A stretch of 64,000 bases of DNA. It comes from Clostridiales bacterium (GTDB lineage: Bacteria > Bacillota > Desulfotomaculia > Desulfotomaculales > VENG01). The position numbers were made by a program, and so were the translations under genes. Under the pieces are notes generated by a model that had not been told where the DNA came from, ran no database searches, and was given only the letters and a program-made list of their open reading frames with translations. Location: assembly GCA_021736985.1 (NCBI GenBank), contig JAIPEW010000012.1, positions 13,526 to 77,525 of the forward strand, in the 5' to 3' direction. Below are positions 1 to 64,000 of the stretch, piece by piece; positions within the stretch are counted from its first letter, which is position 1; each line of letters opens with the position of its first letter.

Positions 1-50
1 TTGCCCTATTGCTAAATAATAGGGCCGTTTGAGTCCACAAGAAGGAGGTG
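1..50 (+). promoter_or_regulatory. Probable S6:S18 ribosomal protein leader (partial, cut by the window start)
   Basis: Hairpin GCCCTATT-gcta-aat-AATAGGGC followed by CG, directly before the rpsF RBS, where this leader is normally found. Confidence 0.5.
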
Positions 51-56
51 AAGTAG

Positions 57-344
57 ATGCGTGAGTATGAGCTGCTTTATATTTTAAAACCTGACTTAGA
101 CGAGGATAATGTTAGTGCGGTAATTGAAAAGTTCAAGGGTATTATTGAGAATAATGAAGGTGAAGTAACTAACACTGAAAAATGGGGCAAAAGAAAACTG
201 GCATATGAAATTAACGATTATAGTGAAGGAATATATGTGCTAAAGCACTTTAAATCTTCTTACCAGGTTGCCCAGGAATTAGATCGCAGGTTTAAGTTGA
301 GCGAAGAATCAATTCGCCACATGATTATAAAAAAAGAAAATTAA
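57..344 (+). CDS. rpsF: 30S ribosomal protein S6
   Basis: MREYELLYILKPDL...WGKRKLAYEI motif; rpsF-ssb-rpsR order. Confidence 0.98.
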   Translation: MREYELLYILKPDLDEDNVSAVIEKFKGIIENNEGEVTNTEKWGKRKLAYEINDYSEGIYVLKHFKSSYQVAQELDRRFKLSEESIRHMIIKKEN

Positions 345-376
345 TACCACGGTTGTGGATATATTGAACCAGGGCG

Positions 377-820
377 GTGAAAATTTTGCTAAACCGCATA
401 ATTTTAATAGGTCGGCTTACCCGGGACCCTGAATTAAGGCACACTACAAATGGTACCCCGGTAGCCAATTTTACCCTGGCTGTTAACCGGGATTTTAACA
501 ATCGCCAGGGCGAAAAAGATGCAGATTTTATTAATATAGTTGTTTGGCGAAAACAAGCAGAAAATGTTGCTAACTACATGTCTAAGGGAAAACTTGTAGC
601 TGTTGAAGGAAGATTGCAAATACGTTCTTATGATGACAGCCAGGGTATACGCCGTAAAGCCGCAGAAGTTATAGCTAACAATGTGAAGTTTTTAGATAAG
701 ATGTCCGGTGGGGAGAAAACTGAAAATCCTTTTGATTCCGGCAGCAGTGAAAGTACTTCCAATGACTTTGATAATTTTGGTAGTGAAATAAGTTTTAATG
801 AAGATGATGTTCCGTTTTAA
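377..820 (+). CDS. ssb: Single-stranded DNA-binding protein (true start may be TTG 386)
   Basis: NRIILIGRLTRDPELR, acidic C-terminal DDVPF tail. Confidence 0.98.
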   Translation: MKILLNRIILIGRLTRDPELRHTTNGTPVANFTLAVNRDFNNRQGEKDADFINIVVWRKQAENVANYMSKGKLVAVEGRLQIRSYDDSQGIRRKAAEVIANNVKFLDKMSGGEKTENPFDSGSSESTSNDFDNFGSEISFNEDDVPF

Positions 821-832
821 GGAGGGTATTCT

Positions 833-1060
833 ATGAAACGTGATAAAAGACGCGGTAAAAAAAAGGTCTGTAATTTTTGTGTGGATAAAATAGATAATAT
901 TGATTATAAAGATGTGCATCGTCTGAAAAAATACGTTACTGAGCGGGGAAAAATTCTCCCCAGGAGAATTTCAGGAAATTGCGCTTATCATCAAAGACAG
1001 CTTACCAAAGCAATAAAAAGGTCTAGAAATATGGCTTTACTTCCTTTTTCCGTAGAATAA
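833..1060 (+). CDS. rpsR: 30S ribosomal protein S18 (Zn-ligand-containing form)
   Basis: CNFC...IDYKD...[19 protein letters not shown]. Confidence 0.98.
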
Positions 1061-1076
1061 AATGTTATAATTAAAT

Positions 1077-1109
1077 AAAAAAGGAGCGCTTGTAAAGCGT
1101 TCCTTTTTT
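1077..1109 (+). terminator. Intrinsic terminator after rpsR
   Basis: AAGGAGCGCTT-gta-AAGCGTTCCTT plus T-tract. Confidence 0.8.
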
Positions 1110-1202
1110 AGTAATAAATTACTTGAATATAAAAGAAGGAAAAACATGTTGGCTAACGAATTACCATATTTATACAATATATTGGTAAGGAGGCCTTTTT
1201 TT

Positions 1203-1520
1203 ATGTTTCCAGCAAACAAAGAACCTGGAATTGCAAGAAATATAAAGGTTGTTGAATGGTTAAAAGCTGATTTCCTGGCCTCTGTTTCATCTTTGTTTAA
1301 ATCTATGCTCCATGGTAGTGAAGAAAAATTAGTGGATGCCCTGGCTAGTATGGTATTAACCTGTTATGTTTTAGGTAGACGATTGGGCATAACTTTTTCC
1401 CGCCTTGATTTAAGAGTGGAAGCCAAATTGCGCCAGGGTATAGAAGAAAATCATGAGGTAGAAGAATGGTATAATGATTTATCCAGCTTGTTAAATTACA
1501 TGGTGGAAAGAAAGAGGTGA
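1203..1520 (+). CDS. MazG-like family protein
   Basis: ATG 1203 follows AGGAGG; NIKVVEWLKA...LGRRLGI signature; usual clostridial position after rpsR. Confidence 0.75.
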   Translation: MFPANKEPGIARNIKVVEWLKADFLASVSSLFKSMLHGSEEKLVDALASMVLTCYVLGRRLGITFSRLDLRVEAKLRQGIEENHEVEEWYNDLSSLLNYMVERKR

Positions 1521-1524
1521 TCTC

Positions 1525-2490
1525 TTGCTATCATATATTAATAAACATCCTGTTTCACACTTCATATGGTTAACAGCTGTTGAGATCATCCTTGCTCTGG
1601 CCATGATATATGTTTTCCCACTTCAATATTTATTTATGGTGATATTTCCGTTACCTGTAGCATTAATGGTGCGTAAATATCATTTAAACCTGGCTGTTTT
1701 AGTATTGATAGGGATAGCACTTCTTATGTGTTTAATGACAGGCAATGTTTTAAATATTATTTCTTCTATAATACAATACGGAATAATAGGACTGGCAATA
1801 GGACTTTTATATAAAAATCATGTATCACCGCTGCAAAGTTTAACAATGTTAATTCTCCTTTCCATAATTACAACAATTTTTATATTTATAATTATGTATA
1901 TAAATAGCGGTATTAGTCCTTTTCATATAGGAAAAGAATATTTTGCTGGAGTTAAAGAGGTAAGTAGATGGTATCGTGAATTAAACTTATTAAATGCAGA
2001 AGAGCAAAAACAATTACTAAAGCAATTAAAGAATATCATAAACTTGTTTATAATATTAATGCCGGGTACTACTATTATTGGAACAATAATAACGTGTTTT
2101 TTAAGTTATGTATTAACAGGCAGAATATTTAAGAGAATGGGGTATAAAATAAATAAATTACCACCTTTTAGTACATGGCAATGTTCCTGGCAAATAATAT
2201 GGGGATTGATAGCAGGACTTTCCCTTCTTTTGCTGGGAGACGAGTTTGGGTTAGCCTGGATGAGTAATACAGGTAAAAATATATTATATGTACTATCTTT
2301 TATATTTACGATTTTAGGAATATCAGTATTGGTTTATGTTTTAAAAAAATGGAAAGCAAGAGCGATCTTTAAAGTATTTTTATTAGTTATAATGTTATTA
2401 TACTGGCCATTTACTTTAAGTTTTGTAATGAGTTTGGGTTTGCTTGATTCTGTAATAAACCTGCGAAGGAAGCAAAAGAAAAAAGAGTAG
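1525..2490 (+). CDS. YybS/DUF2232 family membrane protein
   Basis: Multi-TM protein, PPFSTW and LGLLDSVINLR motifs, upstream of rplI. Confidence 0.85.
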   Translation: MLSYINKHPVSHFIWLTAVEIILALAMIYVFPLQYLFMVIFPLPVALMVRKYHLNLAVLVLIGIALLMCLMTGNVLNIISSIIQYGIIGLAIGLLYKNHVSPLQSLTMLILLSIITTIFIFIIMYINSGISPFHIGKEYFAGVKEVSRWYRELNLLNAEEQKQLLKQLKNIINLFIILMPGTTIIGTIITCFLSYVLTGRIFKRMGYKINKLPPFSTWQCSWQIIWGLIAGLSLLLLGDEFGLAWMSNTGKNILYVLSFIFTILGISVLVYVLKKWKARAIFKVFLLVIMLLYWPFTLSFVMSLGLLDSVINLRRKQKKKE

Positions 2491-2503
2491 GGAGGTTGTA
2501 CTA

Positions 2504-2950
2504 ATGAAAGTAATTTTGCTTGACGAAGTAAAAAAACTGGGCCAAAAAGGTGATGTTGTAAATGTTGCTGATGGATATGCAAGAAATTACTTAATGCCAA
2601 AAGGTCTGGCATCAGAAGCAACAAAAGATAAAATTAATGAATTAGAATATGAAAAGGAAATAGAAGCTGAAAAACGGGCAAAAGAAGAAGAACAGGCTCG
2701 TGAGTTAGCAGAAAAGATTGAGAATATAAAAGTTACATTGTCTGTTAAAGTTGGAGAAGCAGGTAAGTTATTTGGCGCTGTTAGCAATAAGGATATAGCT
2801 GATGTATTAAATAAAAAGCATAACTTAGGGTTGGATAAAAAGAAAATTGTATTGAAAGATCCAATTAAGGCCTTGGGTGATTATAATTTAACAGTAAAGC
2901 TTCATCCTAATGTGCAGGCCAATCTCAATGTGCAAATTTTAAAAGAATAA
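2504..2950 (+). CDS. rplI: 50S ribosomal protein L9
   Basis: MKVILL...GYARNYLMPKG. Confidence 0.98.
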   Translation: MKVILLDEVKKLGQKGDVVNVADGYARNYLMPKGLASEATKDKINELEYEKEIEAEKRAKEEEQARELAEKIENIKVTLSVKVGEAGKLFGAVSNKDIADVLNKKHNLGLDKKKIVLKDPIKALGDYNLTVKLHPNVQANLNVQILKE

Positions 2951-2968
2951 AAGGTGGTATGAATTACT

Positions 2969-4318
2969 TTGACCGACAATAATCTCCTGGAAAAAATACC
3001 TCCACATAACATTGATGCTGAACAATCTGTATTAGGATCACTGCTTATAGATCCTAATACAGTTAATCAGTTGGCTAGATTTTTAAAGGCTGAAGATTTT
3101 TACATGGAAGCACATAAAATAATTTATGATGCTATTCTAGAACTTGATGAGGCAGGTGAGGCAATAGACTTTCTTACTGTAACAGAAAGTCTAAAGGTAA
3201 AGGGTGACCTGGAAAAGGTAGGAGGTGCGGCATTTCTTGCGTCGTTGGCTGAATCTGTGCCAACAGCTGTGCATGCAGAATATTACGGCCATATAGTTGA
3301 AGAGAAATCTCTGCTTCGGAGTATAATTAATATAGCTACCCGTATTTCAGTGCTGGGTTACAGGGAAAGTGAAAATGCAGAAAGTTTGATGCATGAAGCG
3401 GAGCAAATGATAAACGAACTGGGTAATAGACGTGCATCCAGTGTTTTAAAGTCTTTACGGGAAATATTAATAGACAGTTTTGAAAATTTACAGAATACAT
3501 ATGAACATCAAAGCGGTAAAATTACCGGGGTACCATCTGGCTTTATAGATTTGGATAACATGTGTTCAGGGCTACAAAACGGCGAGTTGATTATAGTTGC
3601 TGCCAGGCCTTCCATGGGGAAAACCAGTTTTGGTATGCAAATAGCATATAATTGTGCTCAAGAATTACAAAAAAAAGTTGCTGTATTTAGTCTTGAAATG
3701 TCGAAAGAACAGCTTGTCCAGCGTGTACTCTGTGCTGAAGCAGGTGTTGACCAGCAGCGGTTAAGAACAGGCCGTATATCAGAAGATGATTGGAGTCTTC
3801 TAATTTCTCAAGGGAAAAAGATGGCAAATGTTCCTTTATATATAGATGATTCAGCAGTTCTAACAGCTAGAGAAATAAGAGCTAAAGCTAGGAGATTGCA
3901 TTCAGAAACAGGTCTTTCGCTAATAGTTATTGATTATTTACAGCTTATGCAAAGCGGGCGCAGGGTGGAAAACAGGCAGCAGGAAATTGCTGATATTTCA
4001 CGGTCTTTAAAAGGGCTGGCCAAGGAACTTGATGTGCCTGTTTTAGCCATGGCCCAGTTAAGCCGTTCTGTGGAGCAGCGCCAGGATAAGAGGCCTATTA
4101 TGTCGGACTTGAGAGAAAGTGGAAGTTTGGAGCAGGATGCTGATGTTGTGATGTTTATTTACCGGGATGATTATTATAACGAGGACAGTGATAAGAAAGG
4201 GATAGCCGAAATAATAATGGGTAAGCAGCGAAACGGGCCCGTAGGAATCGTTGAGCTGGCATTTGTTAAAGAATTTACAAAGTTTTTAAATTTATCCAAA
4301 CAGGAAGAGCAGGTCTAA
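2969..4318 (+). CDS. dnaB: Replicative DNA helicase
   Basis: PPHNIDAEQSVLG, AARPSMGKT, DLRESGSLEQDAD. Confidence 0.98.
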   Translation: MTDNNLLEKIPPHNIDAEQSVLGSLLIDPNTVNQLARFLKAEDFYMEAHKIIYDAILELDEAGEAIDFLTVTESLKVKGDLEKVGGAAFLASLAESVPTAVHAEYYGHIVEEKSLLRSIINIATRISVLGYRESENAESLMHEAEQMINELGNRRASSVLKSLREILIDSFENLQNTYEHQSGKITGVPSGFIDLDNMCSGLQNGELIIVAARPSMGKTSFGMQIAYNCAQELQKKVAVFSLEMSKEQLVQRVLCAEAGVDQQRLRTGRISEDDWSLLISQGKKMANVPLYIDDSAVLTAREIRAKARRLHSETGLSLIVIDYLQLMQSGRRVENRQQEIADISRSLKGLAKELDVPVLAMAQLSRSVEQRQDKRPIMSDLRESGSLEQDADVVMFIYRDDYYNEDSDKKGIAEIIMGKQRNGPVGIVELAFVKEFTKFLNLSKQEEQV

Positions 4319-4531
4319 AAAGTATAATAGTATTATTGTTTTAGAATTTGACATTCATTTTTATGTTTGATAATATAATAATTGGTTTAAAGTAGGTTTC
4401 ATGTGTAGTTTAAAGGAGTGTCACCCCCTGGTAAATTATATAAACTTAATTGATTAACTCAAATACAAACTCCAGTAGTTAGAGGAGTTATATTTGAGTT
4501 ATTTTTGTGGGGTTATAGGAGGGAATGTGAA

Positions 4532-5920
4532 GTGAGTGACAGGTATGATGTTATAGTTGTCGGCTCCGGGCCTGCAGGGATTTTTTCAGTACTTGAGTTA
4601 GTAAAGAATAACAGTAATTTAAAAATACTAATGCTGGAAAAAGGACAGGATATTAATAAACGAGCTTGTCCGGTCCAGGGAAGTTCTGAAGGTTGCAAAA
4701 GATGTAATCCCTGTTCAGTAGTTTGTGGTTGGGGAGGCGCTGGTGCTTTTAGTGATGGGAAACTTACTCTTTCTACTGAAATAGGCGGCAGTTTAGAAGA
4801 GTATATAGGTGAAAATAAGCTGAAAGAGATGATAGAATATATAGATAAAGTTTACCTTGATTTTGGTGCTCCTCAAGAGCTTCACGGTCTGGGTAATGAA
4901 GAGGAAGTAAAAGATTTCCAGGAGCGTGCAGTTAAAAGTGAGCTCAAGTTAATACCAGTAGCAATACGTCACCTGGGAACCGGACGCTGCAAAGAAATAT
5001 TGGAAAATATGTACAAATATTTAATATCCCGGGGAGTAGAGGTACGTACTAAAGTTGCAGTAGATTCGTTGATAGTTGAAGACGAAGAGGTAAAAGGTAT
5101 AAAAACAAATAATAATGAAATCATTTATGGAAAAAATGTAATAATAGCTCCAGGAAGAGAAGGGGCGCAGTGGCTGGCCCGGCAGATTCAAACCTTGAAC
5201 TTAAATACTGTAATCAACCCGGTGGATATAGGAGTACGGGTAGAACTGCCTGCAAAAGTTATGGAAAAGTTGACCCAGGTATTTTACGAAGCTAAGTTAA
5301 TATATTATTCTAAAGCTTTTGATGACAGGGTAAGGACATTTTGTATGAATCCTTACGGTGAAGTCGTCATGGAAAATAACGATGGTTTGGTTACTGTTAA
5401 TGGTCACAGTCATGCCTATAAGAAAACAGAAAATACTAACTTTGCAGTTTTGGTTAGCAAGACTTTTACTGAACCTTTTAAAGAACCAATAGCTTATGGA
5501 AAATATATTGCCAGTCTGGCTAACTTGCTTGGTGATGGTGTTATTGTTCAGCGTTTAGGAGATTTAATTACTGGACAAAGGACAACCAAAGCCAGGATGA
5601 GTAAATGCCTTGTTAGACCTACTTTAACCAAGGCTACACCGGGCGATTTGAGCTTAGTATTTCCCTACCGCCACCTGGTGGCGGTAGTAGAAATGCTAAA
5701 AGCACTAGATGAAGTAGCTCCAGGAGTATACTCCAGGTATACCCTGCTTTACGGTGTGGAAGTGAAGTTTTATTCTTCACGGCTGTCGTTAAGCAATTCA
5801 TTGGAAACAGAAATAAAAAACCTTTATGCGGTTGGCGACGGTGCAGGGGTAACCAGGGGGTTAGCACAGGCATCATCTGCCGGTGTAATTGCTGCCCGGG
5901 AAATACTCAACAGGCTTTAA
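4532..5920 (+). CDS. NAD(P)/FAD-dependent oxidoreductase (uncharacterised FAD-dependent dehydrogenase family)
   Basis: GSGPAG Rossmann motif, GGAGAFSDGKL, RTFCMNPYG; GTG 4532 after AGGAGG. Confidence 0.8.
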   Translation: MSDRYDVIVVGSGPAGIFSVLELVKNNSNLKILMLEKGQDINKRACPVQGSSEGCKRCNPCSVVCGWGGAGAFSDGKLTLSTEIGGSLEEYIGENKLKEMIEYIDKVYLDFGAPQELHGLGNEEEVKDFQERAVKSELKLIPVAIRHLGTGRCKEILENMYKYLISRGVEVRTKVAVDSLIVEDEEVKGIKTNNNEIIYGKNVIIAPGREGAQWLARQIQTLNLNTVINPVDIGVRVELPAKVMEKLTQVFYEAKLIYYSKAFDDRVRTFCMNPYGEVVMENNDGLVTVNGHSHAYKKTENTNFAVLVSKTFTEPFKEPIAYGKYIASLANLLGDGVIVQRLGDLITGQRTTKARMSKCLVRPTLTKATPGDLSLVFPYRHLVAVVEMLKALDEVAPGVYSRYTLLYGVEVKFYSSRLSLSNSLETEIKNLYAVGDGAGVTRGLAQASSAGVIAAREILNRL

Positions 5921-5930
5921 GGAGGTATAT

Positions 5931-7214
5931 ATGTCTACTGTAGTTTTGATTGGTGCCCAATGGGGTGATGAGGGGAAAGGGAAGGTCACTGACTATTTAG
6001 CAGAAAAAGCAGAGATTGTTGTACGTTATGCAGGTGGAAATAATGCCGGGCATACTGTGGTTGTTGGTGATCAGACGTTTCAATTGCACCTTATACCTTC
6101 GGGTATTTTGTATGCGGACAAGCCTTGTATTGTAGGAAACGGCACGGTAATTGACCCAGAAGTTTTGCTTGATGAATTGGAAGGATTAAAAAATAGGGGG
6201 ATAAGCATTAAAAATTTGCGTATAAGTCCCAAAGCGCATGTTATTATGCCTTATCACCGTATTATTGATGCCGCTGATGAAAAAAGCAAAGGCACTAAAA
6301 AAATAGGGACTACGGGACGCGGCATAGGTCCGGCTTATTCTGACAAAGCTTCTCGTGTTGGAATTCGTGTTACGGATTTGATCGACGAGGAAAATTTTCC
6401 ATTGTTGTTGAAAGGTGCCTTAGAGGAAAAAAATAGATTATTGAGAGATTACTACGGTATTCCAGAGATGGATTATAATACAATACTCAAAGATTATCAA
6501 AAATATGCTGCAGATTTGAAGCAATATGTTGAAGATATCTCTGTATTAGTAGAAGAAGCTATTAAAGAGGATAAAAATATTCTTTTTGAAGGTGCGCAGG
6601 GTACACTTTTAGACCTGGATCACGGAACTTATCCTTATGTTACTTCCAGTCACCCGATTGCTGCCTCAGCATGTTTGGGAACTGGAATAGGACCTACAAG
6701 AATTAACAGAGTTGCAGGAGTTGCTAAGGCTTATGTGACGAGGGTTGGCAGCGGTCCCTTCCCTACTGAACTATTTGATAATACTGGGGATTATATTCGT
6801 AAGCAGGGGCATGAGTATGGGACAACTACTGGACGCCCGCGGCGCTGTGGGTGGTTTGATGCAGTAGTAGCCCGTTATTCGGCACGTGTAAACGGGTTGG
6901 ATTACCTGGCTGTTACAAAACTGGATGTCTTAACCGGCTTAGATACTATAAAAATATGTACCGGTTACAAGTATAGGGGCGAGGTAATTTCTGAATTCCC
7001 GTGTGGGCGTGATGCACTAAAAGACTGCGAACCCTGTTACGAGGAATTCTCGGGATGGAAAGATGATATTTCCCTGGTACGCAATTACCAGGAGCTTCCT
7101 GATAACGCAAAAAAATACTTGGAGCGTGTAAGTGAAGTTTCCGGTGTGCCAGTAGGTATAATAGGTGTGGGCCCTAAGAGAGACCAGACCATTATTTTAA
7201 AAGAAATGTATTAA
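5931..7214 (+). CDS. purA: Adenylosuccinate synthetase
   Basis: GAQWGDEGKGK, GTTTGRPRRCGW; ATG 5931 after GGAGG. Confidence 0.98.
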   Translation: MSTVVLIGAQWGDEGKGKVTDYLAEKAEIVVRYAGGNNAGHTVVVGDQTFQLHLIPSGILYADKPCIVGNGTVIDPEVLLDELEGLKNRGISIKNLRISPKAHVIMPYHRIIDAADEKSKGTKKIGTTGRGIGPAYSDKASRVGIRVTDLIDEENFPLLLKGALEEKNRLLRDYYGIPEMDYNTILKDYQKYAADLKQYVEDISVLVEEAIKEDKNILFEGAQGTLLDLDHGTYPYVTSSHPIAASACLGTGIGPTRINRVAGVAKAYVTRVGSGPFPTELFDNTGDYIRKQGHEYGTTTGRPRRCGWFDAVVARYSARVNGLDYLAVTKLDVLTGLDTIKICTGYKYRGEVISEFPCGRDALKDCEPCYEEFSGWKDDISLVRNYQELPDNAKKYLERVSEVSGVPVGIIGVGPKRDQTIILKEMY

Positions 7215-7322
7215 AAGTTAAAACTATGTACACCTTCTAATTTCAGTTAATGTTTTATACTAAAATAAGGACCGGGATAGTCCCCGGTCCTAAAAATTTT
7301 TTTATTATATATTAATAAAATA

Positions 7323-7351
7323 TTGACTCGGAAGTTAACTTGTTGTAATAT
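7323..7351 (+). promoter_or_regulatory. Sigma-A promoter of the tRNA pair
   Basis: TTGACT-17 bp-TAATAT, 30 bp upstream of tRNA-Lys. Confidence 0.7.
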
Positions 7352-7380
7352 ATCAAAGTGCGATTAATGAAAAACACATT

Positions 7381-7456
7381 GAGCCATTAGCTCAGTCGGA
7401 AGAGCACCTGACTTTTAATCAGGGTGTCCCAGGTTCGAGCCCTGGATGGCTCACCA
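7381..7456 (+). tRNA. tRNA-Lys(TTT)
   Basis: Cloverleaf, anticodon arm CCTGA-CTTTTAA-TCAGG, GGTTCGAG T-loop, encoded CCA. Confidence 0.97.
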
Positions 7457-7460
7457 GTAT

Positions 7461-7536
7461 GGCCCCATGGTCAAGTGGTTTAAGACACCGCCCTTTCACG
7501 GCGGTAACGCGGGTTCGAATCCCGCTGGGGTCACCA
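7461..7536 (+). tRNA. tRNA-Glu(TTC)
   Basis: Anticodon arm CCGCC-CTTTCAC-GGCGG, GGTTCGAATCC, encoded CCA. Confidence 0.97.
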
Positions 7537-7720
7537 TATATAATTTAAGCCCTGTATTTTATGCAGGGCTTAAATTATATATATGGTGATTATACAAAAC
7601 ATCTAGACGTTTTTGATAAAATATTTATAAAAACTTATTGCATAATTGGAAGCTCAATTCTATAATCATGTAGTGGAAAATTTTTTAAAATGTTAAAGAT
7701 TATATAAGGGGGAAGTTGTA

Positions 7721-7870
7721 TTGGCTAAACACATAAAAACGCTAAATAAAGGATGTTTGCAGAAGCGGGTTGAAAAAACTGGATGTGGGGAATGTCCTAC
7801 CTCATGCCAGTCTGCATGTAAAACTTCTTGTACAGTTGGCAATCAAGCATGCATTAATAATAACAGGTAA
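7721..7870 (+). CDS. scfA: SCIFF (six-cysteine ranthipeptide) precursor, 49 aa, absent from the ORF track
   Basis: MAKHIKTLNKGCLQKRVEKTGCGECPTSCQSACKTSCTVGNQACINNNR; directly upstream of the radical SAM maturase. Confidence 0.95.
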   Translation: MAKHIKTLNKGCLQKRVEKTGCGECPTSCQSACKTSCTVGNQACINNNR

Positions 7871-7875
7871 TTATA

Positions 7876-7909
7876 TACCTTGTCCCGGAAGGGATGAGGT
7901 CTTTTTTTT
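7876..7909 (+). terminator. Hairpin and T-tract between scfA and scfB
   Basis: ACCTTGTCCC-ggaa-GGGATGAGGT followed by a T-run. Confidence 0.6.
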
Positions 7910-7927
7910 ACGAGGGAGGTTATAATA

Positions 7928-9289
7928 ATGATACACCAATTTACTTTTGACGGCATAAATATTGTATTAGACGTGCATAGTGGAAGTTTGCACATGGTGG
8001 ACGAATTAACAAGTAAAATATTGGAGTTATATCCTGTTCATAATGAGAATATTATAAAAGAAAAATTAAGTTGTTATTATGATGTAGAACAAATTGATGA
8101 ATCAATTGAAGAAATAAAAGAGCTTATGGATGCCGGGACTTTGTTTTGCTGCGATGAAGTAGGCCCTACCTTTAGCCCGGAGGATAATACAATTATAAAA
8201 GCTATGTGCCTTCATTTAGCACATGATTGTAATTTGCGCTGTCGTTATTGTTTTGCAGGCCAGGGCCCGTTTGGTATGGATCGCACAATCATGTCCTACG
8301 ATGTGGGTAAAAAGGCACTTGATTTTTTAATGGAAGCCTCTGGTTCGAGAAAGCATATAGAAGTTGATTTTTTTGGTGGAGAGCCGCTGTTAAATTTTGA
8401 GGTAATGAAACAATTAGTAGAATACGGGAATAGCATAGCCTATAAATATGGAAAAAAAGTAAAATACACTGTAACTACTAACTGTGTTCTTTTAAAAGGC
8501 GAAATAAAAGAATTTATTGGACAAAAAGGGATGGATATTGTATTAAGCCTGGATGGTCGTCCCGAAGTCCAGAATTCTATGCGCCCGTTTATTAGTGGAA
8601 GAGGCAGTTATGATATTGTCTCCAAAAATATTGTAAATTTCCTTAATGATTATAATAACTTGACTTATTATGTACGCGGAACTTTTACCAGGCACAATTT
8701 AGATTTTGCTTCAGACGTAATGCATATGGCTGAGTTGGGACTAGAAAGTCTTTCAGTTGAGCCGGTAGTTGGAGGTTTTGGTGAAGACTATGCCCTGCAA
8801 GAAGAAGATTTGCCTCAAATATATACTGAGTACGAAAGATTGACCCGAAAATTACTTGAAATAAGGCGCAAAGGCAGTAAAGTGCGTTTTTTCCATTTTA
8901 ATGTTCCTTTGGACGGTGGTCCTTGTTTAAAAAAACGTTTATCTAACTGCGGTGCTGGGAATGAATATGTTGCTGTTACTCCACAGGGAGAAATTTACCC
9001 TTGCCACCAGTTTGTAGGAAAGCATGATTTTAAGCTCGGAGATATAAGTAGCGGCATATTAAACAAGGACATAATGAATTATTTTCGTAATGCTCATGTT
9101 TATAATAAAGAAAATTGTCCTGATTGCTGGGCAAAATTTTTCTGCAGCGGCGGGTGTCATGCCAATGCATATGAAGAAAATAATACTATATATAAACCGC
9201 ACAGTATGGGTTGTAAATTAATGAAAAAAAGGTTGGAGTGCGCACTTTACTTGAAAGTAAGAGAAATGTTAGATAAACAGCGGGGGTGA
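7928..9289 (+). CDS. scfB: Thioether cross-link-forming SCIFF radical SAM/SPASM maturase
   Basis: CNLRCRYC motif, FFGGEP, SPASM CGAG...YPCHQF...CPDCWAKFFCSGGC. Confidence 0.95.
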   Translation: MIHQFTFDGINIVLDVHSGSLHMVDELTSKILELYPVHNENIIKEKLSCYYDVEQIDESIEEIKELMDAGTLFCCDEVGPTFSPEDNTIIKAMCLHLAHDCNLRCRYCFAGQGPFGMDRTIMSYDVGKKALDFLMEASGSRKHIEVDFFGGEPLLNFEVMKQLVEYGNSIAYKYGKKVKYTVTTNCVLLKGEIKEFIGQKGMDIVLSLDGRPEVQNSMRPFISGRGSYDIVSKNIVNFLNDYNNLTYYVRGTFTRHNLDFASDVMHMAELGLESLSVEPVVGGFGEDYALQEEDLPQIYTEYERLTRKLLEIRRKGSKVRFFHFNVPLDGGPCLKKRLSNCGAGNEYVAVTPQGEIYPCHQFVGKHDFKLGDISSGILNKDIMNYFRNAHVYNKENCPDCWAKFFCSGGCHANAYEENNTIYKPHSMGCKLMKKRLECALYLKVREMLDKQRG

Positions 9290-9293
9290 GTTT

Positions 9294-10673
9294 TTGATCT
9301 CACCATGTAAAAAAACAATATTCTCTTACAGTAGAATATATTTAACCATTTCTTTTATCTTGATAACAATATCGATTTTTCTAGCAGCAAGTAATTTTAT
9401 ATTGTGGAAAGTAGTAGTTGAAGGTAAAAATGCTGCAGTATCTCAAGATCGCCAGAGTATAAAAGAAGCTGTTCGAAAATTGCATAAGCAGAAAGAAAGT
9501 AAGTACGGATTTGAAGTTGATACAAAACAGGACTTGAGAATTATGCCTTTACTGACATTAAAGCCGCGTGATTTTACATGCGCTAAAACCCGGGATGAAA
9601 TTATTAATCAACTAAATGATAAGGTGGATTTTACAACCAGCGGTGTAGCAATTGTTATTAATGGTAAGGAAAGGGTGTATGTAAGCAATATTGAAACTGC
9701 TAGAAAAAGTTTGAAAAAAATAGAAGACAAGTATTGCAGCCGGCAAGATGCTGCAGTAAGTTTTAAAGAAGAGATTAAATTAACAAGCATGGATGATATT
9801 CTAGCAAATAAAATTGATGATTTGAATAGTGCTGTGGATAAACTTGGCGGTAATGCTCAAAAGACAGAATATTATTGGATACAGGAAGGCGATACCCTGT
9901 GGGATATAGCTTCAGAAAAGGGTATAAAAAGAGAAAAAATATTACAGTTGAATGACGAAATTAAAAATAAAAAATTGCACGTGGGGCAAAAAATTAAGCT
10001 TGTTCAAAAAAAACATTTACTTAACGTAATAACCCGGTATAAAGATGTTCAATGCGAGGATATCCCGTACAGTGTAATGCAAAAAAAGGATAATGAGCTT
10101 GATATTACTGAAAATAAACTAATACAAAAAGGTATTCCAGGTAAAAAAAGAACAATATACCAGGTTGTTGAGGAAAATGGTGCAATAGTTAAACAAAAAA
10201 CAGTAAACCAGGAAATAATTAAAGAACCTCGTCCACAAATTGAAGTTACCGGAAATGATGCGCTGTTGGCTTACAGGTCAGGTAGAGAGATACACTGGCC
10301 GGTACAAGGTAATATAACTTCCGGGTTTGGCTGGAGGCATGGAGAAATGCACAGCGGCGTTGATATTGCAGCTTCTTATGGGGCCCCGGTAGTTGCTATG
10401 ATGTCAGGAAATGTCCAGGTCGCAAAAACTAAAAAACAATATGGAAAATTAATAAAGATAGTGCATAAAAACGGGTTAGCAACTAAATATGCACACTTAT
10501 CCAGTATACTGGTACCTGTGGGAAAGGTGGTATCCAGTGGCGAGAAAATTGGCTCGATAGGTGTAACAGGTAATGCTACAGGCCCTCACCTGCACTTTGA
10601 AGTCTTGATAAACGGAAAAACAGTTGATCCTTTAGAATATTTTAAAAGTTGTGGTATTAACCATAATAATTAA
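9294..10673 (+). CDS. LysM/G5/M23 peptidoglycan DD-endopeptidase
   Basis: N-terminal TM, LysM (GDTLWDIA), G5-like segment, HSGVD and HLHFE motifs. Confidence 0.9.
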   Translation: MISPCKKTIFSYSRIYLTISFILITISIFLAASNFILWKVVVEGKNAAVSQDRQSIKEAVRKLHKQKESKYGFEVDTKQDLRIMPLLTLKPRDFTCAKTRDEIINQLNDKVDFTTSGVAIVINGKERVYVSNIETARKSLKKIEDKYCSRQDAAVSFKEEIKLTSMDDILANKIDDLNSAVDKLGGNAQKTEYYWIQEGDTLWDIASEKGIKREKILQLNDEIKNKKLHVGQKIKLVQKKHLLNVITRYKDVQCEDIPYSVMQKKDNELDITENKLIQKGIPGKKRTIYQVVEENGAIVKQKTVNQEIIKEPRPQIEVTGNDALLAYRSGREIHWPVQGNITSGFGWRHGEMHSGVDIAASYGAPVVAMMSGNVQVAKTKKQYGKLIKIVHKNGLATKYAHLSSILVPVGKVVSSGEKIGSIGVTGNATGPHLHFEVLINGKTVDPLEYFKSCGINHNN

Positions 10674-10838
10674 ATCCCCACGGGCTTTCTAACTACAAAG
10701 GAATTTAAAATTCTTTTGCAGCTAAGTGAATGCCGGTGTTTTTTTTAGGAGATTCCGTGTTTTCTTCCGTAAATTTACCGGCCCCCTTAATTTGCAGATT
10801 GTTATCGCACCATAGCTTTCAGGTAATTTTCTATTTAA
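10670..10838 (-). repeat. TTAA-bounded modular element, degenerate copy
   Basis: Reverse complement reads TTAAATAGAAAATTACCTGAAAGCTATGG...ATAACAATCTGCAAATT...CCCGTGGGGATTTAA, matching the copies at 25305 and 28731. Confidence 0.8.
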
Positions 10839-11007
10839 TAAGCAGGGGGGGGGGATGGGGTAGCCCCGGGTGTTTACGTTCATCATATTGAGCAGCTGTC
10901 TGGTTCAAGATAAGGGCAATAAAATGAATTACCAAAAAACGTTCTTGCTCGATTAAATTATATGTATTATATTATAATATATAATTTCAAAGTAATTAAC
11001 TTTAAGA

Positions 11008-11607
11008 GTGCAGGAAAGAAGTGATTATGTGTCTATTTTTATAAATGCATCGAAAAACAAAAAAAGACAAAAAATTATTTTCTTCATAACAGCTGTCCTG
11101 ATGGCAGCCGGGCTTATTGGATCTACCCTGATAGGTGCTTTTGCCAGTAATGAAGCTAAGACGGCATCTCAGCAAATGACTCAGCCAGGTGCAAATAATG
11201 TATCTCAACTAGAAAAACAGGTGAAAGAAAATCCTCAAAATGCCGACTTGCTTGAAAAGTTGGCAAAGGCTTATTACAGGGAAAACCAGTTGGACAAGTC
11301 AATAAAAAGTTATAAAAAAGCCCTGGAACTTGAGCCTGCGAGCGCGGAACTTCGCACATCTTATGCTATTACTTTATTTGATGCCAATGAGTATAAAAAA
11401 GCCGTGGATCAAATGGAAAAAGAGATAAAACAAAATCCAGGTAACAATACAGCACATTTTTACCTGGGAGAATTCTATGCTTACGGCTTAAAAGATTATA
11501 GTAGTGCTATAGATGAATTAAATACATTTGTCAAAAATTCAAAAGCTGAAGACGAAAATGTTAAGCATGCAAAGCAAATAATTAAGGAGCTGGATAAAAA
11601 AGAGTAA
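11008..11607 (+). CDS. Membrane-anchored tetratricopeptide repeat protein
   Basis: N-terminal TM followed by TPR motifs (YKKALELEP, AHFYLG); start uncertain. Confidence 0.8.
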   Translation: MQERSDYVSIFINASKNKKRQKIIFFITAVLMAAGLIGSTLIGAFASNEAKTASQQMTQPGANNVSQLEKQVKENPQNADLLEKLAKAYYRENQLDKSIKSYKKALELEPASAELRTSYAITLFDANEYKKAVDQMEKEIKQNPGNNTAHFYLGEFYAYGLKDYSSAIDELNTFVKNSKAEDENVKHAKQIIKELDKKE

Positions 11608-11718
11608 GTCTAAAAAATTAAGGCTGGGTTGTAAAACCTGGCCTTTAATATGCTTAGTTGTTAACAAAATATTCCATAGTATTAATTAACTAATTGTAAA
11701 AATTAGGGGAGCTGCATA

Positions 11719-12606
11719 ATGTTCGGTCAAAAAGTTGCTAAAATAACCAGGGTTTTTATTGTATTTTTACTTGCTGTTTTTATGACAATAACCTTATTTT
11801 TACTGTGGATGCCCTTAAACGCAAGGACATATTTCTATGAGATTTACCGTGAATTACTTAAAACAAAAACAATAGTCAATACATGGGCCTGGGACTCTCT
11901 GGAAAGCAAGCATTTTGTATTACGGTACAAGGCCGGAGATGAAAAAAATGCTCAAATGGTAATTAAAGTAGCAGAAAAGTATTTTAAATTACTTGCGAAT
12001 AAGTATGAATTTGCTATTTCAACAAAAATACCGGTTATAATATATCCTACGCGAAAAGAATTAAATTCATATTTTGGCTGGCCGGCCAGTGAAAGTGCCA
12101 TGGGTGTGTACTGGGGAGGAGTAATTAGAATTCTTTCTCCCGAAGCATGGATTGAGTATAAGCATGAACAGGAGAAAAACGAGATATTTGATTTACAAGG
12201 TCCTGTTGCTCATGAATTAACTCACCTAATAATCGATTATAAATGCAGGGGAAATTATCCCCGCTGGTTTACAGAAGGTGTGGCACAATATGAAGAATTT
12301 AAACTTACCGGGTATATTATTGGAAGTTCTGAAAAAAAACTTAATGCAAGACATTACTCTTTTGATAGAATAGGGACAGAATTTGATAAATTACCTGACC
12401 AAACGCTGGCTTACAGACAATCCTTATCCATGGTTCAGTATATAATAGAACACCATAATGAAGAAGAAATGAATAAAATAATAACAAAATTATCCAGCGG
12501 CTGGTCGTTAAATGATATATTCTGCGAAGTAATAACTTTAAATAATTTTGAAGAAAATTGGCAGATATGGTTAAATAATAAGGTGAAAGAAGGATATATT
12601 AAGTAA
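11719..12606 (+). CDS. Peptidase MA family (gluzincin) metallohydrolase
   Basis: AHELTH and WFTEGVAQY motifs, N-terminal TM. Confidence 0.8.
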   Translation: MFGQKVAKITRVFIVFLLAVFMTITLFLLWMPLNARTYFYEIYRELLKTKTIVNTWAWDSLESKHFVLRYKAGDEKNAQMVIKVAEKYFKLLANKYEFAISTKIPVIIYPTRKELNSYFGWPASESAMGVYWGGVIRILSPEAWIEYKHEQEKNEIFDLQGPVAHELTHLIIDYKCRGNYPRWFTEGVAQYEEFKLTGYIIGSSEKKLNARHYSFDRIGTEFDKLPDQTLAYRQSLSMVQYIIEHHNEEEMNKIITKLSSGWSLNDIFCEVITLNNFEENWQIWLNNKVKEGYIK

Positions 12607-12669
12607 ATGTTGAAATTTAAAAAATAACGTTAAATAAAATCATATTTTAGGAAGGAAGTTGCTCAGCAC

Positions 12670-13935
12670 ATGAAGCAAGCCGAATATAAATTAATGATTG
12701 AAGGAGGACGGTCATTAAACGGAAAAGTGCAAGTGAGCGGGGCTAAAAACGCTTCACTGGCTCACTTGTGTGCAGCAACAATGGCCAGAGATCCGGTTAT
12801 ACTTGAAAATGTGCCTGATATAAAAGATATCAGGGTGGTAATAGAAATATTGCAGGAAATTGGATGCGAAATTAGCTGGCTGGGCCCCGGTGAGTTAAAA
12901 CTTTTTGCGCCAGAAAAATTAAAAAGACAGCCGCCTTTTGAATTAGTAAGAAAATTAAGAGCTTCTAACCTTTTGTTGGGGCCCCTGATTGCTCGTTATG
13001 GCAGTGTGCAGTTAGCACTGCCAGGTGGATGCAATATAGGAGTGAGACCTATGGATCTGCATTTCAAGGGGCTGTCAGGGCTCGGGACTGAAATTAATGT
13101 TAATCAGGGTGTGGTGGAGTCTAACACAAGGGGACTTCAAGGTTCGAGAATTTACATGGATTTTCCAAGTGTTGGTGCTACAGAAAATATAATGATGGCA
13201 GCATGTATGGCCCGGGGACAAACGGTGCTGGAAAACGTAGCCAAAGAACCAGAAGTGGTTGACCTGGCTAACTTTTTAAACTGCATGGGAGTTAAAGTGC
13301 GCGGTGCTGGGACAGATATTATAAAGATCGACGGTAATTCAGAAATGGGCGGCTGCTCGCGATACTCCATAATTCCTGACCGAATAGAAGCAGGTACCTT
13401 TATGGTAGCTGCAGCTGCTACAGGGGGAAATGTAGAAGTAGAAAACGTGATTCCTTTTCACCTGGAACCCATTTCAGCAAAACTCCGGGAGGCTGGTGTA
13501 GAGGTTATTGAATTGGAAGAAAGCATAAAAGTTCGGGCAGGTAAAGATATGTATCCAGTAGATTTAAAAACCCTTCCTTATCCCGGTTTTCCTACTGATA
13601 TGCAGTCCCAGTTTATGAGCATGTTATGTGCTGTGCCTGGTACCAGTGTGATTGTAGAAAATATTTTTGAAAACCGGTTTCAAATTGTTGATGAACTTAA
13701 AAGAATGGGTGCAAATATAAAAGTAGAAGGCCGGGCTGCCATAGTAGAGGGCCCGGTACAGTTCCAGGGTGCGCATGTCAAAGCTACAGACCTGCGAGCT
13801 GGTGCAGCCCTGGTGGTTGCAGGGTTAATGGCAGAGGGGTGCACACAAATATCAAATGTTAAGTATATTGACCGCGGATATTACCTGTTGCAAGAAAAAA
13901 TGACAAATCTTGGAGCTGCGATATGGAGAGAATAG
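12670..13935 (+). CDS. murA: UDP-N-acetylglucosamine 1-carboxyvinyltransferase
   Basis: SGAKNA, LPGGCNIG, PGFPTDMQ, TDLRAGA. Confidence 0.97.
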   Translation: MKQAEYKLMIEGGRSLNGKVQVSGAKNASLAHLCAATMARDPVILENVPDIKDIRVVIEILQEIGCEISWLGPGELKLFAPEKLKRQPPFELVRKLRASNLLLGPLIARYGSVQLALPGGCNIGVRPMDLHFKGLSGLGTEINVNQGVVESNTRGLQGSRIYMDFPSVGATENIMMAACMARGQTVLENVAKEPEVVDLANFLNCMGVKVRGAGTDIIKIDGNSEMGGCSRYSIIPDRIEAGTFMVAAAATGGNVEVENVIPFHLEPISAKLREAGVEVIELEESIKVRAGKDMYPVDLKTLPYPGFPTDMQSQFMSMLCAVPGTSVIVENIFENRFQIVDELKRMGANIKVEGRAAIVEGPVQFQGAHVKATDLRAGAALVVAGLMAEGCTQISNVKYIDRGYYLLQEKMTNLGAAIWRE

Positions 13936-13938
13936 ATA

Positions 13939-14418
13939 TTGCAAATTGTTATACTGGCAGTAGGTAAACTAAAAAAAGAATACCTGTTGGAAGCACAAAA
14001 TGATTATGTTAAGCGTTTAAAGCCTTATGCACGCATTGAAATTAAGGAACTGCCGGGTAAGAATTTGCAAGAAAAACATAATCACAGCATAGCACAAAAA
14101 ATTAAGCAAAAAGAAGGCCAGAACATATTAAAAAAGATAAAAGAAAGCAGTTACGTAATAGTTTTAGACAGGTATGGTGAAGAAATAAATTCTAATGAAA
14201 TGTCGACTAAAATTAACAAATTGGGGGTCGGTGGAAAAAGTCATATAACTTTTATAATCGGCGGGTCGCTAGGTTTGAGCGCGGAAGTCCTTGACCGGGC
14301 TGATTGGAAACTGTCTTTTTCTAAGCTTACTTTCCCGTATCAATTAACGCGTATTATACTTTTGGAGCAGGTTTACCGGAGTTTCAAGATAATTAAAGGC
14401 GAAACGTACCATAAATGA
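13939..14418 (+). CDS. rlmH: 23S rRNA pseudouridine-1915 N3-methyltransferase
   Basis: AVGKLK, FIIGGSLG, LLEQVYR...YHK. Confidence 0.96.
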   Translation: MQIVILAVGKLKKEYLLEAQNDYVKRLKPYARIEIKELPGKNLQEKHNHSIAQKIKQKEGQNILKKIKESSYVIVLDRYGEEINSNEMSTKINKLGVGGKSHITFIIGGSLGLSAEVLDRADWKLSFSKLTFPYQLTRIILLEQVYRSFKIIKGETYHK

Positions 14419-14783
14419 TTTTTTTGTGACTGGCTATGGACTAAGATTAATTAATTAGTTAAAATATAAACAAGTATAAAAGATAAGAGTCAATGTGCAT
14501 TTTTTAGAATAAATCTAAATTATTGAGATAATTTAATGAAAATTTAAAAATCTAATTTTATAAGGAAGGAAAAATAAAAAATATAGCGAATTATTCATTA
14601 AATCAAGGTATAAGTGTTTTTAGTTAAAGTCATATAGATAGCTAATTCTTTTATTTTAAGTAGTAATGTGAAAAATCACTCAAAAGAGTCCCGAATTTTC
14701 ATTATTGTAAGGGGGTGCAACACAGCTACTATTTTAAATAGTCTGGTTCTTTAATTTGTATTTAATAAAAGGAGGTATTGTTA

Positions 14784-16202
14784 GTGGCTTTTGAACCCAA
14801 AGAGGAACAAAAAACAATAAATTATGAAGAAGCGCGTATTTACAGCCAGGAAGAATTGAGTAATTATACTGAAGAAGAGCTTAAAAATTATAAAATTAAG
14901 CATGATGTTCCCGATCTGGATGACCTGGAAAAAGGCCCGTGGCCAAGTTTTGTTACTGACGCCAAGCGGGAAGATTTGCACAGGAAAAAGCTTAATGATG
15001 AGCGGTTGCTAATCAGCAAAAATTGTGTAGAAGATTTGTTAGGTCAATTGCAGCTATCATTTGACCATGGTGAAACTCACTGGAAGCACGGAGGTATCGT
15101 TGGCGTTTTTGGATACGGCGGCGGTGTTATTGGAAGATATTCTGATGTACAAGAAGATTTCCCCGGTGTAGCTTCTTTCCATACTTTACGTGTAAACCAG
15201 GCAGCCAGTAAGTTTTATGATACTAACTACTTAAGAACTCTTTGTGACATGTGGGAATACCGCGGTAGTGGACTTCTAAACATGCATGGTTCTACCGGTG
15301 ATATCATCTTACTGGGAACTACCACCGAGCAGTTAGAACCTGTATTCCACGAAATGACTCATGAACTACAGCAGGATCTGGGCGGGTCTGGATCTAACCT
15401 GCGTACACCTTCTTGTTGTATTGGAAAGGCTCGCTGTGAGTGGTCTTGTATAGATACACAGGACATGTGCTACGAATTAACTCAATTCTATCAGGACGAA
15501 CTGCACCGCCCAATGTTCCCTTATAAGTTTAAGTTCAAGTTTGATGGTTGTCCTAATGGTTGTGTTGCATCTATTGCACGTTCAGATATGTCTTTCATTG
15601 GAACATGGAAAGATAATATTAAGATTGATCAAGACAAAGTAAAAGCTTATATTAATGGCGAAGCACAACCTAATGCAGGTTCACATAATGGAAGAGATTG
15701 GGGCAAATTCGACATACAAAAAGAAGTAATTGATAGATGCCCAACTGGCTGTATGTCCTTAGAAAATGGTGAACTGAAGATCGACAATGAAAATTGCAAT
15801 CGCTGCATGCACTGCATTAACGTAATGCCCCAGGCATTGAGACCTGGCGATGACAAAGGTGTAACTATCTTATTTGGAGCTAAAGCACCTATCCTGGAAG
15901 GCGCTCAAATGTCAGTAATGACTATTCCATTCATGAAAGCAGAACCCCCTTATGACAATATTAAAGATGTTATTGAAAACGTTTGGGATTGGTGGATGGA
16001 AGAAGGTAAAAACCGCGAGCGTCTCGGAGAACTTATACAGCGTAAGACCTTGCAGGAATTCCTTAAAGTTGTTGGAGTACCCGCAGCACCTCAGATGGTT
16101 ACTGCACCGAGGGCAAACCCCTATATATTCTGGAAAGAAGAAGACGTGCCTGGCGGGTTTGAAAGAGATGTTGAGGATTATCGTTCCAGGCATAAGAGGT
16201 AA
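14784..16202 (+). CDS. dsrA: Dissimilatory sulfite reductase alpha subunit
   Basis: GPWPSFV, THWKHGGIVGV, CIGKARC, KFKFDGCPNGC; GTG 14784 after GGAGGT. Confidence 0.98.
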   Translation: MAFEPKEEQKTINYEEARIYSQEELSNYTEEELKNYKIKHDVPDLDDLEKGPWPSFVTDAKREDLHRKKLNDERLLISKNCVEDLLGQLQLSFDHGETHWKHGGIVGVFGYGGGVIGRYSDVQEDFPGVASFHTLRVNQAASKFYDTNYLRTLCDMWEYRGSGLLNMHGSTGDIILLGTTTEQLEPVFHEMTHELQQDLGGSGSNLRTPSCCIGKARCEWSCIDTQDMCYELTQFYQDELHRPMFPYKFKFKFDGCPNGCVASIARSDMSFIGTWKDNIKIDQDKVKAYINGEAQPNAGSHNGRDWGKFDIQKEVIDRCPTGCMSLENGELKIDNENCNRCMHCINVMPQALRPGDDKGVTILFGAKAPILEGAQMSVMTIPFMKAEPPYDNIKDVIENVWDWWMEEGKNRERLGELIQRKTLQEFLKVVGVPAAPQMVTAPRANPYIFWKEEDVPGGFERDVEDYRSRHKR

Positions 16203-16311
16203 GTTAACTGCAGCAGCTTAACAGGTTAGCAAGTAATATGATTAATATTTTATGAATAAGGTAGACGCGCCGGATAAAACGGCCAGTTATACCATACAAG
16301 GAGGTAGTCAA

Positions 16312-17499
16312 ATGGCTCTATCAACAGAGAGATTGGGTAAATATGATCCTAATAATCCACAGGAAAACCGGGTTACTGACATTGGCCCACGCCATTTCTG
16401 GCAGTATTTCCCGGAAGTTATAAAAAATAATTACGGTAAATGGGCATACCATGATATTTTAGAACCGGGCATCATGGTGCACGTTTCTGAAACCGGAGAC
16501 AAAGTTTTCACAGTTAGGTGCGGCGGCGCACGCTTTATGACTGTTGAGCATGTGCGTGAAATTTGTGATATTGCTGATAAGCATTGTGATGGTCATGTGC
16601 GTTTTACTACACGTAATAACATTGAGTTTTTGACAGACAGCCATGATAAGATGGTAGCTATGAAAGAAGATATTAACAGCAGAAAGACCCCCCATGGCGG
16701 CTTTAAGTTCCCCATCGGTGGGACAGGCGCAGGAGTTACTAACATTGTTCATACACAGGGTTTTATTCACTGTCATACTCCGGCTACTGATGCTTCTTCC
16801 CTGGTTAAAGCAGTTATGGACGAAGTTTTTGATTATTTCACCGGTATGGAACTCCCGGCAAAGGTCAGGATTTCCATGGCATGCTGCCTGAACATGTGCG
16901 GTGCAGTTCACTGCTCGGATATTGCACTTTTGGGTGTACACAGGAAGCCGCCTATTGTAGACCATGAATATATTGATGCTATTTGTGAAATACCATTGGT
17001 AACAGCTGCTTGTCCTCTGGGAGCAATTTCACCTAGTAAAACGGAAAGCGGTAAAAAGACAGTTAAAATTAAAGAAGAACGCTGCATGTTCTGCGGTAAC
17101 TGCTACACAATGTGCCCCTCTGTTCCCATTTCTGATAAAGAAGGCGACGGCGTAGCTATACTGGCAGGAGGAAAGCTGTCCAACCGCATGACAGTACCCA
17201 AGTTCTCCAAGGTAGTTGTACCCTGGGCCCCGAACAATTTCCCCAGGTTCCCGGAAGTTGTAGATTACATTAAGAAAATTCTTAATGCATATTCTGAAAG
17301 TGCTAACAAGTATGAGCGCTTAGGAGATTGGGCAGAGCGTATTGGTTGGGAGAAATTCTTTGAAAAAACAGATATTCCCTTCTCCGAACATCTCATTGAT
17401 GACTATCGCCTGGCATATGACAGCTATCGTACCAGCACACAATTCAAATTTACCCAGGCAGCATGGGATGTTTCGAAAAAAGTAGGGGGTATTGATTAA
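16312..17499 (+). CDS. dsrB: Dissimilatory sulfite reductase beta subunit
   Basis: [37 protein letters not shown]; ATG 16312 after GGAGG. Confidence 0.98.
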
Positions 17500-17527
17500 T
17501 ATTTACCTTTAAGGGAGCGATTAATAG

Positions 17528-17764
17528 ATGAGTACAGAGGATTATAAACAGGTAATTTTGGATCATGCCACAAATAGTAAAAAAACCAAGCTTTATTTCA
17601 GTGATTTGAAAAAAGCTGTTCAAAAGCAATATCCTGATGCTAAAACCCGAATGGTTAAGCAGGCAGCTACAGAGTTGATTAATGATGGTACAATGATTTA
17701 TTACTCTACTGGAAGCACAACCATGTACGGATTAAAAGGTAGAGGGATAACTGAAGACCAGTAA
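17528..17764 (+). CDS. dsrD: Dissimilatory sulfite reductase D protein
   Basis: 78 aa after dsrB, KTKLYFSD and YYSTGSTTMYGLK. Confidence 0.95.
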   Translation: MSTEDYKQVILDHATNSKKTKLYFSDLKKAVQKQYPDAKTRMVKQAATELINDGTMIYYSTGSTTMYGLKGRGITEDQ

Positions 17765-17780
17765 GGAAAGTATGAATTAT

Positions 17781-17817
17781 AAAGAGGGGCTGTAATTCTA
17801 TATAGCCCCTCTTTTTT
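17781..17817 (+). terminator. Terminator after dsrABD
   Basis: AAAGAGGGGCTGTA...TATAGCCCCTCTTTTTT. Confidence 0.8.
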
Positions 17818-17837
17818 AATAAAGGGAGGACAAAAAA

Positions 17838-18455
17838 ATGGTGCAAAGCTTCGAAGAATTTATTAGAGAACAAGTCAACATGTTAAAAGAAAATCCTGAA
17901 TGTGCAAATGCCCAGTATAACCTGGGAGTCTCCCTTATGCAGGAGGGTAAACTTGACAGGGCTATTGAATACTTTGATGAAGCTATAGCAAACAGTGGGC
18001 GTATGTTTGAAGCTTACGCAAATTTGGGTTATATATATTACATGAAGGATGACTTAGAAGGGGCAGCTGAAGCAAATAAAAAAGCCATAGAAATAGAACC
18101 TAGATATGCACGGGGATATGCTAACCTTGGTTTTGCATATTTGGAAATGGAGCAAACAGATGAAGCAATAAAGGCACTAGAAAAGGCTATTGAACTTAAC
18201 CCGACAATAGCACAGGCCTGGACAAACCTTATAAATGCCCATTTACAAAAGGATGATTCAAACAAAGCCATTGAAGTAGGGCAGAAGTTAATAGAATTTG
18301 CCCCTGACTTTTCTCTTGCCCATAATAATCTTGCTTATGCTTATTATGTAAATAATAATTATGAAAAAGCTATTCTTCACGTGGATAAAGCTTTAGAACT
18401 TGGATTTGAAGTACACAGTGATTTTCTTGATAAATTAGCTCCCTACCGAGAATAA
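17838..18455 (+). CDS. Tetratricopeptide repeat protein
   Basis: Repeated AxYNLG/AYANLG/AHNNLA TPR motifs. Confidence 0.9.
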   Translation: MVQSFEEFIREQVNMLKENPECANAQYNLGVSLMQEGKLDRAIEYFDEAIANSGRMFEAYANLGYIYYMKDDLEGAAEANKKAIEIEPRYARGYANLGFAYLEMEQTDEAIKALEKAIELNPTIAQAWTNLINAHLQKDDSNKAIEVGQKLIEFAPDFSLAHNNLAYAYYVNNNYEKAILHVDKALELGFEVHSDFLDKLAPYRE

Positions 18456-18457
18456 AA

Positions 18458-19081
18458 ATGATTAATAATAATTTATTTGAACAGTACAAAGGACTGGTTG
18501 TAGAAGCTGACAACAAGTTTGATGAAGTGTGTAAAGATAACAGTGCTTTAGTAAAATGCGGGCCCGGCTGTGCAGATTGCTGTTATTCTGTGTTTGGAGT
18601 GTTTTTAATAGAAGCTGTTTTTATCAAGCATCACTTTGATAAGCTGGATAGAAAATACAGGCGTGAAGCTTATTCCAGGAGCCTAAAGTACGATAAAAAG
18701 CTGCAGGATATAGAGAAAAAACTGCAGGTTTATAACAATAATTTAACTTTAAAAGCTGATATCATGGGTAGGAAGAGAATCAGGTGCCCGCTGTTAAATG
18801 ATCAAAATTTATGCATTCTTTACCCGTACAGACCTGTTACATGCAGGGTTTATGGGATACCTACAGTAATTAACGGTGAAACTCATTCTTGCTGGAAATC
18901 AGCATTCAAAAAAGACCAATCTTATGAAGCGTATGATATGGACAGCCTGTATAAAAAACTTTACTCAATGTCCAAAAAACTCTTGGAAATCAAAGGACAA
19001 AAAAACATGGAGCATGCGTCTCACTTAATATCAATCTCTAAGGTGATAAACACACCTGTAGATGAATTAATAAACAAATAA
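18458..19081 (+). CDS. YkgJ family cysteine-cluster protein
   Basis: CGPGCADCC...CPLL...CILYPYRPVTCRVYG. Confidence 0.88.
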   Translation: MINNNLFEQYKGLVVEADNKFDEVCKDNSALVKCGPGCADCCYSVFGVFLIEAVFIKHHFDKLDRKYRREAYSRSLKYDKKLQDIEKKLQVYNNNLTLKADIMGRKRIRCPLLNDQNLCILYPYRPVTCRVYGIPTVINGETHSCWKSAFKKDQSYEAYDMDSLYKKLYSMSKKLLEIKGQKNMEHASHLISISKVINTPVDELINK

Positions 19082-19117
19082 AAAACTCTCCTGCAATTGT
19101 TCACGGAGAGTTTTTTA
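19081..19117. terminator. Bidirectional terminator between convergent genes
   Basis: AAAAACTCTCC...GGAGAGTTTTTT with A- and T-tracts on both sides. Confidence 0.75.
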
Positions 19118-19122
19118 TTTGT

Positions 19123-20256
19123 TTATTGTAATTTCCCCAGTGATTCTTTAGCTATTTGCCCGATAGTCTTTTTAACCATATTTCCCTCACTGTAAATATC
19201 AATTTCGTATTTTTCATCAATTAATGATTTTAATCCATCTATGGATTGGTTTGATTTTAGATTACCTAATAATTGTGCTGCATATCCCCGAGATCGGGGG
19301 TTAGAATCATATAAAAACGGAATTATAACATATATAGAATCAATTAAACAATCAGGACATTTATACGCAATATTACTAAGTGCCCTTAATACCGGGGGTT
19401 GTAAAGACTTGTCCCTGTCTAGCAACCTTTGTAATTCAGGAACATAACCTGCAAATATTCCAGGGGAATCCTTAATTATTTCACCAATAGTATCGATTGC
19501 TCCCCATGATGATGCACCGGTGTCACGCATCGAGGATAACATATTCTTTAATAATTTAGAAATAACCGAGGGGTTATTTTTTGCTATTACTGCAGAGGCC
19601 TTTCCAAATAGATCTGCGGCCTTAAAGCGAAAAAGCTTATTACTGGAGTATAAAAAGCGCTGCAGGTCTCTTATTATTCTCTTGTCGTTTTTAGCCAGTT
19701 CTAACAGGTTATCAACATGATATCCTGCAATTATCTCTTTTAAATCCTTTTTGGTATACTGTTTTTCCTGTGAGATTTCGCCTGTATTTTTATTAGCAAA
19801 AGGTGTTGCCCTGTTCATTTTTTCCTTAACACCTTTAAGTGTTACTTCTTGAACATCGTCATGCAGTCTTATAAAATATAGACCTCCTGGTATTTTACGT
19901 CCCTTGTGAAAACCGTCGGGTATAATGAGGTGCGTTTCTGGATCATAATTTTCAACTATTTTTTGCAAGTAATCATCTTCGGGCAACAGGTCAAAGGCTA
20001 AATCCCAATCCATATTGCAGCTAAACACAAGTGCCTCGTTAAATGCTGTGCCCAGGTTATGTCCAGTAGCATCAAATGCATAAACTGCACCGCATGAACA
20101 AATACCTACAGGCATCTCTTGCATTCTTCGTTCCCTGAGTTCCTTGGGTGGATCTATAAGCTGCCCGCAAAAAGGACAAACTGGTTTCTCATTATGATCT
20201 CTTATTAAGGGACTCCTGGGAGTTATTTCTTCGGATTTTCTTTTACATTTCAACAT
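19123..20256 (-). CDS. DVU0298-like HEAT/PBS-lyase repeat protein with N-terminal Cys-rich domain
   Basis: CPFC...CSCGAVY N-terminal domain; C-terminal helical repeats with WGAIDTIGEI and RGYAAQLLG. Confidence 0.7.
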   Translation of the reverse strand: MLKCKRKSEEITPRSPLIRDHNEKPVCPFCGQLIDPPKELRERRMQEMPVGICSCGAVYAFDATGHNLGTAFNEALVFSCNMDWDLAFDLLPEDDYLQKIVENYDPETHLIIPDGFHKGRKIPGGLYFIRLHDDVQEVTLKGVKEKMNRATPFANKNTGEISQEKQYTKKDLKEIIAGYHVDNLLELAKNDKRIIRDLQRFLYSSNKLFRFKAADLFGKASAVIAKNNPSVISKLLKNMLSSMRDTGASSWGAIDTIGEIIKDSPGIFAGYVPELQRLLDRDKSLQPPVLRALSNIAYKCPDCLIDSIYVIIPFLYDSNPRSRGYAAQLLGNLKSNQSIDGLKSLIDEKYEIDIYSEGNMVKKTIGQIAKESLGKLQ

Positions 20257-20278
20257 GAAGCAGTTTTCCCCTTTCTAT

Positions 20279-20524
20279 TTAATCACAACCAGGGAATTCA
20301 ATAGTACTGCAGTTATTTCCAGAACCGCAGGATTTTGAGCTTATACTTGGTTTTTTAGTGTCATTTTGACCGCTTCCCGTTGTATAATTAGTTTTACTTA
20401 TTACCCTTTGAAGATTCTGTGATTTACAATCCGGGCACTCTAATTTTATTTCTTCTTTGGGGTTTATATGAAGTTTCTCAAATAGTTTGCCGCAGTCTTG
20501 ACAACGAAATTCGAATATTGGCAT
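20279..20524 (-). CDS. FmdB family zinc-ribbon protein
   Basis: MPIFEFRCQDCG...CPDCKS; ATG at 20524 after GGGAGG. Confidence 0.88.
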   Translation of the reverse strand: MPIFEFRCQDCGKLFEKLHINPKEEIKLECPDCKSQNLQRVISKTNYTTGSGQNDTKKPSISSKSCGSGNNCSTIEFPGCD

Positions 20525-21014
20525 TATATTAACCTCCCGTAGGATATAATAAATCATTACTTAATTAGTATTTTATCAATATAATCAATTAAAAGTCAAA
20601 TAATCTGCCACATAACCCCTGTGGACATAACTCGTAAAAGGGAATTATAATGATATTACAAACATAAAATTTAAAAAAATTATTTACGCAGGATTTGCGG
20701 TAAAACATGCAACTATTTTTAGATAATAATTGAGTACGCAGTAATATTTTTTTAGTAAAAACCTTTTTAATTGGAAGGAATAATTCAATATACAACGAAG
20801 TTTAATAAAGTTATAATGCACAAAAGCTTGTTTTACAATATCCTGGAAGTGCAGTATTGCCGGATTAATTCTAACAGTGACAGAATATTCATTATATTTA
20901 AAGTTTATAGTTGTTCAAACAAATGACAAGTTGGGCAGCTCTTTAATTACAAATATTTTTAGGGTTGTCACATTATGTTGATAAACATAAATATTAAGAG
21001 GAGGTGAACAGGTT

Positions 21015-21203
21015 ATGTTCAAAGTTACAATTAATGAAGAAAAGTGTGAAGGTTGCGGAGAATGTGTAGATTCTTGCCCGGGTGAAGTGCTGGAGATGGG
21101 TGACGATGGTAAAGCTAAAGTAGCTAACCCAGATGACTGCTTGGGATGCGAAACTTGTATAGAAGTCTGTCCTAATGATGCAGTTACTTTAGAAGAAGTA
21201 TAG
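21015..21203 (+). CDS. 2x[4Fe-4S] ferredoxin
   Basis: CEGCGECVDSCP and CLGCETCIEVCP. Confidence 0.95.
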   Translation: MFKVTINEEKCEGCGECVDSCPGEVLEMGDDGKAKVANPDDCLGCETCIEVCPNDAVTLEEV

Positions 21204-21328
21204 TATGATTAAAAAAGAGGGCCGGTGACACCTGTCACCGGTATTCCTCTACACGTGGTATTTTGAAAGCAGCGGGGGGACATATTATTTATTGTTTTAT
21301 AATTGACCGGGATGGAGGAGGTGTTTAA

Positions 21329-22162
21329 GTGAAGCTTTTAATAGGACAAATTTTACCTTATATTACTATAATTATATTTGTTCTAGGGGTTTTTTATCGC
21401 TTAGGTCGCTGGGTAGGTACACAAATAATACACAATATAACTTTGTCTGACCCCTGGCTTAAAACAAATGGCCAGGTTGCTGTGAGAATAGGTACAGAGG
21501 CTTTCCTTTTTAGAAATTTCTTTATTTTTGATAAAGCTTTATGGGCCGGGGCGCTTTTGATGCACTTGTCCCTTCTTAATGTATTGGGAGGACATGTTGT
21601 CGGGTTTGGTACCCTGGGCACTCAATTTGCATTTATACCAGGTGTTTCTGAACAATTAAGCCAGTCATTATCGAACGATCTTGGTACCATTTTTGGCATC
21701 TTACTTTTTGTAGCCCTGGCTTACTTGTTAATCAGGCGATTATCTATTACTCCTATTAAGCAGTTAAATAAACCCAGTGATATTTTATGGTTGGTATTTT
21801 TATTGTTAATTGTTGGTGTAGGAGATATAATGCGGTTTTTCCACCAGTTCCACGTGGAGTATGAACCAGTAAGAGATTATGTAATAGCTCTTGGTACTTT
21901 TCAACCGGTAGTTAACATGGAACTGCTGAGCAACCCTGTTTTTCTCGTTCACTTTACATTGGTTAACATTTTATTAATTCTTTTCCCGTTTAGTAAGCTT
22001 ATGCATTTATTTGGTATGTTTGCCGAGCGGTGGATTGTCAATCGCACATATCATGAGCCTGCTCCAGGAATGCCGAATATAGATGTTGCTGCTGCACGTA
22101 AGGCAGGTTTAGGTTTACCTTCTAGTGGTGGCGGAGCAGAGTCTTCTTCAGAGGGGGTGTAA
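21329..22162 (+). CDS. dsrM: DsrM membrane b-type cytochrome (NarI family)
   Basis: Multi-TM, heme His residues (MH...GH, VH...PFSKLMH), directly upstream of dsrK. Confidence 0.88.
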   Translation: MKLLIGQILPYITIIIFVLGVFYRLGRWVGTQIIHNITLSDPWLKTNGQVAVRIGTEAFLFRNFFIFDKALWAGALLMHLSLLNVLGGHVVGFGTLGTQFAFIPGVSEQLSQSLSNDLGTIFGILLFVALAYLLIRRLSITPIKQLNKPSDILWLVFLLLIVGVGDIMRFFHQFHVEYEPVRDYVIALGTFQPVVNMELLSNPVFLVHFTLVNILLILFPFSKLMHLFGMFAERWIVNRTYHEPAPGMPNIDVAAARKAGLGLPSSGGGAESSSEGV

Positions 22163-22168
22163 ATAAGA

Positions 22169-23548
22169 ATGGCTGAATATAAAGGTATGGCCCAGCCTTC
22201 TCGGGCAAGCGATGAAGATATGCGCAAGATTCATATTGAACCTGTGCCTGATGAACAAAAACCTGAAAAGGCTGTAGAGTATTTAGATTATATACGCAAG
22301 CAATTCCGCTCATTTGTTATGGCCATGGAAACATGTACGAAGTGCGGGCAGTGTGCAGAAAATTGTCATACTTATTTAGGTACTAGAGATCCTAATAATA
22401 TACCTGCTAACCGGGCAGAATTAATTCGCAAGATCTACCGCCGGTATTTTACATTGGAAGGCCGCTGGTTTGGCAGTCTCGTGGGAGCAGAAGATATAAG
22501 CCTTGATCTTATAGAAACGTGGTATTCTTATTTCTATCAATGTAGTCAATGTCGCAGGTGCGGTCATGTGTGTCCTTTCGGTATTGATACATGCGAGGTT
22601 ACCTTTATTGGCAGGCAGTTATTGCACTGGCTGGGTATAACACCTAAGCTGCATTCTGATGTAGGTGCTGCCATGGAAAGAGTCGGTAACCATACTAATA
22701 TGCCTAAACCGGCACTTGCAGATACGCTGGAATTTATGTGCGAGGAAGCTTATGATGAATTCGGCGTAGAAATTGAAATGCCGCTGGATAAACCTGCAGA
22801 TATATTATACGTTCCTTCTTCTGCAGACTTCCTGCTTAATCCTTATACGCTGATGTGCGCAGGAATGTTTTTCCACTATATTGGCGCGAGCTGGACAATT
22901 CCCAGTGCCGTAACTGAGGCCGGTAACTTCGGGTTCTTGTTTGACCAGTATTATACACAGCGTCATAATATAATGCGCTTGTTAAATGCAGCTCAAGAAC
23001 TTGATACTAAAAAAATCGTTTGGGGTGAGTGTGGACACGGTTGGCGTGCTGCAAAAATGTACATTCCTACAAAAGCTGACCGTCCTGTAAGATGGGATAT
23101 AACTCACCTGCATGATGAAGCAGCTCATTTAATTAGAAATGGCGAGTTGAAGCTTGATCCAAACAAAAACAGTAGGCCTGTAACGCTGCATGATCCCTGT
23201 AACTATGTTCGTGCCTGTGGACTCAATGAGAATATGAGGACATGCATTAAGGCCAGCTGCTCCAATTTTGTAGAAATGGAACCCTATGGTTATGACAACT
23301 TCTGCTGCGGCGGGGGATCTGGAATACTTTTTGACGATCCGGATATGTATAATAAGAGAATACAATTAAGCTGGAAAAAAGCCGAGCAGGTAAGAGAAAC
23401 TGGTGTTGGTAAAAACGGTGACGGAATTTTATGTGCACCTTGCTCTATTTGTAAAGCCCAGCTTTATCCCATGGTAGAAGAACACAATCTCGGGGTGGAA
23501 GTGAAAGGCCTTATAGACCTGGTAGGTAAGGCATTAGTGTGGGATTAA
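22169..23548 (+). CDS. dsrK: DsrK HdrD-like Fe-S protein
   Basis: CTKCGQCAENC, CSQCRRCGHVCPFGID, ECGHG, HDPC and CCGGG motifs. Confidence 0.9.
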   Translation: MAEYKGMAQPSRASDEDMRKIHIEPVPDEQKPEKAVEYLDYIRKQFRSFVMAMETCTKCGQCAENCHTYLGTRDPNNIPANRAELIRKIYRRYFTLEGRWFGSLVGAEDISLDLIETWYSYFYQCSQCRRCGHVCPFGIDTCEVTFIGRQLLHWLGITPKLHSDVGAAMERVGNHTNMPKPALADTLEFMCEEAYDEFGVEIEMPLDKPADILYVPSSADFLLNPYTLMCAGMFFHYIGASWTIPSAVTEAGNFGFLFDQYYTQRHNIMRLLNAAQELDTKKIVWGECGHGWRAAKMYIPTKADRPVRWDITHLHDEAAHLIRNGELKLDPNKNSRPVTLHDPCNYVRACGLNENMRTCIKASCSNFVEMEPYGYDNFCCGGGSGILFDDPDMYNKRIQLSWKKAEQVRETGVGKNGDGILCAPCSICKAQLYPMVEEHNLGVEVKGLIDLVGKALVWD

Positions 23549-23652
23549 TAAAATTAAGCTCGTAATAATAATTTAACTTATGCGATGGGGAAAATATCCC
23601 CATCGTTTGTATGTAATTAACAACCTGCCGCAGGCTTAAAGAAGGTGATTTT

Positions 23653-25080
23653 ATGCTTCAAAAAGTTAAAATACCGCGTCTTGTAGTAGGTGCTCCCCAG
23701 GGTAGATCCGGGAAAACTACGTTTACCGTAGGCCTGCTGGCCGGGTTAATTGGTAAAAATCTGCGCGTACAGTCTTTCAAAAAAGGGCCCGATTTTATAG
23801 ATCCAAGCTGGCATGCCAGGATTACAGGGCGCCTTTGCCGTAATTTAGATCGTTTTTTGATGGACGAGGATACAATAAAATCTTCACTGGCAAAGGGTAC
23901 AGCCGGTGCAGATATTGCTCTGATAGAAGGAGCGATGGGATTATTTGACGGAGTTGACCTGGAAGGAAGCAATAGTACAGCAGAAATTGCTAAAATTACC
24001 GGAACACCGGTAGTGCTCGTAATAAATACTACACGCATGACCAGGAGTGTCGCTGCAATAGTTAAAGGATGCATGGAACTTGATCCAGAAGTAAAAATAT
24101 CAGCAGTAATATTAAACAATGTTGCACGCCCCAGGCATGAAAACATGCTCAGGTCTGCAATAGAATATTATTGCGGCATACCAGTGCTGGGAGCTATTCC
24201 CAGGGGGAAACAATTTAATATCCCGGACAGGCATTTGGGTTTGGTTCCAGCATCAGAGGATAGTGAGCTTGCAGAAAAAATAGATTTGTTGGGTAAAGAA
24301 GCCGGGCAATACCTGGACCTGAACGGCCTTATAAATGCAGCAGGCCAGGCCCGGGATTTAAGTGTTTTTGAACGGCTTGATGGTAATACGCCTGCTATTA
24401 AGCAGTGGAATATAAATAACCTGGACGCGGGAAGTAGCTGTGCGGTCAAATTAGGTATATGTGTTGATAGGGCATTTAGTTTCTATTATCCTGAAAATTT
24501 AGAGGCTTTACAAACTGCGGGGGCATCGCTCGTAGCGATTGACAGTATAAATGATACTGAATTACCAGAAATAGACGGGTTGTACATAGGCGGTGGATTC
24601 CCGGAGCTTTTTATAAAAGAGCTTGGAAACAATACAGCTTTAAAACAGCAAATATTGGCAGCTATAGAGGATGGGCTTCCTGTCTATGCTGAATGCGGTG
24701 GATTGATGTACCTGGGGAAAAGTATAAGCTGGGATGGTAAAAAATACTGCATGGTAGGCGCACTGCCTTTTGATGTAGAAATGCAGGAAAAACCCCTGGG
24801 TCACGGCTATATTACCTGCCAGGTCAAAGAGGAAAATCCTTATTTCCCCGTGGGCACTACTATAAAAGGACATGAATTCCACCATTCTCGAACAATAAAC
24901 ATGGAATCAAGTTTGCAGCAGGCATGGGAAGTAACTCGCGGACATGGGATTGACGGGCAGGTAGATGGGTTTGTGTATAAGAATGTGCTCGCCTGTTATA
25001 CCCATCTGCATGCCCTTGGAACACCATGCTGGGCCCCGGCCCTGGTACACAAAGCAAAGGAATACAAAGAACAGCGTTAA
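23653..25080 (+). CDS. dsrN: Cobyrinate a,c-diamide synthase-like siroheme amidase
   Basis: GKTT, KKGPDFIDP, AECGG, HEFH; location in the dsr cluster. Confidence 0.85.
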   Translation: MLQKVKIPRLVVGAPQGRSGKTTFTVGLLAGLIGKNLRVQSFKKGPDFIDPSWHARITGRLCRNLDRFLMDEDTIKSSLAKGTAGADIALIEGAMGLFDGVDLEGSNSTAEIAKITGTPVVLVINTTRMTRSVAAIVKGCMELDPEVKISAVILNNVARPRHENMLRSAIEYYCGIPVLGAIPRGKQFNIPDRHLGLVPASEDSELAEKIDLLGKEAGQYLDLNGLINAAGQARDLSVFERLDGNTPAIKQWNINNLDAGSSCAVKLGICVDRAFSFYYPENLEALQTAGASLVAIDSINDTELPEIDGLYIGGGFPELFIKELGNNTALKQQILAAIEDGLPVYAECGGLMYLGKSISWDGKKYCMVGALPFDVEMQEKPLGHGYITCQVKEENPYFPVGTTIKGHEFHHSRTINMESSLQQAWEVTRGHGIDGQVDGFVYKNVLACYTHLHALGTPCWAPALVHKAKEYKEQR

Positions 25081-25122
25081 TAACATGTTGTTCCTTGAAT
25101 AAAAACAAGACTAATTAACCAC

Positions 25123-25251
25123 CTAAAGGTGGTCTTTTTTTTGCTTTTTTTTAACCCTGGGCTTTCTTTTTGCTTCAAACCAGTATCCCCAGTAGAAACC
25201 AGCTACTGCTGTTATAACAAGTACTATAATAAAAATAACAGTTGGACTCAA
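25123..25251 (-). CDS. Small single-TM membrane peptide, 42 aa, absent from the ORF track
   Basis: GAAAGGAG RBS, TTG start, MSPTVIFIIVLVITAVAGFYWGYWFEAKRKPRVKKKQKKDHL. Confidence 0.65.
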   Translation of the reverse strand: MSPTVIFIIVLVITAVAGFYWGYWFEAKRKPRVKKKQKKDHL

Positions 25252-25304
25252 GCAGAAAACTCCTTTCAACAAATTGTCACAAGGGATAGTTCCGCTGACA
25301 ATAT

Positions 25305-25474
25305 TTAATTCGAAAACTTCTTAAAAACTATGGTTTTAAACGCAAAACAAATTGAAAGGGCCGGTAAATTTCCGGAAGGTAGCGGAGTCTCCTGGAGGAA
25401 ACCACTGGCCCTCCACCAGGCTGTCAGAAGAGTTTTCATACTTCGTTGTGAGCAAGAAACTCGTGGGAGCTTAA
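25305..25474 (+). repeat. TTAA-bounded modular element (short-loop type)
   Basis: TTAATTCGAAAACT...GGGCCGGTAAATTTCCGGAAGGTAGCGGAGTCT...TCAGAAGAGTTTTCATACTTCGTTGTGAGCAAGAAACTCGTGGGAGCTTAA. Confidence 0.9.
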
Positions 25475-25480
25475 AGGTAG

Positions 25481-25732
25481 TCAATTAACATCCTTATTAA
25501 CGCTGTCTTCTGATATCATTTCTCCTACCAGGCGCAGGGTTGCTACAGTATGTGTAGTCAATACTTCATATAATAAAACTGGCAGTACGTCCTGCATATT
25601 GGCCTGTACATCTCCACTGGCAACTTTTCTTTGAATAATATCCCCGGCCCTGTTAAGTGCATTATTTACCAGGCTGGTGATTTCCTCCTGGTGTTCTTTA
25701 ACAAAATTATCTACATCGACTTTGTTAGACAT
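25481..25732 (-). CDS. Hypothetical protein
   Basis: 83-aa ORF with AAAGGTG RBS and protein-like composition. Confidence 0.7.
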   Translation of the reverse strand: MSNKVDVDNFVKEHQEEITSLVNNALNRAGDIIQRKVASGDVQANMQDVLPVLLYEVLTTHTVATLRLVGEMISEDSVNKDVN

Positions 25733-25842
25733 AATATCACACCTTTCTTAATTTACAGTTAGTGACAAAATTAAATTTACATAGATTGTACCGTTTATAG
25801 AAAAACTATAGATACCATATCACATTTATAGGGGGTAAAGCC

Positions 25843-26559
25843 ATGGCAAAATGTATATATAAGGTTATATTTACAATTTTTATTGCAGTTATTGTTATTG
25901 CTGGTATATATGGTTACTCCTTGTGGGGAGATCATGCCCGCGCCCAGGAAAAAGTCCTGTACTGGGGTACTAACGGCAGCGATGTAATAAAAGTGCAAAA
26001 CAAGTTAAGTCAATGGGGCTATTATGATGGTATTGTCGATGGTGTATACGGTACAGAAACTTATCGTTCTGTAATTAACTTTCAAAGGAAAAATGGTTTG
26101 AATCCTGATGGAGTAGTAGGAAAACGGACCTGGGCTGCACTGGGCTATAATGTAAGCAGTGCCAGTTCAGCCAGGGCTAGTACAAGTTCCCGGGGCAGCA
26201 CAATGGACAGAAATGGTACTTATGTACTGGCAAAAGTTATTGCAGGTGAAGCTCGTGCCGAGCCATACCTTGGGAAAGTATCAGTAGGAGCAGTTATAAT
26301 GAACCGGGTGCAGAGTTCTTCTTTTCCCAATACAGTTCCGGGAGTGATTTACCAGAGCCTGGCATTTGAATCAGTTGCAAACGGTCAATATAACCAGTCT
26401 CCCGGTGATGATGCACTTAAGGCAGCCAGGCAAGCGATGACTGGCTGGGATCCTACCAACGGGGCTTTATATTTCTGGAATCCAGCCAAGGCTGTCAGCC
26501 CGTGGATATGGAGCAGAAATATAACCATGCGTATAGGAAAACACGTATTTGGCATATAA
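25843..26559 (+). CDS. sleB: Spore cortex-lytic enzyme
   Basis: Signal peptide, PG-binding domain (DGVVGKRTW), GEARAEPY catalytic motif; followed by ypeB. Confidence 0.93.
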   Translation: MAKCIYKVIFTIFIAVIVIAGIYGYSLWGDHARAQEKVLYWGTNGSDVIKVQNKLSQWGYYDGIVDGVYGTETYRSVINFQRKNGLNPDGVVGKRTWAALGYNVSSASSARASTSSRGSTMDRNGTYVLAKVIAGEARAEPYLGKVSVGAVIMNRVQSSSFPNTVPGVIYQSLAFESVANGQYNQSPGDDALKAARQAMTGWDPTNGALYFWNPAKAVSPWIWSRNITMRIGKHVFGI

Positions 26560-26575
26560 AGGGAGGGGTTTTATA

Positions 26576-27946
26576 GTGAAAAAGTGGGTTGCTTTTCTAG
26601 TCGTAGGATTAGTAGCAATAGGAGGTATCGGTTACTGGGGATATACTCAATATACCACTTTACAAAGAGCAGAAGTGGCACTAGCCAATAATTACAATCG
26701 TGCATTTTATAATACTCTTGAACACGTTCAAAACTTGGAAGTACTTTTATCAAAAGGTATGGTTTCTGCTGATAAAATGCAAAACAGTAAGATATTTACC
26801 GAATTGAGGAATCAAGCTTCTGCTGGCCTGGATAGCCTGACCCAGCTTCCCATCAGGGATATAACTGCAGCCCGGACGGCCAAGTTTTTTACCCAGCTGG
26901 GAGATTTTAGCCAGCAAATGGCGGAGAAAGTGGAAAACGGAAAAACGTTAACTGAAAAACAAAGCAAACTAATGCAGAAACTGTATACACAGGCCGGTGA
27001 ATTAAATGAAGAGCTGCAAGAAGTGGAATCCAAGGTAACAGATGGTGATATTGATTTTACCGAGATGAGCAGAAAAACTAGCCGGCAGTTAAATAAAGAA
27101 GGAAAGAGACTGGAAGGGCCTAATTTTCAGACTATTGACAGTAAAATGCAGGAGTATCCAACTTTAATATATGATGGGCCTTTTTCGGATCACCTGGCAG
27201 ATAGAGATCCGGAAGCATTAAAAAACAAGAAAAAAATAACCAGCAATAAAGCCAAGGATACAGCAGAAGATTTTTTCAAGGGTGAAAAAAATAATGATTT
27301 TGTAGCCCAGGTTACTGGAGAAATAGGTGGAAATATCCCTGCTTATCGCGTACAGCTTACACCGCGCAAGAATGGAAAAGTTGTGGGACAGCAAACAATG
27401 GTAGATGTTTCAAAAAAAGGTGGAGAGATGATCTGGATCTTAAATCCCAGGGATATTGATAAGTCAAAAATAAGTATAGACAAGGCTAAAGAAGAAACGA
27501 AAAAATTTTTAAGCAGTCACGGGTATGATAATATGAAATCAAGCTACTACCAGAGGCAGGGTAATATGGTTATATTCAATTTTATAGGCAAAAAAGGGGA
27601 TACCGTGATATATCCTGATATGATGAAGATAACAGTTGCTCTCGATAATGGAGAAGTAGTAGCCCTGGATAACAGAAGTTATTTGATGAATCATCATGAA
27701 AGAGATTTACCCGAGCCAAAATTAACAAGAGAAGAAGCAAAGGAACTCCTGGCAGGTGGAATAGAAGTAGATGGAAAAGGTCGCCTGGCTGTAATACCCA
27801 CGGAAACTTTTGAGGAAAAGTTAACCTGGGAATTTAAGGGGAAAAAGAACGACAATACATTTTTAATTTACATTAATGCCATGAACGGGCAGGAGCAAAA
27901 GATTCTGCAGCTTTTGCGTACTAAAAACGGCACTTTAACTATGTAA
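26576..27946 (+). CDS. ypeB: Germination protein YpeB
   Basis: YPTLIYDGPFSDH motif, PepSY-like C-terminus; GTG 26576 after GGGAGG. Confidence 0.95.
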   Translation: MKKWVAFLVVGLVAIGGIGYWGYTQYTTLQRAEVALANNYNRAFYNTLEHVQNLEVLLSKGMVSADKMQNSKIFTELRNQASAGLDSLTQLPIRDITAARTAKFFTQLGDFSQQMAEKVENGKTLTEKQSKLMQKLYTQAGELNEELQEVESKVTDGDIDFTEMSRKTSRQLNKEGKRLEGPNFQTIDSKMQEYPTLIYDGPFSDHLADRDPEALKNKKKITSNKAKDTAEDFFKGEKNNDFVAQVTGEIGGNIPAYRVQLTPRKNGKVVGQQTMVDVSKKGGEMIWILNPRDIDKSKISIDKAKEETKKFLSSHGYDNMKSSYYQRQGNMVIFNFIGKKGDTVIYPDMMKITVALDNGEVVALDNRSYLMNHHERDLPEPKLTREEAKELLAGGIEVDGKGRLAVIPTETFEEKLTWEFKGKKNDNTFLIYINAMNGQEQKILQLLRTKNGTLTM

Positions 27947-27982
27947 TAATAATTACAGGAAGAATATACTGATAATTATCCG

Positions 27983-28011
27983 TTGACACTGTTTTTGTAT
28001 ACTGCTATAAT
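27983..28011 (+). promoter_or_regulatory. Consensus sigma-A promoter of the T-box leader
   Basis: TTGACA-17 bp-TATAAT. Confidence 0.88.
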
Positions 28012-28036
28012 CTATCCATATATTCTGAAAATTAAT

Positions 28037-28270
28037 GTTATGATGTGGAAAAAGGTACTGGAATCGCTAAGCGAGCCGGGGGTGGTGTGAGCCCGGTCGG
28101 GGAAAGTACCGGGCCTCCTCTGAACAGCAGGCTGAAACCTTACATATGGGAGTAAGTTGTGGCCGTTTACCCGCGTTAAGGGTTAAAAGGGGACTGTTAA
28201 TTGGAACAGTCAACTTGGGTGGTACCGCGAGCAAACTCTCGTCCCTTGTGAAGGGGCGGGAGTTTTTTTT
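28037..28270 (+). promoter_or_regulatory. T-box riboswitch leader
   Basis: AGCGA bulge and GGTGTGA loop of stem I, T-box AACTTGGGTGGTACCGCG (28212-28229), terminator AAACTCTCGTCCCTT-gtg-AAGGGGCGGGAGTTTTTTT. Confidence 0.93.
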
Positions 28271-28272
28271 AT

Positions 28273-28390
28273 TTAAATAGAAAACTCCCTGAAAACTATG
28301 GCTAGGGCTGGAGGAAACCACCGGCCCTCCACCCAACTGTCAGAAGAGTTTTCATACTCCGTTGTGAGCTCTAAGCTCGTGAGCGTTTAA
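28273..28390 (+). repeat. TTAA-bounded element, array unit 1 (118 bp, no internal module)
   Basis: TTAAATAGAAAACTCCCTGA...AGGGCTGG-aggaaacca-CCGGCCCT...TCAGAAGAGTTTTC...GCTCGTGAGCGTTTAA. Confidence 0.92.
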
Positions 28391-28734
28391 TCAGAAAACT
28401 TCCTGAAAATTATGGCCAGGGCCGGGGGATTTCCGGAAGGTAGCGGAGTCTGGGTGCGCTGCATAGCCCGTCAAATCCCGAAATCCCGGCTACTAAGGGC
28501 GTAAAAAACTTGCTGTGTAGTATCATTAAGCGGGTTTCTAAAACATACTTTATGCTCCCAGTAAAAATACGTCCAGCACTCAGCCCATTTCTAATGCAGG
28601 AAAGACAGAAGTAAAAATATACTACTTATAACACAATTTTTTAAAAAGCGCACTGAGTGCTGGACCGGACCTCCACCCAGCCGTCAGAAGAGTTTTCATT
28701 TTCCGTTGTGAGTAAGAAACTCGTGGGGGTTTAA
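28387..28734 (+). repeat. TTAA-bounded element, array unit 2 (348 bp, modules B, B2, C)
   Basis: Same ends; shares one TTAA with each neighbour. Confidence 0.92.
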
Positions 28735-29019
28735 ATAGAAAACTACGTTCTAAAACGCAAATAACAATCTGCAAATTGAAAGGGCTGGTGGATTTACGGA
28801 AGGCAGGGGAGTCTGGGTACGCTGCATAGCCCGTCATTTGCGAAGTGTGATATGGGAGGTGGGAAGTATGACAGTTTGAGGAAGTCTGCTGCGTAGACTT
28901 TTTCTTTTTCCCATCTCTAATTTCCCAATTCTCACTTCTGCCCTTTGCCCTGGTCCTTCACTCAGCAGTCAGAAGATTTTTCATACTACGTTGTTAACAA
29001 GAAGCTCGTGGGAATTTAA
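28731..29019 (+). repeat. TTAA-bounded element, array unit 3 (289 bp, modules A, B, heptamer B1)
   Basis: Same ends; interior homologous to 31081-31340 and 38946-39165. Confidence 0.92.
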
Positions 29020-29148
29020 TTAATAAACCCTGCACAGGATACCTTTAAATCTGCATATGTAAAATTTTTGAAAATGAAGCAGGTATAATCAAGTAAATAT
29101 ATTTGCTGTAAAGTTTTACAAGAAATATTTTGAAAGGAGTGAAAAACA

Positions 29149-29634
29149 GTGAATGAAAAAGAACTTCTCGAGCTGTTGGAAACTAATGCTAATTTGTCAA
29201 TTGCTGAAATATCAGCAATGTTAAATGCTTCCGAGGATGAAGTAAAAGAAAAAATAAAAGAGCTGGAATCGAATAAAACTATATTAAGATACATGACGCT
29301 GGTAAACTGGGAGAAATGTGAAAGAGAACAGGTTGAAGCTTTAATAGAAGTACGTATTACTCCGCAGAGAGAAGTAGGTTATGATGCTGTAGCTGAGCGT
29401 ATATACCGTTTTCCAGAAGTGCGCAGTGTCAAGTTAATGAGCGGTACTTATGATCTGGCAGTATTTGTTGAAGGAAAAAGCATGCAAAAAGTAGCCCATT
29501 TCGTAAACACAAAATTGGCGACAATAGAAGGTGTAGTAAATACTGTAACTCACTTCGTGTTAAAAACTTATAAAAAAGATGGGGTTATTATTGGAGACCA
29601 GGAAGAAGATAGGAGGTTGATGATTTCACCATGA
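29149..29634 (+). CDS. Lrp/AsnC family transcriptional regulator (YugG/AlaR-like)
   Basis: N-terminal HTH, RIYRFPEV...LMSGTYDL...THFVLKTYK. Confidence 0.88.
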   Translation: MNEKELLELLETNANLSIAEISAMLNASEDEVKEKIKELESNKTILRYMTLVNWEKCEREQVEALIEVRITPQREVGYDAVAERIYRFPEVRSVKLMSGTYDLAVFVEGKSMQKVAHFVNTKLATIEGVVNTVTHFVLKTYKKDGVIIGDQEEDRRLMISP

Positions 29635-30875
29635 AAAACATGTGGGAAGAAAAGCTGAGCCCGGTAGTGAAGTCTATACCACCTTCGGGGATCAGGAAAT
29701 TCTTTGATTTAGTAAGTGAAACCAGGGGAGTAATTTCTTTAGGCGTGGGTGAACCTGATTTTGTAACACCGTGGCATATTCGTGAGGCTGCAATTTATGC
29801 GATAGAACAGGGGTATACTATGTACACCTCTAATTACGGGCTTTTAGAGCTTCGTGAAGTAATTAGAGATGATATATACAAAAACTACGAAGTTCAATAT
29901 GACCCGAGAGCGGAAATATTGGTAACTGTAGGAGTAAGTGAAGCTCTGGACCTGGCTATGCGCGCTGTTATTTGCCCAGGGGATGAAGTGTTGATACCCG
30001 AGCCGTCCTATGTCAGTTATGCACCTACAGCGGTGTTGGCAGGGGGAAAACCTGTTTTTATGCAGACTACCATGGATAATAATTTTGTTTTGACTCCTGA
30101 ACAGGTAGAAAAATCGATTACTCCCAGGACCAAGGTCTTGATGATTTCATATCCTAATAATCCAACTGGTGCTGTAATGGATCGTGAAACAATGCTGGGC
30201 CTGGCAGAGGTAGCAAAGAAACATGACTTAATTATAATTTCAGATGAAATTTATGATAAACTTAATTATACGGGGGAACAGACTTGTATGGCTGCTTTAC
30301 CCGGTATGCGAGAGAGAACAATATTATTAAACGGTTTCAGCAAAGCTTATGCCATGACGGGATGGAGAATAGCATATGCTGCTGCTCATGCTGATTTTAT
30401 TAGTGCCATGACAAAAATCCACCAGTATTCTATCCTTTGCACACCAATATCAGCTCAAATGGCAGCCATGGAAGCATTGAAAAACGGGGATACTGCAATG
30501 AAAAAAATGGTGCGTGAATTTAATCGCCGCCGCCACCTTGTATTGCAAGGATTTAAAGATATGGGACTGCCGTGTTTTGAGCCCGGCGGGGCTTTTTATG
30601 CATTCCCTAATATAGAAGTTACTGGTTTATCATCAGAAGAGTTTGCTGAACAGCTGCTGCAGGAAGCCCAGGTTGCAACAGTTCCCGGCAGTGCTTTTGG
30701 AGATGCAGGAGAAGGCTATATACGCGTCTCTTATGCCTCTTCAATAGAAGATATAAGTGAAGCACTGCGGCGTATGGGCAAGTTTGTCCGGCGCAGGGGT
30801 GTATTTCCTAAAAAAGTAAGTACATCTAGCGGCACGGATTTTGTTCAGAAAGAAGGAATTTGTAATAATGTGTAG
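29631..30875 (+). CDS. Class I/II PLP aminotransferase (YugH/AlaT-like)
   Basis: PPSGIRKFFD, YPNNPTG, SDEIY, GFSKAYAMTGWR. Confidence 0.9.
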   Translation: MKNMWEEKLSPVVKSIPPSGIRKFFDLVSETRGVISLGVGEPDFVTPWHIREAAIYAIEQGYTMYTSNYGLLELREVIRDDIYKNYEVQYDPRAEILVTVGVSEALDLAMRAVICPGDEVLIPEPSYVSYAPTAVLAGGKPVFMQTTMDNNFVLTPEQVEKSITPRTKVLMISYPNNPTGAVMDRETMLGLAEVAKKHDLIIISDEIYDKLNYTGEQTCMAALPGMRERTILLNGFSKAYAMTGWRIAYAAAHADFISAMTKIHQYSILCTPISAQMAAMEALKNGDTAMKKMVREFNRRRHLVLQGFKDMGLPCFEPGGAFYAFPNIEVTGLSSEEFAEQLLQEAQVATVPGSAFGDAGEGYIRVSYASSIEDISEALRRMGKFVRRRGVFPKKVSTSSGTDFVQKEGICNNV

Positions 30876-31038
30876 AAGGTGCTTACTTAGTATTTAACTA
30901 ATTTACAAATAACGCAGTACGGGAGGATGGTAGTTATGTATAATATAAAAAATTACAGGTCCTGAATTGTCTATTTTTAAGAAAAAGCAGCTTCAGGGAC
31001 CTTTGGTATGGGGTGAGCCGGTTTAGAGCCGGCCCCAC

Positions 31039-31073
31039 AGCCAGGGTGGAATATTCCCTGGTTATTTTTATTT
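31039..31073 (+). terminator. Terminator-like hairpin upstream of paaK
   Basis: AGCCAGGG-tggaatatt-CCCTGGTT followed by ATTTTTATTT. Confidence 0.6.
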
Positions 31074-31080
31074 CTAGAGG

Positions 31081-31340
31081 TTAATCAGAAAACTCCCTAA
31101 AAGGGGCCAGGACCGGTGGATTTCCGGAAGGCAGCGGAGTCTGGGTGCGCTGCATAGCCTGTCATTTGCGAAGTGTAATGTGGGAAGTGTGATAATTTGA
31201 GGAATTCTGCTGTGTAGACTTTTTCTTTTTCTCACCTTTAATTCCCCACTTCTCACCTCTGCCCTTTGCCCTGGCTCTCCACTCAGCTGCTAGAAGAGTT
31301 TTTATACTATGTTGTGAGCAAGAAGCTCATGGGAGTTTAG
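31081..31340 (+). repeat. TTAA-bounded element (modules B, B1); right end reads TTAG
   Basis: TTAATCAGAAAACTCCC...GCTGCATAGCCTGTCATTTGCGAAGTG...GTTGTGAGCAAGAAGCTCATGGGAGTTTAG. Confidence 0.9.
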
Positions 31341-31381
31341 TTTAAAAAAAGGTATAAAAAAAGCAAGGAAGTGTTAATGCA

Positions 31382-32680
31382 ATGATCTGGGATAAAGAAC
31401 ATGAATGTATGGATAGAAGCGAGTTATATGATTTACAGTTATTGAGGCTGCAGAAAACTGTGTCCAAGGTATATGATAGAGTCCCTTATTATCGTAATCT
31501 ATTTGATGAAAAAAATATTAAGCCTGAAGATATTAAAAGTTTAAAAGATGTGCAAAAACTCCCGTTCACTACTAAGACTGCCCTTCGGGATACTTACCCG
31601 TACGGGTTGTTTGCTGAACCAGTAAACCAGTTAGTTAGACTGCATGCATCTTCTGGGACTACTGGAAAGCCAACGGTTGTTGGGTATACGCGAAATGACC
31701 TGGAAACATGGTCTAACCTGGTAGCTAGAGTTGTTACCCAGGCTGGAATTACCGGGGATGATATTGTGCAGATTACATTTGGTTACGGCCTGTTTACGGG
31801 AGCATTTGGCCTGCATTACGGGCTGGAAAAAGTGGGAGTTGCCATTGTCCCTGCTTCTGTGGGTAATACTGAAAGGCAAATAATGCTTATGCAGGATTTT
31901 GGTACTACTGCACTTGTCGGTACACCTTCATACTGTCTGCACCTGGCAGAGGTTGCGCGTAAGATGGGTATAGATCCTAAGAGCTTAAATGTTCGTCTGG
32001 GGTTGTATGGTTCTGAGGCATGGACTGAGAGTATGCGCGGTGAACTGGAAAAAGCATGGGGAGCATTACCTACGGACAATTACGGTTTAAGCGAAGTAAT
32101 GGGCCCCGGAGTAGCAGGAGAATGTACAGCAGAACCGGGCATGCACATAAATGAAGACCATTTTCTGGCCGAGATAATAGACCCCGAAACAGAGGAGCAG
32201 CTGGACTATGGTGAAGAAGGAGAGCTTGTTTTAACTACGCTTACTAAAGAAGCTTTACCTATAATTCGCTACCGTACCAGGGATATAACTGTACTAAATC
32301 CCGAAAAGTGCTCGTGCGGTCGTACTACAGCCAGGATGCGCAAAATTTCAGGACGTACTGATGATATGCTTATTATCTCCGGTGTAAATGTTTATCCTTC
32401 GCAGATAGAAACTGTATTGATAGATATCGAGGGGACTACCCCGCACTATAAAATTATTATTGATAAAAAAGGCTACCTGGATTACCTGGAAGTACAGGTA
32501 GAAGTTAATGAAAAGCTGTTTTCAGGCAATTTCCGCGACCTGGAAGAATTAGAAAGCAATATTCGCGGGAGGCTGCGCAGTGTACTGCAGTTAAATGCTA
32601 AAGTACGCCTTTTAGAGCCCCATTCTCTGGAACGCAGTACAGGAAAGATCAAGCGCGTCTTTGATTACAGGAATTGTTAG
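31382..32680 (+). CDS. paaK: Phenylacetate-CoA ligase family protein
   Basis: HASSGTTGKP, YGLSE, RYRTRD, GRTDDM. Confidence 0.9.
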   Translation: MIWDKEHECMDRSELYDLQLLRLQKTVSKVYDRVPYYRNLFDEKNIKPEDIKSLKDVQKLPFTTKTALRDTYPYGLFAEPVNQLVRLHASSGTTGKPTVVGYTRNDLETWSNLVARVVTQAGITGDDIVQITFGYGLFTGAFGLHYGLEKVGVAIVPASVGNTERQIMLMQDFGTTALVGTPSYCLHLAEVARKMGIDPKSLNVRLGLYGSEAWTESMRGELEKAWGALPTDNYGLSEVMGPGVAGECTAEPGMHINEDHFLAEIIDPETEEQLDYGEEGELVLTTLTKEALPIIRYRTRDITVLNPEKCSCGRTTARMRKISGRTDDMLIISGVNVYPSQIETVLIDIEGTTPHYKIIIDKKGYLDYLEVQVEVNEKLFSGNFRDLEELESNIRGRLRSVLQLNAKVRLLEPHSLERSTGKIKRVFDYRNC

Positions 32681-32812
32681 AAAGCAAGTAAATTAAAAAT
32701 AAAAATAACTGTTTAGATGTATGATAAAATATACATTATGTGATGAACGTGTTTGTTTAATAGCAGTTTTTAAATCATATTCACTTTGATAATTGTACTG
32801 GAGGTGCAATAA

Positions 32813-34576
32813 ATGAAAAACTTGCTTTCCGGCAATGCCGCTATTGCGCGGGGAGCTTATGAGGCTGGCGTCATACTGGCAGCTGGATACCCGGGAACGC
32901 CCAGTACTGAAATATTGGAGAATCTTTCTCGCTATAAGAATGTTTACAGCGAATGGGCCCCCAATGAAAAAGTAGCCCTGGAAGTAGCACTGGGATCATC
33001 TTTTTCTGGTGCCAGGTCCCTGGTAACCATGAAGCATGTTGGTGTTAATGTGGCTGCCGACCCCCTGCTTACATCTGCTTATACCGGAGTTAACGGCGGG
33101 TTGGTTCTGGTGTCAGCAGATGACCCCGGCATGCACAGCTCTCAAAATGAACAGGATAACCGCCGCCTTGCAGCATTAGCGAAGCTTCCCGTATTAGAGC
33201 CTGCAAGCAGCCAAGAAGCCAAAGAAATGGTGCTGCAGGGATTTGAGATCAGTGAAAAATACGATATTCCAGTTATACTGCGTATTACTACCCGGATTGC
33301 TCATTCACAGGGATATGTTTTACTAAAAGACCCGGTATCCCGGGAAGTGCGGGAATATAATAAAAATCCCCGGAAGAACCTCATGGTTCCCGGTTATGCC
33401 CGCATGCGCAGAATAGACCTTGATAAGCGTGTAGAAAACCTGCGCTTGTACTCGGAGGACACCCCGGTAAACTGTATTGAAGGTTCGAGCAGCGCAGTTG
33501 GTATAATAACAAGTGGAGTAAGTTACCAGTATGTAAAAGAAGTGCTTCCTAATACGGCTGTATTTAAGCTGGGCATGACTAACCCCCTGCCTGTACAAAG
33601 AATAAAAGAATTTGCCGGGTCAGTGGAAAAACTATATATAGTGGAAGAATTAGAACCTTTTATAGAAGAACAGCTGCAGATTCTGGGTATCAATGCTACA
33701 GGTAAGGACTTATTCCCCAATACAGGAGAATTTTCTCCGGGATTGCTGCGGAGTATCTTTGCCAGGGCTGGAGTGCTGGAAGAGGATGAACACAAGAATG
33801 CAGAGATTGATGATGCACCTGCAGTACCGGGTCGCCCTCCCGTATTATGCCCGGGATGTCCCCACAGAGGGGTGTTCTATACTCTGCGTAAAATGAAACT
33901 CAGTGTAACCGGTGATATAGGGTGCTATACCCTGGGAGGTTTACCCCCCATTGAAGGAATAGACAGCTGTGTATGTATGGGAGCCAGCATAGGAATGGCT
34001 CACGGGGCAGAAAAGGTGTCTCCTGTTATGAAAGATAAAACTGTTGCAGTTATAGGGGACTCAACATTTATGCACTCCGGTATTACCGGCCTGTTAAACC
34101 TGGTATATAATAAAGGAACTTCCACGGTAATTATATTAGATAACCGTACTACAGCCATGACGGGACACCAGGATCACCCTGCCACCGGTTGTACCCTCAT
34201 GGGAGAAAAAGCACCGGAACTCGATATAGAGGCATTGTGCCGGGCACTGGGCGTTAACAGGGTGAATACAGTTGATCCCCTGGATTTATCGCAGCTTAAA
34301 GAAACTATCAAAAATGAAATTGATGCTGCCGAACCTTCGGTAATAATTGCTCGCAGGCCATGTGCACTTTTAAGCAAAGAGCCTGTAGGCCCTCGTGTAG
34401 AAGTGGACCTGGAAAGCTGTGAAGGGTGCGGGGCCTGTCTGAAGCTCGGCTGCCCTGCCATTTCAATGCAAGAAGACAAGGCCTCGGTAGATCCATTTAC
34501 CTGTAACGGGTGTGGAATATGCATACAGGTGTGTAAGTTCGGGGCCCTGGTGAAAGGTGGTAATAGCAGTGTGTAA
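32813..34576 (+). CDS. iorA: Indolepyruvate:ferredoxin oxidoreductase alpha subunit
   Basis: YPGTPSTE, SSQNEQD, CPGCPH, GDIGCY, C-terminal ferredoxin motifs. Confidence 0.95.
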   Translation: MKNLLSGNAAIARGAYEAGVILAAGYPGTPSTEILENLSRYKNVYSEWAPNEKVALEVALGSSFSGARSLVTMKHVGVNVAADPLLTSAYTGVNGGLVLVSADDPGMHSSQNEQDNRRLAALAKLPVLEPASSQEAKEMVLQGFEISEKYDIPVILRITTRIAHSQGYVLLKDPVSREVREYNKNPRKNLMVPGYARMRRIDLDKRVENLRLYSEDTPVNCIEGSSSAVGIITSGVSYQYVKEVLPNTAVFKLGMTNPLPVQRIKEFAGSVEKLYIVEELEPFIEEQLQILGINATGKDLFPNTGEFSPGLLRSIFARAGVLEEDEHKNAEIDDAPAVPGRPPVLCPGCPHRGVFYTLRKMKLSVTGDIGCYTLGGLPPIEGIDSCVCMGASIGMAHGAEKVSPVMKDKTVAVIGDSTFMHSGITGLLNLVYNKGTSTVIILDNRTTAMTGHQDHPATGCTLMGEKAPELDIEALCRALGVNRVNTVDPLDLSQLKETIKNEIDAAEPSVIIARRPCALLSKEPVGPRVEVDLESCEGCGACLKLGCPAISMQEDKASVDPFTCNGCGICIQVCKFGALVKGGNSSV

Positions 34577-35150
34577 GCCGGTTGATATACTGTTGGTTGG
34601 TGTAGGCGGGCAAGGTACTATTTTAGCCAGCAAAGTTCTCTGTGCTGCTGCCGAAGCAGCAGGTTTTGATATTAAAATGTCTGAAATACACGGTATGGCC
34701 CAGCGCGGGGGAAGTGTAGTTACACAAGTAAGGCTGGGAGAAAAAGTATATTCTCCGCTGATTGAAGAGGGATGCGCAGATATCATGTTGTCCTTTGAAA
34801 AGCTGGAAGCACTGCGCTGGCTGCACTGGATGAAAAATGACGGTACAATAATAGTAAATAATTACGCTGTTGCACCGGTCCCTGTACTTGCAGGCGTGGC
34901 CGAATATCCTGCTAATGTACTGGAATATATTGAGGAGAAGGTACCCGGCTGTACAATTCTCCATGCAGTGGAAATAGCAAAATCCTGTGGAAATTCTAAG
35001 GCTGCTAATGTAGTCCTTTTGGGTGCTATGGCCCGGGAAATGCCTGTATCACGTGAATTCTGGCAGCAGGCCCTTGATTCTGTTATTCCGCCAAAGCTGT
35101 TGGATATAAACAAAAAGGCCTTTGATGCCGGGTATAATGCCGTAAATTAG
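34557..35150 (+). CDS. iorB: Indolepyruvate:ferredoxin oxidoreductase beta subunit (start likely GTG 34569)
   Basis: GVGGQG, SEIHGMAQRGGSV. Confidence 0.95.
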   Translation: MVIAVCKPVDILLVGVGGQGTILASKVLCAAAEAAGFDIKMSEIHGMAQRGGSVVTQVRLGEKVYSPLIEEGCADIMLSFEKLEALRWLHWMKNDGTIIVNNYAVAPVPVLAGVAEYPANVLEYIEEKVPGCTILHAVEIAKSCGNSKAANVVLLGAMAREMPVSREFWQQALDSVIPPKLLDINKKAFDAGYNAVN

Positions 35151-35271
35151 AGTGTTCATAATATTTTTTCACTAAATGGCAGGATGAATACCTGTCATTT
35201 TGTCTTTTTATGGAGAATAAAAAAGGTTATAATAATAATTAATTGTTGAAATGAACGGGGAGGTTGTAACG

Positions 35272-36954
35272 ATGCACTTGGTAGAGAAAATACGCAAGGG
35301 ACTGTGCGAGTCCCTTGAAGAAGCAGTGAAAAAATCTATTGCTTCCGGGGAACTTCCTCCCGTAGAGATTCCCGACTTTTATATTGAAGTTCCCCGGGAA
35401 AAACAGCACGGGGATTTTGCCGTTAACCTGGCTATGATGCTGGCTAAACCGGCTCGTAATTCTCCGCGCAAAATAGCAGAAATACTGGTTGATAATTTAA
35501 ATACAGGTACGATACCTGTAGAAAGTGTTGAAATTGCAGGGCCCGGGTTTATTAATTTTTACATAAATCCCCTCTGGGTGCTGGAGGGGATACCTGCTGT
35601 TTTAACGGAAGGTGAAAATTACGGCAGGGTCAACCTGGGGAAAAACAAAAAAGCACAGGTAGAGTTTGTAAGCGCTAATCCCACAGGCTTGCTGCACATG
35701 GGTAATGCACGTGGTGCTGCACTTGGAGACAGCCTGGCATCAATACTTGATTTTGCAGGTTATGAAGTGCAGCGAGAATATTACATTAATGATGCTGGAA
35801 AACAAATAGAGAACTTTGGAACTTCATTGGAGACAAGGTATTTTCAACAGCTGGGCTGGAACGTGGATATGCCCGAAGACGGTTATCATGGAGATGATAT
35901 CATAGATACAGTGAAATTGTTTCTGGACAAGTACGGAGATAAATACGCCAGTGCTCCAGAAAAAGATCGGCGGGATGCATTAATAGAATTTGCCTTGCAT
36001 GAAAAAAAGAACGCTATAAGTAATGCCCTGTCGCAATTTCGCGTAAAATATGATGTATGGTTTTCTGAGCAGTCGCTGCATGACGAAGGTAAGGTGGCGG
36101 CAGTAGTTGAACAGTTAAAAGAACGCGGGTGTACTTATGTGCAAGACGGGGCCCTCTGGTTCAGGGCTGCTGATTTTGGACTGGAAAAGGATGAGGTGCT
36201 GCTGCGGCAAAATGGTATACCAACTTATTTTACTGCTGATGCAGCTTATCATATGAATAAGTTTCAACGGGGATTTAATACAGTAATTAATATCTGGGGA
36301 GCTGACCACCACGGGCATGTTGCCAGGATGAAAAGCGTAATTTCAGCACTGGGATATGATTCAGAGGCGCTGCAGGTTGTAATCATGCAGTTAGTTCGCC
36401 TTTATCGGGGCGGGGAAATGGTGCGCATGTCCAAGAGAACAGGGCAGTTCATAACCCTCGAGGAACTTGTGGAAGAAGTTGGTACAGATGCAGCACGCTA
36501 TTTCTTTATAATGCGCAGTGCAGACAGTCACCTGGATTTCGACCTGGATTTAGCCAAATCGCAAACTAATGAAAACCCGGTATATTATATACAATATGCC
36601 CATGCCCGCATATGCAGTATTTTGAGACAGCCCGGGGTAACTGAAGTCAAGGAAAAAGCTGAACAGGTAGATATTTCAAGCCTATTATACCGTGAAGCCG
36701 AGCTGGCCCTGGCCAGGCGCCTGGTTGATTTTCCTGAAGAAATTAGTTTAGCTGCTGGGCAGATGTCCCCGCACCGTGTGGCCCGGTACCTGCACGAAGT
36801 AGCTGGATTACTGCACAGTTTTTATAATGCTTACCGGGTTATTACCAGTGATTCGGATTTAAGTGCTGCAAGAGTAAAGCTGGTGAAAGCAGCACGTATT
36901 GTACTGCAAAATGGACTCAATATACTGGGAATTAATGCGCCGGAAAAAATGTAA
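35272..36954 (+). CDS. argS: Arginine--tRNA ligase
   Basis: VEFVSANPTGLLHMG, WGADHHG, MSKRTG, YIQYAHAR. Confidence 0.98.
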   Translation: MHLVEKIRKGLCESLEEAVKKSIASGELPPVEIPDFYIEVPREKQHGDFAVNLAMMLAKPARNSPRKIAEILVDNLNTGTIPVESVEIAGPGFINFYINPLWVLEGIPAVLTEGENYGRVNLGKNKKAQVEFVSANPTGLLHMGNARGAALGDSLASILDFAGYEVQREYYINDAGKQIENFGTSLETRYFQQLGWNVDMPEDGYHGDDIIDTVKLFLDKYGDKYASAPEKDRRDALIEFALHEKKNAISNALSQFRVKYDVWFSEQSLHDEGKVAAVVEQLKERGCTYVQDGALWFRAADFGLEKDEVLLRQNGIPTYFTADAAYHMNKFQRGFNTVINIWGADHHGHVARMKSVISALGYDSEALQVVIMQLVRLYRGGEMVRMSKRTGQFITLEELVEEVGTDAARYFFIMRSADSHLDFDLDLAKSQTNENPVYYIQYAHARICSILRQPGVTEVKEKAEQVDISSLLYREAELALARRLVDFPEEISLAAGQMSPHRVARYLHEVAGLLHSFYNAYRVITSDSDLSAARVKLVKAARIVLQNGLNILGINAPEKM

Positions 36955-36968
36955 GAGGGGGAAATTAA

Positions 36969-37136
36969 TTGAGGGAAGTTGTAATGGCTTTGTTTACCGG
37001 TTTTGTTATGGGCATGATTTTCTGCAGGCTTAGCCTGCCGGTTCCGGCACCTCCTACTCTGGCCGGGGTAATGGGAATAGTAGGTATATTCCTGGGCTAT
37101 ATAGCTGGCGTAAAATGGTTTGGGTGGGGAGGATAA
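36969..37136 (+). CDS. XapX domain (DUF1427) small membrane protein, 55 aa, absent from the ORF track
   Basis: MREVVMALFTGFVMGMIFCRLSLPVPAPPTLAGVMGIVGIFLGY...; PxPAPP motif; GAGGGGG RBS. Confidence 0.85.
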   Translation: MREVVMALFTGFVMGMIFCRLSLPVPAPPTLAGVMGIVGIFLGYIAGVKWFGWGG

Positions 37137-37144
37137 AATTTTTA

Positions 37145-37173
37145 TTGACACCTCTTTTCCCTGTTTATAGAAT
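37145..37173 (+). promoter_or_regulatory. Sigma-A promoter of pyrG
   Basis: TTGACA-17 bp-TAGAAT. Confidence 0.75.
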
Positions 37174-37279
37174 AGAAAAAGTGGTTTGAGAAAAGCTTAA
37201 ATTACTATACTGGGCGAAGGTATAAAACCTTTGCCCAAAATATGTAAAGACATAAAATAATATACCGGAGGGCTTTTAA

Positions 37280-38872
<1,593 letters not shown>

Positions 38873-38891
38873 ATATTCGACAGATAACTTA

Positions 38892-38949
38892 TTAACCTCA
38901 CACGGGCCCGGCAATGCTTAGAAGAAGCGCCGTGTGATTTTCTTATTAA
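38892..38949 (-). repeat. Minimal TTAA-bounded element (58 bp), unit of the second array
   Basis: Reverse complement TTAATAAGAAAATCACACGG...CCCGTGTGAGGTTAA keeps both end signatures. Confidence 0.6.
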
Positions 38950-39165
38950 ATATCCACGAGCTTCTTGTTCACAATGGAGAATGAAAACTCTTCTGACAGC
39001 TGGGTGGAGGGCCGGGGCAAAGGGCAGAGGTGAGAAGTGGGAAATTGTCACACATCCCATCTCCCACATCACACTTCGCAAATGACGGGCTATTCAGCGT
39101 ACTCAGGCTCGCTACCTTCTGGAAATCCGCCAGCCCTTTGAGTTAAACCAGAGTTTTCTGATTAA
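38946..39165 (-). repeat. TTAA-bounded element (modules B, shortened B1)
   Basis: Reverse complement of the same ends and interior as 28731-29019. Confidence 0.92.
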
Positions 39166-39277
39166 CCCCCCACAGGCCTTTATCTACAACCAGGTATAAC
39201 TATTTTGGCAGCAGATGGGACCGGAGGAACCCCTGGTTCTTCGGTAAGGTGCGTTTTAAACCATATATTTTGATTAA
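39162..39277 (-). repeat. Degenerate TTAA-bounded element, unit of the second array
   Basis: Reverse complement TTAATCAAAATATATGGTTTAAAACGCA...GGCCTGTGGGGGGTTAA. Confidence 0.7.
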
Positions 39278-39298
39278 ACTTTTTTATTAAAATGGAAG

Positions 39299-40258
39299 GT
39301 GTGTTGTAATTTGCAGAGAAAAATAATTGCCAGTATTGTTGTAGGGGTTATGGTGATTTCTGTTATTGCTGCCGGTTTAATAGCGCGAAAATCACCTGTT
39401 TCTCATGATACAAAAGGTGATATTGCTGTAATTAATATAACCGGAATGATTACTACAGGAGGTTCTTCCGCGGGAATCTGGAGCAGTACAACTGCCGGTT
39501 CTGGGGATATAAACCAGCAGTTGCGTGATGCGGCAGATAATACTAATTTAAAAGCCGTGGTTCTGAGGTTAAATAGCCCGGGTGGTACAGTTGCAGGTAC
39601 CCAGGCTATTGCCATGGAAGTAAAAAGGTTGCGCAATTCAGGGAAAAAAGTAGTTGCTTCTATGGGTGATGTAGCTGCTTCCGGTGCCTACTGGATTGCT
39701 GCCTGCTGTGATAAAATTGTAGCTAACCCGTCTGCTCTTACGGGAAGTATTGGAGTTATAATGCAGTTAGATAACCTTGAGGGACTGTATGACAAGCTGG
39801 GAATTGAGCAGCATACTTTTAAAGAGGGAAAGTATAAAGATATGGGTTCTCCTACCAGGAAAATGACGCAAGAGGAGAAGGAAATATTCCAGGAAATGTT
39901 GAATGAGCATTACCAGCAGTTTATTGACGCGGTAGCAGAAGGCCGTCATATGGACCGAGAAAATGTAAAAAAATTAGCGACCGGCAGAGTCTTCACAGGT
40001 ACACAGGCTGTTAGCAACGGTCTGGTAGACAATACTGGTAATTTCTATGATGCTATTGACTTAGCTGCTGAATTGGCCGGTATAAAAGGTGAACCTTCTA
40101 TAACCAGGTTGGAACCTGAAAAAAAATGGTGGAATATGATACAGGGAAAGAGTCCCGCATCTTTAAATACTTCTGGCCTGAAATATTTGCTGAAACATTC
40201 CAGCCTGGCACTAATGGATTTGCCTGCTAATTGGAGTTCGGAGGTTGAAGATGAGTAA
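39299..40258 (+). CDS. sppA: Signal peptide peptidase SppA
   Basis: NSPGG, AASGAYW, TGSIGV, KDMGSP motifs. Confidence 0.93.
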   Translation: MCCNLQRKIIASIVVGVMVISVIAAGLIARKSPVSHDTKGDIAVINITGMITTGGSSAGIWSSTTAGSGDINQQLRDAADNTNLKAVVLRLNSPGGTVAGTQAIAMEVKRLRNSGKKVVASMGDVAASGAYWIAACCDKIVANPSALTGSIGVIMQLDNLEGLYDKLGIEQHTFKEGKYKDMGSPTRKMTQEEKEIFQEMLNEHYQQFIDAVAEGRHMDRENVKKLATGRVFTGTQAVSNGLVDNTGNFYDAIDLAAELAGIKGEPSITRLEPEKKWWNMIQGKSPASLNTSGLKYLLKHSSLALMDLPANWSSEVEDE

Positions 40259-41006
40259 TAACCAGTATGAGGAATTTAACTATAATAGCGAAGAGGTGCA
40301 GGATTACAATGATCCTGTGGAGAAAGACAATACTGTAGAGATGACAGGTGTGCAAAACTCACCTGGACTCGGGTTTTTAGAGCTTATTTACGGTATACTC
40401 TTTGAACCTGTAAAAACTTTTAAACAAATAGCTTTTAACCCTCCCATCGGGCAGGCGGTAATCATATATCTTGCAGTAAAGCTTTTGAGCGGAATAATGG
40501 GTGCGTTTATAAATGCTAATACCATGGCAGGGGCGCTTACGCAGGTACCTCCTATCCTGGCACAAGTAATTCATGGAATGGTGCCTTTGTTTATTCTGCT
40601 GGGACTTTTAATACAGTTTATAAAATGGTTTGTGTACAGCGGGGTTTTACATTTACTTGCGGATTTTTACGGAGGTGCGGGTACTGCCCGCGGAGTGTTT
40701 ACCGTTTATGGATTGGCAGCACTTCCTACTGTTTTTTTAATACCTGTACAATTGCTGCTGCTGGTTTTATCTCCCGGAGAGGGGTTTGTTAATCTCTTAA
40801 TCATACCTGTAACTCTTGCACTGGCAATATGGGGATTTATTATATTAATACTGGGTGTGCGCGAGGTTCACGAATTTTCAACCGGCAGGTCTGTATTAGT
40901 AATATTTACTCCTGTCATTGCAATAATCCTGCTGGTTATTATAGCTGCTGCAGTACTGTTTTCTGTGGCTGCATCATTACCGCATAACCTTCCTGGTATT
41001 TTTTAA
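40251..41006 (+). CDS. Yip1 family membrane protein
   Basis: Multi-TM, ILFEPVKTF and GVREVHEFSTGRS; ATG 40251 after GGAGG. Confidence 0.8.
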   Translation: MSNNQYEEFNYNSEEVQDYNDPVEKDNTVEMTGVQNSPGLGFLELIYGILFEPVKTFKQIAFNPPIGQAVIIYLAVKLLSGIMGAFINANTMAGALTQVPPILAQVIHGMVPLFILLGLLIQFIKWFVYSGVLHLLADFYGGAGTARGVFTVYGLAALPTVFLIPVQLLLLVLSPGEGFVNLLIIPVTLALAIWGFIILILGVREVHEFSTGRSVLVIFTPVIAIILLVIIAAAVLFSVAASLPHNLPGIF

Positions 41007-41084
41007 TTTTTCAGTAAAGGAAAAGGTTTTTGCGTATTGTTGAAGAAATAATAGATTAATAAATTTTTATTAAAGGTTAATGGT

Positions 41085-41492
41085 GTGGATTTTATGAGTG
41101 ATCGATGTAAAATTTTAGTTGCGGATGATCAACCAGGAGTTCTCAGATTGCTGCAGGAGATCCTGGAGGAAGATGGTTATGACGTAATAACAGCCAGGGA
41201 TGGCAGGCAGATACTGGAATTAATATCCCGGGAGCCCCCTGGTTTAATACTTATGGATTTAAAAATGCCTGGTATGGATGGTAAACAAGTGCTGGAAGAA
41301 TTGAAAAAAACAGATAGAAAAATACCCGTAATAGTAATGACTGCATATGATAAAAATGAAATTGTAGAAGATATAAATCTGGAGATTAAATACTATTTAA
41401 GAAAGCCCTTTGATTTGGAAGAAATACGTTCTGTAATTAAAGGATTTACTGGTACTGCAGGTGGTCTGTCTTCAAAGGGGGAAGATAGCTAA
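41085..41492 (+). CDS. Single-domain response regulator (Spo0F-like)
   Basis: ADDQ, MDLKMPGMDG, MTAY, KPF; position between pyrG and fba as for spo0F. Confidence 0.85.
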   Translation: MDFMSDRCKILVADDQPGVLRLLQEILEEDGYDVITARDGRQILELISREPPGLILMDLKMPGMDGKQVLEELKKTDRKIPVIVMTAYDKNEIVEDINLEIKYYLRKPFDLEEIRSVIKGFTGTAGGLSSKGEDS

Positions 41493-42184
41493 TGGAAAAT
41501 AATATTATAAATTCAACTGTGCAACTGGCTATGCGGTGTCCTGAATGTGGAAAACTAGAATATCACGAGCTTTCACGTTTTCAGTTGAGCGGAGTGAAGA
41601 GTCTTTATATAAATTGCAGTTGTGGCGCTGAAAAGCTAATTATAAAAACTAAAAAACATAAAGAATACTGGATTCAAGTACCTTGTGTAGTTTGTGAGAC
41701 AAGGCACCTGCATACTATTCCCGGTAAATTGATGTGGAACGGCGGTGTGCACTATCTTTTATGCCATGAAACCGGTCTCGAACTGGGTTTTTTGGGCCCG
41801 GAAGAAAAAGTTAAAGAGCTCACGTCAGGATATGAAGAAGATTTAAAAGCACTGGCCAGTGAGTTTCCAGATGACGATTACTTTCATAATTCTGACATAA
41901 TGTATGAAGTGTTGAACTGCCTGCACGACATAGCAGAAAGAGATGCCCTTTACTGCCAGTGTGGGAATCGCGATGTAGACGTTGATATTTTTCCTGACAG
42001 GCTTGAGCTGCACTGCAAGGAATGTGACAGTGTTAATATAATATATGCTGAAAATGAAGAAGACTTGAAAGTTATTCAAAAAGTAGACAATATTGAACTT
42101 GTTCAAAACGGGTTTGAATGTTTGGACAGCTATGCCAGCACGAAAAAAAGCTACAAAAATACTGGTAGAAAACGCAATAAATAA
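41492..42184 (+). CDS. Cys-rich hypothetical protein (putative Zn-binding)
   Basis: CPEC, CSC, CVVC, CQC, CKEC pairs. Confidence 0.8.
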   Translation: MENNIINSTVQLAMRCPECGKLEYHELSRFQLSGVKSLYINCSCGAEKLIIKTKKHKEYWIQVPCVVCETRHLHTIPGKLMWNGGVHYLLCHETGLELGFLGPEEKVKELTSGYEEDLKALASEFPDDDYFHNSDIMYEVLNCLHDIAERDALYCQCGNRDVDVDIFPDRLELHCKECDSVNIIYAENEEDLKVIQKVDNIELVQNGFECLDSYASTKKSYKNTGRKRNK

Positions 42185-42263
42185 TTGGAAACACCCCTAT
42201 ACGGGGTGTATAATTATTTTAAAAAGGGAAAATTAATGTAAACAAGAAGGGAGGTCGATTATA

Positions 42264-43121
42264 ATTAATAATTTTGTAACAGTAGATGAATTGTTAAATA
42301 AAGCCAGGGCAGAGAAATATGCAGTTGGAGCTTTTAACTGCAACAACATGGAAATTGTGCAGGCTATAATCCAAGCCGCAGATGAAGAGAGAGCACCGGT
42401 AATTGTTCAGGCAAGCCAGGGTGCCATAAAATACGCTGGAATTGAATACATAGTTGCTATGACTCGAACTGCTGCCAGTAAAGCAAGTGTACCCGTGGCC
42501 CTGCACCTGGATCATGGAACTAGCTTTGAGCAAATAATGCAGTGTATAAGGGCTGGTTTTAGTTCTGTCATGTTTGACGGTTCTAAGCTGCCGGTAGAAG
42601 AAAATATAAGTGTTACAAAACAGGTGTTGGCTGCTTCCCGTCCTGCAGGAATTTCAGTGGAAGCTGAGCTGGGAAAAATAGGCGGCACTGAAGATGATAT
42701 TACTGTAGACGAGCGGGACGCTATGTTTACTGATCCGCGGGAAGCCAGGGATTTTGTAGATAATACCGGTGTGGGATCGTTGGCTGTAGCAATTGGTACT
42801 GCTCATGGTGCGTACAAGGGCAAGCCTGAACTGGATTTTGAGCGGTTGAGCGAAATATCATCGCTGTTAGACATACCTATAGTTTTACATGGTTCTTCCG
42901 GTGTTCCTGACGAAGACATTAAGGAAGCAGTAAGCCGCGGTATTTGCAAAGTAAATATTGATACTAACATTCGTCAGGCTTTTACCCGGAAGTGCCGACA
43001 GGTACTTGAAGAAAAGCCGGAGGAAATTGATCCCCGTAAGGTTTTGGGTCCTGCCCGGGAAGCAGCAGTTGAAATCATAAGAGAGAAAATTAGAGTTTTC
43101 GGTAGTTCCGGAAAAGCGTAA
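42264..43121 (+). CDS. fba: Class II fructose-bisphosphate aldolase (probable non-canonical ATT/ATA start)
   Basis: YAVGAFN, LHLDHG, VEAELG, GTAHG, LHGSSG; GGGAGG at 42249-42254. Confidence 0.95.
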   Translation: MNNFVTVDELLNKARAEKYAVGAFNCNNMEIVQAIIQAADEERAPVIVQASQGAIKYAGIEYIVAMTRTAASKASVPVALHLDHGTSFEQIMQCIRAGFSSVMFDGSKLPVEENISVTKQVLAASRPAGISVEAELGKIGGTEDDITVDERDAMFTDPREARDFVDNTGVGSLAVAIGTAHGAYKGKPELDFERLSEISSLLDIPIVLHGSSGVPDEDIKEAVSRGICKVNIDTNIRQAFTRKCRQVLEEKPEEIDPRKVLGPAREAAVEIIREKIRVFGSSGKA

Positions 43122-43133
43122 GGTGGTGTTATT

Positions 43134-43781
43134 ATCAGGCTTTTTATTGACACGGCAAATGTTGATGAGATCCGTGAAATGAACGACCTGGGAGTTATAA
43201 GCGGAGTGACTACTAACCCATCCCTTATTGCCAGAGAAGGAAGAGACTTCAAAGAAGTAGTCAAAGAAATTGTGTCTATAGTTGATGGTCCGATAAGTGC
43301 CGAAGTAGTAAGTATGGAAGCTGGCGGCATGATAAAAGAAGCCGAAGACCTTTCCACTATTCATCCTAATATAGTAATTAAAATACCTATGACAGGGGAA
43401 GGACTTAAAGCAGTTAAGCATTGTACAGCAAAAGGAATAAGTACTAACGTGACCCTGGTTTTTTCAGCTAACCAGGCTCTTATGGCTGCTTTAGCAGGTG
43501 CTAATTATGTTAGTCCTTTTGTGGGCAGGCTGGATGATATAGGTGTAGATGGTGTTGAAGTAGTTGATGAAATTATACAGATATTTAATACGCACGCTCT
43601 TGATACAGAAGTTATATCCGCCAGCATAAGAAATCCAATGCACGTGACCAGGTCGGCCCAGGTTGGAGCAGATATAGCTACTGTACCCACAAAAGTCTTA
43701 AGGCAGTTGTTAAAGCATCCCTTAACAGATATTGGTATACAGAAATTCTTGGACGATTGGAAAAACGCTGGTATAAAATAA
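43134..43781 (+). CDS. tal: Transaldolase / fructose-6-phosphate aldolase (probable ATC/ATT start)
   Basis: LFIDTAN upstream of the first [25 protein letters not shown]. Confidence 0.93.
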
Positions 43782-43993
43782 TAGTTTTATGCATCCAAGT
43801 TTTTACGTTTTCCCCGGTTGTAACTAAATGACAGTTACCTGCCTTTTTATCCGCTCTGATAAATGAAAGGGTGATCGCCGTTCCTGGATGCGGTTGCCCT
43901 TTCAACTAAGTTTTTCCTTCATTTATTAATTTTTCTGCTTTTTATAATAATACAATTAATTAAAAATATTATTTAATAGCAAATTACGGGGGG

Positions 43994-45253
43994 TTGTTTT
44001 TGAAAAGTTCAGAATTAGAAAACAAAACCATGGCAGAACTTTATAAAACTGCCAAGGATCTTGGTTTAAGCGGTTATTCACGCTTGCGCAAAAGAGAATT
44101 AATCTTTGAAATCATGAAAGCTCAGACAGAAAATAATGGTTTGCTCTTTGCCCAGGGTGTTTTAGAAACACTGCCGGATGGTTATGGGTTTTTGAGGCCT
44201 TTTCAGTATTTGCCCAGCAATGACGATATTTATGTTTCATTGTCGCAAATACGGCGTTTTGACCTGCGCACGGGTGATCTTGTAGCAGGTCAGGTGCGCG
44301 GGCCCAAGGATACTGAACGATATTATGCTCTTTTAAGGGTGGAACAAGTTAACGGAGAGGATCCAGAAACAGCTTCGGACCGCCTTCACTTTGAAGGCCT
44401 TACCCCCCTTTATCCCCAGGAGCGTATTAATCTAGAAGTTTCCCCGGGGTACAAGGCTACAAGGATAATTGACTTGCTGTCGCCAATTGGTAAAGGCCAG
44501 AGAGGACTTATTGTATCTCCTCCCAAGGCTGGTAAGACAATGTTGTTAAAGGAAATAGCCAATAGTATAACGCATAATGATCCTGAAATACATTTAATGG
44601 TGTTATTGATAGATGAGCGGCCCGAAGAAGTAACTGACATAGAGCGTTCCGTGCAGGGGGAAATTGTAAATTCAACCTTTGACGAACCGCCCGATAATCA
44701 TGTTAAAGTAGCTGATATGGTTTTAGAGAGGGCCAAACGCATGGTGGAGCACAAGCGGGATGTGGTAATCTTAATGGACAGTATAACCCGCCTGGCCAGG
44801 GCACATAACGTGGTTGTTCCTCCCAGCGGGCGTACCCTGAGCGGCGGGGTAGATCCTTCCAGCTTGCACAAGCCCAAGAGGTTTTTCGGGGCAGCACGTA
44901 ACATGGAAGAAGGCGGAAGCTTAACAATACTGGCAACTGCACTGGTAGACACCGGAAGCCGCATGGATGATGTTATATTTGAAGAATTTAAAGGAACGGG
45001 AAACATGGAGTTGCTGTTGGACAGGAAACTTGCTGACCGGCGTATATTTCCTGCAATAGATGTTGTTAAGTCAGGGACGCGTAAGGAAGAAATGCTGCTA
45101 AACAAACAGGAGTTGGATATGTTATGGCATTTTAGGAAGGCAATTGCCGGGATGTCATCTCTTGATGCTTTAGATATGCTGAACGATCATATCCAGAAAA
45201 CGCGCAGCAACAAGGAGTTAATTGAAGCATTCAGGGCACACAATAAATCTTAG
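43994..45253 (+). CDS. rho: Transcription termination factor Rho
   Basis: [33 protein letters not shown]. Confidence 0.98.
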
Positions 45254-45307
45254 TCAAAAGCATCTTCAGTACACATGTCGTTATAATAACCTGGTGTTGT
45301 TTCACGG

Positions 45308-45362
45308 GAAACGGTTTTCCATGCGGTATATACTTTATACCGTGAGGAAAACCGTTTTTTTA
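45308..45362 (+). terminator. Long hairpin terminator after rho
   Basis: AAACGGTTTTCC..GCGGTATA-tactt-TATACCGT..GGAAAACCGTTTTTT. Confidence 0.75.
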
Positions 45363-45557
45363 TATTATATTGAAAGTTTTAGTTATTAAGCAAGGTTCCC
45401 TGTTGACTGAGAGCTTGTTTGCTGCGCAAAAAATTTTTGAGTAAACAAAACGTTATTATGTAACTAGTAAATCTAACTGTTTTTGTATAAACTTTGAAAA
45501 ATTGGTGATACTGGTTAAAGAATACCACATTATTGTCATTTATCAAGTAATTAGAAG

Positions 45558-46430
45558 GTGATGAACATGATTAGATTTACAAGATATATAAAAATTACGG
45601 CTGTCATAAATGTGCTTGCAGTATTATTTGCTTTTTCAGCACCTGCACATGCGCGGTGGGATGAGTTAGTGAAACCAGGTGTTCGCTATGCGGGCCCGCC
45701 TTTACAGGAAAATGTGCAGAGTAAGCCGTCCAGTGTTTATAAGGTAAAAGAAGGCGATACCCTGTCCGAGATTGCATGCAGGTACAGTATATCAACAGAT
45801 AAATTAGCAGCATTAAACAACCTGACTGACAAAAACCTTATATATGTTGGACAAATTATACACTTACCTGTAAGCGTAGTAGTTCACGAGGTTTCCAGGG
45901 GAGAGACGCTTTCTTGCATTGCCAGCAATTATAATGTTGACGCAAATTACGTTGCCCACTATAATAATCTGGAAGATGGGAGTAATCTATGTGTTGGCAA
46001 TAAGATCTGTATACCGGTAGAAGGTTATAGCCTGGCTAAGAGTCTTCCGGTAGGAAAATTGCCCTGGCCGGTAGACGGGTGGATTAGTTCACCATTTGGA
46101 ATGCGAAACGGGCGGCTTCATGAAGGTGTTGACCTGGGGGCTAACACGGGTACTCCGGTTCGTGCTGCCCGTGAGGGGCGCGTAACTATTGCTGCTTCCA
46201 GGGGTACTTACGGGCTTACCGTAATCATAGACCACGGCAGCGGCCTGACAACGCTGTATGCCCATTGTTCCAGCCTTCTTGTGAGAGAAGGTGAATGGGT
46301 GCGCGCGGGAGAAAAAATAGCACGGGTAGGCAGTACAGGGCGTTCTACCGGTCCTCACTTGCATTTTGAAGTCAGGCTTGAAGGAATTTCTTATGATCCC
46401 CTGTTATGCCTGAGGAAAGGGTATGCATAA
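45558..46430 (+). CDS. LysM-LysM-M23 peptidase
   Basis: Signal peptide, two LysM domains, HEGVD and HLHFE motifs. Confidence 0.92.
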   Translation: MMNMIRFTRYIKITAVINVLAVLFAFSAPAHARWDELVKPGVRYAGPPLQENVQSKPSSVYKVKEGDTLSEIACRYSISTDKLAALNNLTDKNLIYVGQIIHLPVSVVVHEVSRGETLSCIASNYNVDANYVAHYNNLEDGSNLCVGNKICIPVEGYSLAKSLPVGKLPWPVDGWISSPFGMRNGRLHEGVDLGANTGTPVRAAREGRVTIAASRGTYGLTVIIDHGSGLTTLYAHCSSLLVREGEWVRAGEKIARVGSTGRSTGPHLHFEVRLEGISYDPLLCLRKGYA

Positions 46431-46604
46431 TTTATCCCTGTTTATCTTCTTGTCACCGCGTGTAGCCTTGTGGTATAATACTCAAGTATGTAAATTATTC
46501 ATTTAACTGTGCGACATTCAATATAACTAAAAATAACCATGTTGCATGACATTGCGCATGGCTCCAGAGGTGCAGAAGAGTATTTTAGGAAAGAGGTGAA
46601 TATA

Positions 46605-46817
46605 ATGAAGAAAAATAATACCCATCCCGAGTATGGAGAAGCTACTATAACTTGTGTATGTGGAAACACGTTCAAGACTGGTTCTACTACCCCCGGGAAT
46701 ATTAAAGTAGAAATCTGTTCAAATTGTCACCCATTCTATACCGGTGCCCGCCGTACAGTTGAAACCGGTGGAAGGGCTGAGAAATTCCGTAAAAAATATG
46801 GTTTAGATAATAAGTAA
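46605..46817 (+). CDS. rpmE: 50S ribosomal protein L31 (Zn-binding type)
   Basis: [18 protein letters not shown]; ATG 46605 after GAGGTG. Confidence 0.97.
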
Positions 46818-46872
46818 TGGTATTTAGCAGGGCACAGCAGCTCTGCTATTTGTTTCTAAAGGGGAGAGGTAG

Positions 46873-47757
46873 ATGAAACCAAAACAATATCATTATGGCG
46901 GCCAGGCGGTAATTGAAGGAGTGATGATGCGGGGCCCGCAAACCCGGTCAGTTGCTGTACGCTGTCCTGACTCTACGATAGTGATAGATGAAAAACCGGT
47001 AAGTTCAATAACTTCCCGGCATAAAATACTAAGATGGCCCATGATCAGGGGAGTAATTATCTTATTTGAATCTCTAATTATGGGCTTGAATGCACTTTCT
47101 TATTCGGCCAACCAGGCATTGGGTGAAGAAGAAGAATTGACTACCCGGGATTTAGTCTTTACCATAGGAATAGCCGTTGTTTTAGCCGTGCTGCTTTTTA
47201 TAGTAGTGCCTACCGGGGCAACCCATTTCCTGGTATCCAGAGAATACGGGAGTCTTATTGAAAACCTTGTAGAAGGTATTATACGTATAGGCGTATTTTT
47301 GCTTTATATAGTTGGGATATCTTTTATGCCTGATATTCGCCGCGTATTTGAATACCACGGTGCAGAGCACAAAACTATAAATGCTTATGAAGCCGGGGAA
47401 GAACTCGAGACTGAAAATGTGCAGCGATATTCCACGTTCCACCCGCGTTGTGGAACAAGTTTTATAATCATAGTTTTGATAGTTAGTATACTGGTATTTG
47501 CCCTGCTGGGCGAGCAGGTGTTGTGGTGGAGAATTGTCTCCCGTATTTTGCTTCTGCCGGTAGTGGCCGGTGTTTCTTATGAATTGCTCAAACTTTCGGC
47601 TAAATTTGAAAATAATCCCTTATTTAAATTAATTATAATGCCCGGGAAGTTGATACAAAAGCTCACCACGAATAAACCGGATGACAGCCAGGTAAAAGTG
47701 GCTATAGCTGCTCTGTCTGCTGTTCTGCAAGAAAACAGGGGTGAAGAGAATGTTTGA
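46873..47757 (+). CDS. DUF1385 family membrane protein
   Basis: [26 protein letters not shown]. Confidence 0.93.
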
Positions 47758-48823
47758 AAAGCTGGATAGGCTGGTGGAACGCTACGACGAATTAAGCGAA
47801 ATAATAAGTGATCCCGAGGTAATCGCAGACCATGAAAAATGGCAGAAATACGTAAAAAGCCATGCTGAATTAGAAGAGATAGTTAACACGTACAGCGATT
47901 ATAAAAAGGTAGTTAAAGAAATAGAAGAAGCCCGGGATATGTTAAAAGACCAGCAGGAATCAGAGATGAAAGAAATGGTTGAAAGTGAACTGGCAGAACT
48001 GGCAGAAAAAAAAGAAAAACTTGACAAACAACTAAAGTCTTTGCTGCTGCCCAGGGATCCAAATGATAAGAAAAACGTGTTTATGGAGATTCGTGCCGGA
48101 AGCGGCGGAGAAGAAGCTGCCCTTTTTGCCATGGATCTTTATCGCATGTATTCAAGATATTCTGAACACCAGGGATGGAAAATTGATATGATGAATACAA
48201 ATTATACAGATCTGGGCGGTATAAAAGAAGTTGTATTCATGGTTATTGGAAAAGGAGCTTTCAGCAAGCTGAAATTTGAAAGCGGTGTACACAGGGTGCA
48301 GAGAGTTCCAACTACCGAGTCGGGAGGGCGCATACACACATCAGCTGCAACAGTGGCAGTGCTGCCGGAGGCTGAGGATGTGGATGTTGAAATTAGTCCA
48401 GAGGATTTGAGGATTGATTATTTCTGTTCTTCGGGTCCGGGCGGGCAGTCTGTAAATACAACACAGTCTGCAGTGCGCCTTACCCACCTGCCTACAGGGC
48501 AAGTTGTGTCCATGCAGGATGAAAAATCACAGCACAAAAACAAGGATAAAGCAATGAAAGTACTAAAAGCGCGTCTCCTTGATTTAGCCCAGCATGAGCA
48601 GCAAAAAGAACAGGATGATAGCCGCAGGTCCCAGGTAGGGTCTGGAGACCGGAGCGAAAGGATCAGAACTTATAACTTTCCTCAAAATAGAGTTACCGAT
48701 CACCGCATAGGGCTTACATCGCACAAGCTCCAGCAGATATTAATGGGAGAGCTGGACGAAATAATAAGTACACTGATTACAACTGACCATGCCGAGATGT
48801 TAAAGCAGGTGAATGAAGCATGA
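47750..48823 (+). CDS. prfA: Peptide chain release factor 1
   Basis: [10 protein letters not shown] (PxT), [14 protein letters not shown]. Confidence 0.97.
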
Positions 48824-49722
48824 CAATAGATATAAAAAGCGCCCTTCTAGAAGGGCGCTTTTTTCTTAAGCAAGCAGGGATATCCAGTTATTCTCTGGAT
48901 GCAGAGATATTGCTTTCTTATGCAACAGATAAGAAAAAAGAATTTATTTATCGCGAGCCATGTTTTACTGTCCCGGATGAAAATTATTCCATGTATATGG
49001 CCGTGCTGCGGGAGAGGGCCCGGGGAAAACCGGTCGCATATTTAACAGGGCACAAAGAATTCATGGGACTGCAGTTTAAAGTAGATAAAAGGGTGCTTAT
49101 TCCTCGCCCAGAAACTGAATTATTAGTAGAGACAGCACTGGCCCTGCTGGGCGGCCCGCACCCCCCGGAGGGGCTGCCCGTGAAACTTCCCCCTGTTCCA
49201 GGGGCAGGAAGAGTGGTCGATATAGGAACCGGGAGCGGGGCTGCAGCCTTAAGCCTGGCGTATTACCTGCCGGAGTTGTATGTGTATGCTGCAGATATTT
49301 CTAAAGGGGCCCTGGAAGTAGCACGGCACAACGCCTGCTGCCTGGGAGTAAGCGAGCGGGTTGAATTTTTACATGGAGACCTGCTTGAGCCTTTAAAAAA
49401 CAAGATTGGTTTATCTGAAATATCTTTAATGACTGCTAACCTGCCTTATATACCTTCAGAAGAAATGCCTTTTCTCCCGCCCGGTGTAAAAAATTATGAG
49501 CCTGAAGGTGCCCTGGATGGTGGTACGGATGGCCTGGTTTACTACAGGGAATTATTATATGGTGCCCTTGGATACATGGCTCCGGGGGGCTGTATACTCA
49601 TGGAGATAGCCCCGGGACAGGAAAAAAAGATTTACGATATATCCCCGCCCGGCACTGTTATTAATATAGTAAAAGACCCGGGAGGAAAAGAACGCCTGAT
49701 AATTTTGCGTGTGGGCACATAA
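48820..49722 (+). CDS. prmC: Release factor glutamine methyltransferase
   Basis: [24 protein letters not shown]. Confidence 0.95.
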
Positions 49723-49762
49723 ATAACCTTTAATGTTGGGTATTTTATACTAAAGTGAAAAC

Positions 49763-49960
49763 TTAATTCGTAAACTCTTAAAAAATGCAGATAACAAACT
49801 GCAAATTAAAAGAGCCGGGGGGGGGTTCTGGAAGGTAGCGCATACCATAAGATCCCCAAAACCCGGCTACTTAGGGCGTAAAAAACTTGCTGTGCAGTAT
49901 CACAGAGCGGAATTTGCTCCGTTGTGATCAATTCAAGACAAGAACCGTTCCCGGTATTAA
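49763..49960 (+). repeat. TTAA-bounded element (modules A, B2; alternative right end RE2)
   Basis: 49862-49902 matches 28485-28525 at 39 of 41 nt; ends CTCCGTTGTGATCAATTCAAGACAAGAACCGTTCCCGGTATTAA. Confidence 0.82.
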
Positions 49961-49986
49961 CTTTAGTATAATTAGAGGGGTATAGT

Positions 49987-51261
49987 ATGCAGGATACAGC
50001 GATATTCGTTGGAATTGTATTTGTTTTAACGTATATTATGATAGTATGGGAAAAAGTACATCGAACAGTTGTTGCTCTTGTGGGAGCCATGTTATTAGTA
50101 TTGACTGGAATTATATCCCAGGAAAGAGCAGTACATGCAATTGAATTTAACACCATAGGACTTTTAATTGGTATGATGATTATAGTGAGTATCACCAGGC
50201 GTACGGGACTTTTTGAGTTCCTGGCTGTTTGGACAGCAAAAGTTGCACAGGCCAGGCCGGGCAGAATAATGATGGGGCTTGCACTGCTTACTGCGGTTGC
50301 CTCGGCACTTTTAGATAATGTAACAACAGTTCTCCTGGTGGTTCCTGTTACTATTGAGATTGTGAGTATATTGAGGGTAAACCCGGTTCCTTTCTTAATT
50401 GTGGAAATTATAGCTTCTAACATAGGAGGTACTGCTACTCTCATAGGAGATCCTCCTAACATAATGATCGGTGGTTACACAGGGCTTAGTTTCATAAGTT
50501 TTATAGTCAATTTAGCGCCGGTGGCTATAATTATTTTTATTGTGACCATGGCCATACTCTGGTTCCTTTATAAGTCTAGTCTGGATGTTGAAGAAAAAAA
50601 CAGGCGGGATTTGCTGGAGTTAAATGAATTCGACACGATAGATGACACAGTTCTTTTAAAAAAGTGCCTTTTTGTTTTGGGGCTTACTATACTGGGTTTT
50701 GTACTGCACGGCTATTTAGGGTTAGAATCAGCGAGTATTGCCCTGGGGGGTGCTGCTTTACTGCTGCTTATAAGCGGCGCACAGCCGGAAGGGATACTTG
50801 AAGGAGTTGAGTGGCAGGTAATTTTTTTCTTTGTGGGCTTGTTTATACTGGTGGGAGCCCTGGAAGAAGTAGGCATTATAAAGATGATTGCTAAAAGCGG
50901 AATGGAATTAACCGGCGGAGAAATGGTTTCTACCGGCCTGCTGATACTGTGGCTTTCTGCTGTAGCATCAGCTTTTGTGGACAACATACCATTTGTGGCT
51001 ACGATGATTCCTTTAGTTGACGAGATGGGGACACTGGCTAATGTGCAGAACATTAACCCGTGGTGGTGGGCGCTTGCCCTGGGCGGGTGCCTTGGCGGCA
51101 ACGGTTCTCTGGTTGGCGCGGCAGCCAACGTGGTAGCTGTTGGACTGGCAGAACGACGGAATGTACAGCTGACCTTTCTTGGTTTTTTAAAAGTAGGTTT
51201 TCCTATCATGCTGCTGTCAGTTTTCATAGCCATGTTATATTTACTGTTGTTTTATTTTTAA
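49987..51261 (+). CDS. ArsB/NhaD (IT superfamily) transporter
   Basis: SALLDNVTT, GGTATLIGDPPN, SAFVDNIP. Confidence 0.88.
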   Translation: MQDTAIFVGIVFVLTYIMIVWEKVHRTVVALVGAMLLVLTGIISQERAVHAIEFNTIGLLIGMMIIVSITRRTGLFEFLAVWTAKVAQARPGRIMMGLALLTAVASALLDNVTTVLLVVPVTIEIVSILRVNPVPFLIVEIIASNIGGTATLIGDPPNIMIGGYTGLSFISFIVNLAPVAIIIFIVTMAILWFLYKSSLDVEEKNRRDLLELNEFDTIDDTVLLKKCLFVLGLTILGFVLHGYLGLESASIALGGAALLLLISGAQPEGILEGVEWQVIFFFVGLFILVGALEEVGIIKMIAKSGMELTGGEMVSTGLLILWLSAVASAFVDNIPFVATMIPLVDEMGTLANVQNINPWWWALALGGCLGGNGSLVGAAANVVAVGLAERRNVQLTFLGFLKVGFPIMLLSVFIAMLYLLLFYF

Positions 51262-51407
51262 TTAATGCGCTGCAATAGCTCACCCCGTATGAGCGAATTG
51301 AGCCTGAATTTTAGTTTAACCTGCAAAGTGAACGGAGCGAGTAAGGGTAAAGAGTGAGCGTTCAGTTTTTATGTTTGTATGTGAGCAGATAATAGTGGGC
51401 GATTTAA
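51262..51407 (+). repeat. Possible highly diverged TTAA-bounded element
   Basis: Starts TTAA; ends GTGAGCAGATAATAGTGGGCGATTTAA, resembling RE1; internal TGAACG...CGTTCA hairpin. Confidence 0.4.
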
Positions 51408-51476
51408 TTAATGCTTTCTTTTACATGAAGTGGGTTTATGGTATACTTAACCCCATAGAAAAGCAGGAGTGATTAT

Positions 51477-52544
51477 ATGACAGCAAAGCAGCGTAATACT
51501 GTGTACCAGCACGTGAGTGTTGCCGGGCCGGAACCTGAGATAATAGGCAGGGCCGGCCCTGTTTTGCGAGAGGGTGGGTTGGTAGCTTTCCCAACTGAAA
51601 CAGTTTACGGTCTGGGGGCAAATGCACTTGATGCCGGGGCAGTAGGTGAAATATTTACTGCGAAAAACCGTCCTGCTGATAATCCCTTGATTGTGCACCT
51701 GGAACGTAAAGAACAGGTCTATAATGTAGCTTTAAAAATTAATAGAACTGCAGAGAAGTTAATGTCTGCTTTTTGTCCGGGCCCCCTCACCCTGGTTTTG
51801 CCCGGCAGAAGCAATCTTCCCGTGGAAGTGACTGCTGGACTGAACACGGTGGCTGTAAGAATTCCCGATCACCCGGTAGCCCTGGCACTTTTTCGCGAGG
51901 CCGGTGTGCCGGTAGCTGCTCCCAGTGCAAACTTGTCGGGAAGACCGAGCCCAACTACGGGGGAACATGTTTTGGAAGACTTAAAGGGTAAGGTTGATAT
52001 GATACTGGACAGCGGGCCCGTAGGTGTGGGAGTGGAATCTACAGTAGTGGATGTGACCGGTGATATACCGCTAATACTTCGTCCCGGGGGAGTGACTCCC
52101 CGCCAGATAGAAGAAACAGTGGGTAGCGTGGAACTGGCTCCGGGAGCAGCCGGAAATTATGAGTGTGCAGGAGGCAAGCCCCTTTCTCCGGGGTTAAAGC
52201 ACAAGCATTATGCTCCCAGTGTACCCATGTTTTTAGTTGAGGGCATTACTGAAAATGCAGTAAAAGTTATAATGAAATTTATATGCGAATATAAAGAAAA
52301 AGGGAAAGATGTAGGAGTTCTTTCTCCTGAAGAATCTGCACATCGTTATAGCAATGCAAAAGTTGTAGAGTACGGGAGCAAAAAAGATCCCGCGAGTATG
52401 GCTGTTGGCCTGTATAGTGCCCTGCGAGAAATTGACAGCCTGGGGGTGGACATTATTCTGGCCGAGGGTATCGGCAGTGAAGAAATAGAGCTTGCAGTAA
52501 TGGACCGCCTGAGGCGCGCGGCGGACAAAGTTATAAAAATTTAA
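51477..52544 (+). CDS. tsaC: Threonylcarbamoyl-AMP synthase (Sua5/YwlC)
   Basis: FPTETVYGLGA, KNRPADNPLIVH, APSANLSGRPSPT, HYAP. Confidence 0.95.
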   Translation: MTAKQRNTVYQHVSVAGPEPEIIGRAGPVLREGGLVAFPTETVYGLGANALDAGAVGEIFTAKNRPADNPLIVHLERKEQVYNVALKINRTAEKLMSAFCPGPLTLVLPGRSNLPVEVTAGLNTVAVRIPDHPVALALFREAGVPVAAPSANLSGRPSPTTGEHVLEDLKGKVDMILDSGPVGVGVESTVVDVTGDIPLILRPGGVTPRQIEETVGSVELAPGAAGNYECAGGKPLSPGLKHKHYAPSVPMFLVEGITENAVKVIMKFICEYKEKGKDVGVLSPEESAHRYSNAKVVEYGSKKDPASMAVGLYSALREIDSLGVDIILAEGIGSEEIELAVMDRLRRAADKVIKI

Positions 52545-52566
52545 TTTTATTTTTTGGGGGATTTGC

Positions 52567-53115
52567 GTGGCTGTACTAACCTTATTGATACTTGCGGTAG
52601 CACTGGGAACCGATGCTTTTTCCATGTGCCTTGGCCTTGGAATGGCCGGTGTTAACCGCAGGCAGATTATAATAGTTAGCTTCACCGTACTGGCGTTTCA
52701 CATGATAATGCCTCTTATCGGGTGGTTCATAGGTGATATTCTCGGTGCTTTTCTGGGCAGGGCGGCAAGTATCGCCGGGGCCCTGGTGCTGGTTTACCTG
52801 GGTATCCGTATGATTTACACTGCTTGGAAAGGGGAAGAAGAAGTTGAGCACGGGGAAGCACTGGTGAGCATAAGCAGCATGTTTTTACTTGCTGCCAGCG
52901 TCAGTATGGATGCTCTTAGCGTTGGTTTTACACTTGGCACGCGTGATGTGAATTTGCCAATTACTGTAGCGGTTATAGGCCTGGTGGCAGGAATTATGAC
53001 TGGTATTGCTATGATCATGGGAAAATTCATAGGTGCCCGTATTGGAGAAAAAGCCGTAGGAATAGGCGGTGTACTTCTTGTTGGAATAGGTGTAAAAATG
53101 TTTTTAATGAGCTAG
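52567..53115 (+). CDS. mntP: Manganese efflux pump MntP family
   Basis: ALGTDAFS and SVSMDALSVG duplicated motifs. Confidence 0.88.
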   Translation: MAVLTLLILAVALGTDAFSMCLGLGMAGVNRRQIIIVSFTVLAFHMIMPLIGWFIGDILGAFLGRAASIAGALVLVYLGIRMIYTAWKGEEEVEHGEALVSISSMFLLAASVSMDALSVGFTLGTRDVNLPITVAVIGLVAGIMTGIAMIMGKFIGARIGEKAVGIGGVLLVGIGVKMFLMS

Positions 53116-53178
53116 GAGAGTAAAACAACTCCTTGCTGAAAAAATATTTTTTATTGATAGAGCAGGTGAAAGAATACT

Positions 53179-53667
53179 ATGAGTAAAAGAAAAAAAATAA
53201 TTTTTGTGTGTACTGGAAATACTTGCCGGAGTGTAATGGCAGAAGCAATAGCAAAAAATAAGTTAAAAAACAACAGCAGCATACCAGCGGAAATTGATAT
53301 AGAATCTGCCGGTACAACTGCAATGCCCGGCTTGCCGCCTTCTGAAAATGCTGTTAAGGCATTGGAATCGCTGGGAATAGATGCAGGTGAATTTATTTCT
53401 AACCTGTTAGAAAAAGAAGATATAGAACAAGCCGACCTGGTATTAACTATGACAGCTTCTCACCGCAACCAGGTTAGGAATATGGTCCCGGCGGAGTGTA
53501 ATGATAAAGTTTATACGCTGGCGGAATATGCAGGTGTAGGTAATGATGTCCTTGATCCTATCGGGGCTTCAGCAGATGTTTACCGGCAGTGCGCAAAAGA
53601 AATTGAATTAATGTTAAACAAAGCACTGGAAAACTTTATGTCGAAAAAGGATGACAGCAAATATTAA
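53179..53667 (+). CDS. Low-molecular-weight protein arginine/tyrosine phosphatase (YwlE-like)
   Basis: FVCTGNTCRS, DVLDP. Confidence 0.92.
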   Translation: MSKRKKIIFVCTGNTCRSVMAEAIAKNKLKNNSSIPAEIDIESAGTTAMPGLPPSENAVKALESLGIDAGEFISNLLEKEDIEQADLVLTMTASHRNQVRNMVPAECNDKVYTLAEYAGVGNDVLDPIGASADVYRQCAKEIELMLNKALENFMSKKDDSKY

Positions 53668-53734
53668 ATCTAGTATATTTAAAAGGATAAATTTTATAAA
53701 ATATTGAAGTATAAATGCCAGGAGGGAAACTGAA

Positions 53735-54187
53735 TTGAGAATAGTTTTTGCTGCAGATCACGGGGGAGTACATTTAAAAGAGTATTTAATAAATTTTGTA
53801 AAAGAAGACTATGATTGCAAAGATTTTGGGACTTATACGGAGGAATCAGTGGATTATCCTGACATGGCCTTGCTGGTATCAGAAGCTGTTGCCGGGGGGG
53901 AATTTGACCTGGGTGTACTGTGCTGTGGTACAGGTATAGGTGTGTCAGTTTCAGCTAATAAAGTGCCTGGTGTTCGCGCGGCATTGTGCCATGATGTTTT
54001 TTCTGCACGTATGGCCCGCGAACACAATAATGCCAATATAATTACCATGGGTCAGAGAGTAATCGGGCCCGGCCTGGCAGGAGAAGTTTTAAAGTCTTTT
54101 TTGAATGCGCGTTTCTCAGGGGGTAGACATGCCCGCCGGGTAAACAAAATACAGGGCATTGAAAAAAGATACTGCAATCCACGGTAA
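53735..54187 (+). CDS. rpiB: Ribose 5-phosphate isomerase B
   Basis: ADHGG, VDYPD, CGTGIG, AREHNNAN, GGRH. Confidence 0.96.
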   Translation: MRIVFAADHGGVHLKEYLINFVKEDYDCKDFGTYTEESVDYPDMALLVSEAVAGGEFDLGVLCCGTGIGVSVSANKVPGVRAALCHDVFSARMAREHNNANIITMGQRVIGPGLAGEVLKSFLNARFSGGRHARRVNKIQGIEKRYCNPR

Positions 54188-54214
54188 TAAATACGGAAGG
54201 AGCAAATTACGAAT

Positions 54215-55447
54215 ATGGATTTTTCTACACCTCTTAGTAAAGTGGACCCGGAAGTTTCCCGGGCGATAGATCTGGATAAAAAAAGGCAGCGAACCACGCT
54301 GGAGCTAATTGCTTCGGAAAACATGGTTAGTGGTGCAGTGATGGAGGCACAGGGTTCGGTGCTCACCAATAAATATGCTGAAGGATACCCGCATAACCGC
54401 TATTACGGTGGATGCGAGTATGTGGATATAGTTGAGGATCTGGCAATACAGAGGGCCAGGGAAATCTTTGGGACCAGTTATGCAAATGTGCAGCCCCATT
54501 CCGGTACCCAGGCGAATACGGCAGTTTATTATCAATTTCTAAAGCCGGGGGGGAAGATCATGGGTATGGACCTTGCTCACGGGGGACATTTAACTCACGG
54601 GTGCAAGGCCAATATCTCGGGAAAATATTTTGATATTATTTTTTACGGTGTTGATGAAAACACCTTTTGCATTGATTATGACAGGGTAAGAGAAATCGCC
54701 CGGAAAAATCGCCCGGACATGATTGTAGCAGGAGCCAGTGCATATCCAAGGTGCATAGATTTTAAAGTATTCCGGGAAATCGCAGATGAAGTAGGCGCTT
54801 ATTTGATGGTAGATATGGCCCATATAGCTGGCCTGGTGGCAGCTGGTGAGCATATGAGCCCGGTTCCATACAGCCACGTGATAACTACAACTACTCATAA
54901 AACCTTGCGGGGGCCCCGGGGCGGAATGATATTATCCGGTGAAGAATACGGCAATGCTATCGACAAAGCTATTTTCCCCGGTATCCAGGGAGGTCCGCTC
55001 ATGCACGTGATTGCTGCCAAAGCCGTAGCCCTGGGAGAGGCATTGAGCCCTGGTTTTAAAGATTATCAAAAACAAGTAGTTAAAAATGCCCGTGCAATGG
55101 CCGGTGTTTTACTTGAGCGCGGGTATGATTTATTGTCCGGGGGGACAGATAACCACCTGCTCCTTTTGGACCTGCGATCTAAAGATATTACAGGTGCGGA
55201 TGCTGAAACCGTACTTGATGATGTAGGTATAACAGTAAATAAAAATGCTATTCCTTTTGATCCCCGTCCACCGGCAGTGGCCAGCGGTATCAGGATTGGA
55301 ACACCTGCTGTTACTACTCGCGGGCTTAAGGAAAAAGATGCAGAAGAAATAGCCCGTGTAATTGATACAGCTCTTACTGCACCGGAGAAAAGGGAAGAAG
55401 CACGCAAAAAAGTCCGTGAGATCTGCGAGCAGTTCCCTGTTTATTAA
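54215..55447 (+). CDS. glyA: Serine hydroxymethyltransferase
   Basis: [27 protein letters not shown]. Confidence 0.98.
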
Positions 55448-55635
55448 TTGCACATATACGGGGACGGTTTTTGACTTGAATTTAACACTCAGCGCACTTT
55501 GAAGGATTGTGTTAATAATCAGCAGGTGAACATATGCTTTTACTCCTCTCCTTCCTGCAGTGAAGTTATGTTGAGTGCCGGGCCCTTTTGTTCAAGTTAG
55601 TATTTTGCGTTTTAAACTGGAGTTTTCTAATTTAA
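55444..55635 (-). repeat. TTAA-bounded element (modules A, C; RE2)
   Basis: Reverse complement TTAAATTAGAAAACTCCAGTTTAAAACGCA...module C homolog...AATTCAAGTCAAAAACCGTCCCCG...TTAA. Confidence 0.82.
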
Positions 55636-55656
55636 CTTATACGGGAGAAATTTACT

Positions 55657-56112
55657 ATGGAAACCAGGCCTTCCTGGGACAAGTATTTTATGGATATATG
55701 CCGGGTGGTAGCATCGCGCTCTACCTGCCTGAGGCGGAAGGTAGGGGCAGTTGCCGTACGGGATAACCGTATATTAGCTACGGGATACAACGGGGCCCCG
55801 GCTGGCTTGACGCACTGCATAGATGCCGGCTGCTTGCGCGAGCAGCTTGGCGTCCCTTCTGGCGAGCGCCACGAGCTCTGCCGGGGGCTCCACGCGGAGC
55901 AAAATGCCATAATACAAGCCGCTGTCTACGGGATCCCCCTGGGCGGGGCTGTATTTTACTTGACTAACCAGCCGTGTATTGTTTGTGCCAAAATGTTGGT
56001 TAACGCGCAGGCGCGTCGCGTGGTTTACGAGGGCGGTTACCCTGATGATCTTGCAGTTGAGGTGTTTAAAGAAGCAGGTATTCCCCTTGAGCATTTTGAG
56101 AAAGATGATTAG
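55657..56112 (+). CDS. dCMP deaminase / ComEB family
   Basis: [29 protein letters not shown]. Confidence 0.93.
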
Positions 56113-56191
56113 TATATAATGCATATAGTTTAATATCTTGCTATAGTACAAATGAAAGTTGTTTTCTAACTTCTGCAAGGTGGTGCTGAGT

Positions 56192-56500
56192 GTGCAGAAA
56201 AAAATAGTTACCCTGCCCAGGCTCAACAACCTGACACCTACCATGGAATCTACGGCGCTAAAGCTAATGGAAGAAGCAGGTGAACTGGCCCAGGTAATAG
56301 GAAAGTTCCGGGGAATGAGTGGAGAGGCTACGGCCCTGGAAGAGCAAGAAGTTTTGAGACGAATAACAGGGGAACTTTTGGATGTGGCCCAGACGGCAGT
56401 TTCCATGATGTTCGTGCTGGAAGAAAATCACGGTGTTGACATAGAAACAGAGCTGCAGGAGCATATTAAAAAACTGAAGGAAAAAAATTATCTGGATTAA
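56192..56500 (+). CDS. MazG-like nucleotide pyrophosphohydrolase
   Basis: EEAGEL...ELLDV acidic motif; GTG 56192 after AAGGTGG. Confidence 0.82.
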   Translation: MQKKIVTLPRLNNLTPTMESTALKLMEEAGELAQVIGKFRGMSGEATALEEQEVLRRITGELLDVAQTAVSMMFVLEENHGVDIETELQEHIKKLKEKNYLD

Positions 56501-56505
56501 TAAAA

Positions 56506-56695
56506 GTAATACCAGCGACGGTCCTTAACATGAATTGCTCACAACGGAGTATGAAAATTCTTTCAGCAACCATGTATAGGCCGGTGGTACTCGGAGCGGA
56601 CGTGCGGAGGCGCATTCTCCGGCGCCCGAGGCTGATTGAGCTCGGACAATTCTATGTGCCGAAGTAGGGAGCGGAGAACAAAGTTTTCTGATCAA
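56506..56695 (-). repeat. Element copy with unique GC-rich module D and RE2
   Basis: Reverse complement TTGATCAGAAAACT...GAATTTTCATACTCCGTTGTGAGCAATTCATGTTAAGGACCGTCGCTGGTATTAC. Confidence 0.8.
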
Positions 56696-56754
56696 ACCCT
56701 CATGCCGCCTTTAACTATTTTGTGTTAAATAATATTTACCAGGAGAATGATAAA

Positions 56755-57906
56755 TTGTTAAAAATTCTCGTTGTTTTTGGTACCCGGCCGGAGGCAGTAA
56801 AAATGGCTCCGCTTATAAAAGAGCTCAAAGAGGAAGATGCAGTCGATTGCAAAGTTTGTGTAACAGCACAGCACCGGGATATGCTTGACCAGGTATTAAG
56901 CCTGTTTCATATTCAACCGGATTATGATCTGGATATTATGCATGCGGGGCAGGGCCTTTTTGATATTACGCGCCGGGCCCTGGGCGGATTAAAAGAAGTA
57001 ATAGAAAAAGAAAATCCAGGCCTAATACTTGTACATGGGGATACAACTACCACTTTTACTGCTGCCTTAAGCGCTTTTTATTTGCAGGTTCCCGTGGCTC
57101 ATGTAGAAGCAGGTCTGCGCACTGGTAATAAATTTTCACCTTTCCCGGAAGAAAAAAATCGCCACATGACAGGAGTGCTTGCTGATATACATTTTGCACC
57201 TACCCCTGGAGCTAAAAAAAACCTGTTAAAAGAGAATGTCCCCGGGGATAACATTTTTGTTACCGGTAATACTGTGATTGACGCGCTTCTGGCTGTAGTG
57301 GAGAAAAAATATACATTTTATGATCCTGTTTTGAATAAATTAGACTTTAATAATAAGAAAATATTGTTGGTAACAACTCACAGGCGGGAAAACCTGGGCA
57401 CCAAAATGAGAGATATATATTATGCCCTGCGTGAAGTGCTGGATGCTTGTCCTGAGGCTGAAATTGTCTTCCCTGTGCATAAGAATCCCGTTGTCCGGAA
57501 AGCAGTAGATGAGATCCTGGGAGGGCAGGAAAGGGTGCATCTTATAGACCCGCTGGATTACCGCCCGTTTGTAAACTTAATGCAAAGATGCTGCGCGGTG
57601 TTAACAGATTCCGGTGGAATGCAAGAAGAAGCCCCGTCTCTCGGGAAGCCGGTGCTGGTTTTGCGGGATACTACAGAACGACCGGAAGCAGTTGAAGCAG
57701 GTACTGTAAAATTAGTTGGTTCCCGGCAGCATGATGTCAGGCAGGAGACATTACGTATTCTGCAGGACGAAAATGCTTACCGGATCATGGCAGAAGCCGT
57801 AAACCCTTACGGAGATGGAAAAGCCTGCAAGCGTATAATTAATTACATAAAGTACTGGCGAGGAAAAACAACAAGCAAACCTTCATGTTTTATTGTAGAA
57901 AAATAG
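56755..57906 (+). CDS. wecB: UDP-N-acetylglucosamine 2-epimerase (non-hydrolysing)
   Basis: FGTRPEAVKMAP, HGDTTT, HVEAGLR, TDSGGMQEEAP. Confidence 0.96.
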   Translation: MLKILVVFGTRPEAVKMAPLIKELKEEDAVDCKVCVTAQHRDMLDQVLSLFHIQPDYDLDIMHAGQGLFDITRRALGGLKEVIEKENPGLILVHGDTTTTFTAALSAFYLQVPVAHVEAGLRTGNKFSPFPEEKNRHMTGVLADIHFAPTPGAKKNLLKENVPGDNIFVTGNTVIDALLAVVEKKYTFYDPVLNKLDFNNKKILLVTTHRRENLGTKMRDIYYALREVLDACPEAEIVFPVHKNPVVRKAVDEILGGQERVHLIDPLDYRPFVNLMQRCCAVLTDSGGMQEEAPSLGKPVLVLRDTTERPEAVEAGTVKLVGSRQHDVRQETLRILQDENAYRIMAEAVNPYGDGKACKRIINYIKYWRGKTTSKPSCFIVEK

Positions 57907-58022
57907 CTGTAATTTGTTATAATTGAAAATATAAAAAATTGTAGCAGGAATTAACTGGTGACGCAGAGAATGATAAGTAAGTAGTAATTTGCAAAATTAT
58001 CAAAAAATTATGCAAAAATATT

Positions 58023-58040
58023 TTGTGGTAGTTATCACAA
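58023..58040. promoter_or_regulatory. Rex-like operator upstream of the atp operon
   Basis: TTGTG-gtagttat-CACAA, an 18-bp palindrome with Rex spacing. Confidence 0.55.
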
Positions 58041-58186
58041 AAAAATAAAAAAATATGAAGGAATAATAGTATCCTTTATAGAAATAAATTACCAGTAAAA
58101 TTGTCACCTATATGACAATAGTGTAAATAAAAAAGCACTTCTGGTAATAAATGTTATTCTAAGTATAAAGAGGGTAATATGAAAAT

Positions 58187-58423
58187 ATGGGTTATAAAGA
58201 ACCTAAAAACAAGAGTCCTATTCTTAGCGCAATATCTGTAACTACTGTTATCGGTGCAGAACTCGCTATAATGGTGACTGTTGGTTTTTACGCCGGCAAG
58301 TTCCTGGATGCCGGTCTGGGTACTTCCCCGTGGTTAATGGTTGCTGGTATTTTGTTAGGAGTAGCTACAGGGACATGGGGAATTATAAAAACACTAAACA
58401 GGTTCTGGAAGGATGTGCAATGA
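58187..58423 (+). CDS. AtpZ/AtpI family protein
   Basis: Two TM segments, GKFLD...TSPWL; first gene of the atp operon. Confidence 0.85.
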   Translation: MGYKEPKNKSPILSAISVTTVIGAELAIMVTVGFYAGKFLDAGLGTSPWLMVAGILLGVATGTWGIIKTLNRFWKDVQ

Positions 58424-58847
58424 CCTGGTGTATAAGCCTGCACCCTTTAATGATTTAAATACACAGTTTTCTCGCGGCGCAAGGTTGACAATTGCCGTGC
58501 TGGCAGTATGTAGTTCAGGTTACTTATTTAAAGTTATACCAAACGTTTTTATATCTGGAATAATAGTTGGTGGGGTAACAAGTATATTAAACGCTTACTT
58601 TTTGAAAAACAGGTTAAAAATGCTTGTAGACTTCCAGAAAGCACAGGCCAGGGTTTTTTTAAGACAGAATTACTACCTGCGATTTTTACTTATTATAGTT
58701 GTTCTCTTTTTTGCTTCCCGTGTTGATTTATTAAGTATCCTGGGCGTGGGAGCAGGCCTTATGCTGGTACCTTTTATAATTTCTGTTGATGCGGCTGTCA
58801 CGCTATGCCGTCATTTAGGTGTACATGACGCCGTTGACAAGTTATAA
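58413..58847 (+). CDS. atpI: ATP synthase protein I
   Basis: Four-TM protein before atpB, YYLRF motif. Confidence 0.75.
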   Translation: MCNDLVYKPAPFNDLNTQFSRGARLTIAVLAVCSSGYLFKVIPNVFISGIIVGGVTSILNAYFLKNRLKMLVDFQKAQARVFLRQNYYLRFLLIIVVLFFASRVDLLSILGVGAGLMLVPFIISVDAAVTLCRHLGVHDAVDKL

Positions 58848-58864
58848 AATTTACAGGGAAAGGG

Positions 58865-59617
58865 GTGAGGGATGTGGCGGCAGAAGAAGCCAGTAAATCA
58901 ATGGTTGAGCAAGTACATGAATCTTTAAATGTCTGGGGGTTTCCCCACGGGCCGGTAGACCTGGGTTTTGGTGCTATAAACTTGGAGCCTGTTATTATGG
59001 CCTGGGTAGTCATGATATTAATTGCAATTTTTACTGTTCCTCCTACTAGAAACATGAGTTTAAAAAGGCCCGGCAAATGGCAGTTAATGGTTGAAGAGCT
59101 TTATAACTTCTTAAAAGGGCTGGTAAACGAAAATTTAGATCCCAGAAAAGGCGCTGGCCTGATGTGTCTGATATTTACATTGTTTTTATTCTTGTTGTTT
59201 AGCAACCTGTGGGGACTAATACCAACTATGATGTCTCCTACGGCTGACTTGAATGCGCCTATTGCACTAGCGGTAATGGTTTTTGTGCTCAGTATACTGC
59301 TGGGGATCAAGTACAAAGGAGTTAAATATTTTAAACATTTTATAGAACCGTTCTTTTTCTTTTTACCTTTAAGTATACTGGAAGAGCTTGCCAAGCCTAT
59401 TACGCTGGCTTTCCGTTTATACGGAAATATTTATGCAGGCGAGGTATTAATTGCCGTGCTGCTGGGGATGTTCCATTTTACAGGAACAGTGCTCGGTGGT
59501 TTTATCCCGTCGGTAATATGGTATGCTTTTAGTATATTTGTAGGTTTTATACAGGCATTCATTTTTATTATGCTCACTATAGCTTATATTTCCCAGGCTG
59601 TAGAAGAAGTGCACTAA
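58865..59617 (+). CDS. atpB: ATP synthase Fo subunit a
   Basis: SPTADLN, LAFRLYGNIYAGE, IQAFIF. Confidence 0.97.
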   Translation: MRDVAAEEASKSMVEQVHESLNVWGFPHGPVDLGFGAINLEPVIMAWVVMILIAIFTVPPTRNMSLKRPGKWQLMVEELYNFLKGLVNENLDPRKGAGLMCLIFTLFLFLLFSNLWGLIPTMMSPTADLNAPIALAVMVFVLSILLGIKYKGVKYFKHFIEPFFFFLPLSILEELAKPITLAFRLYGNIYAGEVLIAVLLGMFHFTGTVLGGFIPSVIWYAFSIFVGFIQAFIFIMLTIAYISQAVEEVH

Positions 59618-59678
59618 TAACTATACTGTGCCGCAGCAATTATGTTGTAATATTATCTCTATAATTATGGAGAGATAA

Positions 59679-59957
<279 letters not shown>

Positions 59958-60094
59958 GATTAAGTTTGGAATAATTACTAAGTTTTACAACCTGCGTGGT
60001 GAGGGGCGGTATAGCAGGTTTGGGTTTTTCCTGGATCTGCTATCGCCTTCCTTTTATCTGCGGTCATTGCGACGAGTGGAAAGGAGGGTAAATT

Positions 60095-60601
60095 GTGGGT
60101 GAAATTTTAGATGCCCTGGGTCTTAATGCTACTGTTTTTGCACAAATAGTTAACTTTATTGTATTGTTAATTTTCCTTCGCGTTGTGGTTTACCCTCACA
60201 TTGTAAAATTGCTGGAAAAACGTCAGCAGAGTATTGAAGACAATGTAAAATCAGCTGAAGAAGAAAGACAAAAAGCTGAAGAACTGCGAAGGCAGTACGA
60301 AGCTGACATGCAAAAGGCGAAGGAGGAAGCCAACGAAATAATTCAAAAAGCTACAAAGTCCGGGGAAGAAGAAGCCAAATCTATAATAAAAGCAGCAAAC
60401 GATGAATCCGTAAAAATAAAAGAACAGGCCAAGCAAGATATAGAAAGAGAAAAAGAAAAAGCTGTATCCGAGCTGCGTGAACAGGTAGCTGAGCTATCTA
60501 TCATGGTAGCCGGAAAAGTTGTAGATGAGAAGATTACTTCTGATGTTCAGCGTAAAGAAATTAATGAATTTATCAAGGAAGCAGGGGATCTGCCATGTTA
60601 A
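60095..60601 (+). CDS. atpF: ATP synthase Fo subunit b
   Basis: QIVNF TM segment followed by coiled coil. Confidence 0.95.
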   Translation: MGEILDALGLNATVFAQIVNFIVLLIFLRVVVYPHIVKLLEKRQQSIEDNVKSAEEERQKAEELRRQYEADMQKAKEEANEIIQKATKSGEEEAKSIIKAANDESVKIKEQAKQDIEREKEKAVSELREQVAELSIMVAGKVVDEKITSDVQRKEINEFIKEAGDLPC

Positions 60602-61137
60602 AAGGGGCCGTAGCGGGACGTTATGCAGAGGCCCTGTACGAAGTTGCGGTAGCGGAAGAAAAGGTGGATCAGCTGGAAAAAGAACTTTTGACAATAGCAA
60701 ATATGCTGGAGCAGGAAAAAGATTTGCAAAAGCTGCTTAACCACCCGCGTATTACCGCTGCCGATAAAAAAAATGTTCTTAAGGCCTCATTCGAAGGTAA
60801 AATCTCCGAGATTGCACTAAATTTTGTATCTTTAGTAATAGACCGGGGACGAGAAAATTTTATTCCCGATATGATAAACGTATTTGTTGAATACGCTAAC
60901 CAGGCTAGGAACATCAGTGATGTAGAAGTTACTTCGGCAGTAGAGTTAAGTAAAGAAGAGCGTGCAAACCTGGTAGAGGCGCTCGGTAAAGTTACAGGTA
61001 AAGAAGTCAGAGCAAGTCATTCTGTAGATCCCTCTCTCATCGGGGGAGTGGTTGTCCAGATTGGCGATAAAGTTATGGACGGTACTGTAAAGGCCCGTCT
61101 GCAATCCCTGAGAGAGCACCTCCGGCAAATTAGTTAG
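60595..61137 (+). CDS. atpH: ATP synthase F1 delta subunit
   Basis: AGRYAEAL, DPSLIGG...DG. Confidence 0.95.
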   Translation: MLKGAVAGRYAEALYEVAVAEEKVDQLEKELLTIANMLEQEKDLQKLLNHPRITAADKKNVLKASFEGKISEIALNFVSLVIDRGRENFIPDMINVFVEYANQARNISDVEVTSAVELSKEERANLVEALGKVTGKEVRASHSVDPSLIGGVVVQIGDKVMDGTVKARLQSLREHLRQIS

Positions 61138-61153
61138 GATAGGGGTGAACTAG

Positions 61154-62668
<1,515 letters not shown>

Positions 62669-62714
62669 TCGCACGGCACCCTGTTTACTTCATAGCGAGG
62701 TGGTGAGTAAATAA

Positions 62715-63590
62715 ATGGCGAGTTTGCGCGATCTTCGGCGCCGCATCCAGGGCATCAAAAAAACCCGGCAGGTCACTAAGGCTATGCAGGCTGTTTCAGC
62801 TGCCAAAATGCGGCGTGCCCAGGAGGATGTGCTGGCAGCCAGGCCCTTCGCACGGCGGGTGCGCGGCGTATTGGGAAGAGTCGGTTCTGCATCTGTAGGG
62901 GTGCAGCATCCACTGTTAACAGTACGTAAACCGGAGAAGGTAGCCTATATAGTAATGACCGGTGACCGCGGTCTTTGCGGTGCTTTTAACGGAAATATAA
63001 TTCGCAAGGCGGAAGAGGCAGTGAAACAGCACCAGGATGCAGACCTGATTTGCGTGGGGCGCAAATCCCGTGATTTCTTCCGTAAGCGCAAGTATAATAT
63101 TGTGCGGGAGTATATAGGGATTGGTGAAAGCGCTGACCTGGAATTAACCAGGGAAGTCGTAAAGTATGCTTCTGATAAGTTTACTGATGAAGAATATGAC
63201 GAGGTTTACCTGGTATATGCAGAATTTGTGAATGCACTGGTGCAAAAGCCCATGGTAGAAAAGCTTTTACCGGTAGAAAACCTGGGAAGTGAAAATGACC
63301 AGGGAGAGAAGCAGGAAGAAAAAGGCGCCAGGGTAGAGTATATTTTTGAACCTGATGTAGAGTCTATGTTGGCCCAGCTGCTTCCCATGTACGTGGAGAA
63401 TTCAATTTTCCAGGCTTTCCTGGAAAACAAGGCCGGAGAGCATAGTGCACGAATGACAGCCATGGATAATGCTACTAAGAATGCCGATGAAATGATAGAA
63501 AACCTTACCCTGTCTCTGAACCGCGCCCGTCAGGCTGCCATTACCACGGAAATTAACGAGATCGTCGGCGGTGCCGCCGCTCTGGAGTAG
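62715..63590 (+). CDS. atpG: ATP synthase F1 gamma subunit
   Basis: DRGLCG, RMTAMDNAT, RQAAITTEI. Confidence 0.98.
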   Translation: MASLRDLRRRIQGIKKTRQVTKAMQAVSAAKMRRAQEDVLAARPFARRVRGVLGRVGSASVGVQHPLLTVRKPEKVAYIVMTGDRGLCGAFNGNIIRKAEEAVKQHQDADLICVGRKSRDFFRKRKYNIVREYIGIGESADLELTREVVKYASDKFTDEEYDEVYLVYAEFVNALVQKPMVEKLLPVENLGSENDQGEKQEEKGARVEYIFEPDVESMLAQLLPMYVENSIFQAFLENKAGEHSARMTAMDNATKNADEMIENLTLSLNRARQAAITTEINEIVGGAAALE

Positions 63591-63660
63591 CGCTCGTAGC
63601 AAAGGCTTATGCATGGCAAGCCAGTCTTGAACAAAAGGCGAAGGAGGTACGGAGTAGCTG

Positions 63661-64000
63661 ATGGCTAAGGCAGTTGGTAACATTGTACAGGTCATTGGCG
63701 TGGTTGTGGATATTCGATTTCCACCAGGTCAGGTACCTGAAATATTAAATGCAGTGAAAATAGAAAGTGAAGGGGACGAAAATTCTCCCAGTTTTGATTT
63801 GACACTGGAAGTCGCCCAGCACCTTGGTAATAATATAGTGCGCACCGTCGCCATGGACGCTACTGATGGATTGGTACGCGGCATGGAAGCATATGATACC
63901 GGGGCCCCTATTAGCGTTCCTGTAGGTAAGCCTGCCTTAGGGCGGGTCCTGAGCGTACTGGGTAAACCGGTTGATGGGCAAGGTGCTGTGGGAAGTGATG
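63661..64000 (+). CDS. atpD: ATP synthase F1 beta subunit (5' part, runs off the window)
   Basis: [20 protein letters not shown]...LEVAQHLG...TDGLVRG after atpG, GGAGG RBS. Confidence 0.96.

Follow-up and report, generated by a model that had tools for sequence, protein, structure and literature searches.

The 64-kb window (the whole stretch of DNA analysed here) contains 13 units of a TTAA-bounded repeat (Table 1). All of the approximately 12 copies listed in a first-pass annotation of this DNA are present, and the 13 units lie at or beside the positions given there. Ten of the 76 ORFs in the window were scanned against Pfam, and all ten are housekeeping genes. No match to Y1_Tnp, the TnpB zinc-ribbon, IscB or Y2_Tnp was obtained on the contig that includes the window, in line with the earlier statement that the window carries no mobiliser.

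Table 1. TTAA-bounded repeat units in the 64-kb window.
Position	Strand	Length (nt)	Description
10670-10838	-	169	Diverged unit, type A right end; model match C42:24195-24274; the TTAA at this end (10670-10673) includes the stop codon of M23-peptidase gene 9294-10673
25305-25474	+	170	TTAA at both ends; right end type A
28273-28390	+	118	Shortest complete type A form; unit 1 of a three-unit head-to-tail array
28387-28734	+	348	Long form with two additional internal hairpin modules; first TTAA shared with the preceding unit, last TTAA with the following unit
28731-29019	+	289	Different subfamily; terminator-like hairpin and T run at 28878-28904
31081-31340	+	260	Subfamily of 28731-29019 (family D2, 82% over 182 nt); right end TTAG
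39162-39277	-	116	Diverged; unit 1 of a three-unit minus-strand head-to-tail array
38946-39165	-	220	Right end type A
38892-38949	-	58	Mini unit: just the left-end motif and a right-end-like terminus
49763-49960	+	198	Usual left end; type B right end (REP-like motif) with terminal TTAA
55444-55635	-	192	Right end type B; closing TTAA (55444-55447) includes the stop codon of gene 54215-55447
56506-56695	-	190	Type B right end, decayed; starts with TTGA and ends with TTAC
56692-56728	-	37	Mini unit directly upstream of 56506-56695, sharing its boundary; absent from the first-pass annotation; same form as other mini units of the genome

The left end of the unit consists of TTAA, three variable bases and a conserved purine-rich hexamer. 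A long imperfect inverted repeat, which begins 7 nt from the left boundary and whose right arm lies 44 nt inside the element, encloses a variable set of internal hairpin modules. The right tail of 44 nt carries a small hairpin 12 nt before the terminal TTAA; no hairpin resembling it occurs at the left end. TTAA is found at the start of 63 of 69 left ends and at the finish of 88 of the 99 right arms that reach the end of the model. The TTAA boundaries described earlier hold for most units but not for 31081-31340 and 56506-56695. TTAA at both ends would fit a target duplication or a TTAA carried by the element equally well. In the interior, conservation is higher than over the first few bases at the left.

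A right-arm consensus, built from an alignment of 16 copies, agrees with the string previously proposed. Most copies feature this terminus (type A), but about 11 copies in the genome, including those at 49763, 55444 and 56506 in the window, have a variant right terminus (type B), so that the single right end initially assigned to all copies applies only to the majority. When the end sequences of 34 units and the right-arm consensus were compared, the sequence shared in inverted orientation was limited to TTAA and at most one more base; as already noted, neither end is an inverted repeat of the other, and no terminal inverted repeats are present at the ends of these 34 units.

The genome-wide count suggested in the first-pass annotation revealed about 150 copies of this non-coding, hairpin-rich element in the 2.84 Mb draft genome. 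Searches with nhmmer gave 148 matches for the right arm and 93 for the left arm, which merge into 151 loci; a covariance model gave 110 matches, and 111 candidates were scored. Left and right arms form 63 pairs spanning 118 to 384 nt, and the units, which are modular, measure 37-384 nt. Each conserved core (14-39 nt) has 27 to 50 exact copies in the genome, and the abundance of the element is far above chance. Almost all right arms (142/148) are intergenic. No convincing match was found in 40 related genomes, where a single marginal model match (E 0.006) was obtained, or in plasmids and phages. Among the genomes searched, the family is restricted to this one. Orientation is mixed relative to neighbouring genes (34 same, 46 opposite). 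Measured against the local majority gene direction, a crude proxy for replication applied to non-independent copies, 35 are co-oriented, 47 are anti-oriented and 29 are unclear, revealing no bias with respect to the likely direction of replication.

Units are stacked in a strictly ordered manner. Multiple units, or a junction between units, are found at 24 of the 151 loci, none of which features mixed strands, and junction matches are head-to-tail in 59 cases and head-to-head in none. Stacked neighbours have one TTAA in common. Arrays join unlike subfamilies, such as the 118-, 348- and 289-nt units at 28273-29019, and are therefore not simple local duplications. At 49 of 58 solitary right ends, T follows the TTAA. 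A palindromic target would predict the complementary base instead, and the target context is thus asymmetric. The strict head-to-tail order argues for strand- or orientation-specific insertion and against symmetric DDE cut-and-paste.

The covariation check suggested earlier gave a different answer for each of the two hairpins. In the 3' hairpin of the 16 aligned copies, 77% of the cells are paired, versus 14-34% with slid partners; both sides have changed in three of five pairs, and 1 in 500 shuffles matched the score of the alignment. In 52 copies, the fifth pair of this hairpin is TA (11), CG (10), AT (3) or AA (22). The small right-end hairpin reported in the first-pass annotation is thus maintained by compensatory changes. 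The long subterminal hairpin is also real as a conserved stem, but its outer 8 bp are nearly invariant, and the changes that occur are mismatches, none of them compensatory. G.T and A.C mismatches are about equally frequent in the two stems (18 G.T and 14 A.C in the outer stem, 12 and 21 in the small hairpin), so that these stems show no evident sign of selection on one strand.

Members of the IS200/IS605 superfamily are numerous in this genome, as indicated by 12 Y1_Tnp and 12 TnpB matches. The sole intact IS605 tnpA maps at C36:34580-34975, and HEARO RNA is found at seven contig ends. A resident IS608-like family has TTAC as its target and possesses mini derivatives of its own of about 60 nt. 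The proposed search for a copy enclosing or adjoining a transposase was negative: no transposase gene enclosed by the family or carrying its ends is present in the assembly, from which repeat interiors are missing, since contigs overlap at their ends by 139 nt, and several families of repeats (for instance, the HEARO-bearing one) are seen only as contig-end stubs. Blastn comparison of 34 complete units with 13 tnpA/tnpB/IS607/IscB-type regions revealed no similarity of ends; the only hits were an unrelated neighbouring unit and left-end matches of 14-17 nt. No Y2 transposase was matched in the assembly, a weak negative, as control genomes were also without a match.

Four RAYT-like genes encoding Y1 and HTH regions are present in the genome, among them G000:C59:96242-97015 and C1:45105-45911. 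All four match Pfam Y1_Tnp, and their translations display an HUH-like His-hydrophobic-His triplet and a conserved Tyr region. With the NCBIfam RAYT model NF047646, the C59 gene scores 80.8 bits, against a curated cut-off of 80, while the remaining three, at 64.8-74.3 bits, fall short of it. A motif of about 22 nt in the type B right end recurs in the 3' flank of the C1 gene, and a 13-nt core of this end is found on either side of the C59 gene; CGTC is present in the type B end only. In contrast, the type A ends, which most copies carry, are absent beside all four genes, and no direct tie of type A ends to any enzyme was apparent in the assembled sequence. The other two RAYT-like genes are flanked by different palindrome families. 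One unit fragment lies by one of the eight flanks, which could be a chance match because some 150 units are distributed over about 2000 intergenic regions. Of 41 genomes of the order, 35 have RAYT-like genes, while the element was convincingly matched in none of the 40 relatives.

The family shares features with several known systems. Like REP/REPIN-RAYT systems and mosaic BIMEs, the units are short, intergenic, hairpin-forming and lineage-specific, number from tens to hundreds, are mosaics of modules and have no gene of their own, and single-copy Y1 HUH genes are found elsewhere in the genome. REP tags are GTAG or CGTC (PMC3733652), and the CGTC-containing motif of the type B terminus also flanks RAYT-like genes; Firmicutes are mentioned zero times in the text of the same article. 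Unlike REPs and REPINs, which are much shorter, the units measure 118-384 nt, lie between TTAA words and finish in a 44-nt tail that is not palindromic, and the main type A ends flank no RAYT-like gene. A long imperfect inverted repeat closes the unit, but its arms, in contrast to those of REPINs, are not REP-like palindromes.

In IS608, a subterminal hairpin is located about 10 nt from the right end, and classical IS200/IS605 elements feature a hairpin at both ends. A replication-linked bias has been reported for IS200/IS605 insertions. The units resemble IS200/IS605 elements and PATEs in lacking terminal inverted repeats and in the position of the right subterminal hairpin. Insertion next to a fixed 4-5-nt word would be a further likeness, as an IS605-type element has the predicted insertion site TTTAA, read as NTTAA by its TnpB (PMC11043419), and so would the movement of non-autonomous copies in trans, which is described for PATE-like derivatives without genes (PMC10055086). 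They differ from IS200/IS605 elements in that they show no sequence likeness to the ends of assembled members, have no matching hairpin at the left end, and finish at the right in a word identical to the target word. Unlike PATEs, their ends match no autonomous member in the 13 IS regions, and they show no replication-related orientation bias. A reading of the units as omega-RNA fits badly, as a guide RNA directed at the flank would meet its motif again once the site is filled.

Rolling-circle HUH elements (IS91 and Helitrons) have asymmetric ends and a hairpin some 10-12 nt from the 3' end, and insert between A and T. The units share the first two features and a tendency to form tandem copies, and their insertion point would similarly be A/T, with TTAA before and T after in 49 of 58 cases; in contrast, the terminal words differ and a Y2 transposase was not matched, a negative weakened by the silent controls. 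Pneumococcal BOX and the bcr repeats of the Bacillus cereus group are modular, foldable intergenic repeats of low-GC Gram-positives without a known mobiliser, and the family is similarly modular, foldable and lineage-specific; TTAA boundaries and head-to-tail stacking are not known from BOX or bcr. An integron cassette array (attC) was rejected, given that the units are spread over 151 loci, mostly as single copies, and their boundary words do not fit the core-site consensus.

Our preferred reading, held tentatively and at less than even odds, is that the approximately 150 units form a lineage-specific family of non-autonomous elements, which a Y1 HUH enzyme acting in trans would insert strand-specifically next to TTAA. 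The units, in our inference, would be mobile, take a single-stranded route and depend on such an enzyme. Insertion would occur in one orientation beside TTAA, the probable site being single-stranded DNA just 3' of (T)TTAA, with an enzyme of the IS200/IS605 or RAYT type supplied in trans. The leading candidates are the RAYT-like genes on C59 and C1, followed by the IS605 tnpA on C36. The first-pass annotation had likewise suggested a Y1 HUH or RAYT-like element; head-to-tail stacking, the RAYT-like genes and the type B motif agree with that suggestion, whereas the type A ends are tied to none of these genes. Further points against the Y1 HUH reading are the missing left-end hairpin, the lack of orientation bias, the nearly invariant outer stem, the similar G.T and A.C counts, the chance that could account for the flank match, and the presence of RAYT-like genes in relatives in which the element was not convincingly matched.

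Rather unlikely, but deserving attention, is the view that the units are mobile and the mover is not a Y1 HUH protein but an IS110-type DEDD enzyme, a serine or tyrosine recombinase acting via a circular junction (right end-TTAA-left end), or an unrecognised protein. Asymmetric ends and orientation-specific insertion fit site-specific recombination too, IS110- and IS607-family elements are present in the genome, and the gene may sit in a repeat missing from the assembly. Yet the assembled IS110- and IS607-type copies have neither sequence in common with the family ends nor TTAA bounds, and no recombinase gene was found in or adjoining the units among nine pairs longer than 1 kb (ORFs of five 1-8 kb pairs were inspected by eye). 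That the units are classical MITEs, mobilised by a DDE transposase that duplicates a target site of 4 bp (TTAA) or 2 bp (TA), is very improbable. IS630/Tc1-type MITEs use TA and piggyBac-type MITEs TTAA, and the units are similar to these in size, copy number, intergenic location and TTAA on both sides; the long internal inverted repeat starting at 7 nt also suits such elements. Against this, the outermost bases are not inverted repeats and the right arm of the repeat lies 44 nt inside; neighbours strictly adopt one relative orientation at 59 of 59 junctions, whereas a palindromic target would yield both; the flank is asymmetric (T in 49/58); and a search for multi-copy DDE transposases sharing these ends gave none.

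It is improbable that the units are chiefly structured RNAs or cis-acting transcript elements, such as terminators, stabilisers or small RNAs, whose interior would be conserved for an RNA function and for which spread would be secondary. The exact interior cores, which exceed the start of the left end in conservation, and the covarying 3' hairpin would suit this interpretation. For 42 of 63 units the top strand folds better than the bottom one, the mean difference being 4.9 kcal/mol, a weak indication among related copies. A terminator-like hairpin with a T run is present in one subfamily, and one array sits between a T-box leader and its operon, and must therefore be transcribed through. Conversely, the Rfam check proposed earlier matched the units to no family: at the gathering score, Rfam 15 returned only a T-box and two tRNAs in the whole window, and matches at 28250-29030 were at chance level up to E 10. 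Orientation relative to genes is mixed, module content varies, no promoter-like site recurred consistently among the units, G.T does not exceed A.C, and folding z-scores are modest and alike on both strands (-0.56 and -0.36 for the 170-nt unit, -2.6 and -2.3 for the 348-nt unit). Finally, the family is hardly likely to be an immobile relic that built up its arrays and copy number through unequal recombination or slippage among copies instead of transposition. Runs of 275-nt units, 92-97% alike, at several contig ends and the failure to find a mobiliser would agree with this, but the 151 dispersed loci have unrelated flanks and call for a dispersal step, arrays mix unlike subfamilies, and boundaries are precise at TTAA.

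Under the proposed Y1 HUH route, the 3' end of each unit would be a fresh target in the right orientation. As each unit ends in the same TTAA, its own 3' end could be targeted again, which would produce head-to-tail stacks with one TTAA between neighbours. With TTAA on both sides, a unit may also land on a TTAA that contains a stop codon and leave the gene unharmed; the right-end TTAA holds the stop codon of a gene in 12 of 99 cases. The family looks like a seemingly new, lineage-specific group of non-autonomous mobile DNA.

Base-by-base reading of the window revealed 13 units of a TTAA-bounded, non-coding repeat family. All copies listed in the first-pass annotation are present where it had placed them; a 37-nt mini unit is absent from its list. 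Adjacent units have one TTAA in common. The left end consists of TTAA, three variable bases and a conserved purine-rich hexamer. The right-arm sequence proposed in the annotation agrees with the consensus of a 16-copy alignment and describes the main right end (type A), but three window copies (49763, 55444 and 56506) carry a variant, REP-like right end (type B) instead. The annotation was right that the termini do not mirror each other: no inverted repeat is formed by their outermost bases.

Location of the repeat units, neighbouring features and mobile-element genes. Bare positions refer to the window; C-numbers are contigs of the draft genome (G000) and L-numbers are excerpted loci.
Feature	Location	Strand
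Unit	10670-10838	-
Unit	25305-25474	+
Three-unit array	28273-28390 / 28387-28734 / 28731-29019	+
Unit	31081-31340	+
Three-unit array	39162-39277 / 38946-39165 / 38892-38949	-
Unit, type B right terminus	49763-49960	+
Unit, type B right terminus	55444-55635	-
Unit, type B right terminus	56506-56695	-
Mini unit, 37 nt	56692-56728	-
T-box leader	28031-28249	
Terminator-like hairpin of the T-box leader	28233-28265	
Terminator-like hairpin within a unit	28878-28904	
Antisense frame (example)	28413-28625	-
AsnC-type regulator gene	29149-29634	
Aminotransferase gene	29631-30875	
Intact IS605-type pair	C36:33482-34975	
HEARO RNA	L001:2045-2280 = C36:35133-35368	
Decayed IS608-like family	L004:1251-2411 = G000:C30:42910-44070; C61:37010-37068; C28:86770-86830; C46:7910-7967	
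IS110-family elements	C35:18142-19965; pieces at C32/C57 ends, C28:42765-43356, C40:70792-70920, C42:23-142	
Group II intron reverse transcriptase/maturase ORFs	C12:104770-106197 and six similar, including C12:3-1028, C34:4179-4799, C38:6327-6950	
RAYT-like Y1+HTH genes	L006:1045-1911; L005:1108-1929; L002:1099-1872; L003:1501-2307	

The ten ORFs of the window scanned against Pfam, out of 76, are all spore-former housekeeping genes, including those for CTP synthase, an aminotransferase and proteins resembling SleB and YpeB. The plus-strand three-unit array, which is 750 nt long, stands between a T-box leader with a terminator-like hairpin and the presumed target operon, formed by an AsnC-type regulator gene and an aminotransferase gene. 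Another terminator-like hairpin is found within one unit of this array. Seven units of 275 or 348 nt share stop-free antisense frames of approximately 71 codons, which have no evident start and are probably a by-product of repeat conservation.

Units are mosaics of modules. In the 118-nt form, the left-end motif is followed by a long imperfect inverted repeat and a 44-nt tail; the inverted repeat comprises an outer stem of 8 bp, a step of 4 bp and a G+C-rich stem of 8 bp. In longer forms, one to three extra hairpin modules are inserted between the halves of the inverted repeat; one internal module resembles an intrinsic terminator. Mini forms, 37–58 nt in length, feature only the left-end motif and approximately 14 nt of the right end. 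Short direct repeats often occur at module junctions, and shorter forms may therefore be deletion products.

The tail contains a hairpin of 4–5 bp, located 12 nt ahead of the terminal TTAA. In 16 copies, 77% of the cells are paired, versus 14–34% when the partners are slid. Three of the five pairs vary on both sides, and 1 of 500 shuffles attains the score of the hairpin; here, as in all tests across copies, significance is overstated because units are related by descent. In 52 copies, the fifth pair is TA in 11, CG in 10, AT in 3 and AA in 22. The outer stem is nearly invariant and its deviations are mismatches without compensation, and it is therefore neutral as evidence. In a test for function as RNA or as one strand, G.T and A.C mismatches were similarly frequent, with no wobble-pair asymmetry. 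Of 63 units, 42 fold more stably as the top strand, with a mean advantage of 4.9 kcal/mol, among copies that are related; single-unit folding z-scores are modest on both strands.

The draft genome (2.84 Mb, 65 contigs, 39% G+C) was searched as a whole with nhmmer profiles built from the window copies. The search detected 148 right arms and 93 left arms, which group into 151 loci. Sixty-three of the 72 left-then-right neighbour pairs span 118–384 nt, with modes near 275 nt (seven are exactly 275 nt long), at 241–299 nt and at 348 nt. The covariance model of the right arm gave 110 matches in the same genome, with 111 candidates scored. A left arm was not detected by the profile for 84 right arms; many of these either are located at contig ends or have a left-end motif 100–400 nt upstream, with a divergent interior between. 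Exact-match cores of 14–39 nt occur 27–50 times each. In the sequencing run X1, summed word depth over the array reaches approximately 3250 (bin mean), versus approximately 76 in unique sequence.

Right arms reaching the end of the model terminate in TTAA in 88 of 99 cases, and 63 of 69 left ends begin with this word. According to gene calls, which are crude, all but six of the 148 right arms (142) fall between genes. In 12 of 99 arms the right-end TTAA includes a gene's stop codon; two of these are in the window (10670-10673 and 55444-55447). TTAA is tolerated over a stop codon because the same word flanks the unit on both sides. Solitary right ends are followed by a T (49/58) and by A-rich bases beyond, so that the TTAA context is not palindromic.

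Strict shared orientation is the strongest regularity of the family. Multiple units or junctions are found at 24 of the 151 loci, none of which has mixed strands. Junction patterns are head-to-tail in 59 instances and head-to-head in none; the tail-to-tail pattern is too loose (AT-rich noise), and the absence of mixed strands rests on the locus census. Since different subfamilies are combined within arrays, local duplication alone does not account for them. At contig ends, runs of units 275 nt long and 92–97% alike may also have been enlarged by amplification. Compared with neighbouring genes, 34 units have the same orientation and 46 the opposite one. With local majority gene direction used as a proxy for replication direction, 35 are co-directional, 47 are anti-directional and 29 are unclear.

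Among the genomes searched, the family appears confined to this one. Of 40 related genomes, two belong to the same family and 38 to the same order; blastn returned zero matches to units in any of them. With the covariance model, both same-family genomes were negative, and a single marginal match was obtained in one related genome (G013; E 0.006, 25 bits), which is probably due to chance. Exact-pattern scans of one genome per species returned no match, then two single chance matches in unrelated phyla, and a scan of metagenome contigs only one chance match, in a eukaryote-like contig. Plasmid and phage collections contain no unit match. No Rfam family matches, and known ribozymes, group I and II introns and a tRNA-like origin were rejected on this ground. 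The stretch is present in one public run only, and no RNA run is listed as containing it; this run, X1, is probably the source sample. Its contigs break at units, the listed joints are accounted for by other copies, and none of its contigs spans an empty site. Judging by its copy number, its exact boundaries and the unrelated flanks of its scattered loci, the family is very probably non-autonomous mobile DNA.

Models for Y1_Tnp and TnpB each have 12 matches in the draft genome. These matches comprise the intact IS605-type pair, the decayed IS608-like family, one IS607-type element and four longer Y1 genes. An IS3-type gene, an IS110-type element and about seven copies of a group II intron reverse transcriptase/maturase, whose sequence is unrelated to the units, were also identified. 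The unit ends share no sequence with the assembled mobile-element genes and elements (IS605, IS608-like, IS607, IS110, IS3 and intron). No mobile-element gene is bracketed by a left and a right unit end in the 72 pairs; nine pairs exceeding 1 kb enclose ordinary genes, and the ORFs of five of these (1–8 kb) were read by eye. A right arm in contig C30, approximately 820 nt downstream of the decayed IS, was considered as part of an autonomous copy and proved to be a separate unit. The Y2 transposase model found no match in the draft genome and was silent in control genomes too.

The decayed IS608-like family consists of tnpA/tnpB fragments in 4–5 copies, with TTAC as the word after which it inserts. 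Left and right ends of this family also occur fused without a gene, in PATE-like forms of approximately 60 nt, which are unrelated to the TTAA family. Group II introns hold several contig ends, and an IS110-family piece forms the left end of the contig carrying the window, outside the window itself.

Overlaps of 139 nt join contig ends, many of which lie in repeats. A HEARO RNA (IscB-associated, 108 bits) is found in C36, where the IS605-type tnpA-tnpB pair follows it. Its first 138–199 nt recur at seven contig ends, including those of C1, C9, C35, C37, C47 and C52, and the copy in C37 adjoins a unit, whose terminal TTAA it interrupts. The assembly contains no IscB gene. Repeat-ending contigs and HEARO without IscB imply that the draft lacks the interiors of multi-copy elements; the absence of a mobiliser thus applies to the assembled sequence and may not extend to the whole genome.

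Four genes of 258–315 codons encode a Y1 HUH domain and a C-terminal helix-turn-helix. With the NCBIfam model for REP-associated tyrosine transposases (cut-off 80), the gene in C59 scores 80.8 bits and the other three 64.8–74.3 bits. Short palindromes that recur in the genome border three of these genes: blast hits number 45 and 49 for the two sides of the C39 gene, 44 and 9 for those of the C59 gene, and 31 for one side of the C33 gene. The motif beside the C1 and C59 genes contains the word CGTC, as does one of the two REP super-families described in a REP survey (PMC3733652). The genes and palindromes look like several REP/RAYT-type systems in a low-GC spore former. The same motif forms the type B right end of the units: approximately 22 nt of it match the 3′ flank of the C1 gene, and a 13-nt core is present on either side of the C59 gene. 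No other sequence connects the family to an enzyme gene, and the putative link is weak, because type B units are a minority (about 11, as counted from a motif listing), the C1 gene seems to lack part of its 5′ end, a single fragment at one flank out of eight may be due to chance, and RAYT-like genes are found in 35 of 41 genomes of the order, whereas none of the relatives has a convincing unit match.

We tentatively favour, at somewhat less than even confidence, a model in which the units are inserted strand-specifically next to TTAA and moved in trans by a Y1 HUH enzyme. Insertion next to a short word in one orientation only, ends of unlike structure and the presence of a hairpin approximately 12 nt from the right end are consistent with single-strand "peel and paste" transposition by Y1 HUH enzymes. 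A TTTAA/NTTAA target for this route (PMC11043419) and gene-less derivatives moved in trans (PMC10055086) have been published. The enzyme would insert units 3′ of TTAA, and the terminal TTAA of each unit would provide a fresh, correctly oriented target. Units would then stack head-to-tail with a single TTAA between them, and TTAA-ended units would land on stop codons without harm. Confidence is limited because the left end has no hairpin matching that of the right end, orientation has no replication-linked bias by the gene-direction proxy, and no enzyme is tied to the main ends. A reading as omega-RNA or PATE is unlikely, as the right end bears the same TTAA as the target side.

Movement by another strand- or site-specific recombinase, possibly an unassembled one, is rather unlikely: it would fit the loss of multi-copy interiors from the draft, yet the assembled IS110- and IS607-type elements share no sequence with the unit ends. 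A function exerted mainly at the RNA level is more doubtful still, given the missing wobble-pair asymmetry. It is highly improbable that the units are MITEs of a DDE transposase, since symmetric cut-and-paste at a palindromic TTAA predicts terminal inverted repeats and both relative orientations, neither of which is seen. We give equally little credence to an immobile relic grown by recombination. Beyond the Y1 HUH model, a broader scheme may be envisaged, although we consider it unlikely on balance: HUH-type or other strand-specific enzymes would spread non-coding DNA of a spore-forming low-GC bacterium in an undescribed manner, a target word at the 3′ end would seed directional, self-extending head-to-tail arrays, and internal modules and the terminus would be exchanged with REP-like families flanking RAYT-like genes.

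The REP/REPIN-RAYT and PATE systems are the closest in working; by their membership tests, the TTAA family either falls outside them or is left unassigned. Its units are longer, have TTAA boundaries and a tail, are built as mosaics and stack strictly head-to-tail, and the family sits in a spore-forming low-GC lineage. It was also compared with the IS608 geometry, Helitron/IS91, BOX, bcr and piggyBac as generally described. Dense families of non-autonomous repeats are well studied in proteobacteria (REP/REPIN-RAYT) and much less so in spore-forming low-GC bacteria. The text of the REP survey makes no mention of Firmicutes (PMC3733652), and another study does no more than record RAYT Group 1 in Clostridia (PMC5581495).

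Units break short-read assemblies, and many contig ends lie inside them. They also occur within transcription units, as in the gap between T-box leader and operon, and, because they overlap stop codons, annotation has to take them into account and gene expression may be affected. About 150 head-to-tail mosaic units, four RAYT-like Y1 genes and many IS200/IS605-type parts occur together in a single genome, providing a natural system for substrate choice by a trans-acting single-strand transposase and for array building by an element whose end recreates its own target. The broader scheme, if true, would mean that several parallel RAYT-REP systems, together with a chimeric long form, exist in this genome, outside the phyla in which such systems were described.

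Follow-up and report, generated by a model that had tools for sequence, protein, structure and literature searches.

The window, i.e., the complete stretch of 64,000 nucleotides analyzed here, belongs to contig C42 of a Clostridiales bacterium, whereby a window position equals the C42 position minus 13525. It harbors a T-box leader and a number of repeat units, which are composed of recognizable modules (designated by letters such as L, A, F5, B, B1, B2, C, D, N, and R) and are located as follows:

10670..10838, minus strand: unit composed of A, a variant of F5, a short apex, and R, with TTAA on either side; corresponds to C42 24196-24363.
25305..25474, plus strand: short unit L-(A-like)-F5-N-R with TTAA at 25305-25308 and 25471-25474; L-F5-N-R at C42:38935.
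28031..28249, plus strand: T-box leader, outside the repeat family (RF00230, 104.3 bits, gathering score 93).
28273..28390, plus strand: minimal unit L-N-R (C42:41851), the first of three head-to-tail units 3' of the T-box leader.
28387..28734, plus strand: unit L-F5-B-B2-C-R, which has a TTAA in common with each adjoining unit.
28731..29019, plus strand: unit L-A-F5-B-B1-R, whose L and A are homologous by alignment to an IS110 right end.
31081..31345, plus strand: unit L-F5-B-B1-R, whose terminal TTTAA has decayed (now TTTAG) and has a TTTAA behind it.
38946..39165, minus strand: unit F5-B-B1-R with the B1 apex deleted (C42 52472-52739); a second, decayed unit follows at ~39162-39275.
49763..49961, plus strand: truncated unit L-A-F5 (decayed)-B2 (part), with the tail cut after GTTGTGA and running into the Q motif (TCAAGACAAGAACCGTTCCC).
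55457..55636, minus strand: unit L-A-AGGGCC joined to C, without F5, B, and B2; CCGG at the junction; the Q motif replaces the tail.
56508..56695, minus strand: D-type unit with a short D (C42_70201-), the apex deleted between GAA repeats and the tail cut after GTGAGCAAT, followed by a Q-like motif.

The three units from 28273 to 29019 are located between the T-box leader and the next ORF, starting at 29149. Genome-wide, the family occupies ~200 loci with 41,199 bp in total (~1.4% of the genome), the longest locus being 835 bp. It comprises 187 units that end in R or R2, of which 124 have at least two recognized modules, and at least 12 module types with sharp edges were distinguished among them. 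The units are 120-390 nt long with asymmetric ends, their flanks are unique, and the copies sit in unrelated surroundings.

The initial annotation of this region had described the copies as mosaics, in which interchangeable hairpin modules are plugged into one common frame, and the 187 units bear this out. The match depth along 28250-29030 drops stepwise at module edges, namely from 73 to 31 at B/B2 and from 31 to 18 at B2/C. Module B was recovered at 28452, 28815, and 31143 on the plus strand and at 39083 on the minus strand (at most three mismatches within the window), which was matched by 0 of 100 shuffles, and the 39/41 identity between the B2 copies at 28485-28525 and 49862-49902 was confirmed. 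Module C at 28571-28665 matches 55470-55600 on the minus strand only (69/99, gapped) and has, as had been claimed, the same orientation relative to the element, since the element at 55470-55600 also lies on the minus strand. For module A, an exact copy exists at 28751 only, whereas the variants proposed for other copies are partial local matches (29/34 at 49763, 22/24 at 10670, 14/15 at 55444, and just the last 14 nt at 25305). Module D, which had been called unique, has one copy in the window but 37 nhmmer hits across the genome. All module combinations listed in that annotation were found, the L-N-R unit at 28273..28390 being the combination without cargo ("none"), and there are hybrid units in addition (F5-B-B1-D3-R, L-F5-B-B1-D3-R2, D5-B1-R, and C-D5-D3-R).

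Only 4 of the 187 units lie within crude ORF calls, by which 82% of the genome is coding. The units contain no consistent ORF (reverse-strand ORFs are inconsistent), and no coding signal was found in them. They could instead be genes or cis-elements for a structured RNA, whose variable apical domains would be tolerated expansion segments. In line with this, long nested hairpins are predicted, the L2/R2 subtype shows a compensatory change in the L:R pairing, and many units lie within operons, e.g., between the T-box leader and its gene. On the other hand, there is no strand bias relative to co-directional neighbor genes (46 same versus 58 opposite). A search with the Rfam 15 covariance models yielded just the T-box and two tRNAs in the window, with nothing near threshold in 28000-31400, and neither omega RNA, group I/II introns, nor other Rfam 15 families matched the units. 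Alifold finds no consensus structure in the tail hairpin, and G-T and A-C mismatches are equally common there, so that no strand is favored. Furthermore, the family motif was detected in none of 40 relatives and none of 400 sampled genomes of the phylum, and both the copy number and the tandem arrays are as expected for selfish DNA. We therefore regard an RNA function of the units as highly unlikely, and the "structured master RNA" that had been considered for this region is not supported, given the absence of Rfam matches and of a strand bias.

IS110-family members are insertion sequences that are moved by bridge-RNA-guided recombinases. One such element is present on contig C4 of the same genome. 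Its transposase matches PF01548 (N-terminal DEDD, RuvC-like domain) at 91-93 bits (92.7 and 91.1; cut-off 29) and PF02371 (Transposase_20, C-terminal) at 44-46 bits over profile positions 2-52 of 87 only. The ORF of the one assembled transposase stops and resumes in another frame after an A-run, which may be a real frameshift or an assembly error. The left end has ~240 nt of non-coding sequence up to the start codon. Long terminal inverted repeats are absent, and there is a subterminal inverted repeat, in which GAAAACTCC of the left end pairs with GGAGTTTTC of the right end. Beyond further fragments at four contig ends (80-100% identity) no other copies of the element were found.

What is new here is that, as judged from the alignments, the common frame of the repeats consists of the two ends of this element. 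The 3' tail of the units corresponds in reverse complement to the left end, and L plus module A corresponds in the same way to the right end. The left end (GAGGAGTTTTCATGCTCCGTTGTGAGCCCCAGGCTCGTGGGGGTTTAA) aligns in reverse complement with the tails of seven window units over ~50 nt, whereby the similarity ends at the inverted repeat, and the right end aligns likewise with L plus A over ~48 nt; the unit 25305..25474 aligns to both ends. Read in the orientation of the IS, a unit starts with TTAA and the first ~47 nt of the left end, including a terminal hairpin (CCCACGAGC-loop-GCTCACAAC, then CATGAAAACTC), continues with a variable hairpin body, and closes with the terminal ~12-48 nt of the right end, consisting of module A followed by GAGTTTTCTGA, and with TTAA. 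The subterminal inverted repeat of the IS corresponds to GAAAACTC and GAGTTTTC, which form the outer stem of the repeats, described before as their outer hairpin. TTAA bounds the units on both sides, and neighbors in arrays overlap by TTAA in head-to-tail arrangement. The C4 element itself is placed like an array unit, between ...GTTTTCTGAT and TAAACGCCCACGAGC, with TTAA at both edges.

As for MITEs, both termini are common with an IS, and the units are small, transposase-less, present in many copies, and located in unrelated flanks. They do not have the terminal inverted repeats at both tips of a classical MITE, as their ends are asymmetric and the distance of the inverted repeat from the tip is 3 nt on one side but 38-47 nt on the other side. 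Taken together, we consider it probable (roughly 70%) that an IS110-family insertion sequence of the same genome gave rise to the repeats as its non-autonomous, MITE-like derivatives. The three bases between TTAA and GAAAAC vary by subfamily (TCA, ATA, TTC, TTA, TAA, and CAC), thus a single donor guide would not match all subfamilies, and for the R2/L2 subfamily no matching IS was found in the assembly. In the analysis, which covered the contigs of a single DNA run as well as the 40 relatives and 400 phylum genomes devoid of the motif, none of the units showed an empty site or a presence/absence polymorphism.

A comparison of the repeats with bridge RNA had been recommended. The frame indeed corresponds to IS110-family ends, but the modules are not the bridge RNA region. 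For the left end of the C4 element, where a bridge RNA might be encoded, Rfam gave no match, and the single-sequence fold is weak (z = -1.35). Of 6 aligned IS left ends, 4 have a conserved TGGTGG-variable-CCCTGT segment in common, whereby GATTAAAC and GGTTTAA of this segment match the two strands of the junction between right end and left end.

The similarity between units and IS could also come about if the repeat family were a preferred landing site, so that the IS110 copy would be lodged within a repeat lacking a body, and its apparent ends would be flanks. Precedents are IS621, for which REPs play this part, ISPpu9, an IS110-family element likewise reported to insert into REPs (PMC12288879), and IS1111, for which 20 of 21 copies are described to be located in QMITE2 (PMC5896051). 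Moreover, the assembled left ends at C4 and C29 both join the tail at the same point, and to the right of non-tandem units the flanks look like the beginning of L (T in 72%, then A-rich); thus, the elements tend to land beside one another. However, the terminal hairpin, CATGAAAA, and a matching inverted repeat are also present in related ISs of unrelated hosts, namely on a metagenome contig of high GC content and on a plasmid of Geobacillus. In the metagenome data the tail motif was matched just once, at 199-232 nt upstream of an IS110 transposase (45% identity to the C4 transposase) and on the strand opposite to it. The Geobacillus IS (51.6% identical) has the same terminal hairpin and CATGAAAATCCCC as well as a matching GGGGATTTTC near its right end. 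Plasmids with the empty site match both IS flanks up to the terminal hairpin and the right-end point, respectively, and a second Geobacillus copy begins and ends at the same points as the first. The left-end hairpin therefore lies inside the IS, as does the inverted repeat, and the tail appears to be intrinsic to this IS subgroup. In addition, the body-less tail-A-L repeat required for a landing site was seen in 0 of 187 units, and the similarity between IS right end and L plus A extends over ~48 nt. A landing-site origin is thus unlikely.

With regard to the origin of the mosaic, the initial annotation had proposed either shuffling of modules or structure-guided deletion from one long master element. 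A single linear order, L-A-F5-B-B2-C-D5-B1-E-D3-N-R, fits 124 of 124 multi-module units with no conflict, hence the module order is not shuffled. Breakpoints are non-random and are located at hairpin bases, where short direct repeats are found at many junctions (GGAGTCT, TTTGC/GCCC, GGCCTC, TCCGCTCC, CCGG(C), CCAGG(G)CCGGTGG, and ACCACCGGCC). Most of the interior differences are such that nested hairpin segments between these short repeats are either present or absent, as is typical of slipped-strand deletion. The repeats support structure-guided deletion, but a full master copy carrying all modules does not occur among the genome-wide copies, and B1 is never found in the same unit as B2, C, E, or N (124 multi-module units). 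In a few chimeras the halves of two body types (F5-type and D-type) meet at the common B1 hairpin, which requires either a nested master or recombination through common modules. Both F5 T/G variants occur with either cargo (13 and 9 units with B1, 8 and 8 units with B2). Just 2 of the 39 inner branches of the frame tree are well supported, so that the tree is hardly resolved. Cargo changes 8 times on it compared to 13.2 times in shuffles, and the tree does not separate few old events from repeated exchange.

It could also be that the modules are small, independently mobile hairpin elements, which became nested by insertion into one another, as the earlier annotation had allowed. In favor of this, the B plus B2 block is flanked by the 7-bp GGAGTCT exactly like a target duplication, as if the block had entered the short form of the unit, and B1 is found at the apex of two different host hairpins. 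Yet 16 of 19 inspected apparent solo modules are located within decayed or truncated frames, and of the other three, one is half a B1 hairpin next to a short remnant resembling R, and two are B1-like hairpins located in tRNA and rRNA spacers. No module with its own variable flanking duplication was seen at unrelated sites. In the D context B1 is not added but replaces 28 nt and brings along CGTCA from B, and the junction repeats (3-12 nt) differ by module, unlike the product of one insertion mechanism. We thus consider nested insertion quite improbable.

The genome also contains four genes that match NF047646 (REP-associated tyrosine transposase) at 62-81 bits (cut-off 80), and the Q motif flanks one of these RAYT-like genes and adjoins ~10 truncated tails. 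Since BIMEs are described as classical mosaics (PMC2817692), the repeats might represent a REP/BIME-type system spread by one of these four Y1 transposases, and like REP/BIME and REPIN-RAYT systems they are high-copy intergenic palindromic mosaics in a genome with RAYT-like genes (PMC2817692, PMC3116915). However, each RAYT-like gene has its own, different short flanking motif, with L or tail at none of them. The units are also far longer than tagged palindromes of 20-40 nt and asymmetric, and both of their ends match the IS110 element instead. Thus, a RAYT-driven origin has hardly any likelihood.

Among known systems, the closest parallels concern IS110-type elements. MITEPpu9 is described as a MITE-like element of ISPpu9 in Pseudomonas putida that adjoins IS copies and occurs elsewhere in the genome, whereby arrays allow "modular" circles (PMC12288879). 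Like the repeats described here, it is transposase-less and flanked by sequences resembling left and right IS110-family ends, and use of the IS machinery in trans has been proposed for it (PMC12288879). It is reported in 8 copies of one form with an sRNA gene (PMC12288879), in contrast to the ~187 units here, which come in many body types with nested hairpins, are bounded by TTAA, and form long head-to-tail arrays, and whose mobility we infer. The C4 element resembles the IS110/IS1111 bridge-RNA (seekRNA) elements such as IS621 in its DEDD recombinase domains, its long non-coding left end, its subterminal inverted repeats, a short core that recurs on either side, and an apparent target specificity (PMC11208160, PMC11208158, PMC11187229). 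The units differ from such elements in being devoid of the recombinase and of the left-end non-coding RNA region, and unlike in IS621 the core appears to be TTAA instead of CT and the inverted repeat is set 38-47 nt inward at the left end. Similar to QMITE2 of Coxiella burnetii, the repeat family is physically tied to an IS110/IS1111-type element, but QMITE2 is described as the insertion target of IS1111 (PMC5896051), whereas the repeat here carries the IS's own ends.

Judged by architecture, the units have conserved, pairing end modules with variable internal modules, as is described for the composite BOX repeats of Streptococcus pneumoniae and S. suis (PMC3049150). In S. suis two frames (boxA-boxC and boxE-boxF) are reported around the same boxB (PMC3049150), comparable to B1 in both F5-type and D-type frames. 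According to the same source, BOX varies mainly in tandem boxB number and has terminal inverted repeats with target duplications (PMC3049150); the modules described here are nested alternatives, single-copy per unit, in a frame that matches an IS110 element.

For the derivation from the IS110 element, we infer the following scenario. The IS-encoded DEDD recombinase together with its non-coding RNA would move the units in trans, which might be feasible because just a short donor sequence around the core is needed; for IS621, recombination is reported to be supported by a 22-bp donor with the bridge RNA given in trans (PMC11208160). The units would land beside one another at TTAA and in this way build head-to-tail arrays, whereas their interior may vary because it would not be needed for mobility. 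Most interior differences would arise from nested hairpin segments being lost or kept between short direct repeats, loss being the presumed direction of change, and additional recombination between copies may have occurred via common modules, e.g., B1 joining F5-type and D-type halves. The units thus resemble a natural example of short donor ends that are spread by an IS110 bridge-RNA-guided recombinase. A more speculative and rather doubtful extension is that they constitute a self-seeding system rather than decayed IS copies alone, in which the bridge-RNA recombinase would target TTAA together with sequence resembling its own right end. If so, each inserted unit would create the next landing site, every junction between head-to-tail units would have the layout of the circular intermediate's donor junction (right end-TTAA-left end), and the two ends would be brought close to each other as the long bodies fold back. 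The units and arrays in the chromosome would thereby serve as a permanent stock of donors and targets, which would expand, contract, and swap units.

An iterative search of the whole genome (2.84 Mb in 65 contigs, 39% G+C) identified about 200 loci of the gene-less repeat, which amount to 41,199 bp in total, whereby the longest locus measures 835 bp. In each copy, hereafter called a unit, a start (L) and a tail (R) frame hairpin segments designated as modules A, F5, B, B2, C, D5, B1, E, D3, and N, whereas L2 and R2 denote a variant subfamily. Modules were counted by profile searches of the genome, in which the short segments L, B, N, and E were probably under-detected.

Profile matches in the genome
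R tails: 175
R2 tails: 12
F5: 93
B: 75
N: 54
B1: 53
D3: 44
D5: 40
L: 37
B2: 36
A: 23
C: 23
E: 16

Altogether, 187 units end in R or R2, and at least two recognised modules were found in 124 of them. The 63 single-module units consist of R alone (60) or R2 alone (3). Inspection of the 60 R-alone units revealed decayed copies as well as at least two further body types that have only the tail in common with the others.

Main architectures
(L/A)-F5-B-B1-R: 34 units
D5-(E)-D3-R or -R2: 22 units
(L)-F5-B-B2-N-R: 11 units
architectures with B2-C: about 10 units

At least one further body type is a long hairpin with ...AAGTTTGGCAGCTGTTCGGTTCAAGTCGCTC... and TAGTTTGGCCTGCAAAGTGAACGGAGCG, which agrees with the family in the terminal ~45 nt of the tail only. 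Since it has only the tail in common, the superfamily is wider than the modules first named. Examples, given by contig of the same assembly and position, are the following.

Copies of the further long-hairpin body type (among others)
C42:79079 (contig of the window)
C44:134522
C37:20170
C4:92400
C9:2996
C51:445
C58:20806

By crude ORF calls, which mark 82% of the genome as coding, 4 of the 187 units lie within ORFs, so that the units are almost all intergenic, and their orientation towards neighbouring genes is unbiased (46 same, 58 opposite). At window positions 28031-29149, three head-to-tail units with ~750 nt of strong hairpins lie between a T-box leader (RF00230, 104.3 bits) and the next ORF (start 29149); read-through transcripts from the leader would have to cross all three.

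The initial annotation had described the copies in the window as mosaics of interchangeable modules. The sharp module edges are real, as the genome-wide match depth of 28250-29030 steps exactly at them. Module B recurs in four copies at up to 3 mismatches, with 0 matches in shuffled sequence, and the two B2 copies (28485-28525 and 49862-49902) are identical at 39/41 positions. The counterpart of module C at 55470-55600 is found on the minus strand only (69/99 with gaps), where the element also lies on the minus strand. Module A is present exactly at 28751 only, whereas its supposed variants are partial local matches (29/34, 22/24, 14/15), the one at 25305 covering the last 14 nt only. Module D, which had been called unique in the window, is indeed single there but has 37 matches genome-wide.

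For analysis of module order, modules were chained by adjacency alone with no order imposed, and the chains were then compared with the order L-A-F5-B-B2-C-D5-B1-E-D3-N-R. In this comparison, which the initial annotation had proposed, the one linear order fits 124/124 multi-module units. Since there is not a single conflict, module order is not shuffled, and the suggested active shuffling is not supported; the "combinatorial" look of the units is real but collinear. Among the 124 multi-module units, B1 never occurs together with B2, C, E, or N, and F5 never together with D5, while F5 and D3 are combined in two units. The other suggestion, structure-guided deletions from one long master, is supported by short direct repeats at the hairpin bases that form the module edges, but none of the 124 units approaches a full "master". 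Thus, GGAGTCT stands on either side of the B+B2 block and in a single copy in the short form F5-N; B1 is bracketed by TTTGC and GCCC, and F5-B-R copies read ...GTCATTTGC|CCCGG. The D apex is bracketed by GGCCTC, of which one copy is left in short D forms, and TCCGCTCC is found on both D arms but once in two minimal D forms. CCGG is present at the junction of the window copy 55457-55636. Furthermore, F5 and D5 have the common start CCAGG(G)CCGGTGG, and N and D3 the common end ACCACCGGCC. Judged from the sequences, such junction repeats are what slipped-strand deletion across hairpins is expected to leave, and they would also offer microhomology for exchange between copies.

Chimeric units were found as F5-B-B1-D3-R, L-F5-B-B1-D3-R2, B1-D3-R, D5-B1-R, and C-D5-D3-R. 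Where B1 lies in the D context, it takes the place of 28 nt and carries CGTCA along from B. Since the four-gamete counts rest mostly on transitions, they are weak, and one T/G site in F5 alone is telling; it is seen in both states with both cargos (B1 in 13 units with T and 9 with G, B2 in 8 and 8). The frame is too short to resolve a tree (2/39 inner branches well supported). Mapped on this tree, the cargo changes 8 times compared to 13.2 times in shuffles, of which 3-4/500 were as low. There is some subfamily growth, and the tree fits a few old events and repeated exchange alike.

Nested insertion of independent modules, which had also been considered, found no evidence among the 19 apparent solo modules inspected. 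Sixteen of them belong to decayed or truncated frames, in which L stands upstream and an R remnant or motif Q, a separate short motif adjoining some cut-off tails, downstream; one is half a B1 hairpin adjoining a short R-like remnant. The other two are B1-like purine-rich hairpins, which may reflect low-complexity resemblance or a common origin with processing stems.

C46:30005-30108, B1-like hairpin between two tRNA genes
C65:197-233, B1-like hairpin in a 5S-23S rRNA spacer

Every unit starts with TTAA-NNN-GAAAAC(T)... and ends with ...AGAGTTTTCAT-N5-GTTGTGAGC-N5-GCTCGTGG-N3-TTTAA. In arrays, neighbouring units have one TTAA in common, and the three bases adjoining TTAA vary among subfamilies. 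The tail is conserved as sequence rather than structure: one covarying pair only was detected (A-T to G-C, 92 vs 14), no strand asymmetry was seen, and alifold yielded no consensus structure for the tail. Reverse-strand coding was rejected, as the ORFs that start at an ATG in the tail range from 6 to 105 aa and have inconsistent ends. A match to catalogued RNA families was not obtained either; at gathering and permissive thresholds, Rfam returned only the T-box and two tRNAs for the window and for 28000-31400, and nothing for the family itself.

The tail motif was found in 0/400 sampled genomes of the phylum, compared to 71 matches in its own genome and 0 for a reversed control, and the whole short unit in 0/40 relatives. 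A 20-mer of the F5 core, searched in one genome per species, gave two single matches, which we took as chance. A lake-water metagenome DNA run contains the stretch in its assembled contigs (share 0.88), whereby the "joints" against 25000-40000 are other genomic repeat copies and not population variants. No RNA run was listed as containing the stretch.

In ~10 units, motif Q (GAGCAATTCAAGTCAAGAACCGTCCCC) stands in place of the distal tail half after GTTGTGAGCAA. It occurs at 29 places genome-wide, including an inverted cluster at C58:10373-10460, and may be a REP inserting into, or recombining with, the tail hairpin loop.

Motif Q in the window
49920-49961
55457-55487, minus strand
56508-56540, minus strand

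Other transposon systems of the genome were considered as the source of the units. IS605-type (tnpA and tnpB) and IS607-type (serine recombinase and tnpB) elements are present, with 12 TnpB matches in all, and at C37:199/200 one of the copies directly adjoins a repeat tail. An IS200/IS605 origin was rejected, as the tnpA/tnpB elements end in ...GTAGTTGAC or ...GTAGTTCAC and have nothing in common with L or the tail.

IS605/IS607-type elements (among others), right ends GTAGTTGAC or GTAGTTCAC
C36:33509-34975
C8:3700-5400
C49:685-1100

A system of REP/BIME repeats and a RAYT (REP-associated tyrosine transposase) was likewise rejected. Four RAYT-like Y1 transposase genes were identified (NF047646, 62-81 bits at a cut-off of 80), one with a weak DnaA-type HTH match C-terminally, and they are bordered by other motifs. 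Their loci show the classical RAYT layout, with low-copy repeats that are unrelated to the main family.

RAYT-like genes
C59:96239-97015, minus strand, GGGGACGGTTCTTTTGTC related motifs on both sides
C1:44967-45914, plus strand, only a downstream motif Q seen
C33:1915-2739, minus strand, GACAAGGGGACGGGG related motifs on both sides
C39:14428-15297, minus strand, AATAAGTAAAAAAATGTGCC palindrome, related motifs on both sides

A scan of metagenome contigs for the tail motif yielded a single match, on contig L038, located 199-232 nt upstream of a 336-aa ORF and on the other strand; this ORF contains PF01548 and PF02371 and is an IS110-family transposase. IS110-family genes are also present in the genome under study, whereby the copy on contig C4 is 45% identical at the protein level to the L038 transposase. 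The left end of the C4 IS starts with TAAACCCCCACGAGCCTGGGGCTCACAACGGAGCATGAAAACTCC, the reverse complement of the tail, and its right end finishes with ...CGTTTTAAACCGGAGTTTTCTGAT, the reverse complement of L preceded by module A. The left end is similar to the units over ~50 nt and the right end over ~48 nt, whereby the similarity stops at the inverted repeat GAAAACTC/GAGTTTTC. The IS is placed like an array unit, with another L end on one side and another tail on the other. It carries the sole assembled transposase gene of this type, which is split by a frameshift in an A-run; further IS fragments of 80-100% identity lie at four contig ends, on C29, C33, C39, and C46. An IS matching the L2/R2 subfamily, in which the inverted repeat is changed on both sides, was not found in the assembly. 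A second, unrelated IS110-family element type has a different left end (GGAGCATTCCTGTAATGAAATA...) and several copies, which break the assembly.

Second IS110-family element type
C35:18310-19368
C32:87983-88255
C57:8-280

The preferred reading of the units is a modular offshoot, non-autonomous and present in many copies, of an IS110-family element, and we put the probability that they are non-autonomous derivatives of it at roughly 70%. According to two reports, IS110-type elements often insert into repeats (PMC5896051; PMC12288879), and for this reason the units could simply be the target of the IS and not its derivative. We regard this as quite unlikely, because the terminal hairpin, CATGAAAA, and the matching inverted repeat are also present in related ISs of unrelated hosts, namely in L038 and in a Geobacillus plasmid IS that is 51.6% identical to the C4 IS. 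At the empty site of the latter in two plasmids, the left flank is matched up to position 627 of its locus (L048) and the right flank starting at 2198, with the two matches separated by 10 nt; a further Geobacillus IS copy aligns with positions 621-799 and up to 2180. Both the hairpin and the inverted repeat thus belong to the inside of the IS. Moreover, no body-less tail-A-L repeat, as a target would require, was detected in the set of 187 units. On other plasmids, of Geobacillus thermodenitrificans, Geobacillus sp. CX412, and Parageobacillus toebii, the initial ~48 nt of the Geobacillus IS left end, comprising the hairpin and CATGAAAATCC, stand by themselves, so that this lineage may likewise contain remnants of the tail only or small derivatives.

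As derivatives, the units keep only the IS ends, bounded by TTAA and arranged head to tail. According to PMC11208160, a 22-bp donor with the bridge RNA in trans suffices for IS621 to recombine, and subterminal inverted repeats are present in IS1111-type elements. By analogy, the units would be moved in trans by the IS recombinase together with its left-end RNA. The IS left end contains an extended -10 sequence (TGCTATAAT) and a TGGTGG-variable-CCCTGT segment that is kept in 4/6 aligned IS left ends, within which GATTAAAC and GGTTTAA match the two strands of the right-end|left-end junction; these features are hints of a candidate left-end RNA. A single-sequence fold of this non-coding region was uninformative, Rfam gave nothing on the IS locus at gathering or permissive thresholds, and phmmer gave no match of the transposase to PDB sequences. 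The target would resemble the right end of the element itself. Such a target would account for the arrays and fits the right flanks of non-tandem units, which are similar to the beginning of L, with T in 72% followed by an A-rich stretch. The unit interior would be free to vary, and deletion as well as exchange at short repeats would produce the mosaic.

Among described cases, MITEPpu9, a non-autonomous IS110-family relative beside ISPpu9, comes closest; PMC12288879 gives 8 copies for it, compared to ~190 units here. It was the only IS110-derived MITE that turned up in our literature searches, and others may be in print. BOX elements have a similar layout, and the occurrence of B1 in F5-type and D-type frames follows the same logic as boxB of S. 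suis, which is described inside two different frames (PMC3049150). The IS110 ends would provide this BOX-like family of modular repeats with a concrete origin; its "combinatorial" look can arise when segments are lost and exchanged in collinear fashion at short repeats at the hairpin bases, and no dedicated shuffling machinery is required. IS110-type recombinases are under development as programmable genome-writing tools, and to our knowledge little is known about their natural behaviour beyond single IS copies. For research on bridge-RNA recombinases and bacterial repeats, this genome would provide ~190 natural donors with varied ends and interiors, plus their insertion sites, and thereby address the range of donor and target sequences accepted by one enzyme, the portion of the element ends that is really required, and the formation of tandem arrays.

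Follow-up and report, generated by a model that had tools for sequence, protein, structure and literature searches.

Results and Discussion

Three head-to-tail units in the window

At positions 28273-29019 of the window (the whole 64,000-nucleotide stretch of DNA that was analysed, part of contig C42 in an assembly of 2.84 Mb, 65 contigs and 39% G+C), three short units lie head to tail. We consider them to be non-autonomous, MITE-like derivatives of an IS110-family insertion sequence (IS), which operates with a DEDD recombinase and a bridge RNA, and assign this explanation as a whole a probability of roughly 0.8. IS110-derived miniature elements are a kind described only recently, and the family found here is unusually large, with about 160 copies in the 2.84-Mb genome. 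The units and their parts are listed below, where minus is the strand of the units because their sense is taken from the parent IS.

28273-28390, minus: unit 1, 118 bp, a minimal element with nothing but two IS-derived ends
28277-28286, minus: window-left end of unit 1, ATAGAAAACT, retaining the first ~10-14 nt of the IS-derived stretch
28316-28390, minus: window-right end module of unit 1, an IS110 left end
28387-28734, minus: unit 2, 348 bp
28391-28400, minus: window-left end of unit 2, TCAGAAAACT, likewise retaining the first ~10-14 nt
28418-28473, no strand assigned: core module of unit 2, a 56-nt cargo that is not IS-derived
28660-28734, minus: window-right end module of unit 2, an IS110 left end
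28731-29019, minus: unit 3, 289 bp
28735-28782, minus: window-left end of unit 3; its reverse complement is homologous to the final ~48 nt at the right end of the IS110 element
28781-28836, no strand assigned: core module of unit 3, the same kind of cargo
28945-29019, minus: window-right end module of unit 3, an IS110 left end
29020-29028, minus: flank of the array, TTAATAAAC; in the IS sense GTTTATTAA ahead of TTAA

The tetranucleotide TTAA occurs at 28273-28276 and 29016-29019, where it borders the array on each side, at 28387-28390, where it is common to units 1 and 2, and at 28731-28734, where it is common to units 2 and 3. The initial annotation had described three head-to-tail units of 118, 348 and 289 bp with one TTAA per junction; this was confirmed with recomputed lengths, and both junctions that it quoted, GAGCGT-TTAA-TCAGAAAACT and GGGGGT-TTAA-ATAGAAAACT, were found in the sequence. 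A repeat search revealed an 81-nt window-right-end repeat in three copies with 100, 83 and 74% identity (unit 1 being the reference), a 15-nt junction repeat, TTTAA(A/T)(T/C)AGAAAACT, also in three copies (motif form TTTAA-NN-AGAAAACT), and a 56-nt internal repeat (the core, D2) with 89% identity in units 2 and 3. The tips of the units have no inverted repeats, TTAAA being the sole sequence common to both. An SRP-RNA origin of the core module was considered and rejected, the local alignment score being 28 against a shuffle mean of 26. Five more copies or fragments of the family are present in the window, at 10671-10734 (minus), 25306-25473 (plus), 31082-31339 (plus), 38947-39137 (minus) and 56535-56582 (minus).

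The unit ends are the ends of an IS110-family element

The genome carries a near-complete copy of an IS whose ends correspond to those of the units.

C4:114491-117355 (locus L067): near-complete IS copy of this genome, with IS110-family domains and ends
L067:1414-2421: ORF with the domains DEDD_Tnp_IS110 (PF01548, E 8.1e-26) and Transposase_20 (PF02371, E 3.1e-11)
L067:1177-1225, strand opposite the transposase: match of covariance model R1, 49.5 bits, E 1.7e-11

The left junction of the IS reads GTTTTCTGA-TTAA-ACCCCCACGAGC and continues with ACCCCCACGAGCCTGGGGCTCACAACGGAGCATGAAAACTC, the reverse complement of the window-right end of the units. In the same manner, reverse-complementing the last ~56 nt of the window-right end gives nt 1 to ~56 of the IS110 left end (TTAAAC-NNN-CACGAGC-loop-GCTCACAACGGAG-NATGAAAACTC; alignment A1), and the window-left end of the units corresponds to the final 15-48 nt at the right end of the IS. 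This right end closes with ...GTTGACTACGTTTTAAACCGGAGTTTTCTGA-TTAA and, when reverse-complemented, is of the window-left type that unit 3 has (alignment A3). When the IS was compared with the genome by BLAST, its matches to the units were confined to IS nt 1-56 and 1652-1696, and the IS contains no core module. The constant borders that the initial annotation had recognised are the two ends of an IS110-family IS and not the ends of a TTAA-specific transposon. The assignment to IS110 is based on the DEDD (RuvC-like) and Tnp domains of the partner, on the IS ends as borders, and on a short core together with the lack of inverted repeats.

At its right junction the IS reads GGAGTTTTCTGA-TTAA-ACGCCCACGAGC. 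The bases past the right TTAA (ACGCCCACGAGC) are the first of another left-end module of the family, indicating that the IS itself lies head to tail in an array, and the sequence beyond its right end runs on into contig C33 through a 139-nt overlap. The non-coding left end of the IS comprises 237 nt and includes a promoter-like box, TGCTATAAT. In the hairpin within the shared end, 93.2% of cells are paired and 4 pairs are changed on both sides; pairing in its lower half occurs, as U-G wobbles, solely on the strand antisense to the IS, which the model leaves unexplained.

The sole full-length copy assembled has a recombinase ORF that is frameshifted near L067:2424. Further fragments of recombinase copies lie at C39:33203-33340 and C46:1-121, and the non-coding RNA region of the IS recurs only at C29:9403-9579. 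All three are contig-end fragments, so that no intact IS partner is present among the assembled copies. A search for a transposase at the "orphan" left ends found none. IS110 recombinase genes of other subfamilies are located at C35:18310-18792, C32:87983-88255 and C57:8-280; these were not matched by tblastn with the C4 recombinase, and no family ends were found beside them.

The same arrangement occurs in other lineages. Of the 151 genomes searched within this order, covariance model R1 matched 9, this genome included, with E values up to 0.01, and four foreign genomes had matches at E below 0.002. At three foreign loci (G079:C14, G079:C163 and G030), the end motif is found immediately upstream of, and on the other strand from, an IS110-family recombinase gene. 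When R1 was applied to 53 homologue loci from other species, chosen from 79 fetched (578 homologue stretches having been reported in total), the motif was at the same place in 4, three from Syntrophomonadaceae and one from Desulfitobacterium. In the G030 copy (L057:130-1427), a 1.3-kb IS630-family IS (DDE_3; 33-nt inverted repeats) is inserted in the IS110 non-coding left end, splitting the candidate bridge RNA and separating the motif from the recombinase gene. Three IS110 copies in a Syntrophomonadaceae MAG (L135-L137) have 35 nt of identical left flank; either a repeated element served as the target of all three, or the IS extends beyond the presumed boundary. The Syntrophomonadaceae IS has the flank TTATTTTCTTAC-TAA and the right end TTTATTTTCTTAT-TAA, its left boundary being ambiguous owing to this 35-nt shared flank.

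Genome-wide distribution and orientation of the family

Iterated nhmmer over the whole genome detected 161 clusters of modules, with 163 window-right ends, 93 cores and, for the commonest type of left end, 52 copies; these copy numbers are estimates because the assembly is fragmented at repeats and many modules lie at contig ends. Units measure between ~70 and ~560 bp, and their length distribution, drawn from 77 distances with 76 units retained, peaks near 275 bp and again near 348 bp. The modules avoid long ORFs almost completely, only 1 of 163 right ends being inside one, and a further array, of two units with right-end and core modules of the family, is found at C4:66124-66596, after znuA (C4:65325-66053) and before the next gene.

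All 22 right-end pairs less than 700 bp apart were co-oriented, with none head-to-head or tail-to-tail, whereas orientation was mixed in pairs at 3-10 kb (24 same, 20 opposite) and at 10-30 kb (15 and 12, respectively). Thus, head-to-tail order is a property of the arrays and not of strand bias. Replication-strand or gene-strand bias was rejected as the cause of co-orientation, because orientation depended on distance and the counts against flanking genes were balanced (51 opposite/opposite, 43 same/same). Judged by the genome-wide module counts and co-orientation, the array lies far beyond chance, and the single orientation that had been expected of such arrays throughout the genome was found without exception when orientation was tabulated and opposite pairs were sought.

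Neighbouring units were found to have independent origins. Unit 1 is most closely related not to its neighbour but to C39:32752-33112 (94% over 129 nt), unit 2 has relatives at C39:8978-9325 (93% over 348 nt) and C50:1-302 (97% over 302 nt), and the best relative of unit 3 is C44:143195-143495 (87% over 275 nt). In 8 of 8 comparisons, drawn from four adjacent pairs of complete units, the nearest relative was elsewhere in the genome. This rules out local duplication followed by divergence, and the view of the initial annotation that the array is no simple tandem duplication therefore holds. Its description of the interiors as variable needs a qualification: they do differ between neighbours, but each belongs to one of a few subfamilies that recur at other places and is not freely variable.

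BLAST of unit 2 in 40 relatives gave 0 matches, as did a search for the exact core-module pattern across the collection of genome contigs, and nhmmer detected neither core nor left-end modules in any of the loci fetched from other genomes. No paralogous empty sites with both flanks joined were found in the genome. On C34, two partial copies of a group II intron border a 709-nt spacer containing one unit of the family, and this location provided no clean filled/empty pair. The reverse-transcriptase family of this intron has 5 copies or fragments in the genome (e.g. C34:2049-4801 and C12:104679-106610).

An extended target site and its probable regeneration by the inserted element

TTAA by itself was not borne out as the target. 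The genome has 27,952 TTAA sites (9,322 outside long ORFs), and yet 11 of 49 left ends share a TTAA with the right end of another unit; the conserved site amounts to ~13 nt, TTAA-TYARAAAAC in window orientation, so that the favoured target in the IS sense is GTTTTCTRA-TTAA. The 3' end is complete in 123 right ends, of which 25 have another module following within 330 nt and 98 are solo. At the latter, the positions after TTAA are occupied by T (78), T/C (51/30), A (51), A/G (44/31), A (64), A (72), A (55) and A (55). Furthermore, 75 of the 102 TTAA-N3-GAAAAC sites in the genome are tied to elements of the family. Together with the co-orientation of all 22 close pairs, these values show that insertion is both sequence-specific and orientation-specific. 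The degenerate motif beside solo ends could in part represent the decayed end of a lost neighbour unit and not a target preference.

The flank of the array at 29020-29028 is identical at 6 of 9 positions to the left flank of the IS copy, GTTTTCTGA, and we interpret it as the left half of the target first used at this locus. In the IS sense, the left half of the target is represented by GTTTTCTGA in the IS copy and by TTTTYTRA in the solo consensus, and the own right end of the element reads AGTTTTCT-NN. Every complete unit has TTAA at both borders, every junction seen has exactly one TTAA, and the core that flanks the units and the IS is short, with no longer duplication.

These features could be brought together in the following way. 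A unit retains only the two donor ends of the IS, with unrelated non-coding cargo between them, and a full IS would provide the recombinase and the bridge RNA in trans. The unit would be excised as a circle with the junction right end-TTAA-left end, and this junction would recombine with the ~13-nt target GTTTTCTRA-TTAA-A (IS sense), leaving the short core on both sides and fixing the orientation. Because the IS right end (..AGTTTTCTNN-TTAA) is nearly identical to the left half of the target, an integrated copy would remake a good target at its own IS-right end; later copies would then enter there, in the same orientation and with the core shared, and head-to-tail arrays would result. The regeneration of the target had been proposed in the initial annotation for the window-right end. 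A recreated landing site is indeed suggested by the similarity of the IS right end to the left half of the target, but it is at the window-left end, TTAA-NN-AGAAAAC, which corresponds to the IS right end, that a unit resembles the target.

The arrays could also be attributed to homologous recombination between elements with IS110-derived ends, that is, to Campbell-style integration of a circle into a resident copy or to unequal crossing-over. The units are mosaic, with the same end types around different interiors; C37:9330-9677 joins a right end of the unit 1 type to a body of the unit 2 type, and 56-75 nt of homology are common to all units. It also fits that the tandem repeats of CazIS110-1 were transient by-products (bioRxiv 10.1101/2025.10.25.684509). 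Such exchange would not be expected to give the exact single-TTAA junctions described above, and neighbours often belong to different subfamilies with just 83-84% identity over 71-124 nt. Moreover, the IS right end equals the left half of its own target in two lineages, which in itself predicts end-directed insertion. We therefore regard homologous recombination as an unlikely origin of the arrays, although it ranks first among the alternatives.

A candidate bridge RNA in the left end of the IS

The guidance of both the IS and the units by a bridge RNA is suggested by short matches in the non-coding left end. Durrant et al. (PMC11208160) describe that IS110 elements have no inverted terminal repeats and recombine at a short core, that a circular right end-core-left end donor is recombined with the target, and that the bridge RNA is encoded in the left end, its loops pairing with target and donor. 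According to the same text, the left guides of the bridge RNA have the top-strand sequence of the left half plus core, and 22 bp of donor are sufficient if this RNA is provided in trans (PMC11208160).

When the non-coding left end was compared in the sense direction with the 20-nt flank/IS boundary, the longest match was 9 nt in three lineages, in an identical register of 3 flank nt and 6 IS nt. The match changes with the boundary, being TGATTAAAC in this genome, TTACTAACC in L135 and AAAGTAAAC in L138. These matches are short; 78, 82 and 62 of 5000 shuffled RNAs also reached 9 nt, a per-lineage frequency of about 0.012-0.016. A second stretch in the left end, TGATTAAA followed by A, matches the right junction and the usual flank. 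In G079, as read by eye, ACTAAAC stands against the start of that genome's own element, CTAAAC. The consensus fold, predicted from 3 sequences only, contains a stem of 12 pairs, one of which changes from U-A to C-G with pairing retained, and an Rfam search of the IS left end matched no family.

The array occupies the leader of a T-box operon

The array lies between a T-box leader and the genes downstream of it.

28031-28249, plus: T-box leader RF00230 (Rfam, 104.3 bits against a gathering score of 93, E 2.8e-23)
29149-29634, plus: AsnC/Lrp-type regulator gene
29631-30875, plus: class I/II aminotransferase gene

The terminator of the T-box and its U-run finish at ~28271, immediately ahead of the first TTAA. 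In the homologous metagenome locus L028 (48% identity), the T-box stops ~55 nt short of the gene, compared with a gap of ~900 nt here, indicating that the array is an insertion into the leader. The original target would have sat just past the T-box terminator, and the array thus occupies the 5' leader of the asnC-aminotransferase operon, with 747 bp of foreign DNA lying downstream of the terminator and upstream of the start codon. IS110-derived elements can accordingly sit between a T-box riboswitch and its genes. A metagenome scan for the same locus in other strains gave only distant relatives of at most 48% identity. Among sequencing runs, the locus occurred in one, as contigs that break in the repeats and whose joints reflect other copies of the family, and no RNA run containing it was listed. 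An Rfam search over 27000-30000 with E up to 1 found the T-box alone above its gathering score and otherwise no match on the units; the three sub-threshold matches each start in the T-box terminator.

Location within a transcribed leader also raises the idea that the array consists of functional structured RNAs, either a regulatory extension of the leader or small-RNA genes, which are kept for host benefit and whose mobility is incidental. Unit 1 folds well (z = -4.07 on the plus strand), the end hairpin has the compensatory changes mentioned above, the core module is highly conserved, and the cargo of MITEPpu9 is an sRNA (PMC12288879). Set against this are the unbiased orientation relative to flanking genes, the lack of any Rfam family on the units, and the failure of BLAST to detect the family in the 40 relatives; the high similarity of the copies, in addition, suits recent spread over selection. 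Retention of the array for such a function is accordingly improbable.

Relation to known mobile elements

MITEPpu9/ISPpu9 of Pseudomonas putida KT2440 is the closest described case, and a full-text literature search found no other IS110-derived MITE. As in the family reported here, a non-coding element lies between copies of the left and right IS ends, with the core shared at the junction. A MITEPpu9-like MITE is defined by a cargo sRNA that is complementary to an antisense RNA encoded by the IS. The description of MITEPpu9 (PMC12288879) shows that a short element can be mobilised by an IS110 when copies of the IS ends border it; that the element is a short sRNA gene between near-copies of a 43-bp left box (with an inverted repeat) and a 16-bp right box; that it adjoins the IS with a shared AG core or stands alone, and forms minicircles when the transposase is present; and that it has 8 copies, with tandem duplicates in some strains. 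The present family differs in having its core within TTAA in place of AG, about 160 end modules in place of 8 copies, and several cargo subfamilies with arrays of three or more units; in addition, the host is a Firmicute-type spore former, and the left half of the target is reproduced in the IS right end. Mobility was demonstrated by experiment for MITEPpu9, whereas here it is deduced. This genome consequently represents a much larger natural experiment than MITEPpu9, with ~160 end modules, several cargo types and arrays.

With IS621 and other IS110 bridge-RNA recombinases (PMC11208160; PMC13626964; bioRxiv 10.64898/2026.08.31.748434) and with CazIS110-1, the parent IS has in common a recombinase with DEDD and Tnp domains, an extended non-coding left end, the lack of inverted terminal repeats, a short core at each junction, and insertion that is specific for sequence and orientation. 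As in IS621, the guide stretches would be the top strand of the left half plus core, the guides here being candidates. The RNA fold predicted from three sequences is not the two-internal-loop fold of IS621, and the left halves of target and donor are nearly identical here, as judged from sequence. For CazIS110-1, tandem repeats were found in 3 of 96 colonies (bioRxiv 10.1101/2025.10.25.684509), and for IS621, "half-match" recombination by the donor arms alone has been reported. Our results suggest a design rule in which the left half of the donor equals the left half of the target. Such a rule would account for tandem as well as "half-match" insertions and predicts the places at which programmed systems will stack copies; the natural behaviour of bridge-RNA recombinases is of interest in this respect because they are being developed as genome-writing tools.

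The arrays resemble integron cassette arrays in being head to tail, with constant recombination sites, variable content and site-specific addition of circles. This is an analogy only; there is no IntI and no attC here, the cargo is non-coding, and many loci are used in place of one platform. It may be possible, as a speculative extension, that one recombinase-RNA pair acts as a "cassette stacker" that, owing to the equality of the IS right end and the left half of its target, adds protein-less cargo (the 56-nt core, for example) in head-to-tail order at numerous loci, integron-like without an integrase, and that cargo RNAs brought into leaders, the present T-box leader among them, are perhaps selected regulators and not junk. 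BOX elements of Streptococcus pneumoniae are likewise modular, hairpin-forming, intergenic repeats inside transcription units, although the borders of the present units are the ends of an IS110 element. To our knowledge, BOX modules are not known as IS ends.

The units are also reminiscent of ends-only elements of IS200/IS605 (PATEs) or of REP-like elements (REPIN-RAYT), which would be moved single-stranded by a Y1 (HUH) transposase and inserted 3' of TTAA. Like these, they are short, abundant, intergenic and hairpin-bearing, would be mobilised in trans, and have a tetranucleotide at both borders; the ends are asymmetric with a subterminal hairpin, and the genome encodes Y1 transposases and TnpB. 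PATEs and REPINs require similar hairpins at both ends together with a Y1 transposase, and neither applies to the units, whose left and right ends have no similar hairpins. The sequences downstream of 12 TnpB matches showed no similarity to the unit ends (local scores 14-25, match +2), and IS605/TnpB right ends were rejected as a source of the units. RAYT-like genes were rejected as mobilisers because the four long ones are flanked by their own, different palindromic repeats. Since the unit ends match those of the IS110 IS, an origin from Y1-mobilised elements is very improbable. The least probable origin is a cut-and-paste DDE transposon with TTAA target-site duplication, as piggyBac or IS5, for although TTAA flanks both sides of each complete unit, there are no terminal inverted repeats (the tips share TTAAA only), the strict head-to-tail order and the ~13-nt site would be unexpected, and no matching DDE transposase is found among the multi-copy genes.

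The four RAYT-like Y1 transposase genes are diverged, with open frames of 258-315 aa and a C-terminal extension.

C39:13387-16722 (L006): RAYT-like gene
C33:811-4143 (L005): RAYT-like gene
C59:95144-98476 (L002): RAYT-like gene
C1:43605-46925 (L003): RAYT-like gene

All four are unrelated to the IS110-derived repeat family. The gene on C1 is flanked by just short (~20-nt) repeated matches, and those on C39, C33 and C59 have their own multi-copy palindromic repeats of ~43, ~62 and ~30 nt, respectively, in the manner of REPIN-RAYT systems.
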